Shown piece by piece: positions 1-64,000 of a DNA stretch of 64,000 bases. Location of the stretch: positions 128,001-192,000 of the forward strand of contig JALHMH010000002.1 in NCBI GenBank assembly GCA_022844165.1, given 5' to 3'. The stretch's first letter is position 1. Each line of letters opens with the position of its first letter. Below the pieces are notes generated by a model. It was not told the DNA's origin. It worked only from the letters and a program-made list of their open reading frames with translations, and did no database searches. Both the position numbers and the translations under genes were made by a program. This DNA is from Lysobacterales bacterium. GTDB lineage: Bacteria; Pseudomonadota; Gammaproteobacteria; Xanthomonadales; SZUA-5.

Positions 1-1839
1 CAAACCCAGTGTGATCGCCTTGTCGCGCACGCGCTCCAGGTCGATTCCGCGGCCGTCGTCTTCCACCGCTATCTCGATGTTTCGATTCGTGCCCGGGCGA
101 ACCGTCAGCACGACCCTGCCGATGGCCGGTTTGCCCTCCGCCGTGCGCACCTGGGGTGGCTCGATGCCATGCACGATGGCATTGCGGACCAGCTGTACGA
201 GTGCGTCTGAGACTTCGTGATAGGCCGTGTCGGGAATCTCGACATCGTGGCTCGCGTTGATGCTGAACTCCACGCGTTTTTGCTCACGATCGGCGACCTT
301 GCGCGCGATCATCTCTGCTTTATTCCACACAGGCGCGAGGCGGCGCGCCGGACGTCCGCTGTCGAGCGAACGTCGCACCTGACCCAGGCGGTCGACCATT
401 TCACGCACGCCCTCCAACTGCTGGTACATGTCGCGCAACGAAACCGTCAGCGGCAATAAGTCGCTGCCGGCCAGGTTTTCGTGGCCACGCAGTTTCGCGA
501 CCTGATCTTCGATTTGGTGTGCCCAGCTCTCGATCGGTTCGAAGTCGAGCGCGGCCGCGTCACCCTTGATCGTGTGCACGATCCGATAGACCTGCGCAAG
601 CTTGCCCATCGTGCCTTGGCGCGATGTCCCAGCCGTGGCAAGAATGCCGTTCATCTCATCGAGGCCGCGGTTCATTTTATCGATGAACTCAACCAGCTCA
701 TCGTTGCCCAGGTGCATCATCTTGGTGAGCAAAGTGATTTGTTGCTCGCCGCGGCGTTTGGCGCGATCCAGTTCCTGGCGCAACTCAACTTCCGAGGTGA
801 CATCGGCCGTCGACACCAGCAGATGCGTCAGCTGACCGTCGGTGAGCACTCGGCGGAACTGGAAAGCGAGATAGCGTGTGGCGATGCGGCCATCCTCGGT
901 GGGAGTCGATACTTCGACTTCTTTGAGCGGATTGACCTCGCCCATGAGCGACTCCTTGACGCGCTCGCCGAACAGCAGCTCAAGAAACGACTTTGCGGTT
1001 GCCTGGGTCTTTTCCGGCACCATGCGCGCCAAAACGTCGAGCAGGTTCCTGCCGGCGACGCTCTTGACGCCCAGAATTTGTTCCAAGGACTTCGACTGCT
1101 GCTGACCGATCGTCAATTCGCGATCTACCAGGAACAGACCATCTTTCACGGTGCTCAAGATGTTGTCCGTCTCGGCTTTTGCGGCCACCAGTTCGGTATC
1201 GGCCCGGCGCAAGTTCCGCAGCGAAAAGAACACGACGTAGGCGAACAGCGAAAGCGCAATGACGATGGCGGTCAACTGAATGACGCGGAGCGTGGCGGCG
1301 CGCTGTTGCGCCTGCCGCTCCAGCGCCGTGGTCAGATCGTTCATCAGCTGGAGAATTTTGACATTGTTGGTGCGCGCATACACACCGAGGCTGTTCAGCG
1401 CCGCATCGTTCTGCGCAGGCGCAGGCGAATCCAAAAAGTCCCCAAGCAGCTTCTGATAACCGCTCCACAGGTTCACCGCGTCCGAGATCGCATCCAATGC
1501 AACCGGCGCCTTGGCAAGAACGACGGGTTTGCCATCACCGCCCGTGACCTCGCCACCGGTGCGAAATCCCGATAAAGTTGTGTCGAATAGTTTGACGGCG
1601 CCGCGAAGTTCTTCAATCGCCGCTATACGTTCGGCCTCCTCTTTGGCCTGTTGCGCCAGGAAGATCGTCTTGGCGATACGCTGCGAGAGCATGCGCTGAC
1701 GGCCCGAGAGGTTCACGCTGACCGCGTCCTGGTCGACGCGCGTTGCGATATAGAAGTTCAAACCGGCGACCACCGCGATGACCAACAGAAACACGGTCAT
1801 CGCAACAAACAAACCTCGATACTTGGACGAACCATTCAT
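1..1839 (-). CDS. Membrane-bound CheA-like (class III) histidine kinase: PilJ/NarX-type sensor, PAS-like region, Hpt, CheA-type HATPase; 3' end lies outside the window
   Basis: Not in the ORF track (no stop in window). Translated by hand from ATG at 1839 (AGGGGA upstream): TM FVAMTVFLLVIAVVAGL, VNLSGRQRMLSQRIAK, second TM, YRIVHTIKGDAAAL (Hpt), LVQLVRNAIVHGIE (N box), VEDDGRGIDLERVRDKA (G1 box). Start and window-edge motifs are in the same frame. Confidence 0.9.
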   Translation of the reverse strand, partial: MNGSSKYRGLFVAMTVFLLVIAVVAGLNFYIATRVDQDAVSVNLSGRQRMLSQRIAKTIFLAQQAKEEAERIAAIEELRGAVKLFDTTLSGFRTGGEVTGGDGKPVVLAKAPVALDAISDAVNLWSGYQKLLGDFLDSPAPAQNDAALNSLGVYARTNNVKILQLMNDLTTALERQAQQRAATLRVIQLTAIVIALSLFAYVVFFSLRNLRRADTELVAAKAETDNILSTVKDGLFLVDRELTIGQQQSKSLEQILGVKSVAGRNLLDVLARMVPEKTQATAKSFLELLFGERVKESLMGEVNPLKEVEVSTPTEDGRIATRYLAFQFRRVLTDGQLTHLLVSTADVTSEVELRQELDRAKRRGEQQITLLTKMMHLGNDELVEFIDKMNRGLDEMNGILATAGTSRQGTMGKLAQVYRIVHTIKGDAAALDFEPIESWAHQIEDQVAKLRGHENLAGSDLLPLTVSLRDMYQQLEGVREMVDRLGQVRRSLDSGRPARRLAPVWNKAEMIARKVADREQKRVEFSINASHDVEIPDTAYHEVSDALVQLVRNAIVHGIEPPQVRTAEGKPAIGRVVLTVRPGTNRNIEIAVEDDGRGIDLERVRDKAITLGL

Positions 1840-2231
1840 GCACATTTCCCCTGATCCACAAGCCATATTGGGCCTGACCGTGACTGCGCTGCGCCAGTAG
1901 CGGTTTGTGTTTTCTTGTGTCGAGTGTTGAAGACCTTGTGAACTCCTCCCAGGCAGCTCGATCGCTCCCTGGTTCACCCCGTCTGGTCTGAAGCGGGCCT
2001 TCGAATGTCCAGGTCGAGTCGTCGAGAATTCGACGAAGTGTTCGGGGCCCCGGTTCTGTCGGTGTCCCCAAAGTCATTGCGAAAGTCATTGGAACCGGTC
2101 CGGCGTCTCCCGCCTCGAAGCTGCGCGCTACGCCATCGCGTTGTGATGACTTCTCATCGCGCATTGCCTTGGGCCAATATCCATCGGAAGTTTCTTCCAA
2201 TGATCTTTGGGCAACCACTCCAGGAATGACC

Positions 2232-2501
2232 ATGGAACGCGATCTGGCTGCTGATGAACTCGCCAACTATGTGTGTCCACATTTGTGGCCCTGGGTCAGC
2301 GCCCTGAAAGTGGCTGGTTTCATGCCGTCGTTGGCGCGTTTCGATCTGAAGTCGCACATCCTGACTTTGGAGTATCCGCAGACCGCGAAATCCATCTGCG
2401 CATCGCTGGCCGCGTCTGCGCCCGAGTTGGGGCTGGAGGGCGATGCCAACGGCGCCGTGTGCCGTCAATGCTGGCAATCGCTGAGTGTGCTGGGGCACTA
2501 A
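2232..2501 (+). CDS. Small hypothetical protein with CxH and CxxC motifs, possibly Zn-binding
   Basis: ATG at 2232 with AGGA upstream; VCPHL near the N-terminus and VCRQC near the C-terminus. Confidence 0.55.
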   Translation: MERDLAADELANYVCPHLWPWVSALKVAGFMPSLARFDLKSHILTLEYPQTAKSICASLAASAPELGLEGDANGAVCRQCWQSLSVLGH

Positions 2502-2734
2502 GACGCATCGGGAACGCGGCACCGTGGGGTGCGATCAAAGAGCAGAGCCGGCCCGCAACGTTGCCGGCTTGCATTTCGATGCGTAGATGCCCCTTTGCAA
2601 GGGTCCAAACATCCACCTCGACGCCGCCAACGCCATCGCCGCGTCGATCTTCTCCTCACGTGAAACATCGGAACCTGTGATTTACGGTCGATTGGCACGG
2701 ATAGACTCGCCGCTCCGCCCGCGGAGAGCCACCG

Positions 2735-5551
2735 ATGCCGTATCGAGTTCGTCTAGCCATCGTACTGTTGTCGCTGGCGGGCGGCGCTGTTGCGTTGCAG
2801 CCTGAGCTGCAAACCAGCCAGTACCAGGTGCAGTGTTATGGCGTTGCCGATGGACTGCCGCAGGGTTCGGTGCAGGCGATTCTGCAATTGCCGGACGGCG
2901 CGCTCTTGCTCGGAACCAACCGTGGAGTGGTGCGCTTCGATGGCGCCAGGGCGGCACCATTGCTCATCGATGGCAGCCCGTCGCTGACCAATGTCCAGGT
3001 CCATCGGATGGGGCGCTTCGAGGACGAGGTTTGGATTGCGGCCTTCGATGGACTGTACCGATGGCGTGAGAACAGCCTGGACCACTACACGCAAAAGGAT
3101 GGTCTGCCGCAAGACCGGGTGACCGCCATTCTGCCGACATCCGACGGCGCTTACGTCGGCACCCATGGTGGCAGCGTGTTTCTTCCGCGCAAATCGGACC
3201 GATTCGGGCCGGCCCAGCCTCTGGGCGATATGCGCGCTTCGGAATTCGACTTCGATCCCGATGGCCTGTTCTGGGCGGCGGCGTTGGATGGCGTCTGGCG
3301 ACGTGGGCTCGATGGCCAATGGACGGCGCTGACCCAGATCGACAACGGCGGCATTTATTGGTCGACCTTGCGCGATGCCAGCGGCACCCGCTGGCTCGGC
3401 GCGCGAACCCGATTGGCGCAGCTCGACGGAGAAACGCTCAAAACCGTACCGGCTGAACAAGGACTGCCCGCGCAACCGGTGCGTGCCATCCTGCAAGATC
3501 GCGATCGGCAGTTGTGGTTCGCCACGGCAGGCGCCGGATTGTACCGGCGCCAGGGCGAACGCTTCGAACGCGTTCCTGGCCTGCGCTCGGACGTGGTGTT
3601 CGCGCTCCAGGAAGACAACGAAGGCAATCTGTGGGCTGGCACCAGCAGCGGTGTCTGTCGTGTCCGCGATGGCGCCATGATGAACTTCGGCCTCGCCGAA
3701 GGGATCGGCACCGATTTTGTGTTGTCGATCCACGCGGCGAGCAATGGCAGCACGTACGTCGGCAGCAACGGCCGCGGTCTTTATGCGATTACGGACGGCG
3801 CGGTGGAGGCGCTGGGCAACCCGGGCGGCGATCCCTTCGTCAACCTCATCACCGGCATCGGCGATCGCCTGCTGGTGACCAGCAATGCCGGCAGCTTCTT
3901 CTACGAAAAACCGTCGTTCACGCCAGTGCATCCGGCGCTCGGAAACCGGCAGATTGCCTGGGCTGCGTTGGACGACGACGGCGTGCTCTGGTTTCGCAGT
4001 GGCGTGAAGCCCCTGGAGCGGCTCGTTGGTGACACGCTCAGTGAACATGCGCTGGGCGACGATGGCGGCCCCTCCCGATGGGGATTTCGCGGACGCGACG
4101 GCGCCGTTTGGTTGACGACCACCAAAGCGCTGTATCGCGCTCGCGGCACGGAGGTGGCGCAGCAAATGGCGCTGCCGCCGAGTCCGGTCGCCGCCTGCCA
4201 GATCCAGGACGCGCGGGGCATCGTTTGGTGCACCAGCAGTGATGGCGTGTTACGCGTGGATCCTAAAGCGCAACGCGTGCAGGTGATTCGCGATCCTTCG
4301 ATGGGACAGTTGGCACTGCTGGCACTGCTCGAGGACGATACAGGCGGTTTGTGGATCGCCAGCACGGCGGGACTTTTTTATGCCAGTTTCAGCGATCTGG
4401 ACGCCGCAGCCAACGGCGCGCCTGCCAATTTGCGCCGCTTCGATGAACGCCACGGCATGCGCTCCAGCGAGTTTGCGCGAGCGTATGCGCCTGGGCTCGC
4501 GAGCGCCGGCGCTGACGGCCAACATTGGTGGGCCACCTTGGGCGGCGTGCTGAAGACCGATCCGCAGCAGCTGATCGAGGTCCGCACGCCACCGTCGCTG
4601 GCCATCGTGCGCCTGCGCGCCGACGGCGGCGTGGTGCCGGAACGTGCGTGGCATCAGCTGCCGCCTGACGTGGTCAATATCGACATCGATTTCAGCGCCC
4701 GCAGCCTGACCGACGCCGCGAGCCTGCAATTGCGCCATCGGCTGCTGCCGCTGTCGGAAGAATGGAGCGAGACCCAGGGCCGCCAGTTTTCGGCCTTGGG
4801 CCTGCCGAGTGGACGTTATCGTTTCGAGCTGCAGGCCACCCTGGATCGCCGCCAGTGGCAAACGGTGGCGGGCGAGTTCACCATCCAACCGCATTGGTAC
4901 CAGCGTTGGTGGGCGCGCGCCGCATTCATTGCCTTCGGCATGCTGCTGGTCATCGCCATTCCGGTGCTGCGGATCGCACATTTGCGGCGCCGAGCGGCCG
5001 AACTGAGCCACCTCGTGGAGGAGCGCACCGCGGCGCTGCATGTCGCCAATCGACGCCTCGATCAAATCGCGCGCACCGATGCGCTGACCGGCATCGCCAA
5101 TCGGCGCCGTTTCGACGAAGCGATGCTGGAGCTGTCGGAACAAGCGCCGCAGCCGGTCGCCCTGCTGCTCGCGGATGTCGATCATTTCAAGCGTTATAAC
5201 GACAGCCGCGGCCACCCCGCTGGCGACGAATGCCTGCGCCTCGTCGCCGGCGCCATGCGTTCGGTGCTGCCCCAGACCGGTGCCCTACTCGCGCGTTACG
5301 GCGGCGAAGAATTTGCGGTTCTGTTGGTGGGCGCATCGGACCCACAACAGCTCGCCGACCAACTGCGCAATGCCGTCCGCGCCCTCGCACTCCCCCACGA
5401 AGCCAACCCGCCCGATGACATCGTCACCATCAGCATTGGCCTGGCCGCCAGCAGCGGCCTCGGCGAAACCAGCGAACACCTGCTCCACCGCGCCGACCAC
5501 GCCCTCTACAGCGCCAAGAGCACCGGGCGCGATCGGGTGTGTTTGGGATAA
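2735..5551 (+). CDS. Diguanylate cyclase with periplasmic beta-propeller (Reg_prop) and Y_Y_Y-type sensor
   Basis: Signal peptide; repeats such as DGLPQGSVQAILQ and EDNEGNLWAGT; LPSGRYRFEL; TM helix; DALTGIANRR, DVDHFKRYND, RYGGEEF. Confidence 0.95.
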   Translation: MPYRVRLAIVLLSLAGGAVALQPELQTSQYQVQCYGVADGLPQGSVQAILQLPDGALLLGTNRGVVRFDGARAAPLLIDGSPSLTNVQVHRMGRFEDEVWIAAFDGLYRWRENSLDHYTQKDGLPQDRVTAILPTSDGAYVGTHGGSVFLPRKSDRFGPAQPLGDMRASEFDFDPDGLFWAAALDGVWRRGLDGQWTALTQIDNGGIYWSTLRDASGTRWLGARTRLAQLDGETLKTVPAEQGLPAQPVRAILQDRDRQLWFATAGAGLYRRQGERFERVPGLRSDVVFALQEDNEGNLWAGTSSGVCRVRDGAMMNFGLAEGIGTDFVLSIHAASNGSTYVGSNGRGLYAITDGAVEALGNPGGDPFVNLITGIGDRLLVTSNAGSFFYEKPSFTPVHPALGNRQIAWAALDDDGVLWFRSGVKPLERLVGDTLSEHALGDDGGPSRWGFRGRDGAVWLTTTKALYRARGTEVAQQMALPPSPVAACQIQDARGIVWCTSSDGVLRVDPKAQRVQVIRDPSMGQLALLALLEDDTGGLWIASTAGLFYASFSDLDAAANGAPANLRRFDERHGMRSSEFARAYAPGLASAGADGQHWWATLGGVLKTDPQQLIEVRTPPSLAIVRLRADGGVVPERAWHQLPPDVVNIDIDFSARSLTDAASLQLRHRLLPLSEEWSETQGRQFSALGLPSGRYRFELQATLDRRQWQTVAGEFTIQPHWYQRWWARAAFIAFGMLLVIAIPVLRIAHLRRRAAELSHLVEERTAALHVANRRLDQIARTDALTGIANRRRFDEAMLELSEQAPQPVALLLADVDHFKRYNDSRGHPAGDECLRLVAGAMRSVLPQTGALLARYGGEEFAVLLVGASDPQQLADQLRNAVRALALPHEANPPDDIVTISIGLAASSGLGETSEHLLHRADHALYSAKSTGRDRVCLG

Positions 5552-5936
5552 GGTGTGGTGGATCTGGCGGTGCGCTTGGCCAGGCGCCGTCGCGCACGAC
5601 CTCTGCCAGAGCTGTCTCAAGCCCTCAACGACCTGCGCAACACGGGCAAACCGATTCTCGACCCGCCGCTGCCTTCCCGGCAGAGTGCGGGAACAGAGTA
5701 GCCGCGATCGGCCTGACAGCGTGGAGCGCATCAACAGCTTGCGACCGGTCGGTTCCATCCTGGGCTACTCCGGCGACACCGAGGAAGCGCCGCAGCTGCT
5801 GAAAGAGGCGCTGTGGCGGGCAACCGCGCTACGTGGGGCAAATAGCGTCGAAGCCGCGTCGGCGCATCTGGATCTGGCGCGTTATCTGGGCGGTGCCGGT
5901 GGACACGCCGAGCCCAAATGCATTGACAGTCCCTAA
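5552..5936 (+). pseudogene. Frameshifted remnant of a TPR-repeat gene
   Basis: LAVRLARR..PELSQALNDL in one frame and GSILGYSGDTEEAPQLLKEALWRATALRGANSVEAASAHLDLARYL in another; no convincing start. Confidence 0.45.
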
Positions 5937-5980
5937 ATCTGTGAAATACGCTGTGAAGCAGCTCGCATTCGGATTGCACC

Positions 5981-7459
5981 ATGCACGCCCCGTACGCCGC
6001 GATATCGCTCAGCCATCTGCATGCCGGGCGCGGTCCTTGTGTGGCTGGTTCTATCCGTCTGTGGGTGGGCGCGTGGCTCGCATTGAGTCTGACCTGCGCT
6101 CCTGCGATGGCGGCGGATGTGGTGGTGGTTTCACTTGAGGACACGGGCGCCGGGACGTTGCGCAACGCCATCGCGGAGGCAGTCGCGGGCGATCGCATCG
6201 TATTCGCGCCAGGGCTCGCGGGCACGATCAGCCTGAACTCGACCCTGACCATCGGCCGCGATCTGATCATCGAGGGCAATGGCAACATCGAGCTGGACGG
6301 CAGGGACACCTCAAGGGTGATCACGATCACCGGCGGGCAGGTGGATTTGCGGCGTCTGGTGGTGCGCAACGGTTTCGCAACCGATGGTGGCGGGATTGCC
6401 AGTGCAGGCACCCTGCGGATGAACAACTGCGTGGTGCGCAACAACAACGCGAGCGCGCGCGGTGGCGGCTTGTTCATCAGTGCGGGCAGCTACAGTCTGG
6501 TCGACACCACCATTGCCGACAATTTCGCGACCAATGAAGGTGGCGGCATCGAAGACCTGGGCACTGCGCCGTCAACCATCACGCGGGGCCGCATCGTCAA
6601 CAACATCAGCTCCGGCGCAGGCGCCGGCATCCGACACGTGTCGAGCCAGGAACTCACGATCGATCACAGCACGATCTCCGGCAACACGGCAGCGACCACG
6701 AGCGTCGTCATTGGCGGCGGCATTGCCAGCCAAGGCGCGACGCTCAACATCAACTACAGCACGGTCTCCGGCAATAAATCGCATTTCGGTGGCGGCATCT
6801 ATGTGGCAAATCTTGGCGCGTCAACGAAACTCAACCTGATCGGCAGCACAATCACTGGCAACACGGCCGTATCGGATGGTGGCGGTCTGTTCGTGTTCGG
6901 TGCAGGGGCGACGCTGATCAATTCGACCATCGCCAACAACCTTGCGGGTGCCGGGACGGGCGGCGGTTTGTCAATTCAGAACTCCGGCCCGGGCACGGCA
7001 ACGGTCATCATCAACAACAATACGATTGCGTTTAATCGCTCGAACGCCAATGGTGGTGGTATCACCGCAATCTCCGGCTCGCTGAGTCTCAAGAACACGC
7101 TGATTGCCGGCAATATCAGTGGCACCAACGCAGACATCCAGGGCGCATTCGTCTCGGAGGGATTCAATCTGGTGCAGACGCGTGGCACCAGCTCGGGCTA
7201 TGTTGCGTCGGATCTGGCCAATGGCACGCTGCCGCAGCTGGCCACACTGGGATTCAACGGCGGTCCAACACTCACCGTATTGCCGAACACCGGCAGTCCG
7301 GCGATCAACGCGATACCCTCGTCCAACTGCGCGGGCATCGCGCTCGATCAGCGCGGCTACAATCGTCCTGCGAATCAATGCGACATCGGCGCGCTGGAAG
7401 TCGGCGCTGCACCACCGGCGCCGCCTGTTAACCAAGTGTTTCGCGATGGTTTCGAGTAG
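5981..7459 (+). CDS. Secreted parallel beta-helix protein (CSLREA-like N-terminus, choice-of-anchor Q-like C-domain) ending in VFRDGFE
   Basis: Signal-like segment ending APAMAA; DTGAGTLRNAIAEA; many GGGI/GGGL and N-x-A repeats; NGGPT, GSPAINA, DQRG, CDIGALE; Pro-rich linker. Start codon uncertain. Confidence 0.9.
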   Translation: MHAPYAAISLSHLHAGRGPCVAGSIRLWVGAWLALSLTCAPAMAADVVVVSLEDTGAGTLRNAIAEAVAGDRIVFAPGLAGTISLNSTLTIGRDLIIEGNGNIELDGRDTSRVITITGGQVDLRRLVVRNGFATDGGGIASAGTLRMNNCVVRNNNASARGGGLFISAGSYSLVDTTIADNFATNEGGGIEDLGTAPSTITRGRIVNNISSGAGAGIRHVSSQELTIDHSTISGNTAATTSVVIGGGIASQGATLNINYSTVSGNKSHFGGGIYVANLGASTKLNLIGSTITGNTAVSDGGGLFVFGAGATLINSTIANNLAGAGTGGGLSIQNSGPGTATVIINNNTIAFNRSNANGGGITAISGSLSLKNTLIAGNISGTNADIQGAFVSEGFNLVQTRGTSSGYVASDLANGTLPQLATLGFNGGPTLTVLPNTGSPAINAIPSSNCAGIALDQRGYNRPANQCDIGALEVGAAPPAPPVNQVFRDGFE

Positions 7460-7485
7460 GCTGCGTCGGTGAAAACCGACGAAGC
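7460..7485. terminator. Hairpin immediately downstream of the beta-helix gene
   Basis: CGTCGGT-GAAA-ACCGACG stem-loop; no U tract. Confidence 0.45.
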
Positions 7486-7499
7486 GTAAAGATGATTGC

Positions 7500-7650
7500 T
7501 GGCCATGCCCGATCACGTGGCCTGATTCTCGTGAGCAACAACCTTGCAAATTCGAACGCGTCCGGGGTCGACGCTATTGACGCCGCCTTCGCTTGTGGCG
7601 CTGTTCGTCACAAATGCGGTGCTCACGATGGTCTGGTTCGACACCGCGCC
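7500..7650 (-). pseudogene. Remnant of beta-helix (Pmp-type) repeats
   Basis: Minus strand reads NQTIVSTAFVTNSATSEGGVNSVDPGRVRICKVVAHENQAT*, resembling SLVDTTIADNFATNEGGGI in the neighbouring gene; in-frame stop. Confidence 0.4.
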
Positions 7651-7652
7651 GC

Positions 7653-7677
7653 GCGCCAGCTGGCGAGCAGCTGGCGC
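7653..7677. terminator. Hairpin downstream of the 7699-9429 gene
   Basis: GCGCCAGCTG-GCGAG-CAGCTGGCGC, a perfect 10-bp stem. Confidence 0.5.
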
Positions 7678-7698
7678 AGCGCGCAAGGTCCGATGCGA

Positions 7699-9429
7699 CT
7701 ACTCGAAGCCATTGGCGAAAAGTTCGGCATTCGCTGCCGCCAACGCCCACGACAGGCCGTCGCTGGTGCGGTGTTCCCAACCCCACATCCGCCAGGGGAA
7801 TACGCGAAATGCGGCACGCCCAGACTGCGGAGACGTAGGCTCAATCCAATAATTGACGCCAAGGTCGTAGGTGCGATAGAGCGTGGCAATGGTGCTCTGC
7901 AACGCAGCATCGCGTTGTCCGAGCATGGCGCCGAAGTAATCGGCCCAGGCCAGCGCTGCAGCCACGTCGAGCGAATGTTCTTGGTCATGGATCGCCGCCG
8001 TGCCTGCAAAATCGGTTCCGTCATGTTCGATGACGTAACGCGGGGCGAGCAAATTACCACCGTAGAAACTGCTCTGCGTGCGTAGCGCGGCACTTAGGAA
8101 CGTGCCGCTGCGGCGAATCATTTGCGCCGTTGCAGTGTCCTCGGCAGTGGCATAGGCGCGGCGCAAAGCATCGGTTAGAAGCGCGGTCATCCAGGTCGAT
8201 GCGCCATACGCGGCCGGGTCCCAATCGCCGTGTTGCGCGCCAGTGTGGTACCAGCCGCCATCGATGCGCGGACTGGGGATGCCTGGCAATCCGTTCTGAT
8301 GCGCAGAAAGACTCTGGATCATGGCGTCAACGTTGCTGCGCCGCGCGACACTGCCCGTCACTTCATAGTCGATGGCATGTGCATTGAGCTTGAAGGCCAC
8401 CGCGCGCTCGGTCCAGAAACTCAAAGCTGCCGTCCATGCGTGCGCCGTGCTGTTGTGCGCGTTGGCCGTGGCAGTGATTGGCGCCAGAAAGGTGTCGTCG
8501 CCGGTGAGCCAAAACGCGTATGCCAACGATTCGTTGAACGAGTACTTGGTATCACCCGCATTGAGCGAGAACCTGCCGCTGGCGTTCAGTTCCTTGCGGT
8601 AGAAATCGGCGTGGCGCAACGCTTCGCGCAGCGGCTTGAGATGACCGCTCTTGAGGTACAACGCAAACATCGTCGCCGCACGGTCATAGAGCCAGGGTTC
8701 GAACGCAGTCTTGTATGGGCATTGATTTGCCACCGTCACATTCGGATCGTCCTCGTTGATCACGGTGTAGAAATTGTTCTTCATGGCACGCTCGGCCTCC
8801 TGCGTGCCGGGCCACGTGGCAATGTTGTCCATCGCCTGCGGATCGTCGCGTGCGGCGCCGTTGCTGGCGTCGAACGGCAAGGTTTGCGTCGTCCGCAGCA
8901 CGCCCTGCGCCAGCCACGCGGCGGGCATCGTGGCGATCACGCGCGGCTCCTGGACGCTATCAGCCGCAAGAAAGCTTCCGCTGCTCACAGCACTCCAGGT
9001 GCTCGCGCGACCGACGCGCGCCGGGCGAGTGAGCGTGCGCGCCACGCCGCCGTACTCGACAACAATGCGTTTGGCTTGATTGACATTCGCGAAGCTGACT
9101 TCGATCTGCACCAGGACGACGCGAACAGATGCGCCATCGATCGCTGCATTGTTGCGGTGACGCCACGGCGTCAGTACCGCCACATAGGCCGGAATCTCGA
9201 CGCCGCCGTCCAGCACGCGCACACTGCTTAATGCACTCGGCGCCAGTGAGCCACGCGCGAGCGGCACGCCGAAGCTGGCAACAACCGGCTGATTCGCTTG
9301 CACAGAAATCGGGTGCAGATCGACTGCGACGCTCGCCACCGGTTGCGCCGGCGCGAAGAACGGTTCGGCCGCAGAGCAGGAACTGACGCACAGCCAGAAC
9401 CACAAACACCGAAACGCGTTCATTGCCAT
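7699..9429 (-). CDS. Secreted hypothetical protein: YetA/PcRGLX-like N-terminus and probable alpha/alpha-barrel; ends in LFANGFE
   Basis: Signal peptide; PVVASFGVPLARGSL; helical, aromatic-rich C-half (EPWLYDR, AFWLTGD, YEVTG). Confidence 0.75.
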   Translation of the reverse strand: MAMNAFRCLWFWLCVSSCSAAEPFFAPAQPVASVAVDLHPISVQANQPVVASFGVPLARGSLAPSALSSVRVLDGGVEIPAYVAVLTPWRHRNNAAIDGASVRVVLVQIEVSFANVNQAKRIVVEYGGVARTLTRPARVGRASTWSAVSSGSFLAADSVQEPRVIATMPAAWLAQGVLRTTQTLPFDASNGAARDDPQAMDNIATWPGTQEAERAMKNNFYTVINEDDPNVTVANQCPYKTAFEPWLYDRAATMFALYLKSGHLKPLREALRHADFYRKELNASGRFSLNAGDTKYSFNESLAYAFWLTGDDTFLAPITATANAHNSTAHAWTAALSFWTERAVAFKLNAHAIDYEVTGSVARRSNVDAMIQSLSAHQNGLPGIPSPRIDGGWYHTGAQHGDWDPAAYGASTWMTALLTDALRRAYATAEDTATAQMIRRSGTFLSAALRTQSSFYGGNLLAPRYVIEHDGTDFAGTAAIHDQEHSLDVAAALAWADYFGAMLGQRDAALQSTIATLYRTYDLGVNYWIEPTSPQSGRAAFRVFPWRMWGWEHRTSDGLSWALAAANAELFANGFE

Positions 9430-9777
9430 TCTCCGACCCCCAATTCGCTCAGGACAATTTTGCTAGACGGATTGCCGGGCCAATGTGCGCCATCGCGCGT
9501 ATCGCACCGTTCGGGAAACGCACGGCGGGCTTCCCGTTGCATACTGCCGTCGACAGGTCGGGCATCAGTCCCAATTGGCGTAGATCGTGCGCCATCTCGT
9601 CGGTGAAGTGGCGTTCTTCGGCACGCACTGCCTGCGGCGCTCGGTGCAGACCTTTCGCGACTTCATCAACGCGCACCGTTTGCACTTCATGTTTGTAGCC
9701 GGAGAACGCAGCGGATGTCACGCGGCGGCAAGCCGGTGCGGCGGGCCTCTCGCAATAGCGGACGCACTGGATGTGCG

Positions 9778-10809
9778 TCAGGACGCCCGCGGCGGTTGAC
9801 AGCTATCGCGCACCACGAGGTTTGGTCGAATGCTGACGGGCAGGGCCGGCCGATTCTGGAATTCGGCGAGCAGCAGCTCGGCCGCCTTACGCCCGACTTC
9901 GCGAACCGGGAGGCGGACGGTGGTCAAGGCCGGCCACAACTGGGCGGCCAATGGACTGTCGTCATAGCCGATGACAGATACATCGCCGGGGACCGTCAAA
10001 CCGCGCCGCAGCGCGGCTTTGTAGATGCCCGCCGCCATTTCGTCGTTGGCGGCGAAGATCGCCGTTGGGCGCGGTATCTGCGCCAACAACGCGTCGGCGC
10101 CAGCGACGCCGGATTCGAAGGTGTAACCGCCCTCATACTCGAGGTTCGGCGCCAATTCGATGCCTCGTTCTGCAAGTCCCTGTTTGAATCCTTCGCCGCG
10201 TTCGATAGCCGATCGGTAGCGCTTGGGCCCGGTGATCAAACCGACGTGCCGATGGCCGAGCGATTGCACGTAATGCGCAGCTTCGATGCAGGCGCGCCGA
10301 TCGTGGGTGTGTAAGCGTCGCGATGGTTCGTCGAGTTCGATGGACGCAATTCGAACGTAGCGGCATTGCTCTTCGATCAGCATCTGCGACAGCGAGGCAT
10401 CTTCAGATACACGCGGCACCAGAATCACGCCATATAGTCGCTGCCGCCGGACGAACTGGCGCACACCCTCGACGTAGTCGCTGCGGCGACTATCCGAAGG
10501 GTGCACGACCAGCTCAAATCCTGTGCCGGCCAGGGCGTCCAGTACGCCATATTGCATGTTGACGATGTATTGGGCGGTTGGATTGTCGAACACCAGGCCT
10601 ATCAGGAACGAATGGCGAAACGCCAAACCGCGGGCTTGAGGATCGGGTGCGTAGTCGTGTTCGCGCATGAGCGCGAGCACTTTTTCGCGCGTGTCGTCGC
10701 GCACCAGCGGCGAATGGTTGAGTACCCGAGAGACGGTTTTTTTCGACACCCCCGCGAGACGCGCGATGGTGTTGATCGTGGCCTTTTCGGTTTTGCTGGC
10801 AGGAGGCAT
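9778..10809 (-). CDS. LacI-family transcriptional regulator of the pectin/uronate locus
   Basis: ATINTIARLAGVSKKTVSRVLN HTH; AIFAANDEMAAG; VIGYDDS; ALTTV. Start could be 10818. Confidence 0.95.
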   Translation of the reverse strand: MPPASKTEKATINTIARLAGVSKKTVSRVLNHSPLVRDDTREKVLALMREHDYAPDPQARGLAFRHSFLIGLVFDNPTAQYIVNMQYGVLDALAGTGFELVVHPSDSRRSDYVEGVRQFVRRQRLYGVILVPRVSEDASLSQMLIEEQCRYVRIASIELDEPSRRLHTHDRRACIEAAHYVQSLGHRHVGLITGPKRYRSAIERGEGFKQGLAERGIELAPNLEYEGGYTFESGVAGADALLAQIPRPTAIFAANDEMAAGIYKAALRRGLTVPGDVSVIGYDDSPLAAQLWPALTTVRLPVREVGRKAAELLLAEFQNRPALPVSIRPNLVVRDSCQPPRAS

Positions 10810-10876
10810 GCGCGCCATTGTAGCGATTGCCGCGTGCCGATGCTCCCGAAGGATCGAGCCGCTGGCGCTTTGCCGC

Positions 10877-12154
10877 TTAAAGGCCCGGCAGCCACAAACT
10901 CAACGATGGCACCAGCACAACCAAGAGCAGTACCGAGAGTGCCGCCAGATAGAACGGCCAAATACTGCGTAGCGCCTGTCCGACACTGATCTGACCGATG
11001 CCGGCCCCAACAAACAACACCGAACCCACCGGCGGGGTGATCAGGCCGATGCCGGCGGTGAGAATCAACACAACGCCGAAGTGCACGGGCGAAATCCCAT
11101 AGGCCTGCGCAACCGGTAAAAAGATCGGCGTGCAAATGATGATCATGGGCGCCATATCCATGAACGTGCCGAGGATCAGTAATGCCATGACCATCAGCAA
11201 CAAGACTGCTGTCGGCGAATCGGCGACGCTCTTTAGGGCTGCGACGGTTGCCGCAGGCACTTGCAAATACGCCAGCAACCATCCGAACGCGGCGGCCGCA
11301 GCGATCACGAACAAGATCACGCCCGTTGTGCGCACCGCGCCGCTGAGCATCTGCATGAATGCGCCTGGCGACATCTGCCGATACACCAGTGTCGCGATGG
11401 CCAGTGCGTACAGCACCGCGATCGACGCGCTCTCCACGGCGGTAAAGATACCGGCGCGGATGCCGCCGAGGATGATCAAAATCAGCAGCAGGCCGGGGAG
11501 CGCCGCAATCAAACACCGAAGCACAGTGCGAGCGCCGGGAAACACTTCAGTACGGTAGCCGCGACGCCAGGCCAGTACGTAAGTGGTTGCCATCACGGCA
11601 AGGGTCAGCATGATGGCAGGCACGATGCCGGCTGCGAACAGTTTCGCGATGGACACGCCGCCGCCTGCCGCTGCCGAGTACAAGATCAAGTTGTGCGACG
11701 GCGGCACCAGGAGCGCTACTAATGCAGCCGTGATCGAAACATTCACCGCAAAGTCAGCATCGAAACCGCGCTGTTTCATTTGCGGAATCATCGTGCCACC
11801 GATTGCCGAGACATCCGCGATGGCCGATCCCGACACGCCGCCGAACAGCATCGACGCCACCACATTCACTTGCCCCAGTCCGCCACGCATGTGGCCAACC
11901 AGGCTCGTCGCCAGTGCGATGATTCGGTCCGACAATCCGCCGCGCAGCATGATCTCGCCGGTGAGAATGAACAAGGGGATCGCCAGCAGCGTGCTGGCGT
12001 TGGCACCGGCCGCCAGCTCGATGACCAGCACCAGCGGCGGCAATCCGAGATAGATGATCGTCGCGAGCGATGCGGTCGCCAGCGCAAATGCCACAGGCAC
12101 ACCCAGAGCGAGCAGAATGAAGAAGCTCAAGAACAGTAGCGCGGTGGCCGGCAT
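10877..12154 (-). CDS. dctM: TRAP transporter large permease
   Basis: Hydrophobic 425 aa; AIPLFILTGEIM, GGVSGSAIAD, LVPPS, GLITPPVG. Confidence 0.95.
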   Translation of the reverse strand: MPATALLFLSFFILLALGVPVAFALATASLATIIYLGLPPLVLVIELAAGANASTLLAIPLFILTGEIMLRGGLSDRIIALATSLVGHMRGGLGQVNVVASMLFGGVSGSAIADVSAIGGTMIPQMKQRGFDADFAVNVSITAALVALLVPPSHNLILYSAAAGGGVSIAKLFAAGIVPAIMLTLAVMATTYVLAWRRGYRTEVFPGARTVLRCLIAALPGLLLILIILGGIRAGIFTAVESASIAVLYALAIATLVYRQMSPGAFMQMLSGAVRTTGVILFVIAAAAAFGWLLAYLQVPAATVAALKSVADSPTAVLLLMVMALLILGTFMDMAPMIIICTPIFLPVAQAYGISPVHFGVVLILTAGIGLITPPVGSVLFVGAGIGQISVGQALRSIWPFYLAALSVLLLVVLVPSLSLWLPGL

Positions 12155-12163
12155 TCGTTGCTC

Positions 12164-12616
12164 CTAAAGTCGTAACCCGCGCTCGAGCGCGAATCCAGCC
12201 ATCAACGCGCCGCCCAAAACCAGCGGCAGATAACGCGCGCCTTCGGGCAGCAGCGTGCCGGCCAACAGCACGTCCCGATCGGACCAGAACAGGATGGCGC
12301 CACCGATGGCGAGCAACAGGCCAAGCGCAACGGCGATCACCAGGGCGAGGCCATTGAGGACGCGCTGCGCCAAAGGCGATAGTCGTTCGCTCAACAGCGA
12401 AAAGCGAAAGTGAGCATGGCTGCGCACACCCAGCGCGGCAGCGCACATCATCGTCGTGTTCATCAGCAGCAGCGCCAGCGGCTCGGTCCAGCTCGGCGAG
12501 TCGTTCAGCAGGTATCGGCCGAACACTTGCCAGGACTGGACCAGTACAATGCCGAGCAGCGAGACCACGCAGAGCCACAGCGTGAGTCGCGCCACGAGGT
12601 CGCCAGCTTTGCTCAT
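12164..12616 (-). CDS. dctQ: TRAP transporter small permease
   Basis: Four TM segments, QVFGRYLLNDSPSWTE; ATGA overlap with the dctP stop. Confidence 0.92.
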   Translation of the reverse strand: MSKAGDLVARLTLWLCVVSLLGIVLVQSWQVFGRYLLNDSPSWTEPLALLLMNTTMMCAAALGVRSHAHFRFSLLSERLSPLAQRVLNGLALVIAVALGLLLAIGGAILFWSDRDVLLAGTLLPEGARYLPLVLGGALMAGFALERGLRL

Positions 12617-13590
12617 GCCAGATCCCGGATGGTCGCGTACAAGGGTGCCAGCTCGCCGCGGCCGACTTGGGCGAGCAACGGTTCCACCGCACGCGTGAAA
12701 GCTTCGCGATCGATCACCGTTTCCACCACGCCGCTGTCGAGTGCCTTTTGCCTTGCTGCCGCCAGGGCCTGATCCCATGCGGCACGCATCACGACGACCG
12801 AACGCTGCGCCAGATCGCGAATCAACTCGCGGTCGCCGGGCCTAAGTTGTGTATCGATGGTGGCCGAGAGCAGGAGGACATCCGGCACCATCGAATGTGC
12901 ACTGCTCGACCAATGATGGGCGACCTCAAACTGGCGGCTGCTGACAAAGCTCATCCAGTTGTTTTCGGCGCCATCGATGAGGCCGGTTTGCAGGGCCGAA
13001 TACACCTCGCCGAATGCCAGTGGCGTTGCGTTGACGCCAAAACTGCGCATGATCGCCAGGAACACGTCCGACGCCGGGACGCGCAGTTTCAAGCCTCTCA
13101 GATCATCGGGCGCGGCGATTGCGTGTCGCGTGTTATAGATGCCGCGGTAGCCCGCATCGTAGAAGCACAAAGCGATTTGGCCGCGGCTCGACAGGTGGGT
13201 TAAAAGTTGCCGCCCGGGCGCGCCGTCGAGGGCGCGGCGCAGGTGCGCTACATCGTCGAACACATACGGCAACGACAGTAGCGCGGTATCGGGAAACGCA
13301 TTGTTGAGCGCGGCGATGGTCACACGCGTCAGCGCCAGGGCGCCGTGCCGGACCAAGGTCAATGTGTCCGCCTCGCGTCCGAGTTGACCGGCGGGATAGT
13401 GCAAGAGGCGCAAACGACCGGCGGTGAGTCTCTCCAGCTCCGCGCCCAGCCACTGCACCGCCATGACCGTCGGATATCCGGCGATATGCACGTCGGCGCC
13501 GCGCAGAACAGTACCCGACGAGAGCCGGTCGGACATCGCGGGAAGCGCTGCCATGCCGGCCATTGTGGCGAGTGCGTTGCGGCGCTTCAT
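12613..13590 (-). CDS. dctP: TRAP substrate-binding protein with Tat-like signal
   Basis: MKRRNAL; DLRGLKLRV; FGEVYSALQTGLIDGAENN. Confidence 0.95.
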   Translation of the reverse strand: MKRRNALATMAGMAALPAMSDRLSSGTVLRGADVHIAGYPTVMAVQWLGAELERLTAGRLRLLHYPAGQLGREADTLTLVRHGALALTRVTIAALNNAFPDTALLSLPYVFDDVAHLRRALDGAPGRQLLTHLSSRGQIALCFYDAGYRGIYNTRHAIAAPDDLRGLKLRVPASDVFLAIMRSFGVNATPLAFGEVYSALQTGLIDGAENNWMSFVSSRQFEVAHHWSSSAHSMVPDVLLLSATIDTQLRPGDRELIRDLAQRSVVVMRAAWDQALAAARQKALDSGVVETVIDREAFTRAVEPLLAQVGRGELAPLYATIRDLA

Positions 13591-14399
13591 GCCGAGCGTG
13601 CCTCGCAATGCAATACGGTGCCGCCGGTAAATTCCACCCGCGCCCGCTCGCCAATCCGGATGTCGTGGATGCCGGTGCTGGCACCGGTGGACACCAGATC
13701 GCCGCGTCTGAGCGGCCTGCCGCGTCTGGCGTTGCGTTCCAGCGCGAAAATCAGCGCCGCGAGCGGACCGCCGCTGATCGATGTTGCGCCACCGCGGCCT
13801 ACACTTCGCCCTCCGATGAAGGTCTCGCAGAACAAAGATGGCCAGCTTTGCTGCCAGTCGTCGACCTTTGGGCCGACCAACAAGCCAGCGTTGTTTCCGA
13901 AGTCGGACACCACGACCGCTGGACCGAGTTCATTGATGCTCGCCAGCGGGCTGCCCGCAAATTCGATGCCCAGGCGCATACATGCGGCGAGTGTGCACGC
14001 GTCGTCCAAGGAAAAGTGCCGCTGCGCCGGATCGACATCGACGGCAATTTCGAAAATGTACTCGGCCTCGACCGCCGCAAAGCCGCCCGGAATCACGCGC
14101 AACAGGCCTCGGTCGCCAGGCGAGAGCCGTTGAACATTCTGCCGGAAGATTGGACCGACCAGCCGTTCTTCGCCGAGCCGATCGCACCATGCATCGGGGA
14201 TCTTCCCGACCTTCCAGCCCACGATGGCATCTGGCCAAAGCGCGATGGCCGCGTCTTGTCGCGCATAAGCCGCGTCAAGCGAAGCCGGCAGCGAACCTGG
14301 ATATGCCGGCAAAGCGGTCGCCGTCTGGCGCGCAGCGACAAACTGCCTGGCAACTTGCATGGCCGACTCGGCAGGGGCGGGGCTATTGTGCAGGGTCAT
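13587..14399 (-). CDS. FAH-superfamily, 2-keto-4-pentenoate hydratase-like protein
   Basis: AAYARQD, VGWKVG, VEAEYIF, LRRGDLVSTGA. Confidence 0.88.
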   Translation of the reverse strand: MTLHNSPAPAESAMQVARQFVAARQTATALPAYPGSLPASLDAAYARQDAAIALWPDAIVGWKVGKIPDAWCDRLGEERLVGPIFRQNVQRLSPGDRGLLRVIPGGFAAVEAEYIFEIAVDVDPAQRHFSLDDACTLAACMRLGIEFAGSPLASINELGPAVVVSDFGNNAGLLVGPKVDDWQQSWPSLFCETFIGGRSVGRGGATSISGGPLAALIFALERNARRGRPLRRGDLVSTGASTGIHDIRIGERARVEFTGGTVLHCEARSA

Positions 14400-14433
14400 T
14401 CTCGTTCGCGTTCGAATGGAAGTAAGATATAAA

Positions 14434-14448
14434 GGAAACCGGTGTCAT
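14434..14448. promoter_or_regulatory. LacI-type operator, copy 1 (ATGACACCGGT on minus strand)
   Basis: GGAAACCGGTGTCAT in the divergent hydratase/pectate lyase gap; same 11-bp core at three other promoter positions. Confidence 0.8.
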
Positions 14449-14458
14449 TTTCAACGAG

Positions 14459-15775
14459 GTGAATATGAATACGATCGCGCGCCCGTTCCGGGCAGCCATT
14501 TTGTCGCTGGTCACGCTTTGGGGCGCTCCCGCACTGATGGCGCAGCCAGATCGTCGTGTCGGCTGGGCGGATGACCGCGGTGGGCGAGGCGGCCAGATTG
14601 TGCGGGTGACAACACTTGCCGCCACTGGCCCGGGTTCGTTGCAACAGGCGATCGCTCAAAGCGGACCGCGTATCGTCGTATTCGAAGTAGGAGGCGTCAT
14701 CGATTTGGGCGCACAAGCGGTGGTCGTTGAAAAACCGTACTTGACGATAGCTGGTCAAACTGCGCCGTATCCAGGAATTACGCTGATTCGCGGGGGTATC
14801 GAAATCCGGACACATGACGTTGTCGTGCGCCACTTGCGCGTACGTCCTGGGGAGGCAGGCGCCGCCAAGGGCAGCGGCCAGGACTTCGACGCGATTTCGA
14901 CCATCGGTGCGCATGATGTTGTGATCGATCATTGTTCGCTGACCTGGGCGACGGACGAAAACCTCTCGGCCTCGGGTCCGCGATTTGTGGATGGTGGCCG
15001 CACACTGGAAGATTTCCGCGCAGCGACGTCGAGGCGGATTACCTTCAGCAACAACCTCCTGGCGGAAGGTCTGGCGTTCTCTACGCATGCCAAAGGAGAG
15101 CACAGCAAAGGCAGTTTGATTCACGACAATGTCAGGGACATTCTGATCGTAGGTAACCTATACGCGCACAATGTGGAGCGTTCGCCGTTGTTCAAGGGCG
15201 CGGTGCGTGGCGCAGTGCTCAACAACCTGATCTACGATCCCGGCACTCGTGCAGTTCACTACAATCTGATCGCTCAAGAATGGGTCGATCGCGAATACGT
15301 CATCGGCGAAATGCAGTTGCTCGGCAACGTCATGCGCGCAGGGCCATCGACCACCGCACCGATCGCCTTGTTGATGGTCGGCGGCTCCGGCGACCTTCGC
15401 TTGCACGCCAAGGACAATATCGCCGTCGACCGCATCGGTATGCCATTGCCGCAATTGGGTCGTTACACAACTGCGCCAATCAAGATCGTCGAAGAAACAT
15501 GGGAGCTGCCGCCTGGCGTCGAGCTGCTGCCGGCGACAGCGGTGCAGGACGCAGTGGTCGCCAATGCCGGTGCAAGGCCATGGGATCGGGATGATATCGA
15601 CCGCCGCATCGTCGCCAACGTGATCGAAGGCCGTGGCGCCATCATCAACAGTGAAACGCAGGTTGGCGGCTATCCGAGTTACCCGGAAACACGTGCTGCG
15701 TTTATTGAAGAAGACTGGGATCTGGCGCACATGACACCGCGCAAAGCGCTCTGGCGGCGTCCGCCGCCAAAGTAA
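14459..15775 (+). CDS. Secreted pectate lyase (PL1-like)
   Basis: Signal peptide; GGRGGQIVRVTTL, GPGSL, PRIVVFEVGGVI, TIAGQTAP, IDHCSLTWATDE, ERSP. Confidence 0.9.
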   Translation: MNMNTIARPFRAAILSLVTLWGAPALMAQPDRRVGWADDRGGRGGQIVRVTTLAATGPGSLQQAIAQSGPRIVVFEVGGVIDLGAQAVVVEKPYLTIAGQTAPYPGITLIRGGIEIRTHDVVVRHLRVRPGEAGAAKGSGQDFDAISTIGAHDVVIDHCSLTWATDENLSASGPRFVDGGRTLEDFRAATSRRITFSNNLLAEGLAFSTHAKGEHSKGSLIHDNVRDILIVGNLYAHNVERSPLFKGAVRGAVLNNLIYDPGTRAVHYNLIAQEWVDREYVIGEMQLLGNVMRAGPSTTAPIALLMVGGSGDLRLHAKDNIAVDRIGMPLPQLGRYTTAPIKIVEETWELPPGVELLPATAVQDAVVANAGARPWDRDDIDRRIVANVIEGRGAIINSETQVGGYPSYPETRAAFIEEDWDLAHMTPRKALWRRPPPK

Positions 15776-15805
15776 ACGGATGCCTGTGCGCTGGCGTCGG
15801 CGCGC

Positions 15806-15841
15806 GGCTCTCGGCGAATCGACCATCGATTGCCGAGAGCC
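15806..15841. terminator. Hairpin between the convergent pectate lyase and TonB receptor genes
   Basis: GGCTCTCGGC(G)AATCGA-CCA-TCGATTGCCGAGAGCC. Confidence 0.6.
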
Positions 15842-15850
15842 ACCGGGCGC

Positions 15851-18610
15851 TTACATTTTGTAGCGTACGCCGAACAGGTATTGGCGGCCGGTGTGGTGAT
15901 AGACCGAGACGCGATCGCCACGGGAGTCGACCCACTGATCGTTGAATTCGTCCGTCAAGTTGAGCGCTTCGAAACTGAGTTCCCACTGATCGTTGAGTTT
16001 GTAAGATGCCGATGCATCAATGTTGAGTGTCGCCTTCGTGCCTTCCACATCATTGCTGTTGCGCCCGGGCGCCGTCGTCAGGTAGTCGTCGCGGTAGGCG
16101 GCCGAAACGCGCATGCCGAAGCGTTCGGTTTCGTAGTACAGCGTTGCGTTGTAAGCGTTCTTCGAAAGCCCGGTCAGATCCGTCTGCAGAGCATTTGCGC
16201 CGGTCGATGTGACGTATTGGATTTTCGAATCTACGTAGGTGTAGTTGAAGATTGCGCCCAGATCGTTGAACGGCGCGGGCAGGAAGCTCAGAGGTTGCTG
16301 CCAACTCAATTCGAGTCCGGTCAACTCCCCGCCCGGCGTGTTCACGGGAATGTTGAACTGGAAGTCGTCGTTGACGCTGGCGCCGGTGCCGGTCAACAGA
16401 CTTTCGGGCAGACCCGATGAGCTATAGGGTCGGGTTTCGCGCGACGTCTGCACAAAAGTGTCGATATCTTTGTAGAACAGTGCCGCCGAGAGCAGGGCTT
16501 CGTCGGCGTAGTACCACTCGAGCGCCAGATCGGCCGTCGTGGCGCGGAACGGGTCGAGTAGTGGATCGCCACCTGTCACCGTGCGATTGCCGCCGCTCAC
16601 GCTCACCGTGACGCCCGGCGTCAAGTTGCCAAGGCCGGGTCGCGCCATCACCTTGGCAGCACCAAACCTCAGAAGCACGTCGGGTTTGACTTCTGCGGTC
16701 AAATTGAAGGCTGGCAGAAAGTCGTTGTAGTCGCGTTCCACGGTGATCAACACCGGGGTGTTGTTGACCACAGCGAAACCGCTGGCCGTCTGCTCGGTCC
16801 GCACGTATCGCGCGCCAATGTTGGCGCTGATGGGCACGTTGCCGACATCGGCGACAATATCGGCCTGCAACCAGGTGCCGAAGTCCTCTTCTTCCACACT
16901 GCGATTGTTGCCTCGTGCGCTGGCCACGGTTGAGGCAAGCGCAAAAATCCCGCTATTGCTGTAGATGTCGAAAAGGCGCGCGAATGCCGCCGCATCGGGC
17001 GTCACCCAGCGCACATCTGTGCCACCAGGTACGTTCAGATCAGACAGACTGAGAATGCGCGACAGGTCAGCGATGGTGGTGCCGGCAGGCAGTGCCGGCA
17101 CCACCGTTTCCGACGCACGCCGCAACTCGCTGGTGACGAAGCTGTATTCCTTCCAGAGCAGGCCGCCCTTCAACGTCACGGCGTCGTTCAGATCGAAACT
17201 GAGATTCAGTTCCGCGCTGTCGAATTCGTTGTCGGCGGTTTGTGGTCGCAGGCGGATTTCAGAAAGGCCATTGGCGAAGCTCCAGTTCGCTGGATTGCTG
17301 ACGTCGAATCCGTAACTCAACAGCGGCAGACGGTCGTTGTTGCGGTAGTCCCAAACAACACCGTTCGCATTGACACGGTCCAATGTAACGGTGGTCTGGA
17401 TCGGATTGTCGAACAGCGATTCAGCATGTCCAATGCGACCATCGATGCGCCATCGATCGTTGATCTGGTGTTCGCCACTGAGGGTGAACTGTTTGAATGT
17501 CGTCTCTAATTCGTCGTAACGTGATTCAGACCGCACGTCGACATTATCAAATACACCATAGACCAGATTGCCGCGCGAATTCACAGCGCCATCGCGAACA
17601 ATCGTCTGCGGTTTGCCCGTCCCTGTTCTTGAGAACGAGATCGACTCGAGGAAGTCCTCGCTTCGTGTTGCATCGAATCTCGCATAGAGCGCGTCCAGAG
17701 AGAACAGTGTTTCGTCGCTCGGACGGAACTGCCAGGAGCCCGTGACGCCCAGGCGCTCTTGTTGATGCTCGAGTACACCGTAACGCGGAATCCGGGGATG
17801 GAACACATCGGGCGACAACGCCGGCGTGAACGGGGAACTGGCTGCGAAGCCACCGCTTGAGTTGCCTCTGTCCCAGCGCACCGTGCTATGGCCCTCTTCG
17901 ATGAGCCGGCGATCGGTATAGGCCACCGACAGCAAGGCACCCATCGTGCCATCCGCCCAGGTGTTGCTGATCAGAGCAGCGCCACGAGGATCGGTGTTCT
18001 CAGAAAGGTCGTTGTAGCCGATCTGTGCAGACGTCGCCAAAACGAACCCGTCGTAATCGAAAGGCCGTGCGGGTTGTAGATCGACGGTTGCGCCCAGCGA
18101 GCCCTCTTCGATTTCCGCTGCAGCTGTCTTACGCACCGTGATGCTGTTGAACAGGTCCGACGCAAATACGTTGAAATCAAAGCCGCGCCCGCGGTTTGCG
18201 CCACCCGAACTGTCAGTGCCACCCGTCGTCGTCAAGGCTTCCATGCCGTTGATGCGTACGCGCGTAAACTGCGAATCGAGCCCACGCACCGAAATGTTGC
18301 GGCCTTCGCCTGCGTCACGGGTGATGCTGACGCCCGGGATTCTCTGCAAGGACTCCGCGAGGTTCAGATCCGGGAATTTGCCGATATCTTCCGCGACGAT
18401 GGCATCAACCTGGCCAACCGTGTCGCGTTTGATATCGATGGCGCGTTGCAGGCTTTGCCGGAAACCGACAACACTAACGACATCGAGCTGCCTCGCTTCG
18501 TCGTTGTCATCGGACTGCTGTGCCCGACTGTCGGGTGCGTAAAGCGCAGCCACAATCGCCGATGCCAGCACAGCTTGTTGCACAGGCCAATGGCGTGTCT
18601 TGAATGTCAT
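15851..18610 (-). CDS. TonB-dependent receptor (carbohydrate-locus type)
   Basis: Signal peptide; VSVVGFRQSL; DIGKFPDLNLAESLQRIPGVSI; NISVRGL; GRQYLFGVRYKM. Start MTFKT has GGGAGGGG upstream. Confidence 0.95.
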   Translation of the reverse strand: MTFKTRHWPVQQAVLASAIVAALYAPDSRAQQSDDNDEARQLDVVSVVGFRQSLQRAIDIKRDTVGQVDAIVAEDIGKFPDLNLAESLQRIPGVSITRDAGEGRNISVRGLDSQFTRVRINGMEALTTTGGTDSSGGANRGRGFDFNVFASDLFNSITVRKTAAAEIEEGSLGATVDLQPARPFDYDGFVLATSAQIGYNDLSENTDPRGAALISNTWADGTMGALLSVAYTDRRLIEEGHSTVRWDRGNSSGGFAASSPFTPALSPDVFHPRIPRYGVLEHQQERLGVTGSWQFRPSDETLFSLDALYARFDATRSEDFLESISFSRTGTGKPQTIVRDGAVNSRGNLVYGVFDNVDVRSESRYDELETTFKQFTLSGEHQINDRWRIDGRIGHAESLFDNPIQTTVTLDRVNANGVVWDYRNNDRLPLLSYGFDVSNPANWSFANGLSEIRLRPQTADNEFDSAELNLSFDLNDAVTLKGGLLWKEYSFVTSELRRASETVVPALPAGTTIADLSRILSLSDLNVPGGTDVRWVTPDAAAFARLFDIYSNSGIFALASTVASARGNNRSVEEEDFGTWLQADIVADVGNVPISANIGARYVRTEQTASGFAVVNNTPVLITVERDYNDFLPAFNLTAEVKPDVLLRFGAAKVMARPGLGNLTPGVTVSVSGGNRTVTGGDPLLDPFRATTADLALEWYYADEALLSAALFYKDIDTFVQTSRETRPYSSSGLPESLLTGTGASVNDDFQFNIPVNTPGGELTGLELSWQQPLSFLPAPFNDLGAIFNYTYVDSKIQYVTSTGANALQTDLTGLSKNAYNATLYYETERFGMRVSAAYRDDYLTTAPGRNSNDVEGTKATLNIDASASYKLNDQWELSFEALNLTDEFNDQWVDSRGDRVSVYHHTGRQYLFGVRYKM

Positions 18611-18646
18611 GGATTCCCCTCCCAAGGCGAGATGATACCGCGATAA

Positions 18647-18661
18647 ATGACACCGGTAGCA
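18647..18661. promoter_or_regulatory. LacI-type operator, copy 2
   Basis: ATGACACCGGTAGCA in the TonB receptor/kdgK divergent gap. Confidence 0.8.
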
Positions 18662-18675
18662 AATTTGGTTAGTGC

Positions 18676-18691
18676 ATGACACCGGTGGTCA
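18676..18691. promoter_or_regulatory. LacI-type operator, copy 3
   Basis: ATGACACCGGTGGTCA, 29 bp after copy 2. Confidence 0.8.
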
Positions 18692-18749
18692 AAATCGTAT
18701 CAGAGCATGAGATAATTGCAAGCATCGTGAAGGCTGTTTCCTGAAGGAG

Positions 18750-19760
18750 ATGTCGATGTCGGCCGTGCTTTGTTTCGGCGAAATGCTGCTGCGGCTGAAT
18801 GCGCCCGGTCGTCAGTTGTTGCTACAGACATCCCAGTTGGAGGTTTGCGTCGGCGGAGCGGAGGCGAACGTTGCTGTGGCCATGGCGCAACTCGGCCACG
18901 GCGTGCGCATGCTGACCGCGCTGCCGCACGGGCCGCTCGGAGACACCGCGCTCGGCGAGCTGCGCCGATTCGGTATCGATACACAAAGCGTTGCGCGCAG
19001 CGAGGGCCGAATGGGCTTGTACTTTTTGGTGCCAGGCGCCATGCAGCGGCCCTCGGAAGTGCTCTACGATCGCCAGCATTCGTCGTTCTCGGCGAAAGTC
19101 TGGACAACGAGCGAATTCGAACGCGCGCTGGAGGGCGTTGATTGGTTGCTGCTCTCGGGCGTGACACCGTCCCTCGGCGAAGCATCGGCGGATGCGTGCG
19201 AACGTCTGCTCTCGATCGCAGCCGAACGTGGCACGCGCATTGCGTTCGACGGCAACTTCCGCAGTAAGCTCTGGGCGCTTTGGAACGGCGAGCCACAGCG
19301 GCGTTTGCACTCGCTGATGGACAAAGCCGAGCTGCTGTTCGCCGATGAGCGCGACATGGCGGTTGTGCTCGGCGATGCGCCGGCCGACGATCGGTTTGCG
19401 CAGGCTGCAGCCCGCGCATTCGCCGCGTTTCCACGTCTGGAACGAATGGCGACGACCCTGCGCGACGAGCACAGCGTCGATCACCACACGCTGACGGCGC
19501 GAATGCTGCACAGGAGCGGCACGAGCACCAGCGCGCCGCGCTACACGCTGGCGCCGATCGTCGATCGCATCGGTACTGGCGATGCCTTTGCTGCCGGCGT
19601 GCTGCATGGCCTGATCAACGGTCTTACGGACGGCGAGTCGCTGCACTATGGTCTTGCCGGGGCGTGTTTGAAGCACTCCATTCCCGGCGATTTCAATCGT
19701 GCGTCGTTGGCCGATCTTCAGGATTTCGTCGCGGCACGAGGGTTCGGGGTCAGGCGGTAG
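18750..19760 (+). CDS. kdgK: 2-keto-3-deoxygluconate kinase (PfkB family)
   Basis: CFGEMLLRL, GGAEANVA, YDRQHS, DRIGTGDAFAAG; adjacent to kduID. Confidence 0.9.
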   Translation: MSMSAVLCFGEMLLRLNAPGRQLLLQTSQLEVCVGGAEANVAVAMAQLGHGVRMLTALPHGPLGDTALGELRRFGIDTQSVARSEGRMGLYFLVPGAMQRPSEVLYDRQHSSFSAKVWTTSEFERALEGVDWLLLSGVTPSLGEASADACERLLSIAAERGTRIAFDGNFRSKLWALWNGEPQRRLHSLMDKAELLFADERDMAVVLGDAPADDRFAQAAARAFAAFPRLERMATTLRDEHSVDHHTLTARMLHRSGTSTSAPRYTLAPIVDRIGTGDAFAAGVLHGLINGLTDGESLHYGLAGACLKHSIPGDFNRASLADLQDFVAARGFGVRR

Positions 19761-19762
19761 GG

Positions 19763-20515
19763 CTAGCGGGCCAGCCAACCGCCATCCACCGGCAGCACGG
19801 CGCCGTGCACATAGTCGGCGGCCGACGATGCGAGGAACACCGCTGCGCCACCGAGGTCGCTCGGCTGACCCCAGCGACCCGCTGGAATTCGCGCCAGAAT
19901 ATCGCGGCTGCGCTCGGCGTCTTCGCGCAGTGCCGTGGTGTTGTCGGTCGCAAAATAACCTGGCGCGATGGCGTTGACGTTGATACCGAACTTCGCCCAC
20001 TCATTGGCCAGCAACCGCGTAATGCCGAGCAATCCGGACTTGCTGGCGGTGTATGAGGCGACGCGAATGCCGCCTTGAAAACTGAGCATCGAAACGATGT
20101 TGATGATCTTGCCGGGCGAGTTTTGCGCGCGCCAATAGCGTGCCGCCTGCTGACTCAGGAAAAACGCGCTTTTCAGGTTCACGTCGATGACATCGTCCCA
20201 GTCGCGTTCGGAGAAATCGATGGCGTCGCACCGGCGGATCGTGCCGGCATTGTTGACCAGCACGTCCAGTCGCCCGAGCGTAGCGACGGCGCGTTGGACA
20301 AACTCTGCCGGCATGCCGGCGCCGAGTTCGCCCTCGATCCAAATTGCGCGACAACCAAGCTCGTCAACGGCGGCCACAGTCTCGGCAGGCTCGCGCCGAG
20401 ACAAAATCGCGATGTCCGAGCCGCTTTGCGCCAGCGCGATGGCGATGGCCTGGCCAATGCCTGTGTTCGCGCCGGTGACCAGCGCGACCTTTCCCCTGAG
20501 GTCGAACACGTTCAT
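19763..20515 (-). CDS. kduD: 2-dehydro-3-deoxy-D-gluconate 5-dehydrogenase
   Basis: [35 protein letters not shown]. Confidence 0.96.
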
Positions 20516-21357
20516 CGCAGTTGGCAGATATCGATCTGCCGCAAGTCGGTGTAGTCGAGATTTTCGCCACCCATGGCCCAGATGAACCCATAGTTGCGCG
20601 TGCCTGCGCCCATATGGATCGACCAGGGTGGAGACACCACGGCCTGCTCGTTGGCGAGCGTCAAATGGCGCGTATCGTCCGGTTGTCCCATAAAGTGCAT
20701 GATGCGTTCGCTGTCATCCAGGCCAAAGTAAAAATAGACCTCCGAGCGGCGATCGTGCAGATGGGGTGGCATGGTGTTCCACACACTCCCGGGATCGAGC
20801 AACGTCATTCCCAGCAGCAGCTGGCACGAAGTGCACGTGCTCGGGACGATGTACTGATAGATCGTGCGTTGGTTGCTGCTTTCGAGGCTGCCGCGTTGCA
20901 GCGGTACAGCGGCGGCGATCGACAGGTGCCTGAGCTCGTGCCGCGCATGCGCCGGTGTCGATACCAAATAGAATTTGGCCGGGGACGCGCGATCGACACT
21001 CGAGAAACGCACGTCCTGCGATCCCATCGGAACATAAGCGCCATCGCGCGGCGCCAGTTCGAGTTCTGCACCGTCGACGCTGACGATGCCCTGACCGCCA
21101 ACATTGACGATGCCCAGTTCGCGCCGCTGCAGAAACGGCAGTCCAAGCGCAGAAGCCGGTTCTTGTTGTGTCGGCAGGACCAGCGCTGTATCGACTGGCA
21201 TCGCACCACCCACGACGATCCGCTCGTAGTGCGTGTAGTTCAAACGCACGGCATCCGGGGCAAAAATCGCCTCAATCAGGTAACGATCGCGGAGTTGCTC
21301 ATTGCTCACGCCATGCATCATGTCCGGGTGCGTTGCGTGATATGTCTTGGTGTACAT
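20512..21357 (-). CDS. kduI: 5-keto-4-deoxyuronate isomerase
   Basis: [41 protein letters not shown]. Confidence 0.96.
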
Positions 21358-21400
21358 TCGTGCGGTTTCTCGAAGATGCGTTGCTCCAGGATAGCAAAAT

Positions 21401-21415
21401 GGTAACCGGTGTCAT
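21401..21415. promoter_or_regulatory. LacI-type operator, copy 4, upstream of kduI
   Basis: GGTAACCGGTGTCAT (ATGACACCGGTTACC on minus strand). Confidence 0.8.
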
Positions 21416-21448
21416 ATCGCGATCAGCCGGTCCGAGAAGCAGACTCAG

Positions 21449-21725
21449 TGTAATGACCTGGCGAGGCTTCCCCTCAGACCGCCGAGCGATGTTGGCTTCG
21501 CCCGACACCGTACTTGCCACAACCCGCGCTTCGCATTTCCGGCCCGGCGGCGCAGCCGGCGGGCGTTCGACTCGGCACACGCCTGCGGCGGGTCCGCGCC
21601 GGTCTTACGCCCTAAACGTAAGGGGCTGCAACAGCCCAAGCCGCTCCGACGAACACTTGACTCAGATGACAAGATCCCGCTCAATCTAAGGACTCTGGCG
21701 ACGCGCAGCCTCGCCGGGTCTGCCA
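21449..21725. mobile_element. Degenerate MITE-like element
   Basis: Imperfect inverted repeats GACCTGGCGAGGCTTC (21455-21470) and GCAGCCTCGCCGGGTC (21705-21720); internal 21-mer at 21538-21558 identical to 52213-52233. Confidence 0.5.
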
Positions 21726-21734
21726 GCCTGCGTA

Positions 21735-22691
21735 TCAGCCGGCATAACCGACCAACGCCAGCGTGAGCAGTTGTTTCATCTCTTCGCGCAAGGAAACCGG
21801 CGTGATCACTTCGGCATCCGGGCCATAGCGCAACACATCCATCAGCAGTTCGCGCGCATTTCCGAAAGGCACCTGGAGTTCGAATCGGCCATCCGGCAAG
21901 AACCGCGACTTCTGTTGTGCGTGCCAGCGTTCATCGGCCACCCAACGCGCTGCGTGAGCGGAAAAGCGGATGGTTGCCCAGGCGCGGGCGGGTCCGGAAA
22001 AGATGCCGTAACTTTGCGCAAAATGCGCATCGAGTTCGGCGTCAGGCCAGTCTTCCGCAATGGGCCCTAAGTTCGGTGCAGCGATGCGATCCAGCGCAAA
22101 GCTACGCAGTTGGCGACGATCGTGATCCAGCGCGTCGAGATACCAGTTGTCGCGGTAATGCGTCAGGCGTTGCGGTGAGGTATTGCGCATACTGCCGTCG
22201 CCTGTGGAGCGGGCGCGGTATTGAAAACTCAGGCGTTTGCGTTCCAGCACGGCACCGATCACTGTGCGAAACACCGTGTTGTCGAGTTTGCGGCTGCCCT
22301 GACGCAAGACTCGAACACGCGCCAGATGGTCGACACTGGTACCGACGATCGCGCGCAGGCGCGGTCCCAGATCGCCCAATGCGTCGGCCAGCGCGCCGTC
22401 CGACTGGGTGTTAAGCGCCTGGCGTGCGACCAGTAGCGCGTACACTTCTTCGGGCGACAGCCACACGCCCGGCAGCTCGAAATCGTGCGTCGGATCGGGC
22501 ACGTATTTGAAGCGATGGGTGTCGTTGTCGCTTTCGATCGGCGCGCCGAGCGCATCGCGCAAAAACGCAATGTCGCGGTAGACCGTGGCGCGCGACGCTT
22601 CGATGTCGTCCATCAACTTGTCGACGCTGACACCGGTTCTGTTGAGTTTCAACAGCCGGTGCAGGCGAACGATTCGCTCGTAGCGGTCCAT
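21735..22691 (-). CDS. WYL-domain transcriptional regulator (YafY/DriD-like HTH-WYL-WCX)
   Basis: SRATVYRDIAFLRD HTH; SPQRLTHYRDNWYLDA; RSFALDRI; VLRYGPDAEVITP. Confidence 0.95.
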   Translation of the reverse strand: MDRYERIVRLHRLLKLNRTGVSVDKLMDDIEASRATVYRDIAFLRDALGAPIESDNDTHRFKYVPDPTHDFELPGVWLSPEEVYALLVARQALNTQSDGALADALGDLGPRLRAIVGTSVDHLARVRVLRQGSRKLDNTVFRTVIGAVLERKRLSFQYRARSTGDGSMRNTSPQRLTHYRDNWYLDALDHDRRQLRSFALDRIAAPNLGPIAEDWPDAELDAHFAQSYGIFSGPARAWATIRFSAHAARWVADERWHAQQKSRFLPDGRFELQVPFGNARELLMDVLRYGPDAEVITPVSLREEMKQLLTLALVGYAG

Positions 22692-22777
22692 AGGTTATCC
22701 AGTGTTGTCGAAAAATGCCTGGCCGCGCCCTGTTGACACATGACTGTGCCGACCGACCCGACGATGATCTTGCGCAA

Positions 22778-24085
22778 TCATCCATCGCTGCGGACTTTGG
22801 GCCGGTCGCCTTGCTCGCCCAAAGACCGCCGCACCAGCGCTCGCGACTCGCGCTGCGCGGCGTGCGTGAGTTCACGCAAACGCTGGCAGCGCGCCATTGC
22901 TTTATCCACATCCGTACGCATGGCGACTTCCAGCGTGTCCGCCAGCATATGGATATTCGTCAGCAGTTGCGTCAAGGTCGTTTCCACATCCTTGGCGATA
23001 TCTTCGCGAACTTGCAACGTCGATCCGGACCTGGCCCTGGAGACGCGCTCAGCGGCCTCGAGTGCGAGCGCCAGCGAATGCGCAACAGCTTCGATCGTGG
23101 TGACATCGAGTGGCGAGAAACGTCGTGGTCCCTCCACGTTGATGACCGCGACCGGCATGCCGTCGACCAGCACCGGCACGGCAAGCTCCGCCTGCGGCGG
23201 ATCCACACCCGGTGGGTTAATGTAGCGCGAATCGCCAGCGACATCGTTCACGCACTGCGTGCGTCGTTCACTGGCTGCGGCCCCCATGATGCCGTGACCG
23301 ATCGGCACTTTGTCGACCTGGCGGATCAGGTGTTTGTAGTGACCGCCGCGAACCCGTATCGTCAGATGCGCCGGGTCGTCGCGATCGATCGTCGGGATGT
23401 CCACGGCCGGGTACCCGAGTAGCGTATGGATTGCATCGGCGGTGCGCTGCAGAAGCACTTGCTGATCGGCGTCGCTGCCGACGAGCTGTGCAGCTTGAGC
23501 GATCAGTTCGAACCGTGCGCTGCGATGCCGATCTCGGGCGCGGTTCTCGGCGGAATCGAGGTGTTGCCCAAGCGAGCTTGCAGCCATCCGCAACAACAGG
23601 ATTTCAGTTTCCGGAGACGTGAGCGCCGGCAGCCAGAACAGCGCAACCCCAAGTGTGCGACCATTCCACACCAACGGCAGTCCGACCGACAGTGTGTCGC
23701 GCAACGCCACAGGCGTTGTGGGATCGACCTCGACCGCGGCGCCCAAAACAAGATCGCGATCGCGAAGCGCTTGCGCAGCGATGCCCTGGTGCGGCCAAAC
23801 GGCGCCCTGTTCCGTCGCAACCGGCCCCATGAAGGCGCCTACGTGCAACTCACGAGCGCCAAGCAACACCAGCGCAGCGCGCGAACGGCTCGCCTCGGAA
23901 AGCCCATACACCCAGTGTTTGAGCTGAGCTTCGATGCCCTCTGCCGCGAACGCCGACTCCGCAAGTCGCTGCAGCCGATCGCAAAGCGCCAACTGTCGCG
24001 CCAGTCCCGAAGCCTGCAACAAGGGGTAGCCCGGGATGATCCGCGAGCGAACCTTGTTGAGCGAACGATCGGATGGCCCCGTCAT
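22778..24085 (-). CDS. Tandem-GAF protein with a degenerate HisKA_3-like helix pair and no ATPase domain
   Basis: GIAAQAL..LPLVWNGRTLGV; GHGIMGAAA..NDVAGDSRY..ELAVPV; then REDIAKDVETTLTQLL and a stop about 60 aa later. Confidence 0.85.
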   Translation of the reverse strand: MTGPSDRSLNKVRSRIIPGYPLLQASGLARQLALCDRLQRLAESAFAAEGIEAQLKHWVYGLSEASRSRAALVLLGARELHVGAFMGPVATEQGAVWPHQGIAAQALRDRDLVLGAAVEVDPTTPVALRDTLSVGLPLVWNGRTLGVALFWLPALTSPETEILLLRMAASSLGQHLDSAENRARDRHRSARFELIAQAAQLVGSDADQQVLLQRTADAIHTLLGYPAVDIPTIDRDDPAHLTIRVRGGHYKHLIRQVDKVPIGHGIMGAAASERRTQCVNDVAGDSRYINPPGVDPPQAELAVPVLVDGMPVAVINVEGPRRFSPLDVTTIEAVAHSLALALEAAERVSRARSGSTLQVREDIAKDVETTLTQLLTNIHMLADTLEVAMRTDVDKAMARCQRLRELTHAAQRESRALVRRSLGEQGDRPKVRSDG

Positions 24086-24216
24086 AGCGCACCGAATGAT
24101 GGTTTCGTGAAGACAATGATACGGCGCATGCGGGTTTGCATGCAGCCGCGCACAGATCCGAAGACGATTGGGTCTGGCGAGGCGTCGCCTCGTTGCCGTC
24201 TCGCCTTGGGCCTTCT

Positions 24217-25560
24217 TCAGAACGTCACCGAGACCTTCAAGCCACCCTGCAGACCGTTCTGCAGCACCATCTGTGCACCATGCGCATCTGCGATGCGTTT
24301 GGCGATGGATAGTCCCAAGCCTGTTCCTGGTGTTGCCTCGTTTTCGCGGTGATATCGATCCAGGACCCGGTGCAGAGCCGCACTTTCCAGGCCTGCGCCG
24401 CCGTCCAGGACCGAAAGCGTCGCAACAGGCGCAGGCACGACGTCGACGGTGACTTCACCGCCGCCGTGACGCAGCGCGTTGTCGACCAGATTGCGGATGA
24501 GCGCACCCAGAAGCACCGGATGCCCGCGGACCAGGGTTCGCTGAGCGCGCAGGGTGAATTCGCGTCCTTCACGCAGCGCTGCCGGCGCAAGTTCGGCAAT
24601 CACGTCTTGCGCAAGCTGGGCCAGATCGACAACGCTGGGTTCCTCCAGTCGCTCCATCCGGGTCAGGTCCAACAGCTGTTCGATCAATCGTTCGCATCGA
24701 TCGAAGCCCCGCAGCAAGCGCTCATAGTCGCCGAGCATGTCGGCGCCGTCGACGTACCGCTGCAGATTCTGGGCGTGGATTTTGAGTGCACTGATCGGGG
24801 TACGCAGTTCGTGAGCGGCATCGGCGGCGAAACGACGCTCGCGCTCGATCAGCGTATCGACGCGTTGCAATAGCCGGTTCATCGCCTGCACCAGGCCGAC
24901 CACCTCCTGAGGCACCTGATCGGAGGGAAACGGATCAAGCCGATCGGCGGGCCGCGTTTCGATGTTGGCCGCCAGCGTTCGCAGGCTACGCGCGCTGCGA
25001 TTGACGATCAGAACGATCAAACAGGTGAGCAAAGGCAGTGACAGCAGCAGTGGCATCAGTGCACTGGCCGCGGTTTCGGCGGCCAGCTCCCGACGAATAT
25101 CGGCGCGTTCGGCCGCGACGAAGTAACGTCCGTCTTCGATCAAAGTAAAGACACGCCAGACTTCCGTACCCACGCCGACGTCTGCGAAGCCGGCGGCCAA
25201 CGGCGCCAAAGGGTGTTCAGGCGCATTTCCCGTGCGCAGCAGCATCGTGCCATCGGCTGCGATCGCCTGGAAGGCAACTTTGCTCTCGTAAACATGACCC
25301 TGCGAGGTCGCCAGATCGGTATCGCGACCCGGCAAGTTCACCATCAGCCCGTTGACGGCAAGATTCGGCGGCACATCGCCTTCGTCGAGGTGGCTCTCGA
25401 CCAAAGCGGCAAGGATGCGGACGGACTGCGCAAGTTTGGCATCGAATAGTTCGTTGGCCTCGATCAAGCTGTTGCGATAACTCGCAAGACTGGTCGCCAA
25501 CTCGGCCGCGAAAACGGCCGGCAGCAAGCTCCACAGCAACATTTGGCGCAGCGACCTCAT
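24217..25560 (-). CDS. QseC/PmrB-type sensor histidine kinase
   Basis: ELFDAKLAQS, two TMs, FAADAAHELRTP, NLVDNALRH, GTGLGLSIA. Confidence 0.95.
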   Translation of the reverse strand: MRSLRQMLLWSLLPAVFAAELATSLASYRNSLIEANELFDAKLAQSVRILAALVESHLDEGDVPPNLAVNGLMVNLPGRDTDLATSQGHVYESKVAFQAIAADGTMLLRTGNAPEHPLAPLAAGFADVGVGTEVWRVFTLIEDGRYFVAAERADIRRELAAETAASALMPLLLSLPLLTCLIVLIVNRSARSLRTLAANIETRPADRLDPFPSDQVPQEVVGLVQAMNRLLQRVDTLIERERRFAADAAHELRTPISALKIHAQNLQRYVDGADMLGDYERLLRGFDRCERLIEQLLDLTRMERLEEPSVVDLAQLAQDVIAELAPAALREGREFTLRAQRTLVRGHPVLLGALIRNLVDNALRHGGGEVTVDVVPAPVATLSVLDGGAGLESAALHRVLDRYHRENEATPGTGLGLSIAKRIADAHGAQMVLQNGLQGGLKVSVTF

Positions 25561-25699
25561 GATCCGATCGGTTGTCGTGAAATTGTGTCGATTCGGATGT
25601 TGCTCGCACGCCGATGTTCGGGGCGGGTTGGGGTGTGGTCAGGAACGGGGATTTCCGCAACGATCATGGCAGCACAACTGTCATTCTTGCGGATGGTTT

Positions 25700-26368
25700 T
25701 CAGCATGATGGTTGAGCGGGCACCATGTATCCCACGCCGCGCACGGTGCGAATCAGTTCTGGCCAGAGTTTCTTGCGTAACGCATGGATGTGAACCTCGA
25801 GCACGTTGCTATCGACCTCTTCATTCCAGCCGTAGACGTGCTGAGTCGCAGCGCTGCGAGTCGCCACCCGCCCGGCTTGATCGATCAAGAACGACAACAG
25901 CGTGAATTCTCGACGCGTCAGGTCTACCGGCTGCCCACGCAGCTGCAACTCCCTTGAGGCCGGCAGCAGACGCAATTCGCCATACTCGACGACCTGCTGC
26001 ACATGGCCGCATGCGCGTCGGTGCAGCGCCCGAAGCCGCGCCAGGAGTTCTTCGCGATCGAAGGGTTTTACAAGGTAGTCGTCGGCGCCAAGGTCCAGTG
26101 CCTTGACGCGTTCTTTGGCGCCATCGCGCGCCGTCAGAATCATCACCGGTGATGCGATCCTGGCGGCACGCATCTGCGTCAGAACATCCAGGCCATCGCG
26201 CTGCGGCAAACCCAGGTCGAGTAACACGACATCGAACGCCTCGCCACGGACCGCACGCCACGCGGACTGACCGTCGCGCACCCAGTCGACAACATGGTCC
26301 GCACGCCGCAGCGCGGTGCACAGGCCCTCGCCCAGCAAGACATCATCTTCGACGACCAGAATGCGCAT
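25700..26368 (-). CDS. QseB/PmrA-type OmpR-family response regulator
   Basis: MRILVVEDD, LLDLGLP, GADDYLVKPF, SNVLEVHIHALRKKL, TVRGVGY. Confidence 0.96.
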   Translation of the reverse strand: MRILVVEDDVLLGEGLCTALRRADHVVDWVRDGQSAWRAVRGEAFDVVLLDLGLPQRDGLDVLTQMRAARIASPVMILTARDGAKERVKALDLGADDYLVKPFDREELLARLRALHRRACGHVQQVVEYGELRLLPASRELQLRGQPVDLTRREFTLLSFLIDQAGRVATRSAATQHVYGWNEEVDSNVLEVHIHALRKKLWPELIRTVRGVGYMVPAQPSC

Positions 26369-26473
26369 ATTCACGGCGACAACGGGCATTGTGTGCCCGT
26401 CTCGCTCCTGCTTTCCATGACGGTTGGTGGGTCATTCTCGCCGATCTGACGTTGCCAGGCGGCAGGAATTTTT

Positions 26474-27106
26474 TTAACTCAGTTCGGCCCGTGCGACCTC
26501 CAGTTTGGCCTGGATTTCTTTTTGTCGCCCGGCGTCGGCGGACGCTCGTTGTTCGCGCGGTTGCGCTTCTGCCGCATGCTCCAGCACTTTCACAGCCTCG
26601 CGATAGCGGCCCTGTTCGATCAGGAAGTCGCCCCAGAAGTAATTGGCGTCGATACCATCTGGCGCGATCGCGAGGCCCTTTTGTAACAGCTCGGCAGCTT
26701 TCTCGTCGTCGCCGAACCCAAGCGGCCATCCGGGGACCTGATAGTACAAGCTGCCCAGGCTGGTGTAGGCCGATCCGTCCAGAGCGCGCTCATCGATCCG
26801 CAACGCGGCTTCGAAGTCGGCTTTCGCCTTTTTGCACAAACCCAGGGCACCCAGGCCGCCTTTGGCACCCGCCCACGTCGAATAGACGATGCCCTCCCAG
26901 ATCAAAGGTTCGGCGCGATCTGGATAACGCTCGCGCAATTGTGCAGCCAGAGTTTGCAGCTTCTCGAACGCTTTTGCCCGTTGCGTGGCAGGCATCTGGT
27001 ACTGGATCGTGGCCCACTGAGATTGCACTGTGAGCAGTTCGTCGGAGAGTTCGGCGTGCGCCTGGACGGCAAAGATCAAACCAAAGGCCAGACTGAGAAT
27101 TTTCAT
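26474..27106 (-). CDS. Exported TPR-like helical protein
   Basis: Signal MKILSLAFGLIFAVQAHA; AGAKGGLGAL; GSAYTSLGSLYYQVPGWPLGFGD. Confidence 0.88.
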   Translation of the reverse strand: MKILSLAFGLIFAVQAHAELSDELLTVQSQWATIQYQMPATQRAKAFEKLQTLAAQLRERYPDRAEPLIWEGIVYSTWAGAKGGLGALGLCKKAKADFEAALRIDERALDGSAYTSLGSLYYQVPGWPLGFGDDEKAAELLQKGLAIAPDGIDANYFWGDFLIEQGRYREAVKVLEHAAEAQPREQRASADAGRQKEIQAKLEVARAELS

Positions 27107-27906
27107 GGTGCGACTCCTGAAGAAATCGTGGCGAACTTCATAATGGTTTCGTGTTTACCGGCGAGTGCCCGATCAACGATGCTCGGGAGCACCGCATTGA
27201 CGCGAACGAGAATTCTCTCGGGCAAGCCGATCTGGAGACGGCGCGCATTTCGTCTGAGCGCTTCGATGACCGCGGCCGCGACGGTTTCCGGGGCGTCCTC
27301 GGTAACCCGCAGGGCCGCGTTCATCGCACGTGCTGCACCGTTGTTCATGGATGTTCGAGTGGCTCGCGGTGCAACGTGAAGTACGCGCGGCCCATGTCGA
27401 CCGAGCTCGCGAGACAGCGCCTCTGCGAAGGCGTACAAACCGGCTTTGGTTGCGCCGTAAGCCGCAAAGCCGGGATGGCCGATACGGCCCAGGGTTGATC
27501 CGATCAGGACCAAAGCGCTGTCCGCCTGGTCTTGCAGGCCTGGCAGCAATGCGCGGGTAAGCAACACCGGCGAAAGCAGGTCCGTTGCAATAAGCCGCTC
27601 GATATCCTCCGCGCGCATATCGACGAAGCGGCCGAAGTGCCCGCTCGCCGCATTCAACACGACGGCGTTCGGTCGGTGCGTCGAGGCGAATCTTAGCAAT
27701 TCGTCGCGTCCGGCAGATGTCGCCAGATCCGCCAGAACAGCCGGCGTACCAGCGGGCAAGCGGTGCAAACTCGCTTGCAGACGCAATTCATCGCGACCAT
27801 GCACCAGTACTTTGGCCCCTGCGACAACGAAAGCCTGCGCCAAGGCGCTGCCTATGCCGCCGCTCGCGCCGGTAATCAGGATGGTTTTGTCCTTGAGATT
27901 CATCAT
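27103..27906 (-). CDS. Short-chain dehydrogenase/reductase
   Basis: TGASGGIG; catalytic YGATK. Confidence 0.93.
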   Translation of the reverse strand: MMNLKDKTILITGASGGIGSALAQAFVVAGAKVLVHGRDELRLQASLHRLPAGTPAVLADLATSAGRDELLRFASTHRPNAVVLNAASGHFGRFVDMRAEDIERLIATDLLSPVLLTRALLPGLQDQADSALVLIGSTLGRIGHPGFAAYGATKAGLYAFAEALSRELGRHGPRVLHVAPRATRTSMNNGAARAMNAALRVTEDAPETVAAAVIEALRRNARRLQIGLPERILVRVNAVLPSIVDRALAGKHETIMKFATISSGVAP

Positions 27907-28580
27907 GCGGCCCTGGCAAGGGACAGGGCCGTGGCCGGGCGGAGCGCGCGGAAGATCGCGGCATACAGCCGATAGAACATTCGCGCCGCGTGGATCACCG
28001 CCTGTCGATCGGCGGGATCTTCCAGGCGATCCATAAGGCCGGCGAAGAACCCCACGTGCTGTTGATCGAGTTGACCGTGCGAGCCCAGATAGCGGAAGGC
28101 GCTCTGAGGTAACCCCAGGCCACGCTGCAGGCTCTGAGCTGCCTGCGTGGCCAGAGTCACGCTGGTACCCTCGAGGACCAGCACCATGCCAAAAAAGCTC
28201 ACTGGATTGCCACGTGCGATGCCATCGTAGGCGTAGGCCACCATAAGTTCGGTTTCCGGGAGCGGCGTACCAGTGGCCACTTTGTCGGCATCGCCACCTG
28301 CGGTTCGGATATCGTCCAGGATCCAGCGTTCATGGCCCAGTTCCTCTTCGATGTACTCAGCCACTGCGTCGCGCAACCAATCCAGGCGTGGCGGCAGCCT
28401 TGCGCCGCAGGCCATCAAGAGCGGCACTGTGTGCGAGACGTGATGGTAAGCCTGGGTCAGGAAATCGCGATACTCCTCCGAAGTCACGTGGCCGACGGTG
28501 GCATCGTGCAATATCGGCAGGCTCAATAACGCGTTGCGGTCGCTGGCAGTTGCGGCCAGCAGGGTTTCGTAAAAGCTCAT
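27903..28580 (-). CDS. Heme-oxygenase-like diiron redox enzyme (TenA/PqqC/CADD fold)
   Basis: QAYHHV, EYIEEELGHE, VLEGTS, HGQLDQQH (H-x3-D-x2-H). Confidence 0.9.
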   Translation of the reverse strand: MSFYETLLAATASDRNALLSLPILHDATVGHVTSEEYRDFLTQAYHHVSHTVPLLMACGARLPPRLDWLRDAVAEYIEEELGHERWILDDIRTAGGDADKVATGTPLPETELMVAYAYDGIARGNPVSFFGMVLVLEGTSVTLATQAAQSLQRGLGLPQSAFRYLGSHGQLDQQHVGFFAGLMDRLEDPADRQAVIHAARMFYRLYAAIFRALRPATALSLARAA

Positions 28581-30034
28581 GTCGTCTCCACAGGTTGTTG
28601 TTCGGAGACCGGACCGGCGAGCGCATCAATGCGCTGCCGGTATCGGCCCAAGATCAAGCCACGGCGCAGCCGGCCATTTGCCGTCGATTCGCCATTCGCT
28701 AAACTGAAAGACTCGTCGGCCATCAACCAGAGGTGTGCGCGAGCGTAGTCCGGCAGGCCGGCATTGACGCTGGACACGGCGCGCTCGATCGCCGTCGGAC
28801 TTGCGCCTGAACGCGGCACGATGACTGCGACGTTCGCACTGCGCGCCTCGCCATCGACGAAGGCTTGCTCAATGGCTGGATGAGCCGCGAGTTCGCTTTC
28901 GATCCACTCGGGCGAAACGTTGCGCCCAAACGCTGTGATAAAGCGGTTGCCGCGGCGTCCAGTCAGATGAAGAAATCCATCCGCATCGATCCAGCCCAGA
29001 TCACCGGTGGCGTACCTTGTGCCCGGCACTGCGCTACTGCCAACGTACCCCAGGAAGTGCGGTCCGATCGCAACGATCTCGCCGTCCTCCACGTTCAACT
29101 GGATATGCTGTAACGCGCGACCGACGCTGCCTGTTCGCCTGGCTTCGGGAACGTTCAAGCTCAGGACGGATGCGCACTCGCTCAGCCCATAACCCTCGAA
29201 CAGCGGAATTCCGTGCGCCTGCGCGCGCGCCAGCAGCGGCATGCCGACCCGTGCACCGCCGATGGCACAAAAGCGCAGTGAGGACGGCAAACGCGCGCCA
29301 GCGTCGAGCGCATCGAGCCAGACTCGCAGCATCTGAGGCACCAGGATCAGACTCTCCGGGGCATGACGGTCGATGCAGTTGGCCAGCATCACGCCGTCGA
29401 TCGCAGCGCCGCCGCGCAAGCCCACTTCTTCCAGAGGCGGCAGCAGGACCTCGGCGCCCGCCATGAGTCCGGCGGCGATGCCAGCGACTGATTCCAACAA
29501 TACGCTTTGCGGCAAAAGCGCCAGATGCCGAACCGGCCGCTGTTCGCCGAGTGCAGCGATGATGCTCTGAGCCACGAGATCAAGATGGTTGCCGGATAGA
29601 CAAACGCCTTTCGGTGAGCCCGTGCTGCCCGAGGTGTAGGTGATCGCGGCCGTCGACAAAGGCAATATGCGCGGGCGATGCGCAATGCGGCGCAAACGCA
29701 ATCCAAGGCTCAGTTCAATCTCGCCTTCCAGGCCGATCAGCGCATCGATCCCAGCGTCGGCCAATGCATGTCCGCGTTGTGAAGCGCTAAAAAAGCCCGG
29801 TAATTGCAGGAAGACAACACTGGCTCGGCGACACGCAAGCTCCAACACCGTGCCGGCGACGCCGTTGTCCAGCGTTGCTGCTGCGCGGCGTACGGCGTGG
29901 CGCAAAAGGGCATCGGCCAGCGTGTCTGCCGCCGCCAGTATCTGCCCGGCGTTGAGACTGTGTGTCCCGTCGGACAACCGTGCGCGGGTCTGGTCGCTTC
30001 TGGCGTTCGCCAGGGCGTCGAGAACCAGGCTCAT
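28577..30034 (-). CDS. AMP-binding (ANL family) adenylate-forming enzyme
   Basis: TYTSGSTGSPKG, EGYGLSE, TGDLG, GRNVSPEWIE; start MSLVLD overlaps the upstream stop (ATGA). Confidence 0.92.
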   Translation of the reverse strand: MSLVLDALANARSDQTRARLSDGTHSLNAGQILAAADTLADALLRHAVRRAAATLDNGVAGTVLELACRRASVVFLQLPGFFSASQRGHALADAGIDALIGLEGEIELSLGLRLRRIAHRPRILPLSTAAITYTSGSTGSPKGVCLSGNHLDLVAQSIIAALGEQRPVRHLALLPQSVLLESVAGIAAGLMAGAEVLLPPLEEVGLRGGAAIDGVMLANCIDRHAPESLILVPQMLRVWLDALDAGARLPSSLRFCAIGGARVGMPLLARAQAHGIPLFEGYGLSECASVLSLNVPEARRTGSVGRALQHIQLNVEDGEIVAIGPHFLGYVGSSAVPGTRYATGDLGWIDADGFLHLTGRRGNRFITAFGRNVSPEWIESELAAHPAIEQAFVDGEARSANVAVIVPRSGASPTAIERAVSSVNAGLPDYARAHLWLMADESFSLANGESTANGRLRRGLILGRYRQRIDALAGPVSEQQPVETT

Positions 30035-30600
30035 ATCCGGGTCCCTTTCGACCACGCCAAAGGGCCACCCATCACCCAGGGATCGTCGTCGTAATAACAT
30101 CCCCAGGAACCCGGCTCGGCGATGCATTGGGCGCGCGCGACAGCGAGCGGCAATGGCTGGAGACCGAGTCGCACCAGGAGCTCTCGCAAGGACTTTGTCG
30201 CGGTGAACGCCAGCCAATCGAGATTTCGATCCGCCAGGTGCTTCAGCAATGACGGGATCAGCCGGCGGCCGCAGCCGCGGCTGATGCCGCTGAAATGACC
30301 TATTTCGACGATGTGCCGGCGTTCGACCCCTAAGCCGAAGCGACTGCTGAGCAGATCTTCGATCGGTTCGCTCAAATACTGTTCGAGAAACAACGGTGCG
30401 CTGGCCGCTTCGCGGAATCCGAGGCAGGAGACAATCGCGCCAGTGGCGCTGGTGCCGACCATCAGGTTCGGCATGAGTTCGCGAATGTCGGCAGAAAATG
30501 CGGCTGCGAAACGTTCGCGGACGAACGACTCTGCGCTGCCGCGCATCGGGTCGTTCTCACCGATCAGTCGCACTTGAGGTACTTGCAGGCTGCCGTCCAT
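30031..30600 (-). CDS. 'Thermostable hemolysin' (delta-VPH) family protein
   Basis: FAAAFSADIRELMP, PLFLEQYL, IVEIGHF, WLAFTAT, WGCYYDDDP. Confidence 0.88.
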   Translation of the reverse strand: MDGSLQVPQVRLIGENDPMRGSAESFVRERFAAAFSADIRELMPNLMVGTSATGAIVSCLGFREAASAPLFLEQYLSEPIEDLLSSRFGLGVERRHIVEIGHFSGISRGCGRRLIPSLLKHLADRNLDWLAFTATKSLRELLVRLGLQPLPLAVARAQCIAEPGSWGCYYDDDPWVMGGPLAWSKGTRI

Positions 30601-30646
30601 CGTCCACCGTATCGTGAAAGCACGATGGAGAAGCTAAGCGGTATGT

Positions 30647-30662
30647 CTTAAGCGAGGCTTAG
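30647..30662. promoter_or_regulatory. Putative QseB/PmrA-type direct-repeat box
   Basis: CTTAAG-CGAGG-CTTAG with 11-bp period, about 50 bp upstream of the operon start. Confidence 0.55.
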
Positions 30663-30732
30663 CCGGGACTTGAAAAAACGCTAAGGCCTAACGGAAATTC
30701 AAGAAAAAACTAACGAACAAGCTGGCTGCGGT

Positions 30733-32028
30733 TCAGAGCGCAACAACACGGCCGCGCGCGATGACCGCCATCACACGTTTCAGTACGGCAAGGTCCTCGA
30801 CAGGGTCACCGCTGAGCGCAACCAAATCCGCGGATTTGCCCGCCTCGATGGTACCGATCTCGTGGCTCAGTCCAAGCAAATCCGCCGCGTTAATTGTCGC
30901 CGCGATCAGTGCTTCCCTGGCGGTCATCCCATGTTTGACCATCAGTTCAAACTCATCGGCGTTGCGACCATGCAGGCTGACGCCAGCGTCTGTGCCAAAG
31001 GCGATCTTGACGCCGGCGCCGTGCGCGCGGCGTAGTGCGTTGCCGGTAATCGAAATTCGCCACTCGATCTTTTTCTTCACGGCTGGCGAGTAGGCATCGG
31101 GGTTGGCAGCCAGCCGCTCCAAATAGCCATTGATCGTCGAGAGCGTGGGAACGTAGTAAGCGCCCGACTCGCGGAAGAGCTTCAGTCCGTCATCGTTGAG
31201 CAAAGTGCCGTGTTCAATGGAATCTGCGCCGAGTTTCAGCGCCAGATTAATCCCGTCATGGCCATGCGCGTGCACCGCGACTTTTTTCTCGTAAAGATGC
31301 GCCGTTTCGATAATCGCCCGCGCTTCGTCTTCGAACATCTGTGCGCCCAGACCCAGGCCGATTCGGCTATTGACGCCGCCTGTGGTTGCAAACTTAATCA
31401 GATCGACGCCCCGAGCAACTTGTAAGCGTACCGCCTGACGGCAGGCATCTGCGCCATCGCAAAGATTGCCGTCATCGTTCAGTGCCTCCCGCAAATCGCT
31501 GCGAAATCCCAGGGCCGAATCCATATGGCCGGCGGTGGCCGAAATGGAACGGCCTGCATCGAGAATGCGTGGCCCCATCACTTTGCCAGCGGAGATTGCA
31601 TCTCGCAGGGCCAGTGTAACGCCGTCTGCGTCGCCCAGATTGCGCACGGTCGTGAAGCCGGCCCGCAGCGTCTTGTGGCCGTTCATCAGCGCGTCGAACG
31701 CCTTCGCGGGTGGACTTAGCGTGAGCTGTTCCAACTGCGCCTCGATCCCGGCGCGATCGCTGTCCAGATGTACATGGCAGTCGATCAATCCTGGCAGGAC
31801 CGTCAGCTTGGACCAGTCGACGAGAACCGAATCGTTCGCCAGGTCGGTTTCGCCCGGCGCCACGAATCCAGGCCGGACTTCGCGTACGCGCCCATCGTCG
31901 ATCAAGATCGTCACGCGTTCGGATGGCGCCTGATCCATCCGCGCATACAAACGGCCCGCGTGAACGACGGCATCTTGAGCTGCGGCGCCGGTCGCGAAAA
32001 CCAGAGCCAAAAACGACAGCGATCTCAT
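30733..32028 (-). CDS. Exported metal-dependent amidohydrolase (Xaa-Pro dipeptidase-like)
   Basis: Signal peptide; LPGLIDCHVH, GFTTVRNLG, VAVHAHG, SIEHG, FGTDAG. Confidence 0.92.
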   Translation of the reverse strand: MRSLSFLALVFATGAAAQDAVVHAGRLYARMDQAPSERVTILIDDGRVREVRPGFVAPGETDLANDSVLVDWSKLTVLPGLIDCHVHLDSDRAGIEAQLEQLTLSPPAKAFDALMNGHKTLRAGFTTVRNLGDADGVTLALRDAISAGKVMGPRILDAGRSISATAGHMDSALGFRSDLREALNDDGNLCDGADACRQAVRLQVARGVDLIKFATTGGVNSRIGLGLGAQMFEDEARAIIETAHLYEKKVAVHAHGHDGINLALKLGADSIEHGTLLNDDGLKLFRESGAYYVPTLSTINGYLERLAANPDAYSPAVKKKIEWRISITGNALRRAHGAGVKIAFGTDAGVSLHGRNADEFELMVKHGMTAREALIAATINAADLLGLSHEIGTIEAGKSADLVALSGDPVEDLAVLKRVMAVIARGRVVAL

Positions 32029-32118
32029 TTCTGTCTCCACGCGACGCGAGTGAGCCTCGATCATCGCACCACGTCGATGCAGCGCCAAGCGCACGAGGCT
32101 TTACACAGTGTGCGCGCC

Positions 32119-32151
32119 AAAAAAGAAAACCCGGCACCTGGCCGGGTTCTC
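32119..32151 (-). terminator. Rho-independent terminator of the OmpA gene
   Basis: Minus strand GAACCCGGC-CAGGT-GCCGGGTTTTCTTTTTT. Confidence 0.85.
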
Positions 32152-32174
32152 TCCACGTCCCGAAACAGCAACGA

Positions 32175-33167
32175 TTACTGCACGTTCAGATCCGTGCGGC
32201 GATTGCGCGCACGGCCTTCGGCGGTGTCGTTGGTGTCGATCGGACGCGATTCGCCGTAGCCGTTGACCGCCGAAATCTTGGCGTCAGAGACGCCTTTGCC
32301 GGTCAGATACTCGGCGACCACTTTGGCGCGGCATTCGGACAGACGCTGGTTGTAGGCGTCGGTTCCGACCGAATCGGTGTGACCGGCCACTTCCACGCGA
32401 ATCGCGTTGCCGTTCAGTACGCGCACCGCTTCGTCAAGGATCGCGATCGCGTCGGAACGCAACGTGCACTTGTCGAAGTCGAAGTTCACGCCGTTCAGCG
32501 TGATCGATACCGGCAGCTGTGCCGGCGGTTCTTCCGGCGGCGGCGGCGGGGGCGGCGGCGGTGGCGGCGGTGGCGGGGCCGGCGGCGGCGGAGGATCGGC
32601 TGCGATACCGCCGAAGTAATGCGAGAAGCCGACCGTCAACGTGGTATCCCAGAACTCAAGATTGTCGTCGAGATCGGTGTACTTCTTGGCGATTTCCAAT
32701 CGTACGGCGCCACTGTCGGTCACGTCCCATTCGATACCGGCAATCGGACCGATCGACGTGCCGCTTTCATCGATATCGAAACGACTGTTGCCGGCGAAGT
32801 CGCCTTCGGCGTCGGCATAACCTGCGGCAATGCCGAGGTACGGATGTACCGCCGTCTCGGTATCGAACAGATAGCGCAGCGCCACCGAGATGGTGGTTTG
32901 CTTCCAGTTGTAGAAGTCGAATTCGTTGACATCGTCCTCGAATTCGTTATGCGCCACTTCGCCTTCGATGGTCCAGTTGTCCTTGAACACATATCCAGCG
33001 CCGAGCGCCACGGCCAGGCCATCTTCCGAATTGCGTTCGCCGTCCGGCTTACCGAAGCCGACTTTTGGCGATACGTACCACTGTCCTGCCTCTCGCGGCG
33101 CCGCGGAGGCGCTGAGTGGAAGGGCAACGGCTACCGCGAGTGCGGTCACAAGTAGCGTCTTCTTCAT
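32175..33167 (-). CDS. OmpA-family outer membrane protein with polyproline linker
   Basis: MKKTLL signal with AAGGAG RBS; beta-barrel; poly-Pro; VNFDFDK, GHTDSVG, YNQRLSECRA, NRR. Confidence 0.95.
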   Translation of the reverse strand: MKKTLLVTALAVAVALPLSASAAPREAGQWYVSPKVGFGKPDGERNSEDGLAVALGAGYVFKDNWTIEGEVAHNEFEDDVNEFDFYNWKQTTISVALRYLFDTETAVHPYLGIAAGYADAEGDFAGNSRFDIDESGTSIGPIAGIEWDVTDSGAVRLEIAKKYTDLDDNLEFWDTTLTVGFSHYFGGIAADPPPPPAPPPPPPPPPPPPPPEEPPAQLPVSITLNGVNFDFDKCTLRSDAIAILDEAVRVLNGNAIRVEVAGHTDSVGTDAYNQRLSECRAKVVAEYLTGKGVSDAKISAVNGYGESRPIDTNDTAEGRARNRRTDLNVQ

Positions 33168-33401
33168 GCTGTAGCTCCTTTGAGTTATCTCGATGCACTT
33201 TCGGCGCATACGGGAGTCATCCCACATGGCGCCACATCAAGGGCGAGAGGATTATGCCCCATTAGTATGAATCGTTAGTGGCTGATGAACACAGGCATTG
33301 TCCGACGGATTGCAAAAACACGTGAATGCGGCGGTTCTGCCAACAGGCACAGGCCGCAAAGAACCGATAAACTCCGGTGAGACTGGGAGTGAAGGCCCAA
33401 C

Positions 33402-33869
33402 ATGTACTGTACCCATACCGATCACGCGCATGACCACCGCTCAATGATGACGCGCGTGGAACTGGCCTGCGCCGAACGTGGTCTCAGATTCACCGATCTG
33501 CGTCGGCGCGTCTTTGAGCTGATTGTCGACAGCCAGAAGCCGGTAAAGGCCTACGATCTGCTCGAGCATGTGCGACGCCATGGGACCGGCCCGGCCGCGC
33601 CACCGACGGTTTATCGGGCACTGGATTTTCTGGTCACGCACGGGTTTGTGCATAAGCTCGAAGCGCTCAATGCCTTTGTGCCGTGCCCTCACCCGGATGC
33701 CGGGCATGGGGCAGGCCAGTTTCTCATTTGCGAGCGTTGCCATTCGGTGGTCGAGTTCGATGCCGATGTATTGGCCGATCGGATCGTGCTCCAGGCGCAA
33801 GCGCAGGGCTTTGCGGTGCGTCGCCATGTCGTTGAGGTCTACGGATTATGCGCAGCTTGCCGATCTTAG
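33402..33869 (+). CDS. zur: Zinc uptake regulator (Fur family)
   Basis: His-rich N-terminus, KAYDLL, APPTVYRALDFL, CERC and CAAC. Confidence 0.88.
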   Translation: MYCTHTDHAHDHRSMMTRVELACAERGLRFTDLRRRVFELIVDSQKPVKAYDLLEHVRRHGTGPAAPPTVYRALDFLVTHGFVHKLEALNAFVPCPHPDAGHGAGQFLICERCHSVVEFDADVLADRIVLQAQAQGFAVRRHVVEVYGLCAACRS

Positions 33870-35125
33870 CCCTGGCAATGTGTAGCGCTCTTTTTGCGCA
33901 AACGCCGCAACCGGATACGGTCGAATCGGCAACGCCGGCCGCCCAGACGACTCCAGCAACCGTAATAGATCCAGCGCCAGCGGCGCCGATCGATCCGGAG
34001 AGTCCATCTTCGGCTGTGCCGCTGCCGCCGGTCTGGGGCGCTATCGAGCTGTTGGGTTCAAGCATCGAGCCCGGCCAGCGGCAACGATTGTCATGGAGCA
34101 GCGGCTCGACTTTCACTGGCGAGCCGATGGCGACGCCGGTCAATGTCCTGCACGGCACCAATCCGGGAAAGGTGCTGTGTTTGACCGGTGGGGTGCATGG
34201 CGATGAGTTGAACGGCGTCGAGGTGATACGCCGCGTGGCGGCGATGCTCGATCCGACGGAACTCAACGGCACACTGATCGCGGTGCCGATCGTGAATATG
34301 GCCGGCTTTGCTCGCGGCTCGCGGTATTTGCCCGATCGCCGCGATCTCAATCGGTTCTTCCCTGGAAATCCGAATGGCAGCAGCGCATCGCGCATCGCCT
34401 TTGATTTTTACCAGCAAATCGTGCGACGGTGCGATGCACTGGTCGACTTTCACACCGGCTCCTTCGAGCGTAGCAACTTGCCACAAGTGCGCGGCGACAT
34501 GCGCATTCCGGCCGTCGTCGATCTGACGCGTCTGTTTGGCGCAACAGCCGTGCTGCATACGCCCGGTGCGACCGGCATGTTGCGCCGCGCCGCAACCGAT
34601 CACGGCATTCCCGCAGTGACCTTCGAATTGGGCGCGCCGATCCGACTTGAGCCGGTGGAAATCGAGCATGGCGTCACTGCGATCGAAACTCTGATGAACA
34701 ACCTCGGCATGACCGCCAGCGTCCGCATGTGGCGCGAGCCGCAGCCCATCTTCTACGAGTCGCGCTGGGTGCGGGCCATTGCCTCCGGGATGCTGTTTGC
34801 CGATGTCCGACTCGGCGACCGCGTGCGCGCCGGGCAGCGACTCGGTCGGATCGTCAATCCGGTCAACGACCGCAGCATTGAGCTCAGTTCGCCGGTGCGC
34901 GGACGCGTACTCGGAATGGCACTGAATCAGGTGGTGCTGCCGGGATTTGCGGCCTTTCACATCGGCGAAGAAGCTTCCGAAGCCGAACTGATTCGCGACG
35001 CGAGGGTCGAGCCTGAACCGGCGAGCGAAGAGCTTGAACGCATGGACGAAGGCTCTGAGGGCGTCGGCGATAGTGTCGAAGGATCGACCGAGCAAGTGGA
35101 TGCGGCGGGCGATCCTGGGGGATAA
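33848..35125 (+). CDS. Exported succinylglutamate desuccinylase/aspartoacylase (M14-like) protein
   Basis: Signal peptide; GVHGDELNG, RDLNRFFPG, VDFHTG, TFELG. Confidence 0.9.
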   Translation: MRSLPILALAMCSALFAQTPQPDTVESATPAAQTTPATVIDPAPAAPIDPESPSSAVPLPPVWGAIELLGSSIEPGQRQRLSWSSGSTFTGEPMATPVNVLHGTNPGKVLCLTGGVHGDELNGVEVIRRVAAMLDPTELNGTLIAVPIVNMAGFARGSRYLPDRRDLNRFFPGNPNGSSASRIAFDFYQQIVRRCDALVDFHTGSFERSNLPQVRGDMRIPAVVDLTRLFGATAVLHTPGATGMLRRAATDHGIPAVTFELGAPIRLEPVEIEHGVTAIETLMNNLGMTASVRMWREPQPIFYESRWVRAIASGMLFADVRLGDRVRAGQRLGRIVNPVNDRSIELSSPVRGRVLGMALNQVVLPGFAAFHIGEEASEAELIRDARVEPEPASEELERMDEGSEGVGDSVEGSTEQVDAAGDPGG

Positions 35126-35225
35126 CCTGTCGTTTCGCGAAGGCCGCAGTCGCCAAATCGTTGTGCGCAAGTCGTGCTCCGGTGCGCAGCCGCGCTCGTC
35201 GACAGACAATCCGTTGTGTGCGTCG

Positions 35226-35240
35226 CTGTATACGATTTCA
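35226..35240. promoter_or_regulatory. LacI-type operator upstream of the MFS-amylase operon
   Basis: CTGTATACGATTTCA; 14/15 identical to the reverse complement of 50977-50991. Confidence 0.75.
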
Positions 35241-35319
35241 GTGTCAGCCGCGTGACGCAGAAGTGCCGCGCAATAGCGGATGCTTGCGCCACTTTCGTGC
35301 ACGCTCGGGAGGCGGCGAA

Positions 35320-36702
35320 ATGAGAGACAAACCGATGCTGTCGTTTTGGCAGATCTGGAACATGTCGTTCGGATTCCTCGGCATCCAGTTCGGCTTTGCG
35401 TTGCAAGGCGGTTTTATGTCGCGCATTTTCCAGACGCTGGGCGCGGAGAAGGACGCGCTGCCTTTGCTTTGGATCGCCGCGCCGCTGACGGGTCTCCTGG
35501 TACAACCGATCATCGGTTACCTGTCGGATCGCACATGGCATCCGATCCTGGGTCGTCGACGGCCGTACTTTTTGATCGGCGCGATCCTGAGCTCTGCGGC
35601 GCTTCTGGTGATGCCGCACAGTCCAGCCCTATGGATGGCGGCCGGGCTGTTATGGGTCCTGGATGCTTCGATCAACATCAGCATGGAGCCATTCCGCGCG
35701 TTGGTCGCGGATAAGTTGCCGGAGAAGCAGCGCTCCTATGGTTTTGTGGTGCAAACCCTGATCATCGGTATCGGGACCTGGGTGGCCAGCAGCTTGCCGT
35801 GGTTGGTGACCTCCTTCGGTGTTTCGAACGAAGCCGGTCCGGGCGTCGTCCCAGATTCGGTCAAAGTGGCATTTGCGATCGGCGCAGGCGTGTTTTTATT
35901 CAGCATCCTGCTCACCATTTTGACCACAAGAGAGGATCCGCCAGAAGACCTGCAGCGCTTCGAAGAGGAAAAGCGCGGTGGTCGGCTGTGGGTCGACATC
36001 CTCAGCAATATTCGCCAGATGCCGGTGCAGATGGTCAATCTCGGTATCGTCCAGTTTTTCTCCTGGCTGGCATTTTTCAGTATGTGGAGCATGGCGACCC
36101 CGGGACTGACCGAACACGTTTTCCAGGCGCCCGCCCCGAATCCTGCGGGCTTCGATATGAACGTTGCTGCGCAAGCACAGGCCTTCACCGCAGCCAACCA
36201 GGCCTTCCAGAACGCAGCGGATCTGGTCGGTTCTTACATGGGCTATTACGGGTTGTCGTCGATGCTGGTGGCGCTGTTGTTGAGCTTTTATGCAGCGCAT
36301 TTTGTGCTGAATCGGCGCCTTATGCACTTCGTCTCCCTGATGCTGGGCGGCGTTGGCTTTTTGTCCATGGCCTTCGTGCCTGCGCCGAACTGGTTGATCG
36401 CCAGTTTCGCACTGGTGGGCGTTGCCTGGGCGAGCATTCTTTCGATGCCTTATGCGTTGCTTGCCAGCGCCATCGACCCGAAAAAAATGGGCGTGTACAT
36501 GGGCATCTTCAATATGTTTATTGTGATCCCGCAGATCGTTGCAGCCACGCTACTTGGCCCAGTGATTCGTGAGTTGTTCGACAATCACGCGATCTATGCG
36601 CTGATGTTGAGTGGTGCGAGTCTGATCATCGGTGCCTTGTGTCTGGTGCGCGTTGAAGAGCCACGAATCCTGGCGCCGAATTCGTTCGCTGCCAGTCACT
36701 GA
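35320..36702 (+). CDS. MFS sugar transporter (maltose/sucrose-type)
   Basis: LSFWQIWNMSFGFLGIQFG, QPIIGYLSDRTW, GRRRPY, GIFNMFIVIPQ; GGGAGG upstream. Confidence 0.93.
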   Translation: MRDKPMLSFWQIWNMSFGFLGIQFGFALQGGFMSRIFQTLGAEKDALPLLWIAAPLTGLLVQPIIGYLSDRTWHPILGRRRPYFLIGAILSSAALLVMPHSPALWMAAGLLWVLDASINISMEPFRALVADKLPEKQRSYGFVVQTLIIGIGTWVASSLPWLVTSFGVSNEAGPGVVPDSVKVAFAIGAGVFLFSILLTILTTREDPPEDLQRFEEEKRGGRLWVDILSNIRQMPVQMVNLGIVQFFSWLAFFSMWSMATPGLTEHVFQAPAPNPAGFDMNVAAQAQAFTAANQAFQNAADLVGSYMGYYGLSSMLVALLLSFYAAHFVLNRRLMHFVSLMLGGVGFLSMAFVPAPNWLIASFALVGVAWASILSMPYALLASAIDPKKMGVYMGIFNMFIVIPQIVAATLLGPVIRELFDNHAIYALMLSGASLIIGALCLVRVEEPRILAPNSFAASH

Positions 36703-36740
36703 TCGCACATGGAGTCAGGCATTTCGCGAAGGACGCTGGC

Positions 36741-38432
36741 ATGATGATTGTGCATAACCGTTGGATCAAACTCTGCGCCCTGGCCGCATTCGTGCTGGCG
36801 GGGCTCGGCGCCTGTGCGCCGACGCCACAGACCCTCGTTGAACCATCGTCGATGCGCGAGATCGTCGGCACCAACGAGCCGTTCGCCAGCGAGAACGTCT
36901 ACTTCGTTTTGACCGACCGGTTCGTCAATGGCGATCACCGCAACGATCAGCGCGATCAGGGTGGTCCGAATCGCACGTTCGATCGACCCACACCCGGTGC
37001 GCCGCCCGGCAAGACCGATAACATTGGCTATCTGGGCGGCGATTTCAAAGGGCTGCTCGATAACGCCGACTACATCGCCGAGATGGGCTTTACGGCCGTC
37101 TGGTTGACGCCGGTCGTCGATAATCCTGATGAGGCCTTTACTGGTGGCGATCCTGCGCGTTGGGACACCAGCATGTCGGACCGTGGCAAAACCGGTTATC
37201 ACGGCTATTGGGGCGTCAACTTCTACAAGCTCGATGAACATTTGCCGAGTGCCGGCCTGGGCTTCGCCGAACTCACCGCCGGGCTCAAACAAAAGGGCCT
37301 GAAGACGGTGCTGGACGTGGTCGCCAACCATGGCTCACCGTCGTTCACGATGCCGGTCGATCAAGCGAAATATGGCGAGCTGTATGACAAAGACAATCGA
37401 CTGATCGCGGATCACCAGAACCTGCCGCCAGAGGAATTGCGGCCCGATGCCAACCCTTTGCATCGCTTCTATCGAGCCGAAAGAGATCTAGTGCAGCTGT
37501 CGAACCTGGACGACCGTCGGCCCGAGGTGATGGAGTACCTGGTGGGCGCCTATACGCAGTGGCTGGACCAGGGCGCAGACGCGTTGCGGCTGGACACCAT
37601 CGGCCATATGCCGCACACGTTCTGGGCGGAGTTTGCGCGGCGCATGCGTGCCCATCGGCCGGGCATCTTCTTGTTCGGCGAACGCTTTGCGTATGAGCCT
37701 GAAAAGATCGCTGAGCACACGTTGGTCGAAAACGGCGCTTTGAGTGTGCTCGATTTCCCGCTGAAAAAAGCCATGGGCGAGGTGTTCGAGAACCCGGACA
37801 GCGACTATCGCCAGATCGAGGTGGCGCTGTTTCTGAAAGGCGGCCCGTATCGCAACGTGTACGAGTTGACGACGTTCTACGATAACCACGATATGCCGCG
37901 CTTGAATGCCAGCGACGAAGGCTTTATCGATGCCAATCACCTGCTGTTTACAGTGCGCGGAATCCCGGTCGTCTACTACGGATCGGAGTCCGGATTCATG
38001 CGTGGTACGCAAGAGCATCAAGGCAACCGCAACTACTTCGGCAGCGAAGGCATCGCGGGCGCCCGGCAAAGTCTGGTCCGCGAGAAGCTGATGCGCATTG
38101 CCAAAGTGCGGCGCGATACGCCGGCTTTGCAGCGCGGCGTGCAGGTGAACATCGAATTCAACGGGCACCGCGCGGCGTTTTATCGCGTGTACCAGCAAAA
38201 TGGTGTCGCGCAAACCGCGCTGGTATTGCTGAACAAGGGCAACGCGCCAGAGCGCTTTGCGATCGGTGCGATGGCGCAAAAGGGACGCTGGAGAAGCGCG
38301 ATTGATGGTCGCGAGCGACAGATCGATGGCCCGGTGGAACTCACGGTCGGCCCACATGATGTTGAGGTGTTGCTACGGAATGCACCGATCACATCGCCTG
38401 CTTTGCTCGAAGCGCTGGAAGGCGATGGGTAA
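36741..38432 (+). CDS. GH13 alpha-amylase/CGTase-like lipoprotein
   Basis: Lipobox LGAC; YHGYWG, DVVANH, LRLDT, FGE, YDNHD. Confidence 0.93.
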   Translation: MMIVHNRWIKLCALAAFVLAGLGACAPTPQTLVEPSSMREIVGTNEPFASENVYFVLTDRFVNGDHRNDQRDQGGPNRTFDRPTPGAPPGKTDNIGYLGGDFKGLLDNADYIAEMGFTAVWLTPVVDNPDEAFTGGDPARWDTSMSDRGKTGYHGYWGVNFYKLDEHLPSAGLGFAELTAGLKQKGLKTVLDVVANHGSPSFTMPVDQAKYGELYDKDNRLIADHQNLPPEELRPDANPLHRFYRAERDLVQLSNLDDRRPEVMEYLVGAYTQWLDQGADALRLDTIGHMPHTFWAEFARRMRAHRPGIFLFGERFAYEPEKIAEHTLVENGALSVLDFPLKKAMGEVFENPDSDYRQIEVALFLKGGPYRNVYELTTFYDNHDMPRLNASDEGFIDANHLLFTVRGIPVVYYGSESGFMRGTQEHQGNRNYFGSEGIAGARQSLVREKLMRIAKVRRDTPALQRGVQVNIEFNGHRAAFYRVYQQNGVAQTALVLLNKGNAPERFAIGAMAQKGRWRSAIDGRERQIDGPVELTVGPHDVEVLLRNAPITSPALLEALEGDG

Positions 38433-38447
38433 TTTGATACCACCCAC

Positions 38448-39089
38448 CTACCGCCCCGGCTGGTTGCCCCACAGCACTTTGTGCAGCTGCATCTGAAAAC
38501 GCACTGGCAGGCGATCGGCGACGATCCAGTCGGCCAGCTGTGCAGCAGCGAGGGTCTCGGTGACCGGCGAGAACAGCACGGTGCAGCGTTCCGCCAGTGC
38601 GCGCGAACGGACCATGCTGACGGACCAATCGTAATCGGCACGGTCGGCGATCACGAATTTGAGCTGATCGCCGGGCGCGAGCAACGCGATGTTTTCCAGA
38701 TGGTTCCGCGCCACTTCGCCGGAGCCCGGACACTTGATGTCGACAACTTTGCTGACGCGCGGATCGACGGCTGATACGTCGAGCGCGCCCGAGGTTTCCA
38801 GAGACACCGCATAACCTCGATCGCATAAGGCCGCCAGCAGCGGTATACAAGCGCGCTGCGCGAGCGGTTCGCCGCCGGTGACGCAGACGTGGCGCACGCC
38901 GAATGCATCCACGCGCGCTACGACATCATCCAAATCGATTTTTTCGCCGCCGGTGAAGGAGTAGTTCGTGTCGCACCAAACGCAGCGCAGCGGGCAGCCG
39001 GTGAGGCGTATGAACACCGTCGGCCAGCCGATGGCATTCGCCTCTCCCTGGATCGACAGGAAAATTTCGGTCAGGCGCAGAGTGGTCAT
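38448..39089 (-). CDS. queE: 7-carboxy-7-deazaguanine synthase (radical SAM)
   Basis: EIFLSIQGE, CPLRCVWCDT, TGGEPL, QLHK. Confidence 0.95.
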   Translation of the reverse strand: MTTLRLTEIFLSIQGEANAIGWPTVFIRLTGCPLRCVWCDTNYSFTGGEKIDLDDVVARVDAFGVRHVCVTGGEPLAQRACIPLLAALCDRGYAVSLETSGALDVSAVDPRVSKVVDIKCPGSGEVARNHLENIALLAPGDQLKFVIADRADYDWSVSMVRSRALAERCTVLFSPVTETLAAAQLADWIVADRLPVRFQMQLHKVLWGNQPGR

Positions 39090-39152
39090 TCGAATGGCGG
39101 TACCAAGCGACCGGTGAGTCCCGCCAATCGGCAGCCGGGGCGACGGCATGAA

Positions 39153-39185
39153 GGCGATGCGCGGCGCAAAACCATGCGCATCGCC
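39153..39185. terminator. Hairpin between cpoB and queE
   Basis: GGCGATGCGC..GCGCATCGCC 10-bp stem. Confidence 0.4.
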
Positions 39186-39200
39186 GTTGCACGGCAGAAA

Positions 39201-40079
39201 CTACTGACCATCAAGTCGCAACGCGCGCAAACGTCCCTGTGCCAACCGCGCCACCGGCGTATCCGGATAACGATCGATGACTTCGTTCAAGGTGCGCGCG
39301 GCGCGCGTTGGATCGCCCAATTCGTATTGGCAATAACCGACTTTGAGCAAAGCATCCGGTGCCTTGCGACTGTCCGGGAACCGACTCAGCAGCGTTTGGA
39401 AAGTCTCCAGGGCGATTTCGTAGTTCTGCGTGACGTAATAGGATTCGCCGAGCCAGTAGGTCGCGTTGCCGGCGAATTCGCCATTCGGGAACTGTTGCAC
39501 AAAACCGGAAAACAGCTCCGAGGATTCGGCATAGCGTCCCTGCTTTAACGCTTCGAACGCAGCCTCGTAGGCGATCTTTTCGTCGGCACTGGCGATGGGG
39601 CCGGCGACGCCGCCGCCGACTGTCTCAGCGCCCGCAGGCGGGATTCGGGTGATTTGCGTTTCCGGCGCCGAGAGCACTGGCTCATCGTTGCCCAGCTGAT
39701 TTGGCGCTGGTGTTTCGATGGGTGCGCTCGCGACGGGTCTGGAAGGCACCGTCACACCGCCACCTTCGATCCGCTGCAACCGGGAATCGAGGTCGAGATA
39801 CTGGTTCTTCAATTGCTTTTGCAGGTTCTGGATTTCGAAAGCCTGACTCTCGACCAAACCGCGCAAATTCTGAACCTCAGCTTGAAGCTCTTGATTGCGC
39901 ATCGTTAGTTCGGCCATTGAGCCGCCCTGACTGTTGCCCTGCGCCATTCGCTCCAGCTGTTCGACGCGTTCGGCGAGGCTCAATCGGCCTTGGGAAAATG
40001 CGGATCCCGAAAACAATACGGCGGCCAACAGGGCCGCCGTCAGGGATCGATGCTTGATGCTGCGTGCGTCGATCATCAC
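39201..40079 (-). CDS. cpoB: Tol-Pal system protein YbgF/CpoB
   Basis: LAERVEQLER coiled coil; TPRs NATYWLGESYY and APDALLKVG; follows pal. Confidence 0.95.
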   Translation of the reverse strand: MMIDARSIKHRSLTAALLAAVLFSGSAFSQGRLSLAERVEQLERMAQGNSQGGSMAELTMRNQELQAEVQNLRGLVESQAFEIQNLQKQLKNQYLDLDSRLQRIEGGGVTVPSRPVASAPIETPAPNQLGNDEPVLSAPETQITRIPPAGAETVGGGVAGPIASADEKIAYEAAFEALKQGRYAESSELFSGFVQQFPNGEFAGNATYWLGESYYVTQNYEIALETFQTLLSRFPDSRKAPDALLKVGYCQYELGDPTRAARTLNEVIDRYPDTPVARLAQGRLRALRLDGQ

Positions 40080-40126
40080 ATTCCTCGTTCAATCCTGGCA
40101 TGACGCCGTTGAACTGTCATTTTAGA

Positions 40127-40157
40127 GCCGATGCGGCGCCTTGGCGCCACATCGGCA
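40127..40157. terminator. Hairpin downstream of pal
   Basis: GCCGATGCGGCGCC-TT-GGCGCCACATCGGC. Confidence 0.4.
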
Positions 40158-40173
40158 AATCGCGTTCAGCGAA

Positions 40174-40692
40174 CTACTGCTTGGCGGTGTAGACGATTTC
40201 CGCGCGACGATTCTTGGCAAAGCAGCTCTCATCCGACTCCATGCAAGTCGGGCGCTCTTCGCCGTAGGAGATCACAGACACTTGCTCGCTGCGGCCACCG
40301 TTGGCCAGGAGCAGATCGCGCACCGAGTTGCCGCGGCGCTCGCCCAGGCCCAGGTTGTATTCCGGCGTGCCGCGCTCATCGGCGTGGCCTTCCAGCGAAA
40401 TACGCGCGCCGGGGTTCGAAGCCAGCCACTTGCCATGGCATTGCAGCATTTCCATCGCTTCGGATTTCAGTGTCGATTGGTCGTAATCGAAATACGCAAC
40501 GCGCGAGACCAGGCAGGCTTTGGTGTCGAGCAGCGTCGGATCGGTCCAGCTTTCAGCGGCAGGAGCTTGAGTCGACGACTGGGACGACGGCGCATCGCTG
40601 GTGGTTGTCACCGGTTCGACAACTTTCTTGGCGCACGCGCCCAAACCAACAGCAGCGATTGCGATCACGAGCAAACGGACAGGGGTGTTCAT
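40174..40692 (-). CDS. pal: Peptidoglycan-associated lipoprotein
   Basis: Lipobox LGAC; YFDYD, GHADERGTPEYNLGLGERR, NRRAE. Confidence 0.97.
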   Translation of the reverse strand: MNTPVRLLVIAIAAVGLGACAKKVVEPVTTTSDAPSSQSSTQAPAAESWTDPTLLDTKACLVSRVAYFDYDQSTLKSEAMEMLQCHGKWLASNPGARISLEGHADERGTPEYNLGLGERRGNSVRDLLLANGGRSEQVSVISYGEERPTCMESDESCFAKNRRAEIVYTAKQ

Positions 40693-40764
40693 TGAGTTAT
40701 TCCTTCCTATGGATTGAAGCAGGGCAAGCAAACAGGTTCGGCGCGGCAATTTAATCAGTTGGTG

Positions 40765-42063
40765 TTAACGCTGCCTGAAGGGGCCCCAAGCCGGTTCACG
40801 AATATTGCCATCGGCGATGGCAAGCCGTGAGCGCACCGAGCCATCGGTGGCGGCGGAATACAACACTCCGCGATTCCCCTCGCGTGCAGCGTACAGCACC
40901 ATACTGGCGTTCGGCGCGAAGCTGGGAGACTCATCCAATGGCCCTGGCGAGATCAATCTGACCGTCCCCGAGCCCCCACGCTGGCGATCCAAAACCGCGA
41001 TACGATACACATTTCTATTGCCCTGCACCATGGCCAGAAGCCCGCCGTCATAGCTGATATCGACGCCGGCGTTGTAATCACCGATGGATGTCACGCGCGT
41101 GGGTGAACCGCCATTGGCTGGCATCGAATAGATTTGCGGCTTGCCGGCACGGTCGGAGGTGAACAGCAGGCTCTCGCCGCCGGGCGTCCATGCGGATTCG
41201 GTATCGATGGAAAAGTGTCGAGTCAGTTGCGTCAGGCTCTTGCTCGCGAGATTGAGTGTGTAAATCTCCGGGTTGCCGCTGCGCGACAAAGTGACCGCCA
41301 GGGAGCTTCCATCTGGCGAAAACGCCGGTGCCCCATTAATGCCTTTGAATGCAGTCATCACCTGGCGCTGGGTTGAGGCCAGATCGTGGATGAAAATTGC
41401 CGGCCCTTCTTTGCGCTCGAAGCTGACATACGCCAGTTTTTTGCCGTCCGGCGACCATGCCGGCGACAAATACGGATCGTTGTCCTTGGTGATCCACTGC
41501 GCGTTGAAGCCATCGTAGTCGGCCACCCACACCGCGTATTCGAACTCACCGTTGCTTTGGCGCTTGTTGGTAATGTAAGCGATGCGGGTGGAGAAGGCGC
41601 CGCGTTTTCGGGTGATTTTTTCGTAGACCATATCGCTGATCTGGTGCGCGACGCCACGAAAGCCGCCGGGCCGGACCGGCAAGGAGAACGCGAGTTCCGA
41701 GGACTTTTTCACCAGATTGTGCAGCTCGAATTCGACGCGGTAACCGGCCTCGGCCTGCTGGATGCGGCCGATGACGATGTAGTCTTGTTTGTAAACGCCC
41801 CAGCGCTCAAAGTTGATCTCGTTGCCACGCGCGGGCATTTGCGGCAAGTCCTTGCGTGCCATCGAGCGGAACTGCCCTGTGCGGTCAAGGTCGGTCGCAA
41901 TGACCTGAGCCACGTCGGTGCCGTCCGGCATCGCTGCGGCTTCCCAGGCGAAAGGTACGATGGCGATCGGGATTGCCGACTCCCTGCCTTTCGTGATGTC
42001 GATTTCCATCTGCGCGTGAGCGATGGTTGAGAGCAACAGACACAGCAAGCAGTAGATGCGCAT
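40765..42063 (-). CDS. tolB: Tol-Pal beta-propeller protein
   Basis: PIAIVPF, FSTRIAYI, SPAWSPDG, FTSDRAG, EPAWGP. Confidence 0.96.
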   Translation of the reverse strand: MRIYCLLCLLLSTIAHAQMEIDITKGRESAIPIAIVPFAWEAAAMPDGTDVAQVIATDLDRTGQFRSMARKDLPQMPARGNEINFERWGVYKQDYIVIGRIQQAEAGYRVEFELHNLVKKSSELAFSLPVRPGGFRGVAHQISDMVYEKITRKRGAFSTRIAYITNKRQSNGEFEYAVWVADYDGFNAQWITKDNDPYLSPAWSPDGKKLAYVSFERKEGPAIFIHDLASTQRQVMTAFKGINGAPAFSPDGSSLAVTLSRSGNPEIYTLNLASKSLTQLTRHFSIDTESAWTPGGESLLFTSDRAGKPQIYSMPANGGSPTRVTSIGDYNAGVDISYDGGLLAMVQGNRNVYRIAVLDRQRGGSGTVRLISPGPLDESPSFAPNASMVLYAAREGNRGVLYSAATDGSVRSRLAIADGNIREPAWGPFRQR

Positions 42064-42068
42064 AAGGC

Positions 42069-42938
42069 CTATCCGTCGTATCGGAAATTGAAAGTGAGAG
42101 ATGACTGAAAGACGTCTTCGAAACCGGCGTACGGCAAGGGGCTTGCGCGTTCGACGGCTTCGACGATGGACTGTTGGATGAGTGGATCGTTGACGCATGG
42201 CGAAGCGATCGTCACGCTGATCACGTCGCCGCCCGGGATCTGGCGCACCCGCAAGGTGCAGCGGATGCCGGGCGGCGTGTTCAAGGGCCGGCGCCAGTTT
42301 TGTTCGACGACCTGCTGGATCATGCCGGCGTATTGGTTCAGCAGGTTCGATTCGACATCCTCACCGCGCGGTGGTGCTGCAGCAGGTTCCGCGGTCGGCG
42401 CCGGTTCCGACGCCTGATTGAGAATGTCGCGCGCCCGCGCTGCATCAAGCTGCTGCAAACGCTGCTCTTCGACCTTCTGTTGCTGCGACAACTGCTCGCG
42501 CTCTTTGCGGATACGCTCCAGCTGCTCCATGCGCTCGATTTCGCGCTGCTGTTCGGCGCGAAGGCGCTCCTGTTGTTCCGCCAATCGCTGCCGTTCGCGT
42601 TCCAGACTCAGCGCGTTTTCATCCGGCACCGTCGGCAACACTGGACGCTGGTCGGTCACCGGCTCGGGTTCCGGAGCGGCTTGTTGTTGCGGCGGCGGTG
42701 GAGGCGGTACGGGCTTAGGCTCCGGTTTTGGCGCGGGTGCCGGCTGCGCTCTGGGCGGCGGTGAGGGCAGCGTGCGGGTCAGGCTCATGTCGATCAGCAC
42801 GGCGTCCATCGGTGCGCCTGCGATCACCGGCTTCTCTGGTGGATTGAGTACCAGCCCGATGAACAACAACGAGACGGCGGCAAGATGCACGCCGATCGCA
42901 TACATCAACGCTCGCGTCTGATCGGCGCGAGTCTCCAT
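42069..42938 (-). CDS. tolA: TolA
   Basis: N-terminal TM with His, Pro-rich and E/Q/R-rich helix, TonB_C-like C-domain; operon position. Confidence 0.9.
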   Translation of the reverse strand: METRADQTRALMYAIGVHLAAVSLLFIGLVLNPPEKPVIAGAPMDAVLIDMSLTRTLPSPPPRAQPAPAPKPEPKPVPPPPPPQQQAAPEPEPVTDQRPVLPTVPDENALSLERERQRLAEQQERLRAEQQREIERMEQLERIRKEREQLSQQQKVEEQRLQQLDAARARDILNQASEPAPTAEPAAAPPRGEDVESNLLNQYAGMIQQVVEQNWRRPLNTPPGIRCTLRVRQIPGGDVISVTIASPCVNDPLIQQSIVEAVERASPLPYAGFEDVFQSSLTFNFRYDG

Positions 42939-42941
42939 CGC

Positions 42942-43364
42942 CTACTTGCGCTCCTGCGGCAGCGGATCGGCCATCAGTCCAACGCGCGGCACCTGCGCTT
43001 GTTGTAGCGCCACGATGGCCTCGTACACCCGACCATAGTCGACACCGCGATCGCCGCCGACCAGCACTGGAACCTTCGGATTATTGTTGACGATGGCGCG
43101 CACGGTCTCGACCAAAGCGGTGGGGTCCGTCGGCTCGCGCTCGCCACCGATCGTGATGAACATCGCACCCTCGCGATCGACGCTGACGACGATGGGATCG
43201 TCGTCGGTCTCGAGCGGATTGGCATTCGCTTGCGGCAGATCCAACTCGACGCCTAAGTTCATCAGCGGCGCCGTCACCATAAAAATGATGAGCAGCACCA
43301 GCATCACGTCGATATACGGAACGACGTTGATCTCAGAGACGGGTTTGCGGCGTTTGCGTTTCAT
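42942..43364 (-). CDS. tolR: TolR
   Basis: EINVVPYIDVMLVLLIIFMVTAP. Confidence 0.97.
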   Translation of the reverse strand: MKRKRRKPVSEINVVPYIDVMLVLLIIFMVTAPLMNLGVELDLPQANANPLETDDDPIVVSVDREGAMFITIGGEREPTDPTALVETVRAIVNNNPKVPVLVGGDRGVDYGRVYEAIVALQQAQVPRVGLMADPLPQERK

Positions 43365-43451
43365 CTAATGACGCGCCTTATCGTTCTCATTTGTTGGCGA
43401 AGTTCGAACGTCTATTGGTTGCCCGGTCGACCGTCGCGACGGATTGCCGCC

Positions 43452-44135
43452 TCAATGTTCATCCACATGCGCTTGACGTTGCAGGATGCTGCTAAATTCC
43501 TCCTGAAAGGTGTCGTAACGAAGTTCGATTCGTTCAACGGCATTCGAGAAGCGGTTATAGAAAATGACAGCCGGGATGGCGGCGAAAAGACCCATGGCGG
43601 TGGCGATCAGCGCTTCCGAGATGCCCGGCGCGACCATCGCGATTGTCGCTTCTTTGACATTCGCCAGGCCGTGGAAAGCCACCATGATTCCCCAGACCGT
43701 GCCGAACAGGCCCACGTAAGGGCTGATCGAGCCGACGGTAGCGAGATTGCCCAGGTTCTCTTCGAGCCGATCGACCTCGCGGCTCAAGGCCACGCGCATC
43801 GCGCGTTGGCTGCCCTCGATCAATGTGCGGCCATCGATCTGGCGGCGCTGGCGCAGGCGCGCGAATTCGCGGAAGCCAGCTTCGAAAACGCCTTCCAATC
43901 CTTCGCTGGTCTTGCCGCGGTTGCTGACTTCGCGATATAGCTGTGCCAGATCGGCGCCGGACCAGAAACGCTCTTCGAATTCGGCGGCGGTTTTTTGCGC
44001 GTTGGCAATGATCTTCTTCTTGCGGAAGATGATCCACCACGACCACACCGATGCGCCAGCCAGCAGCAGCATGACCACTTGTACGGGAATGCTGGCCTTG
44101 AGGATCAGTTCCAGCAGATTCAAATCGCCGCTCAT
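43452..44135 (-). CDS. tolQ: TolQ
   Basis: FEERFWSG, SPYVGLFGTVWGIM, APGISEALIATAMGL. Confidence 0.97.
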   Translation of the reverse strand: MSGDLNLLELILKASIPVQVVMLLLAGASVWSWWIIFRKKKIIANAQKTAAEFEERFWSGADLAQLYREVSNRGKTSEGLEGVFEAGFREFARLRQRRQIDGRTLIEGSQRAMRVALSREVDRLEENLGNLATVGSISPYVGLFGTVWGIMVAFHGLANVKEATIAMVAPGISEALIATAMGLFAAIPAVIFYNRFSNAVERIELRYDTFQEEFSSILQRQAHVDEH

Positions 44136-44539
44136 AACTTTGCCATCTCCAGATAAATCTCTTGCGGAATCGGTATCGGCCTGAAACGCTCCGCATCCAG
44201 GCATGCGATCTGCGCTTCGCCGCTGCACAACAAGGTGCCATCGCGTTGATCGAGCACACGCTGCGACACAGTGAAACTGGCGCGGCGCAGGATCAGATTC
44301 TCGACGGTGGTATCGAGCGAGTCGTCAAGCCGCGCCGGCTTCTGAAACTTCAACTGCATGGCATACACCGCAAACACCACACCGGATTTTTGCAGTGCGC
44401 TCTGGTTGAATCCCAGGCGCCGCAGCCATTCGCTGCGCGCGCGCTCCAGAAAGCGCACGTAGTTGGCGTGGTAAACGATGCCGCCGCCATCGGTGTCTTC
44501 CCAATACACTCGCACGGGCCAGATGAACGGAGCGCTCAT
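44132..44539 (-). CDS. ybgC: Tol-pal-associated acyl-CoA thioesterase
   Basis: [26 protein letters not shown]. Confidence 0.95.
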
Positions 44540-45582
44540 GCGTCTTGCTCGCTGGAAAACAAATCCGGCAACGGGTCGGGCTTCTTCGGCGCCTTAAGGC
44601 CGAGATGCTGATAGGCCTTGTTGGTGACCACGCGACCTCGAGCCGTTCGCATCAAATAGCCCTGCTGGATCAAAAACGGTTCGACCACATCTTCGATGGT
44701 GCCACGTTCTTCGCTCAATGCGGCTGCCATGCTGTCGACACCCACCGGACCGCCATCGAAGTGTTCGATCATCAAGCTCAACAGACGTCGATCGAGCGCG
44801 TCGAAGCCGGCTGGATCGACTTTCAGCATGTCCATCGCCGCCGATGCTGCCGCCAGATCGATCACGCCCTGACCTTTGATTTCGGCGAAGTCGCGTGCGC
44901 GCCGCAACAGCCGGTTGGCGATGCGCGGTGTGCCGCGCGAGCGCCTTGCGATTTCCACAGCGCCCAGATGTTCGCACGGAATGGCCAGAATGTTCGCCGA
45001 GCGGCTCACGATATGCGTTAACTCTTCCACCGTGTAGAACTCCAGGCGTTGCACGATGCCAAATCGATCGCGCAGTGGCGCCGTGAGCAGGCCGGCGCGG
45101 GTCGTCGCGCCGATCAGGGTAAATGGCGGCAGATCGAGTTTGATCGAACGCGCTGCCGGACCATCGCCGATCATGATGTCGATCTGGAAGTCTTCCATGG
45201 CCGGATACAGCACTTCTTCCACAACCGGCGACAGTCGATGGATTTCATCGACGAACAACACGTCTTTGGGCTGCAGATTCGTCAGCAGTGCTGCGAGATC
45301 ACCTGGGCGCTCCAGGACTGGCCCGGAGGTCTGACGCAGATTGACGCCCAGCTCGTTGGCGATGACATTCGATAGCGTCGTCTTGCCCAGGCCAGGCGGG
45401 CCGAAGATCAGCACATGATCGAGCGCTTCGCTGCGTCGCCGCGCCGCCTCAATGTAGATGTGCATCTGCTCCTTGACCGAAACCTGACCTAAGTATTCCG
45501 CCAGACGCCGTGGACGAATGCTCGCCTCCAGCGCTTTGTCGTCGCTGGACTCGGCCGGGGAGATCAGGCGGTTTTCGGGCAT
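44536..45582 (-). CDS. ruvB: Holliday junction branch-migration helicase
   Basis: [28 protein letters not shown]. Confidence 0.98.
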
Positions 45583-45726
45583 TGGATTCCTGGTTGGCGT
45601 GGAGAGTGGTTAGTCGCTACAAAGCGGCGCGATTCTGAACGAGTGCGACATCCGATCCAACCTTTGCTTGCTGCGCTGTTACGACACGATTAGGCTGCGC
45701 GTCACTTTATTCAGATTTCATTCGCA

Positions 45727-46644
45727 ATGAGCCGAGTGACGTTGATAGGCGCGCCAACCGATGTTGGCGCAGCGGATCGTGGTGCCTCGATGGGTCCGGA
45801 AGCCCTGCGTGTGGCGGGCTTACGCGAGGCGCTCATCGCGCGCGGCTTGGATGTTGACGATCGCGGCAATCTTTTTGGGCCGATCAATCCGATGCAACCG
45901 CCGAGCGATGGTTATCGGCACCTGTACGAAGTGGTCGCATGGAATCAGGCGGTGTTCCAGGCCGTTGGCCAAACGCTGACCGAGGGTGGGTTGCCGGTAT
46001 TGATGGGCGGCGATCATTGTCTGGCGATCGGTTCGATCGGCGCCGTCGCAGCCCACTGCAAACGCGTCGGCAAGAAGTTGCGCGTGATCTGGCTCGATGC
46101 CCATGCCGACTTCAATACCAGCGAAATCACGCCCAGCGGTAATGTGCATGGTATGCCGGTCGCGTGCTTGTTCGGAATCGGTCCAGAAGCGCTGGTCAAT
46201 CTTGCCGGATTCGCGCCTATGCTGGCCCGCGATCAAATTCACCAGATCGGTATCCGTTCGGTCGACCCCGGGGAACGCAAGCTGGTACACGAGCAGCATG
46301 TGTCGATTTTCGACATGCGCCACATCGATGAAGTTGGGATGCGTGCCGTGATGCACGATGCACTGTCCGAACTCGATGACAACACCCATCTGCATGTCAG
46401 TTTCGATGTCGACTTTCTCGACCCGGAAATCGCGCCCGGTGTTGGCACGACGGTACCCGGTGGACCGAATTATCGGGAAGCGCAGCTGGTCATGGAGATG
46501 ATCGCCGATACTGGGCGCCTGGGTTCTCTGGATATCGTCGAGCTGAACCCCGCTTTCGACGATCACAACCGCACCGCCAAACTTGCGGTCGATCTGGTCG
46601 AAAGCCTGTTCGGCAAGTCCACATTGATGCGCGTTCGGCGCTGA
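45727..46644 (+). CDS. rocF: Arginase
   Basis: GGDH, DAHADFN, SGNVHGMP, SFDVDFLDP, VELNP. Confidence 0.95.
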   Translation: MSRVTLIGAPTDVGAADRGASMGPEALRVAGLREALIARGLDVDDRGNLFGPINPMQPPSDGYRHLYEVVAWNQAVFQAVGQTLTEGGLPVLMGGDHCLAIGSIGAVAAHCKRVGKKLRVIWLDAHADFNTSEITPSGNVHGMPVACLFGIGPEALVNLAGFAPMLARDQIHQIGIRSVDPGERKLVHEQHVSIFDMRHIDEVGMRAVMHDALSELDDNTHLHVSFDVDFLDPEIAPGVGTTVPGGPNYREAQLVMEMIADTGRLGSLDIVELNPAFDDHNRTAKLAVDLVESLFGKSTLMRVRR

Positions 46645-46713
46645 CGTTTCGGGGCAATAACTCGGCGCACTCACGCTATAGTCTTGAGACCCTTTTCAGA
46701 GCGAGCGTCAAAC

Positions 46714-47628
46714 ATGAGCACCCCCGATTTCATCTGGTTCAACGGCAAGATGATCCCTTGGGCCGATGCCACTGTGCACGTGATGACGCATGCGATGCAC
46801 TACGGATCGAGTGTGTTCGAGGGCATACGCGCCTACAAAACACCGAAGGGCCCGGCGATCTTCCGCTATCGCGAACATATGAAGCGTCTGTACGCGTCTG
46901 CGGGCATCTACGATTTGGACATCAAATTCGATCTCGATACGCTGATGGCTGCGGGCAAAGAAGTTCTGCGGGTCAACAAGTTGATGGATGGCGCCTATCT
47001 GCGCCCGTTGGCGTGGCGCGGGGCAGGCGGCTTCGGCATCGGCGCCGATAATCCCATCGAGACGATGATCGCGGCGTGGGTCTGGGGCCCGTACCTGGGC
47101 GACCAGGCCGTGAAAGATGGCATCGATGCGTGTATCTCCAGTTGGCGCCGCGTCGCGCCAGCGACGCTCCCGGCGACCGCAAAGGCAGGCGGAAATTATC
47201 TGTCGAGCATTCTCGTGTCGCGTGAGGCTAAACGCCTGGGATTCCAGGAAGGCATCGCCTTGACGGTCGATGGTTATCTGGCGGAAGGCGCGGGTGAGAA
47301 CATCTTCTTGATCGTTGGCAAGACCATCTATACGCCGCCAATGGCCGCGTCGATTCTGCATGGCATTACCCGCGACACGGCCATGCGCATTGCGCAAGAG
47401 CAAGGTTACGAAATCCGCGAACAAAACCTGCCGCGCGAGATGATCTATTTGTGCGATGAGGTGTTCATGACCGGCACGGCCGCCGAAATCACGCCGATTC
47501 GCAGTGTCGATGGCAAGAAGGTCGGTAGCGGCCAGCCGGGGCCGGTGACACGCGCGATCCAGAAGCAGTTTTTTGGTCTTTTCGATGGCAGCGTCGAAGA
47601 CAAGAACGGCTGGCTCGATTACGTTTGA
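46714..47628 (+). CDS. ilvE: Branched-chain amino acid aminotransferase
   Basis: HYGSSVFEGIRAY, AKAGGNY, EGAGENIF, GITR, TGTAAEITP. Confidence 0.96.
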   Translation: MSTPDFIWFNGKMIPWADATVHVMTHAMHYGSSVFEGIRAYKTPKGPAIFRYREHMKRLYASAGIYDLDIKFDLDTLMAAGKEVLRVNKLMDGAYLRPLAWRGAGGFGIGADNPIETMIAAWVWGPYLGDQAVKDGIDACISSWRRVAPATLPATAKAGGNYLSSILVSREAKRLGFQEGIALTVDGYLAEGAGENIFLIVGKTIYTPPMAASILHGITRDTAMRIAQEQGYEIREQNLPREMIYLCDEVFMTGTAAEITPIRSVDGKKVGSGQPGPVTRAIQKQFFGLFDGSVEDKNGWLDYV

Positions 47629-47647
47629 GCTGGCATAACCCGTTCCG

Positions 47648-47674
47648 AACGAAGGCCAAGGCCGGCCTTTGTTT
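47648..47674 (+). terminator. Probable terminator after ilvE
   Basis: AACGAAGGCC..GGCCTTTGTTT. Confidence 0.5.
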
Positions 47675-47750
47675 GCGGCACGAGTGAACCCGCTCTGAGT
47701 TCCCCTCCCTCCCCCGAGATCGGCCTGACCGAAGCGCAACTCAAAAATCC

Positions 47751-48038
47751 ATGGCACTGCCTGCTTCCACGTTGCACCACATCGCGCAGCTATCGCGTCT
47801 GAAAATCGAGCCACAGCATGAGGCTGCGATGGCGGCTGAAATGGGCGCCGTACTGCAATTGTTCGAGCAGTTGGCGAAGGCGCCGGTCGACATGCTGGAG
47901 CCTTTGTCGCACCCCGGCGATCCAGCACTGCGGCTGCGCGCAGACGTCGTAACGGAAGTGGATCAACGAGCGAACTTCGAGCGCGTGGCGCCGTCGATGA
48001 TGGGCGGTTATTACCTGGTCCCGAAGGTGATCGAATGA
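47751..48038 (+). CDS. gatC: Asp/Glu-tRNA amidotransferase subunit C
   Basis: [22 protein letters not shown]. Confidence 0.95.
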
Positions 48039-49477
48039 GTCTTGCTGCGCTGCTCGCAGGACTCGACAGTGGCGCGATGTCTGCGCGCGGAGCGACCGAA
48101 GATGCCTTGTCGCGAGCAAGCCGCGCGGCAGGTCTGAATGCGCTGATCACGCTGACCGCGGACGCAGCGCGCGCTGCCGCCGAGCGTGCCGACGCTGCTC
48201 GCGCGATGGGCGCACCAGGTGAGCTGCTTGGTGTTCCCTATGCGCACAAGGATCTTTTTTGCACGCTGGATGTGACGACGACTGCCGGCTCAAGAATGCT
48301 GGCGAAATTTGTCCCGCCCTATAGTGCGACGATTCACGAGAAGCTCGATGCCAGCGGTGCCGTGCTGATCGGCAAAGCGAACATGGATGAGTTCGCGATG
48401 GGCTCGTCGAACGAGCATTCCTACTTCGGTGCGGCCCGCAATCCCTGGGATCCTGATCGGGTTCCCGGCGGGTCGTCCGGCGGTTCGGCTGCCTTGGTTG
48501 CAGCGCGGATCGTGCCGTTTGCGACCGCCTCCGACACCGGCGGATCGATTCGGCAACCGGCGGCACTGTGTGGCGTGACGGGCATCAAACCCACTTACGG
48601 CCGGGTGTCGCGCTACGGCATGATCGCTTACGCGTCCAGTCTCGATCAGGCTGGGGTGATTGCCACCAGCGCCCACGATGCCGCGTTGGCACTCAGCGTG
48701 ATCGCCGGTTTCGATCCGCGCGATCCTACGAGTGTCGATGCGCCGCCCATCGATGTGTCTGACGCACTGTCGATGTCGCTCGCCGGTTTGCGCATCGGCA
48801 GGCCTCGGCAGTGGTGCGGCGAGGGAATCGACTCGGGCGTCGCAAACGCTGTGGACGCGGCATTGGCGATCTACGCCGAGCACGGTGCGCGCATTGTGGA
48901 TATCGACCTGCCCTCCAGCGAGCATGCGATAGCAGCCTATTACGTGATCGCACCAGCAGAGGCGTCGAGCAATCTGGCGCGCTTTGATGGCGTACGCTAT
49001 GGGCACCGTTGCGCCCACCCTAAGGATCTCGCCGATCTTTACACGCGTTCGCGCGAGGAGGGCTTTGGGCACGAAGTGCAAAAGCGCATCCTGACTGGCA
49101 CCTATGTGTTGAGCGCAGGTTATTACGAGGCCTACTATCACCGCGCACTGAAAGTCCGTCGTTTGATCGCAAACGACTTTGCGCGTGCGTTCAATGAGGT
49201 CGATCTGATAGCCGGTCCGACCAGTCCGTGCGTGGCGTTCAAGTTGGGCGAAAAACTGGCAGATCCTGTGGCGATGTATCTGGCCGATGTGAACACTGTG
49301 AGCGTCAATCTGGCTGGATTGCCGGCGCTGTCGATTCCCTGCGGATTCTCCGATGGTTTGCCGGTTGGGCTGCAACTGTGCGCACCCTGGTGGCAGGAGT
49401 CCCGCCTGATCGGCGCCGCGCACGCGTATCAGCGTGTGACCGATTGGCATCGCGCATTGCCGCCGGGCATCGCGTAA
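48035..49477 (+). CDS. gatA: Asp/Glu-tRNA amidotransferase subunit A
   Basis: [37 protein letters not shown]. Confidence 0.97.
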
Positions 49478-49527
49478 ACCCGCCAGTCGAAAGCGCCACC
49501 CACCACCAATGACTAACCACCAACCCA

Positions 49528-50949
49528 ATGCTCGCAACGATCGGCCTTGAAGTTCATGTGCAACTGAACACCGCCGCCAAGATCTTCTCTGGCGCCGCGA
49601 CCGCGTATGGCGCTGAGCCAAACGCGCAGGCCTGCGCGATCGATCTGGGCATGCCTGGCACTTTGCCGGTCATGAACGCGGCGGCGGTTCGTTTGGCGGT
49701 ACGCCTGGGGTTGGCGCTCGGATCGACCATTGCACCGCGCAGCATTTTTGCGCGCAAGAACTACTTTTACCCGGATTTGCCCAAGGGCTATCAGATCAGC
49801 CAGTTCGAAGCCCCGATTCTGATCGGGGGTGGTATCGACATCCGTGTTGGGCAAACGAACAAGCGCATCGAATTAACACGAGCGCATTTGGAAGAAGACG
49901 CGGGCAAGAGCGTGCACGATGCTTTCCATCGCGAGAGCGGTATTGATCTGAATCGTGCCGGTACACCACTACTGGAGGTCGTCAGCGAGCCGGTCATCGA
50001 GAGCGCCGCCGAAGCGGTGGCCTATCTGAAGGCGCTGCACACGCTCGTGCGATGGTTGGGTGTGTCCGACGGCAATATGCAGGAGGGTTCGTTCCGTTGC
50101 GATGCCAACGTGTCCGTGCGCAAACCGGGCGAAGCGCTCGGAACCCGCGCCGAAATCAAGAACGTCAACTCATTCCGCTTTGTTGAAAAGGCCATCGACT
50201 ACGAAATCGAGCGGCAAATCCGGATCATCGAATCCGGTGGCAAGGTGGTTCAGGAAACGCGCTTATATGATGCGCAGCGCGACGAAACGCGCAGCATGCG
50301 CGGCAAAGAATCGGCGCACGACTATCGCTATTTCCCCGATCCCGATCTGCCGCCGCTGATTCTGGATTCGGCGTTGATCGAGACCGAGCGCAGTCGCTTG
50401 CCGGAACTGCCGAACGCCCGCCGCGAGCGTTACCAAGAAGATCTGGGCTTGTCTGAGTACGACTCAGCGCAGCTGACGCAAGACCGAGCCTTGTCCGACG
50501 CATTCGAATCGGTCATCGCCGCGAGTGCTGCGCCGGCGAAACTGTGCGCGAACTGGGTGTTGTCCGACTGGCAGGGTGCGCTGAATGCAGCAAACCTGAC
50601 GATCGATCAGTCGCCGTTGTCCGCGGAGCGTTTAGGCGGGCTGGTGACGCGTGTGCACGATGGCAGCCTGTCGAGCAAGATGGCCAAACAAGTCTTCGAA
50701 GCGATGTTTGCTTCCGATGACAGTGCCGATGCGGCGATTGCACGACTGGGTCTGAAACAAGTCAACGACATTGATGCGCTCGCGGCGCATGTCGAGGCGG
50801 TGCTCACCGAGAACACGACGCAGGTTGCGCAATTCCAAGCCGGCAACCAGAAATTGCTGGCGTTCTTCGTGGGCCAGGTGATGAAGCGCACCCAAGGCCA
50901 GGCGAATCCGGCCCAGGTGACGGCGCTGCTGCGCGACCGCCTGGGTTGA
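49528..50949 (+). CDS. gatB: Asp/Glu-tRNA amidotransferase subunit B
   Basis: [50 protein letters not shown]. Confidence 0.97.
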
Positions 50950-50976
50950 CCCCGTGCAGCACGCAAGCTGGTAGAG

Positions 50977-50991
50977 TGCAATCGTATACAG
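50977..50991. promoter_or_regulatory. LacI-type operator upstream of the second LacI gene
   Basis: TGCAATCGTATACAG, a CG-centred pseudo-palindrome matching 35226-35240. Confidence 0.75.
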
Positions 50992-51014
50992 TGCCGTTCG
51001 CGGCCAGCGGATAG

Positions 51015-52049
51015 ATGCACATGAAGGGCAAGCCGACCTCATTCGATATCGCATACAAAGCCGGCGTGTCGCAGGCCACGGTGTCGCGTGCGCTGCGCGG
51101 CTCGCCGCTCGTCAGCATTGAGACCCGGCGGCGCATTCAGGCCATCGCCAAAGAGATCAACTACAAGGTCGACAAAAACGCATCGGCCTTGCGTCGGCAG
51201 CACTCCGAGACGATCGCCCTGCTGTTGTTTGAAGATCCCACCAGCGACGACTCGCTGATCAACCCGTTTTTTCTGTCGATGCTCGGTTCAATCACCCGCG
51301 CCAGCGCTCGACGCGGTTACGATCTGCTGGTCTCGTTCCAGCAGTTCTCCGACGATTGGCACGCGGATTTCCAGGACAGCCACAAGGCCGACGGCATCAT
51401 CATGCTCGGTTACGGCGACTACACCGAGGCCCTGCCGAAACTACAGCGTCTGGTCGAACAAGGAACGCACTGTGTCCGCTGGGGCGCCATCGTCGATGGT
51501 CAGCCGGACGTCTCCATTGGCTGCGACAACGTGCAGGGCGGTTATGCGATTACGCAGCATTTGATCGAAATGGGTCGACGCAAGATCGCCTTCGTCGGCG
51601 ATGTTTCGCCGAGTTGCCCGGAGTTCGCAGCGCGTTATCGCGGACACTGTCAGGCGCTCGAAGACGCAGGGATCGTTGTGTGCGCCGATTGGCAAGTCGA
51701 GGCCCGCGATTCCACGGAGCCGGTGGGTGCCGAAGCCGCGCGGGAATTGATGCATCGCGATGCGCCGATCGACGCCATTTTTGCGGCCAGCGACTTACTC
51801 GCCATTGGTGCCATGCGCGCGCTGAACGATCGCGGCGTGCGTGTGCCGGAGGATATTGCGGTGGTTGGTTTCGACGATGTGCCGATGTCTGCATTCGCCT
51901 CGCCGCCGCTTACCACAGTTGCACAGGACAGCAAGCGCGCCGGCGAGTTGCTCGTCGACACGCTCCTGCAGCAAATTCAAGGGCAGCCCACCGCTAGCCA
52001 GATGCTGCCGGCGCGCGTGGTTGTGCGTCGCTCGTGTGGCAGCCGCTGA
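51015..52049 (+). CDS. LacI-family regulator, probably the maltose/alpha-glucan repressor
   Basis: TSFDIAYKAGVSQATVSRAL HTH; AIFAASD; VVGFDD; shares an operator with the MFS-amylase operon. Start may be 51021. Confidence 0.92.
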   Translation: MHMKGKPTSFDIAYKAGVSQATVSRALRGSPLVSIETRRRIQAIAKEINYKVDKNASALRRQHSETIALLLFEDPTSDDSLINPFFLSMLGSITRASARRGYDLLVSFQQFSDDWHADFQDSHKADGIIMLGYGDYTEALPKLQRLVEQGTHCVRWGAIVDGQPDVSIGCDNVQGGYAITQHLIEMGRRKIAFVGDVSPSCPEFAARYRGHCQALEDAGIVVCADWQVEARDSTEPVGAEAARELMHRDAPIDAIFAASDLLAIGAMRALNDRGVRVPEDIAVVGFDDVPMSAFASPPLTTVAQDSKRAGELLVDTLLQQIQGQPTASQMLPARVVVRRSCGSR

Positions 52050-52050
52050 T

Positions 52051-52357
52051 CTAGTGTGGTGTCACAAAAGTAAGGTGAACAATTTCCGCGCCTTTCGGCC
52101 CGAATGCTGCGTTGCTTTTAGCCCGTCGGCGCAGCCGCCGGTCGTTCGGTCGATCGCGCGGCATGCCGCGCAAGCCGATCGTCCTCACGGTCGCCATAGA
52201 AGAGCTATGTCGTCCGGCCCGGCGGCGCAGCCGCCGGTCGTTCAAGTCGGCTCGCGGCATGCCGCGAAAGCCACCGACTTTCATCCTCGTCGCGCCTTGC
52301 CTGACGCCGAAATCCATCGGAAACATTGTTCAACTTAATGACGGAACACCACACTAG
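52051..52357. mobile_element. MITE, 299 bp with TGT...ACA ends, flanked by CTAG
   Basis: Left CTAG|TGTGGTGTCACAAAAGTAAGGTGAACAAT versus reverse-complemented right CTAG|TGTGGTGTTCCGTCATTAAGTTGAACAAT; no transposase. Confidence 0.8.
52121..52272. repeat. Two ~55-bp direct repeats with palindromic cores inside the MITE
   Basis: GCCCG[T/G]CGGCGCAGCCGCCGGTCGTTC...CGCGGCATGCCGCG[C/A]AAGCC starting at 52121 and 52217. Confidence 0.85.
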
Positions 52358-52371
52358 CGGCCGCCACCGGG

Positions 52372-53865
52372 TCAGGTCATGAAGCCCAGATTCGGGCCCG
52401 AAATGGCCATCATCGGTCCGGTCATGAACTGCAGATTCGGGAAGATGTCGGCCCGATCGATATCCGACAATCCGTACCACGTGGCTAGCGTGGCCGCATA
52501 TTGATCCGCCGAGATCGTCGGGATGATCTGCCCGCCCCAGCCCGTATCGTCGGGGTTGTTATTGGCCTGTAAGTTGGGCATCCGGCCGAAGATGCGCCGA
52601 CCGTTGACGGCGTTGCCCCACACCAGGTGGTGGCCGCCCCAGCCATGATCGGTGCCGTCGCCGTTGTTGGTCAGCGTGCGGCCGAACTCGGAGGCTGTGA
52701 ACGTGGTCACGCTGCTGCCCAGCGCGAAGGTCGGGCTGTTCAGTACGTCGTAGAACGCCTGCACCGACTGCGACAAATCGCGCAATAAACCTGGGTGATC
52801 GGCCAATTGATTGTCGTGCGTATCGAAGCCGCCGATCGCCGCAAAGAACAATTGCCGCTGCATGTTTAATTGACTGGCGCCGCGCGCACGGATGACGCGC
52901 GCGATCATCAACAGCTGCTGCGCGAGTCGCGGTAGCTCTGGCGGATTGGTGGCGCTCCAGGTCAAGCCATTGCGCGTCCAAAACGGCTGGAACACTGCAT
53001 CGTTCGAGGGGTAGTTGGCGATCGCAGCGGCGACCTGTGCCGATGTGGCGATCGTCGCCTGAGTTTTGTTCACGTAGGCGCGCTCGAACGCATGGCCATA
53101 GGTCTGCGTTTGGAGCGCCTGGAACGTCAGGCAGCGGCGCCGATTCCAACCCTCCGGGCCATTGCAGTTGGCGCCGTTCGTGTTGATCGGCCAGATCTGT
53201 TCGACGCCATCGCTGCTCATGAAGTACGGCGATACTGACACGCCCGCCTGGAACACGTTTTCGCCGTCCAGGGAGACATTCATCGACAAGACTTGATTCG
53301 GATTGGTCGACGCGAAGATGTCCGCGAGACGGCCGCCCCAGCCGGTTCGAGCGCTGCTATCGGCGCGCGGCGTTTGCCACAGTACCGATTGATCCGAATG
53401 CGAAAACAACTGCGCGGGCAGCAGTGTTCCGGCTTGCTGATACAGCGTCTTGTTGGTCGGGCGAACGAGTGGGCCGGCGTTGGCGACAATGGCCATTCGC
53501 CCCGCCTCAAACATATCGCGCGCACCCGTCATGACCGGATGCAGACCATATTGACCGCCGTTACTTGGACCTGACGTTGGATTGATCGCCAGTAGCTGAT
53601 TTTGCGGCACCGCCAATGAGCCGCGGGTGGCCAGATAGGTCGCATGCCCGGCGTCGCGCGGCACAACCATGTTGAAACAGTCGTTACCGCCGTACAGATA
53701 AATGCAGACCAGCGCGCGATAGTCGTCGCCTTCGAGCCGACGAATACCGCCTGTGGTGGCGGCCTGCGCCAGTTCCATCTTGGCGAACATCGAAGTGAAG
53801 GCGGCACTGCCAGCAGCGGCGCACAGCGTCTTGTGCAGGAATTCGCGGCGACGAAGGATGCTCAT
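52372..53865 (-). CDS. DUF1501 family protein, Tat-exported
   Basis: RRREFL Tat motif; YRALVCIYLYGGND, LFSHSDQ, GGFDTH, SEFGRT, GTDHGWG. Confidence 0.93.
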   Translation of the reverse strand: MSILRRREFLHKTLCAAAGSAAFTSMFAKMELAQAATTGGIRRLEGDDYRALVCIYLYGGNDCFNMVVPRDAGHATYLATRGSLAVPQNQLLAINPTSGPSNGGQYGLHPVMTGARDMFEAGRMAIVANAGPLVRPTNKTLYQQAGTLLPAQLFSHSDQSVLWQTPRADSSARTGWGGRLADIFASTNPNQVLSMNVSLDGENVFQAGVSVSPYFMSSDGVEQIWPINTNGANCNGPEGWNRRRCLTFQALQTQTYGHAFERAYVNKTQATIATSAQVAAAIANYPSNDAVFQPFWTRNGLTWSATNPPELPRLAQQLLMIARVIRARGASQLNMQRQLFFAAIGGFDTHDNQLADHPGLLRDLSQSVQAFYDVLNSPTFALGSSVTTFTASEFGRTLTNNGDGTDHGWGGHHLVWGNAVNGRRIFGRMPNLQANNNPDDTGWGGQIIPTISADQYAATLATWYGLSDIDRADIFPNLQFMTGPMMAISGPNLGFMT

Positions 53866-53867
53866 GG

Positions 53868-55667
53868 TTACTTCTCCACCACATATTCAGGCGAGGTCAG
53901 GGTCAGCCACAGCGCATCCTGTACGCGGAAGCGCTGCCAGCCTGAACCCGAGTTGTTGTTGGTGATGTCGTTGATATGCGTGATCAGCAAATTGCGCATC
54001 GTGTTCGACATGCGGCCGTTCAAGAACAGCAGATTGTAGCGTTCGACCAATTCGGCCGGCTGGGTGGCCAATGCAAGATCGCGGTTGAGGTTGACCTGGA
54101 CTGGATCCCAGGTGCCAAGGTCGGGATTGCCCCACCAGGCCCAGTACACTTTGCCGCCGATCTCGTTGCTCAGGCGCGTGATGTAAGTGTCGGTGGTGAT
54201 TTGAAACTCCGGCGAGAACAAACCCAGCGTGGCAACTTCACCCGGCAGCTGATAATTCGGCAAGAAGAAATTGAATACAGTGGGTGAACGCTGTATCGCC
54301 TGGGCACCATATTGTTCGGCCCAGCCTTCTCGAATTCGGCCATCGATCGAACGCGCATCCAGCGCACGCCAAAGTTGCGTCACGCGGAGCAGCGGCTCGC
54401 GCAATTTGCCGCCATTGGTCGGCGCGGGAGAGCGGGCCTCGGTATCCATCAGAATGGCGCGAACCACCGCCCGCAGATCGCCGCGCACGCCGCTGCCATT
54501 GTTCGCAAAAACCGCGGCAACTCGGCCCACGTAGGCGGGCGACGGGTTGCTGGTGGTGAATCGCTGAATCAACAGTCGCGACAAGAACGGGCCGACGTTG
54601 GGGTGATTGAAGACATTGTTCAGCGCCGCCGTGAGATTGTTGCGCGCCGTGCCGCCGGCTGGCAAAACGCCGTTGGGAAGGGTCACGCCAGCGTAGTTCA
54701 ACAGTTGTTTGCTGCCTGCGCTCTCGTGGTAAATGTCGCCGAACGCGGTGCCTTCTCCCCACGGTTTCAACGCGGTGCGCCAACCTGGATGGCTGCGCCA
54801 GTCCTGGGTATCGGGGCCGGACGGGCAATATTCCCAATGCCACCAGTTGAAGCTCGGCGAACTTTCCGGTGCCACCGGTGGTGAGCAGGTCGAGTAGCTC
54901 CAGCCGGTGAAAACTTTGGCGAAACCGGCGATGACCGTTTGATCGTAAGAAGGCACCGTTTGAATGCCGGCTTGCCCTGCATTGCCATCCACGGGTGTGC
55001 CGTTCGGATTCAATTGCACCAGGCCAATCGAAAACAGCTGCATGATTTCGCGCGCGTAGTTCTCGTCGGGCCGGATGTTTTGCGCGGCGTCGGTCTTGCG
55101 GTTCTTGAACATCGACAGGTAGTGCCCCATCGATGGGTGCAATGTGATGTTTTCCAGAAGCGCACGGTAATTGCCAAAGGCGCCGCTGGCGAGGCCGTCA
55201 TAAAAATGGGCCATCGTGGTCGGATTGCCTTCGAGCGACCCGTTCTGATCGGAAATCACCAGGATCTGCGACAACGCGAAAGCCATACGCTGGCGTAGTT
55301 GATCGTTACCAGTGAGCACGTTGCGCCACCAGATTTCCTGGCGTTTGTCCTGCCACACTTCAATCGGTTGGCCGGCAGCTACGGCTTGTGCGATCAGTTG
55401 ATCAAGAAACGGCAACTGTTGCGACGTCGTGGCGGCGAACTGCTCGTTCAGCCACGCGTTGTAACCCATGCGATAGAGGCGATCGATCTCGGTCAGCGTC
55501 GGACCAAACGTTGCCTGGGTCAAAAAGCGCGAAGCCTGCGCTTTCGTATACGGGCCTTCTGCCGCCTCATCGTGACCCGTGGCAAAAATCGCATCCTGGG
55601 CGTCGGCGCCTGGGGATATCGACAAGCCGCAGATCAACATCAGGCCAACCACAAAACCGTTTCTCAT
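53868..55667 (-). CDS. DUF1800 family exported protein
   Basis: ASRFLTQATFGP, DQLRQRMAFALSQI, PDENYAREIMQLFSIG, TSNPSPAYV, GKLREP, SPEY. Confidence 0.93.
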   Translation of the reverse strand: MRNGFVVGLMLICGLSISPGADAQDAIFATGHDEAAEGPYTKAQASRFLTQATFGPTLTEIDRLYRMGYNAWLNEQFAATTSQQLPFLDQLIAQAVAAGQPIEVWQDKRQEIWWRNVLTGNDQLRQRMAFALSQILVISDQNGSLEGNPTTMAHFYDGLASGAFGNYRALLENITLHPSMGHYLSMFKNRKTDAAQNIRPDENYAREIMQLFSIGLVQLNPNGTPVDGNAGQAGIQTVPSYDQTVIAGFAKVFTGWSYSTCSPPVAPESSPSFNWWHWEYCPSGPDTQDWRSHPGWRTALKPWGEGTAFGDIYHESAGSKQLLNYAGVTLPNGVLPAGGTARNNLTAALNNVFNHPNVGPFLSRLLIQRFTTSNPSPAYVGRVAAVFANNGSGVRGDLRAVVRAILMDTEARSPAPTNGGKLREPLLRVTQLWRALDARSIDGRIREGWAEQYGAQAIQRSPTVFNFFLPNYQLPGEVATLGLFSPEFQITTDTYITRLSNEIGGKVYWAWWGNPDLGTWDPVQVNLNRDLALATQPAELVERYNLLFLNGRMSNTMRNLLITHINDITNNNSGSGWQRFRVQDALWLTLTSPEYVVEK

Positions 55668-55826
55668 GACCAGTTGCCTCTTTTTGCGGTTTCTTAACTC
55701 TTAAGCCAGTGTAGCGCTGCAATGGGTCGCCGTGTGTGACGGCTGTTGTTTTTCGACGACAAACGGCTTGATCTTCACGCCGGTCGGTCTAGGCTTGCCC
55801 AACTCTGAAAATCAGGGACGCGAACC

Positions 55827-56378
55827 ATGAGACGGTCGATCAGTGTTCTTGTGCTGTTGCTGGCCGCGAGCGATAGCTTCGGATTCTCGCTGGGTTCACC
55901 GATCTGCGAAGTCAACTCGTTGCCGCTCACAGAAATGAGCCCGACATTGGCCAGCCCGCCGCCGAGCGGGTGGACGTTGGAAACCGAGCGTGCTTACTTC
56001 TCGCCAGGCGCATCGCTGCGCGTGCGCGTACGGCATCCCAGCCCGCTCAAGCAGGCGCGGGGGATTTTGCTTTGGGCCAAACGATCGCAGTTCTTGGGCG
56101 GCGGCCGTTTCGAACTGCCAGCAAGCGGAGCGTTTCAGTATATTCCCGCCCCCGCAGCGTGTGGCGAATGGGCGATATCGCATGTCAACGCCACGCCGAA
56201 GTCGCTTGACGACTTGCAGTTCGACTGGATCCCTGACACCACAGCGCCGGTGATCCTCCGGGCCTTCATCATCGAAGAGTGTTTTCAACCCAGCGGCGGA
56301 TGCCGCGACCAGCAAGCGCTCACGCCCATCGTAGTCTTGGAGGAAGGCGTGCTGGTGAACGGGTTCGAGGCCGAATAA
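55827..56378 (+). CDS. Secreted Reeler-like domain protein ending in VLVNGFEAE
   Basis: Signal peptide, FSLGSPIC, RGILLWAK, AISH..PK, FDWIP; four Cys. Confidence 0.7.
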   Translation: MRRSISVLVLLLAASDSFGFSLGSPICEVNSLPLTEMSPTLASPPPSGWTLETERAYFSPGASLRVRVRHPSPLKQARGILLWAKRSQFLGGGRFELPASGAFQYIPAPAACGEWAISHVNATPKSLDDLQFDWIPDTTAPVILRAFIIEECFQPSGGCRDQQALTPIVVLEEGVLVNGFEAE

Positions 56379-56477
56379 CACGCTTTTCACAACACCACCC
56401 CAACTTCCGGCGGACGCGACGAATCGCGACTTTGTCTATAACATTCCCATCTTCGCAAGGCCTGCAGGAGGCAATCG

Positions 56478-58481
56478 ATGAAAGCTAAGTTTCTAACAAC
56501 GCTGGTGCTATTGGCAGGATCGGCCGCCGTATCGGCCAAGCCGATTCCGATCGATGCACTCGCTGCGATGCCCAAGATCCAGTCGGTATCGATGAGCGCC
56601 GACGGCAAACATCTGATTGCGCTGCTCGGCAAGGAGGGCGCCGACGAATTCGATACCACGCTGGCGACCTGGGATATGGCGAATCTGGACAAGGCGCCCG
56701 TCACAACGGCATCTGGCGATCGTATGAAGTTCGTCAACGCCATCGCCCTCAAAGCGGGGCACTTTCTGGTGATCGGCCGACAAGAGTGGACTGGCGAACT
56801 GGGTGGCTGCGGCGAAGGCAAAACAACGGGTTCGACCAAGACCTTCGTCACCAAGATCTACATGGCGGACGTCAAACACAGCGAGTTCGAAGAGGCTTTC
56901 GCCGCCAAGAGCCGCGAATTCGGTATGAGCGAACGCACCAAACGTTGCCTCGAATTGGCCGGCAGCGCGCGCCTGGTTGAGCCGCTGCCGCTCGATCCGG
57001 AGCACGTGATCATCGCGCAGCTCGATATGGCGAGTTTTCGCGACACCTACTTTCGCTACAACGTGCGCACCAAGGAAACCGAATTGCTGTTCAAGGCCAC
57101 CGGGCGTTCCGCTCCCGGCTTGTTCGATCCGCGCACCGGCGATGTTCTGACCCGAACGATGTTGGAGCCGATCGCAGGCGGCGGCTTTGAGCAGCAGGTG
57201 CTCATCCTCGATCCCAAGACGAAGACCTTCGAGAAGCACGACAAACTGACGACCAAACTCAAGGATCGTTATGCGGTGAATATCGTTGGCCGCGATGAGG
57301 AGAGCGGAAAGTTCTACGTGCTGACCGATCTTTTTGCCGATCACGTGCAGGCGTTGCTCTACGATCCGGTGGCAAAAGCCTTCGACAAAGACCCGCTGGT
57401 CGCGCACCCGCAGTTTTCGATCGGCCGCACCGTGCTCGGCTCTCGCGAAAGCGACTTCAACAAGGTGATCGGCTTTGCGGTGAACGAACTTTCGCCGAAA
57501 GTGACCTGGGTGGAACCACGTTTGCAGAGCATCCAGGCCGGTCTGGAAAAAGCCTATCCCGGCCAGGACGTGACGATCCTCAGCTACACCGATGCGCGCG
57601 ACAAAGTGCTGTTCAGCACCGAAAGTAACCGACATCCGCCGGCGTATCACTTGCTGACGGACGGCAAAAACGTCAAAACCCTGGGTGTCGAGCGTTCGGG
57701 TATCGACGCCGATAGCATCGGCGAACAACGTTGGGTGACGTATACGGCACGCGACGGCAAGAAGATCCCGGCCATTCTCGATCTGCCGGCCGGATGGAAA
57801 AAAGGCGATGGAGCGCTGCCGACGGTTATCCATCCTCATGGCGGTCCTTGGGCCCGCGACTTCGGCGGTTGGGACGGCTCGGGCTGGGTGCCATTTTTGA
57901 CATCGCGCGGATATGCCGTATTGCGGCCGCAGTACCGTGGTTCGGCGGGCCTGGGCCGCGACTTGTGGCTGGCCGGCGATGCCGAATGGGGCCAGAAAAT
58001 GCAAGACGACAAAGACGATGGTGCCGCGTGGCTCGTCAAAGAAGGCATCGCCGACGAAAAGCGGATGGTGATCTTCGGCTATTCGTATGGCGGTTTTGCC
58101 GCGGCGGCGGCGACGGTTCGTCCGAACAGTCCTTACAAATGTGCGATTGCCGGCGCCCCTGTGACCGATCTTGCGCGCCTGAGCAACAACTGGAGCGAGA
58201 ATCGCGTGCAACGCCTGCTGCAGGGCCGCACGGTCACGGGGATGGACCCGATGAGGAATGTCGACAAGGCAAATATTCCGGTGCTGTTGTACGTGGGCGA
58301 TCGCGATGTGCGCACGCCGGCGTTCCACGCCCGCGATTTTTACCAAGGCGTCAAGGATAAAGTGGAGGCGCGTTTTGAGCTGGTTCCAGACATGGCGCAT
58401 AGCCTGCCCTGGTATCCGCGCCACCATCGCAAAACACTGGCGCTGATCGAAGATTTCCTCAACGGTCCGTGTAGCGCATGA
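56478..58481 (+). CDS. S9-family (prolyl oligopeptidase-like) exported peptidase
   Basis: GGAGG RBS; signal peptide; PHGGPW, YRGSAG, GYSYGG, GDRDVR, DMAH. Confidence 0.94.
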   Translation: MKAKFLTTLVLLAGSAAVSAKPIPIDALAAMPKIQSVSMSADGKHLIALLGKEGADEFDTTLATWDMANLDKAPVTTASGDRMKFVNAIALKAGHFLVIGRQEWTGELGGCGEGKTTGSTKTFVTKIYMADVKHSEFEEAFAAKSREFGMSERTKRCLELAGSARLVEPLPLDPEHVIIAQLDMASFRDTYFRYNVRTKETELLFKATGRSAPGLFDPRTGDVLTRTMLEPIAGGGFEQQVLILDPKTKTFEKHDKLTTKLKDRYAVNIVGRDEESGKFYVLTDLFADHVQALLYDPVAKAFDKDPLVAHPQFSIGRTVLGSRESDFNKVIGFAVNELSPKVTWVEPRLQSIQAGLEKAYPGQDVTILSYTDARDKVLFSTESNRHPPAYHLLTDGKNVKTLGVERSGIDADSIGEQRWVTYTARDGKKIPAILDLPAGWKKGDGALPTVIHPHGGPWARDFGGWDGSGWVPFLTSRGYAVLRPQYRGSAGLGRDLWLAGDAEWGQKMQDDKDDGAAWLVKEGIADEKRMVIFGYSYGGFAAAAATVRPNSPYKCAIAGAPVTDLARLSNNWSENRVQRLLQGRTVTGMDPMRNVDKANIPVLLYVGDRDVRTPAFHARDFYQGVKDKVEARFELVPDMAHSLPWYPRHHRKTLALIEDFLNGPCSA

Positions 58482-58485
58482 GGTC

Positions 58486-58520
58486 ACCATCGGGCCGCGC
58501 GAGCTGCGCGGCCCGATGGT
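58486..58520. terminator. Hairpin terminator between the convergent S9 peptidase and ispH genes
   Basis: ACCATCGGGCCGCGC-GAGCT-GCGCGGCCCGATGGT, a 15-bp perfect stem. Confidence 0.75.
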
Positions 58521-58615
58521 CTTGTAGCAGGATTCTCTGCGACTTGCGGCGCGCTGTCGCAGGTTCGTCGTTAGCCGACGCTCCGGCGCCGATGATCAGT
58601 TGCCGCAATCCCGGC

Positions 58616-59563
58616 TCAGGCTTCGACGACGATGCGAAGCTCTTTGGGTAACGCAAACACCATGTTTTCTTCGACGCCATCGAGCTCCTTGACGCTGCTG
58701 GCGCCAAGTTCGCGTAAGCGCGCGATGACTTCAAGAACCAGCTGCTCAGGGGCCGATGCGCCAGCGGTCAGGCCCACACACGTTGCGCCGACCAGCCAAC
58801 CGGCGGCGATGTCTGCTGCACCATCGATCAGCAGCGCGGGTACGCCGCAGCGTTCGGCCAATTCGCGCAGACGATTGCTGTTGGAACTTTCCGGCGAACC
58901 CACGACGAGCACACGATCGCAGCGCTCCGCGAGCACACGAACGGCATCCTGGCGATTCTGAGTGGCATAACAGATATCGTCGTGACGCGGACCTTCGATC
59001 GCTGGAAACTTGCGTTGCAGCGCGGCAATGATGTCTCGGGTCTCGTCCACCGACAGTGTGGTCTGGGTGGTGAATGCCAGCGCCTGCGGTTGGCTGACGC
59101 TGAGACCGTCGACGTCGCTGAGCGTTTCCACCAGGTAAATCTGCCCAAGTGCTTCGCGCTGCCATTGCCCCAGTGTACCTTCGACTTCTGGATGGCCCGC
59201 ATGCCCGATCAGCACCATATCGCGCCCGGCCCGGCAGTGGCGCGAGACTTCCATATGGACTTTGGTGACCAGCGGGCAGGTGGCGTCGAATACGCGGAAA
59301 CCCCGAGCGTTCGCTTCAGCGCGTACCGCCTGGGACACCCCGTGGGCGCTGAAGATCAGCGTTGCGCCCGCGGGTACCTCACCCAGATCTTCGATAAACA
59401 CCGCGCCGCGGGCGCGAAGCGTTTCGACGACGAAGCGGTTGTGAACCACTTCATGGCGCACATAAATCGGCGCCCCAAAGAGATCGAGTGCGCGGTCGAC
59501 GATATCGATCGCGCGATCGACGCCGGCACAGAATCCGCGGGGGTTGGCGAGCAGGACTTTCAT
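58616..59563 (-). CDS. ispH: 4-hydroxy-3-methylbut-2-enyl diphosphate reductase
   Basis: [42 protein letters not shown]. Confidence 0.98.
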
Positions 59564-60066
59564 GGTTTGCCATTCTGCCTCTCGGTCCTGGCTTCCTTGC
59601 TGAATATCTCATAGCAAATCAGCCAGACGATGCCCACCGTGACACAGGAATCGGCGACATTGAAGACCGGCCAATGGTGCGTCTGGTAGTAAACATCGAC
59701 AAAATCGATGACATAACCGAGGCTCGCGCGGTCGATCAAATTGCCGATCGCGCCGCCGATCAGCAGCGAGAGCGGCAAACACAAGATCCAGTTCGACCTG
59801 GGTGTGCGCCGCAGCCACTCCATAAGGCCTAGCGTGACCGCGCTGGCGACGATCAAGAAAAACCACTTCTGCCACCCAGGCTGATGACTCAAGAAACTGA
59901 ATGCACCGCCGTAGTTGTGGATCAGCGTCCAGTTCAGGCCCGGCAACACCGGCACGGGCTGCGCATAGATCAAGTGCTCGACCGCAATCGCCTTGGTCCA
60001 TTGATCGAGCGCGATCATGACGGCCGACAGCCAAAGCCAGGCGTAGGAAGCGAGACGCGCAGTCAT
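59560..60066 (-). CDS. lspA: Lipoprotein signal peptidase II
   Basis: [32 protein letters not shown]. Confidence 0.97.
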
Positions 60067-60112
60067 CGGCCAAACTGCCGATGTGCGACCTGCCTGAGCG
60101 CCAGGATCCGCG

Positions 60113-62917
60113 TCAAAACCACGCTCGCACCTCGCCCTCTCCGACCACGTTCTCGACGCACCGGCCGCAAATTTCCGGATGATCCGGATGCGTACCGACG
60201 TCATCGACGTGATGCCAGCAGCGCACACACTTGGCTGCGACGCTGACGCGCGGTGCAACAGCGACGGAAATGCCTTCGCGTTCGACAACGGTCGCACCGG
60301 CCGGCGCGGTTTCCGTGGTGATGGTGGCACGCGATACGATCAACAGGAACTTGAGCTCATTCGCCATCGGTCGCAGCGCGTCCGCTTGTAGCGCGGACAG
60401 GTGTACGTCGACCTCTGCATCGAGCCCTGATCCGATCGCCTTGTCGCGACGCAGCGGTTCCAGGGCAAGTTGCGTGGCCTCGCGGATCTGCATCAGCAGG
60501 GCCATCGTCGCAGCGTTCAAACCGAAGTCGGAAGGCACGGGCGCCAACTGCTCATACCAGGTGTGGAACAGCGGCGACGGATGTTCGCGCGCCGGCATGT
60601 ACGACCAGATTTCATCGGCCGTGAACGACAAGATCGGCGCAATCCAGCGGGTCAGCGCTTCAAGCACATGCCACATCGCCGTTTGGCCGGAGCGCCGCGC
60701 CAGCGAGTCGCGCTGAAGCGTGTACATCCGATCTTTGAGCACATCCAGATAAAAAGCGCCCAGTTCGATGGCGCAGAACGCGTGCACATCCTGATAGATC
60801 TGATGGAACTGATAGCTGTCGTAGGCGGCGATGACCTTTTGCTGCAGCGCGTGCGCTTGACCGATCAAATAGCGGTCGAGCGGCAGCATTTGATCCAAGG
60901 CCACCGCGTTCTGCGGCTCAAAGCCGTTCAAGTTCGCGAGCAGATAGCGGCAGGTATTGCGAATGCGCCGATACGATTCAGAGACGCGCTTGAGAATCTC
61001 GTCCGAGACGCTCATCTCGGCGCGATAGTCGGTGGCCGCGACCCACAGCCGCAGCACATCGGCGCCGAGGGACTTCATAACTTGCTGCGGCGCGACGACA
61101 TTGCCGGCGCTCTTGCTCATCTTCTTGCCTTGCGCATCGACCGTAAAACCGTGCGTCAGCACCTGGCGATACGGTGCGGCGCCGTACATCGCCACGCCGG
61201 TGAGCAACGCCGAATGGAACCAGCCACGATGTTGATCGGAGCCTTCGAGATAAATGTCCACGGGCAGTTCGCCCAAGTTGTCGCGGCTGCAGACCACGGC
61301 CGAATGCGACACACCAGACTCGAACCAGACATCCAGCGTATCGGTCACTTTTTCGTAGCGATCGACATCTGCGCCGAGCCAATCATTGGCGTCGAGATCG
61401 AACCACGCGTCGATACCGCCCTGTTCGATTTTGTCGGCCACGGCGAGCATCCACTCGCCGGTGCGCGGATGCGGCAACTGCCGCTCGCGATCGACGAACA
61501 GAGGAATCGGCACGCCCCAGGTGCGCTGGCGCGAGATACACCAGTCGGGACGGTTTTCGATCATGCCGTAGATGCGTTCGCGGCCCCAATCGGGAATCCA
61601 GCGCACGGTGTCGATCGCACTGAGCGCGTCTTTGCGCAAACTTGCCGCATCCATACTGATGAACCACTGCGGCGTGGCACGGAAAATAGTCGGCGTTTTA
61701 TGCCGCCAGCAGTGCGCAACGCTGTGATCAAATTCGGTGCTGCTGAGCAACGCGCCACGTTCTTGCAGCAGCGCGATGATGTGCGGATTGGCGTCCTTGA
61801 TTCGCTGGCCACCGAACAGCGGCAGATCGGCCGCATAGCGCGAATCACCGCCCACGGGGTTCAGCACTTCACTGCTGTAGCGCTTCACCGCGTGGAAGTC
61901 CTCCACGCCATAGGCCGGCGCGCAGTGCACCAGGCCCGTACCGTCCGCCGCGCTGACGTGATCGGACAGGATCAGCAAGGAAACACGATCGTAAAACGGA
62001 TGCTGCACGTCGCAGCGCTCGAGCCGAGCGCCGGTCGTGGTCGCAACGATCTCGCCGCTCATCCCGAAGCGCAGCAAGCAGGATTCGACCAGCGACTCGG
62101 CGAGCAGCAGATGACCACGTGCGGTTTTGACCAGCGCATAGACAAGCTCGGCGCCAACCGCGACCGCCTGGTTGGCGGGTAAGGTCCAGGGCGTGGTCGT
62201 CCAGATCGCGAGGCTTGCATCGTCGATGGAACCCTCGAGGCCAAAGGCGCCGGCCAATTTTTTGCCGTCGATGAACTTGAATGCGACGTCGATCGCTGGA
62301 TCGCGTTTGTTGCCGTACTCGATCTCCGCCTCGGCCAATGCGCTCTGGCAATCGAAACACCAGTGTACCGGCTTGAAGCCGCGCACCACATGGCCGCGGT
62401 CGACGATTCTGGCCAGACTGCGCACGATGCCGGCCTCGTAGGCGTAGTCCATGGTTCGATAGGGGTTTTCCCACTCGCCCAACACACCCAGACGTTTGAA
62501 GTCTTCGCGCTGACGATCGATCTGCTCAGCGGCATATCGTCGGCACTCGGCGCGAAAGGCACGCGCATCGAGTTTTTGGCCGACCTTACCGTGCTTTTTT
62601 TCCACCGCCACTTCAATGGGCAAACCGTGGCAATCCCATCCCGGTACGTAGGGCGCGCGAAAACCAGCGAGCAGCCGGCTCTTGACGACGATGTCCTTCA
62701 AAATCTTGTTGACCGCATGGCCGATATGAATGTCGCCATTCGCATACGGTGGTCCGTCGTGCAGAACGAACATTGGCCGATCCGCTGCGTGTTTCTGGAT
62801 CGCGTGATAACGATCGCTCGCCGCCCATTCCGCCAGGCGGTTCGGTTCGCGCTGCGGCAAGTCCGCCTTCATCGGAAAGTCGGTGACCGGCAGCGAGATG
62901 GTGTTCTTGTAGTCCAT
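60113..62917 (-). CDS. ileS: Isoleucine-tRNA ligase
   Basis: [27 protein letters not shown]-terminal CVRC/CGRC. Confidence 0.98.
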
Positions 62918-62986
62918 GCGTCTTCTTCGGTGGGCCGCGCCTTTGGGGCGCGACGCTAAGGGAGGTTTCGTGTCGCGATGCGCAAG

Positions 62987-63904
62987 CTACGGCGCGAGCG
63001 CCAGCAGCCGTCGTGCCTCGGCCGCATCAAGCCGAATTTGCTCGACCAACGCGTCGAGCGACGCAAAATGCCATTCGTCCCGTTGCTTGGCAACGAATTG
63101 CACCGATAACCGCTGACCGTACAGATCGCCCGTGAAATCCAGCAAATGCACTTCCAGCAGCAGTTCTTTGCCGCCAACCGCCGGTCGATAACCCAGCGAC
63201 GCGACAGCCGGAGCGTCGCGCAGGCCTGGGCCACTGACGCGCACGGCAAAGATTCCGGAAAAGCCTGGCGAGTCCTGCGGCCAGCGGATATTGGCGGTTG
63301 GGAACCCGAGTTGTCGACCTAGTTGTTGGCCGCGCACGACGCGACCCTCGTAAGCGTAGGGACGGCCCAGCAACCGCGCGGCGTGTCCAAAGTCGCCGGC
63401 GATCAATGCTTGACGCACGGCGGTTGCGCTGATGACCTGTTGGTCTTGCAGGACCGGAGCGACGACCGACACCTCGAATCCATAGCGCGCGCCGAGCGCG
63501 ATCAGGGTGTCGACATCGCCCTCGCGACGGTGGCCGAAGCGGAAGTTGGGGCCAACAAACAACGCTTTGGCGCTGAGGCGATCATGCAGCGCCACCCGCA
63601 CAAAATTCTCCGGCGACATCGCCGCGAGTGTCTGGTCGAATCGCAGTGCCAGTACGCGCTCGATACCGGCACGACGCAGCAGGCGATAGCGGGTGGCCAT
63701 CGGGGTCAGCCGCAACGTTGGTTCGCGTTTAAAGTAGTGCCTCGGCAAAGGTTCAAACGTCAATGCCGTCGCGACGCCAGCGACATCGGAGCGCGCGACG
63801 CATCGTTGCAACAAGGCCTGGTGTCCAAGGTGCAGCCCATCGAAAGCGCCGATGGCAACGACGGAGGGCGATAAGGCAGGAGACGACAAATTTCGTATGA
63901 GCAT
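62987..63904 (-). CDS. ribF: Bifunctional riboflavin kinase/FAD synthetase
   Basis: GAFDGLHLGH, FRFG, GFPTAN, LEVHLLDF. Confidence 0.97.
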   Translation of the reverse strand: MLIRNLSSPALSPSVVAIGAFDGLHLGHQALLQRCVARSDVAGVATALTFEPLPRHYFKREPTLRLTPMATRYRLLRRAGIERVLALRFDQTLAAMSPENFVRVALHDRLSAKALFVGPNFRFGHRREGDVDTLIALGARYGFEVSVVAPVLQDQQVISATAVRQALIAGDFGHAARLLGRPYAYEGRVVRGQQLGRQLGFPTANIRWPQDSPGFSGIFAVRVSGPGLRDAPAVASLGYRPAVGGKELLLEVHLLDFTGDLYGQRLSVQFVAKQRDEWHFASLDALVEQIRLDAAEARRLLALAP

Positions 63905-64000
63905 GAGTGCGGATCAACGCGGTGGCCGGCAGATTCCAAACGACAAAGCCGACCGATCGGACGGCGAAGTATAGGAAACCTCGCGCCAGCCGCTTGTCGA

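Follow-up and report, generated by a model that had tools for sequence, protein, structure and literature searches.

A nine-residue C-terminal tail with the consensus D-x-[LVI]-F-[AR]-[ND]-G-F-E, typified by DxLFANGFE, is evidently a genuine, selected and modular tag on many unrelated Sec- or Tat-exported proteins of the host's order. Its existence, its enrichment at protein ends, its conservation, the export of its cargo, its place in a sorting-signal slot and its position outside the fold are established here. Sequence comparison further suggests, with about an even chance in our judgement, that this GFE tag is a docking or sorting label bound by one shared envelope or surface component; from these patterns we infer both the shared partner and an outcome of retention or sorting. 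New in this work are the tag's tolerance of position, its lineage-specific extensions, its apparent restriction, as a multi-copy feature, to the host's order and the profiles of candidate readers.

Three tagged proteins and their neighbours

The window, the whole stretch of DNA that was analysed, comprises 64,000 nucleotides of a Lysobacterales bacterium (GenBank assembly GCA_022844165.1, contig JALHMH010000002.1, positions 128,001 to 192,000; host genome G000). Its relevant features, in window positions, are:

5981..7459, plus strand: right-handed beta-helix protein, 492 aa, exported, with choice-of-anchor Q domain and GFE tail (ORF, NCBIfam NF041518, AlphaFold)
7232..7402, plus strand: choice-of-anchor Q domain, residues 418-474, immediately preceding the tail (NCBIfam NF041518, E 6.7e-16, 58.3 bits against a cut-off of 25)
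7430..7456, plus strand: tail NQVFRDGFE, 9 residues, then stop codon (ORF, homologue alignment, AlphaFold)
7699..9429, minus strand: 576-aa exported protein with GFE tail at its end (ORF, Pfam and NCBIfam searches)
7702..7728, minus strand: tail AELFANGFE, 9 residues, then stop codon (fits the consensus of 75 tails)
52372..53865, minus strand: DUF1501 protein, partner of DUF1800 (Pfam PF07394, E 2.6e-22)
53868..55667, minus strand: DUF1800 protein, divergent neighbour of the Reeler-like gene (Pfam PF08811, E 1.1e-76)
55566..55595, minus strand: motif-like DAIFATGHDE, residues 25-34, at the mature N-terminus of the DUF1800 protein (degenerate motif copy)
55827..56378, plus strand: Reeler-like protein, 183 aa, exported, with diverged tail VLVNGFE plus AE (ORF, Pfam)
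56349..56369, plus strand: motif VLVNGFE, then residues AE and the stop codon (ORF, AlphaFold)

All three tagged ORFs end as the sequence-only reading had described, with the correction that the second gene lies on the minus strand: translation gives the C-terminal ends ...PPAPPVNQVFRDGFE (5981-7459), ...AAANAELFANGFE (7699-9429, minus strand) and ...EEGVLVNGFEAE (55827-56378), each before a stop. The proteins were rightly called unrelated, in that no Pfam family is common to them. The single Pfam match is Reeler (PF02014) in the third protein, and it is borderline (21.4 bits against a cut-off of 21, E 3.9e-4; a precomputed match in 12 of 78 homologues); profile searches with the 576-aa protein found no Pfam or NCBIfam family. 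Signal peptides had been ascribed to all three, and the Reeler-like protein passes our crude test; the other two fail it, though by eye both look exported.

AlphaFold confirmed the proposed beta-helix of the first protein (residues 45-380, pLDDT >90), and placed its residues 467-492 at pLDDT <50 without secondary structure. In the Reeler-like protein the last strand comprises residues 169-173, and residues 174-183 have no secondary structure. In these two models the motif is thus not an integral strand of the fold. The suggestion that it occupies a sorting-signal slot also holds: the first protein scores above the cut-off for choice-of-anchor Q (NF041518) and then ends in the GFE tail, and its orthologue in a related genome (G004) has a tail with a transmembrane (TM) helix and basic cluster in that place. 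Beyond choice-of-anchor Q, no Pfam or NCBIfam match was found in the last 40 residues of the three proteins.

The N-terminus of the window DUF1800 protein reads ...ADAQ-DAIFATGHDE; its G004 orthologue has RTIFESGFDE, and one G004 paralogue has PIFASGFE. The Reeler-like, DUF1800 and DUF1501 genes stand side by side in G004 too (h1427, h1428 and h1429).

Enrichment, anatomy and conservation of the tag

Genes and signal peptides were called with our own crude scripts, the codon-usage caller giving 3255 ORFs of at least 80 aa that cover 84.5% of G000. The broad motif, [ILVFM][FVLIM]xx[GS]F[ED] counted within the last 12 residues, occurs in 75 of these ORFs, where its overall density would predict 2.2, so the predicted terminal enrichment is real and about 34-fold; among rejected ORFs it occurs in 10 of 17432. 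The strict motif, [LIVMF][FLM]x[NDS]GFE, is found 79 times in the proteome where composition predicts 1.4, and 67 of these copies lie at most five residues from the end. GFE outnumbers every other terminal tripeptide (59, against 21 for the runner-up). The reversed DNA pattern gave 0-2 matches per genome, and the true pattern up to 76. The tag is selective, as had been proposed: 54 of the 75 tagged proteins pass the crude signal-peptide test against 811 of 3180 untagged ones, most of the tagged failures appearing positive by eye, and only the Reeler-like protein is tagged among the 17 window ORFs that pass.

Within the 75 tails, G, F and E are near-invariant (72, 75 and 74), Asp stands at -8 in 41, position -3 is mostly N, D or S and rarely E, T or Y, and two Phe and one Leu/Ile/Val are held at fixed spacing. 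The motif E is the last residue in 54, and the other 21 carry 1-4 additional, mostly polar residues. As first noted, no TM helix or basic cluster follows the motif; the Pro- or Ala-rich linker remarked on in two of the window proteins proved to be no general feature of these tails.

The tag also appears elsewhere in proteins. The expectation of copies just behind signal peptides was borne out by three proteins with the motif at the mature N-terminus in G000, besides the DUF1800 proteins, and internal copies sit between domains, at domain boundaries. The residues added after GFE differ by lineage, being mostly R in G114 and mostly S in G120, with GFE in G004 mostly followed by one small residue and then Pro (GP/SP/AP); among 42 motifs in G114 the stop follows directly in none, at +1 in 10 and at +2 in 10. 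Judged by these sequences, the tag evidently tolerates mature N-terminal and inter-domain positions, and we propose that what is recognised is the peptide itself and not a fixed C-terminal end.

Conservation among homologues points the same way. In an alignment of 28 homologues of the first protein (A2), G490 and F491 never vary and F487 and E492 hardly do, and linker residues 472-486 have no conserved column. The motif lies within 12 residues of the end in 83 of the 120 best homologues of the 576-aa protein, three others stopping untagged straight after a conserved ...LSWAM... segment, and an LF-x-D-G-F-E-like stretch is seen by eye at or near the end of 77 of 78 Reeler-like homologues, 30 of which match the strict expression. 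With the tail kept and the preceding linker variable, selection evidently acts on the tag itself. Of 1128 reciprocal best hits between G000 (family f1) and G004 (f5), 7 carry the tag on both sides, 5 have it in G000 alone and another 5 in G004 alone; the remaining 1111 pairs are untagged. Since the tag is lost or degraded in some orthologues with no obvious replacement, it is probably dispensable for at least some cargo.

Comparison with known signals sets the tag apart. Like the tripartite signals, it forms the very end of dozens of unrelated exported proteins in a genome, sits directly behind a choice-of-anchor domain and is interchangeable with such signals among homologues; unlike them (PEP-CTERM/exosortase, GlyGly-CTERM/rhombosortase, MYXO-CTERM/myxosortase, LPXTG/sortase) it is also found N-terminally and internally, and we know of no cognate enzyme. 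The TM segment and basic cluster of these signals and of IPTL-CTERM are missing, 54 of the 75 tails stopping at E. At least six IPTL/IPVN-type tails are also encoded in G000. An outer-membrane beta-signal would end in F, W or Y on a beta-barrel; here E is terminal in those 54 tails with F penultimate, and one cargo is a beta-helix. Type I secretion signals go without an N-terminal signal peptide, which 54 of the 75 tagged proteins have by the crude test. The YLP box, a putative sorting motif, is similarly very short and TM-less and occupies the same slot, but its sequence is unrelated to GFE and its lineages differ, with Chloroflexi-type source names among YLP-ending homologues; at E up to 10 the NCBIfam YLP-box model (NF050076) matched neither the three proteins nor their last 40 residues, and no NCBIfam model matched GFE tails. 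In distant homologues of the first protein the C-terminus is a YLP box (...YLPLI[VM]R), a TM-plus-basic tail, a T9SS C-terminal domain (CTD) or ...RFYRLxxP.

Distribution and candidate readers

A pattern scan shows the tag recurring in related genomes, and elsewhere in the Gammaproteobacteria the strict terminal tag is at background, with at most two per genome in 298 genomes. The tag is therefore lineage-specific, as had been suggested, and as a multi-copy feature appears confined to the host's order, where alone we have seen it. Candidate genes were profiled over 249 genomes; those at least 90% complete were classed as tag-rich (motif count at least 10, n = 119) or tag-poor (at most 5, n = 92), and as the compared genomes are relatives, not independent, cross-genome counts overstate support. 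In family f2, 32 of 33 genomes have a stop-free motif count of 0-5, but G134 has one of 68; in genus g14 all 18 genomes lie at 0-6. Such wholesale absence is more easily explained by the loss of one partner, and is what one would predict were a single common factor needed by all tags; a changed lipopolysaccharide (LPS) target would look identical.

As a docking or sorting label, the tag would act on cargo exported to the periplasm by Sec or Tat with its tail flexible. One shared envelope or surface component would recognise the tail as a linear peptide, in which the N/D-G pair may form a tight turn, and would retain, anchor or pass on the cargo, so that the label would do the job of PEP-CTERM, IPTL-CTERM, T9SS or YLP-type signals elsewhere. 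Against this, a tag without a dedicated partner would yield identical sequence patterns. The proposed search for co-occurring machinery gave no good fit, as among the reader candidates profiled over the 249 genomes (C25 peptidase and PDZ-bearing GspC) and a control gene none tracks the tag well. A more ambitious proposal, which we advance tentatively and would not expect to hold, is that the tag is the address label of an undescribed, order-confined envelope sorting or retention pathway, TM-less, nine residues long, position-tolerant and served by an unrecognised machine; in its boldest form it would be the first linear signal handing folded periplasmic proteins to a type II secretion system (T2SS).

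The alternative that survives best, unlikely but still to be reckoned with, is that the tag is self-sufficient and has no reader, acting as an aromatic hairpin with affinity for outer-membrane lipid or LPS, or as a cap that shields flexible C-termini from tail-specific proteases. No profiled gene matches the tag's distribution, the tag tolerates an N-terminal or internal position and short extensions, and it is small, with its three hydrophobic residues at fixed spacing, all of which would suit this idea. However, the near-invariant G, F and E and the Asp at -8 point to specific recognition and not to generic stickiness, and disappearance from whole lineages (f2, g14) is easier through loss of one partner.

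It is considerably less probable that the tag routes folded periplasmic proteins to a second, Lsp-like T2SS (scattered gspC-D, E, F, G-K) with the GspC PDZ domain as reader. G000 encodes an Xps-type T2SS cluster together with a separate GspC (T2SSC plus PDZ)/GspD pair and second copies of GspE, F and G, and a GspC homologue is present in 108 of 119 tag-rich against 19 of 92 tag-poor genomes. Within f2, GspC occurs only in G134, the sole tag-rich genome of 33, and within f12 the 8 strong GspC matches fall in 8 of the 9 genomes with the strict terminal tag, the ninth (G140) having a single match. However, a control gene of unknown function, g573, repeats both contrasts (1/33 and 9/32), so they are largely phylogenetic; with f2 and f12 left out, 99 of 110 tag-rich genomes have GspC, as do 17 of 36 tag-poor ones. 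Furthermore, no GspC homologue was found in 8 f8 genomes from seven genera with 11-27 motifs, nor did T2SSC family and GspD2 searches in 2 and 4 of these, respectively, find anything, and 16 of the 18 genomes of genus g14 retain GspC at motif counts of 0-6. A canonical PDZ ligand has a free carboxylate in a fixed register; neither the 1-4 extra residues on 21 of the 75 tails nor the copies at N-termini and internal sites agree with this. T2SSs with a PDZ-bearing GspC are common in other Gammaproteobacteria, in which the strict terminal tag is at background. A parallel is Vibrio cholerae, where the EpsC PDZ domain is reported to be needed for just one T2SS substrate, VesB (PMC12369372). Selection of this kind would let a T2SS component pick a subset of folded periplasmic proteins, and a PDZ-bearing GspC here co-occurs with heavy tag use. 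The signal in Vibrio, however, reportedly resides in an Ig-like fold (PMC12369372), whereas the tag is a linear tail, and the GspC-tag association breaks down in f8 and g14.

Even more doubtful is a T9SS-like scheme in which a PorU/gingipain-like clan CD (C25) peptidase cuts after N/D/S, frees G-F-E and attaches the cargo to a surface glycan. Two large C25 proteins are encoded in G000, C25 is present in 75 of 119 tag-rich against 8 of 92 tag-poor genomes, and internal motif copies lie at domain boundaries, where cleavage makes sense. Yet C25 is not necessary, being missing from 44 of the 119 tag-rich genomes and not found in 4 of 4 f5, 2 of 2 f6 and 16 of 18 g33 genomes or in G134, nor is it sufficient, being present in 7 of 18 tag-poor g14 genomes; position -3, moreover, also takes E, T and Y, if rarely. 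The T9SS shares with the tag a periplasmic cargo without a TM tail, and PorU-like C25 occurs in many tag-rich genomes. Its CTD, however, is a folded domain of about 80 residues; the tag, as the sequence-only reading had stressed, is far shorter, its conserved part being 9 residues that are unstructured in two AlphaFold models, and C25 does not co-distribute with it across the profiled genomes.

That the tail is no functional unit (chance, the last strand of a fold or a gene-calling artefact) is scarcely credible, for although the diverged motif of the third window protein directly abuts its last strand, the terminal enrichment and reversed-pattern control effectively refute this, and the tag is kept across orthologues on tails that are of low confidence and strandless in two models.

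Significance of the tag

To our knowledge, Gram-negative C-terminal sorting signals are either tripartite tails with a membrane anchor or folded domains, so that a bare tail of nine residues, carried by 60-120 proteins per genome, would be a new way to label exported proteins. The tag marks many secreted or surface proteins, hydrolases as well as adhesin-like ones, that are easy to predict and belong to bacteria abundant in soil and water. It is bench-testable because homologues come from, among other sources, Dokdonella fugitiva and Aquimonas voraii, which are in culture. What selects the substrates of type II secretion and of surface retention is a long-standing question; if a short tag can be transferred between proteins, substrate choice becomes directly testable, and the tag could also be fused to other proteins as a small label for their secretion or display.

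GFE tails in the window and across the proteome

The three exported proteins whose endings the sequence-only reading had likened to one another all exist with the ends described there:

5981-7459, + strand, beta-helix protein (first protein), ends NQVFRDGFE-stop
7699-9429, minus strand, 576-aa protein (second protein), ends AELFANGFE-stop
55827-56378, + strand, Reeler-like protein (third protein), ends VLVNGFEAE-stop

Searches against Pfam and NCBIfam revealed no family common to the three, consistent with the claim that they are not homologous, and the only Pfam match among them was a borderline Reeler hit in the third protein. In the first protein NCBIfam recognises a choice-of-anchor Q domain (residues 418-474), with the tail directly after it; no NCBIfam model for GFE tails was found at E values up to 10. 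In the AlphaFold model the first protein is a beta-helix (residues 45-380 with pLDDT >90) whose residues 467-492 fall below pLDDT 50 and carry no secondary structure, and in the model of the Reeler-like protein no strand follows the one at 169-173, residues 174-183 being free of secondary structure. In neither model is the motif an integral strand of the fold, the outcome that had been named as speaking against a tag, and the models point to the tag as an appendage outside the cargo folds.

For the genome of the window (G000, family f1, with the window at C2:128001-192000; 4.68 Mb, 60.5% G+C), we used our own codon-usage caller, which called 3255 ORFs (80 aa or longer) over 84.5% of the genome; both these gene calls and the signal-peptide calls come from crude in-house scripts. 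The terminal enrichment that had been proposed was borne out: 75 of the 3255 ORFs have [ILVFM][FVLIM]xx[GS]F[ED] among their 12 C-terminal residues, against 2.2 expected from its overall density, and so do 10 of 17432 rejected ORFs. The tails end exactly at E in 54 of the 75 and continue for 1-4 further residues in 21, and their logo (n=75) reads D(41/75)-x-[L41/V18/I10]-F(55)-[A36/R12]-[N41/D20/S11]-G(72)-F(75)-E(74), hence the nine-residue tag D-x-[LVI]-F-[AR]-[ND]-G-F-E. GFE is the commonest terminal tripeptide of the proteome (59 vs 21 for the runner-up). As had been claimed, the tag is found on exported proteins, with 54/75 tagged and 811/3180 untagged proteins positive in the crude signal-peptide test; most of the 21 tagged 'negatives' look exported by eye.

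A stricter tag expression found 79 proteome sites, compared with 1.4 expected from composition, of which 67 are terminal and 9 internal; the remaining 3 lie directly after the signal peptide, a position the earlier reading had singled out. Domain boundaries of several multidomain enzymes also bear the motif. All four DUF1800 proteins examined from G000 and from G004, a genome of another family (f5), including the window gene 53868-55667, have an intact or degenerate motif following the signal peptide. At 52372-56378 the window contains three neighbouring genes, for the Reeler-like protein (tagged C-terminally), the DUF1800 protein (carrying the motif at its mature N-terminus) and a DUF1501 protein; the same trio is adjacent in G004 (genes h1427-h1429). 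Non-terminal strict motifs on exported proteins of G004 occur only on its two DUF1800 proteins.

Conservation and the sorting-signal slot

Comparison of homologues indicates selection acting on the GFE tag itself. Aligning 28 homologues of the first protein showed full invariance at G490 and F491 and near-invariance at F487 and E492, with not one conserved column in the linker (472-486). Among the best 120 homologues of the second protein, the motif lies within 12 residues of the end in 83 and at the very end in 54; the others mostly show near-variants or an extension, and three without the motif end right after the conserved domain. For the Reeler-like protein, a stretch resembling LF-x-D-G-F-E was recognised by eye in 77 of 78 homologues, with the strict expression matching 30. 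Of the 1128 reciprocal-best-hit pairs linking G000 and G004, both members are tagged in 7, the G000 member alone in 5, the G004 member alone in 5 and neither in 1111.

Nearly all of the 47 closest of the best 120 homologues of the first protein carry the tag or a near-variant at their end (strict expression in 30 of the 120). More distant homologues end in YLPLI[VM]R, TM-plus-basic tails, T9SS CTDs or ...RFYR[LV]xxP, and the G004 orthologue has a TM-plus-basic tail at its end. By these endings, the tag occupies the slot of a sorting signal. The ending ...[RK]FYR[LV]xxP, at the very C-terminus of many of the distant homologues (P0049-P0107, two of them Verrucomicrobiota by their source names), is another recurrent short ending. 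At least six G000 proteins (e.g. g18, g140, g294, g1018, g1268 and g1473) have IPTL/IPVN-type tripartite tails (motif, hydrophobic helix, RR); therefore, two kinds of C-terminal signal coexist in this genome.

Distribution across the order

The DNA pattern F-x-[ND]-G-F-E-stop matched in 158 of 249 sampled genomes of the order, with a maximum of 76 per genome, and its reversed control gave 0-2 per genome. This pattern undercounts: G004 had 6 matches vs 20 tagged ORF ends, most of them with a few extra residues (such as GP, SP or AP). A stop-free pattern gave 0 in the tag-free genome G033 and a mean of 1.06 per genome (maximum 9) when reversed.

Stop-free motif counts per genome in families of the order (f, family; g, genus); like all the DNA-pattern counts, these take in a small number of sites that are out of frame or internal
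f1, f3, f4, f5, f6, f9: at least 10, up to 126, in all sampled genomes
f10: at least 10 except in three genomes (genus g47 and one of g33)
f11: 11 (single genome)
f2: 0-5 in 32/33 genomes; 68 in G134
f12: 0-4 except in eight genomes with 17-57
f7: 0-6 in genus g14; 8-41 in other genera
f8: 0-27

Outside the order, strict matches did not exceed 2 per genome, i.e. background, in 298 genomes from ~240 families of the Gammaproteobacteria; with one or two genomes sampled per family, the claim is limited to the tag not being found in those searched.

The residues preferred after GFE differ by lineage. In G004 the extension is mostly one small residue followed by Pro (GP/SP/AP), and two other genomes show the following:

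G114: 42 motifs; stop at +0 in 0, at +1 in 10, at +2 in 10; extension mostly R
G120: 39 motifs; stop at +0 in 3, at +1 in 11, at +2 in 7; extension mostly S

Possible role and partner of the tag

The reading we favour, at about an even balance of belief, is that the GFE tag would be a docking or sorting label, which one shared envelope or surface partner (the reader) would recognise as a linear peptide. We favour it because the tag occupies the sorting-signal slot, is exchangeable for TM-type anchors among orthologues, keeps G, F and E near-invariant, tolerates different positions and short extensions, and is lost at once by whole lineages. The tag would then work like other C-terminal sorting signals, but it does not have their defining TM helix plus basic cluster. 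Nor does it qualify as a T9SS CTD, OMP beta-signal, T1SS signal or canonical PDZ ligand; the TM-less 'ultrashort' YLP box comes closest to it in concept. Full-text literature searches returned no paper with FANGFE or FADGFE, the matches listed for DGFE, NGFE and 'GFE motif' (25 of 141) were all irrelevant, and nothing but known sortase-type systems came up in searches on C-terminal sorting, ultrashort and exosortase.

A tag that needs no reader and acts by itself as an anchor or cap is possible but unlikely. Targeting of tagged proteins by a second type II secretion system (T2SS) through the PDZ domain of its GspC seems more doubtful still. G000 has two such systems, an Xps-type cluster and a scattered Lsp-like system; the GspC (T2SSC plus PDZ)-GspD pair of the latter stands apart from the Xps-type cluster, and the second GspE, F and G genes are scattered:

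C3:209547-224014 (L127), Xps-type T2SS cluster (T2SSM_b), ending in secretin
C3:222338-224014 (L127:17338-19014), g573, 558-aa exported protein with no Pfam family, directly after the Xps-type secretin
C16:22857-25919 (L129), Lsp-like T2SS, GspC with PDZ domain

In the genomes with a completeness of 90% or more, 108/119 tag-rich ones (at least 10 motifs) carry a GspC homologue vs 19/92 tag-poor ones (at most 5), these relatives being non-independent samples; a first profile with the strict terminal count had given 89/93 vs 19/90. In f2, GspC is present only in the tag-rich G134, whose gspC-D-E locus is syntenic with that of G000, so the second T2SS looks ancestral and not imported. However, eight f8 genomes with 11-27 motifs yielded no GspC homologue, and genus g14 retains GspC without tags. 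A T2SSC family search of the f8 genomes G007 and G129 found nothing, nor did a GspD2 orthologue search of G007, G129, G019 and G200. The f2 and f12 contrasts were also reproduced by g573, an unrelated control gene with homologues in 187/249 genomes of the order (1/33 in f2, namely G134, and 9/32 in f12; 116/119 tag-rich vs 36/92 tag-poor) and located within 2 kb of a secretin gene in the four other genomes checked (G134, G007, G054 and G129); therefore, these contrasts largely reflect shared ancestry. With f2 and f12 excluded, GspC is present in 99/110 tag-rich vs 17/36 tag-poor genomes. GspC as the reader was thus weakened by tag use without it in f8 and then by the g573 control. Two uncontrolled co-folding runs of GspC residues 50-304 and the choice-of-anchor Q domain with its tail each gave an ipSAE of 0.00 and count neither for nor against such a pairing. 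The GspC of f7 and G186 lacks 4-6 residues of the PDZ loop before the 'GVRL' strand, and loop length appeared to fit tag use under the strict count; since genus g29 combines a short loop with 13-41 motifs, this correlation was dropped.

Cleavage or ligation of the tag by a PorU-like C25 peptidase, of which G000 has two, we regard as very improbable. C25 is present in 75/119 tag-rich vs 8/92 tag-poor genomes, yet the profile over 249 genomes turned up none in f5, f6, G134 or the bulk of g33, and it is present in 7/18 genomes of g14; it is therefore neither necessary nor sufficient, and not an obligatory reader. There is next to no chance that the tag is no functional unit.

Other candidates for the reader were set aside. 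DUF1800 is present in 201/249 genomes, including 14/33 of f2 and 28/32 of f12, and so is non-discriminating as a specific partner; a 906-aa lipoprotein beside PilQ was not found in the f8 genomes G007 or G129. The G000-G004 proteome comparison found homologues in G004 for 1608 of 3255 G000 proteins, 1128 of them reciprocal best hits. As an unbiased pre-filter it was rejected, since, with no tag-free genome taken away, too many shared proteins were left. No untagged gene recurred next to tagged genes in both genomes.

Tagged genes in G000 often adjoin paired genes for an ECF sigma factor (TIGR02999 Sig-70_X6) and a Ser/Thr kinase, for example C55:16062-19446 beside the tagged C55:19619-21923. 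Of the kinase paralogues 11/33, and of the sigma paralogues 7/16, are no more than two genes away from a tagged gene, vs a background of 247/3180 (Fisher p 2e-5 and 1e-4). Separately, eight near-identical genes of ~220-400 aa ending ...GIGYAR[SR]LVTG (C3:488-1475, C3:22287-23274, C28:58687-59668 and five more) look like a repeated family, probably mobile. The sigma factor and kinase neighbourhoods suggest local ECF/kinase control of the tagged secretome. If the tag is a docking or sorting label, the lineage-specific extensions after GFE may co-vary with its putative reader.
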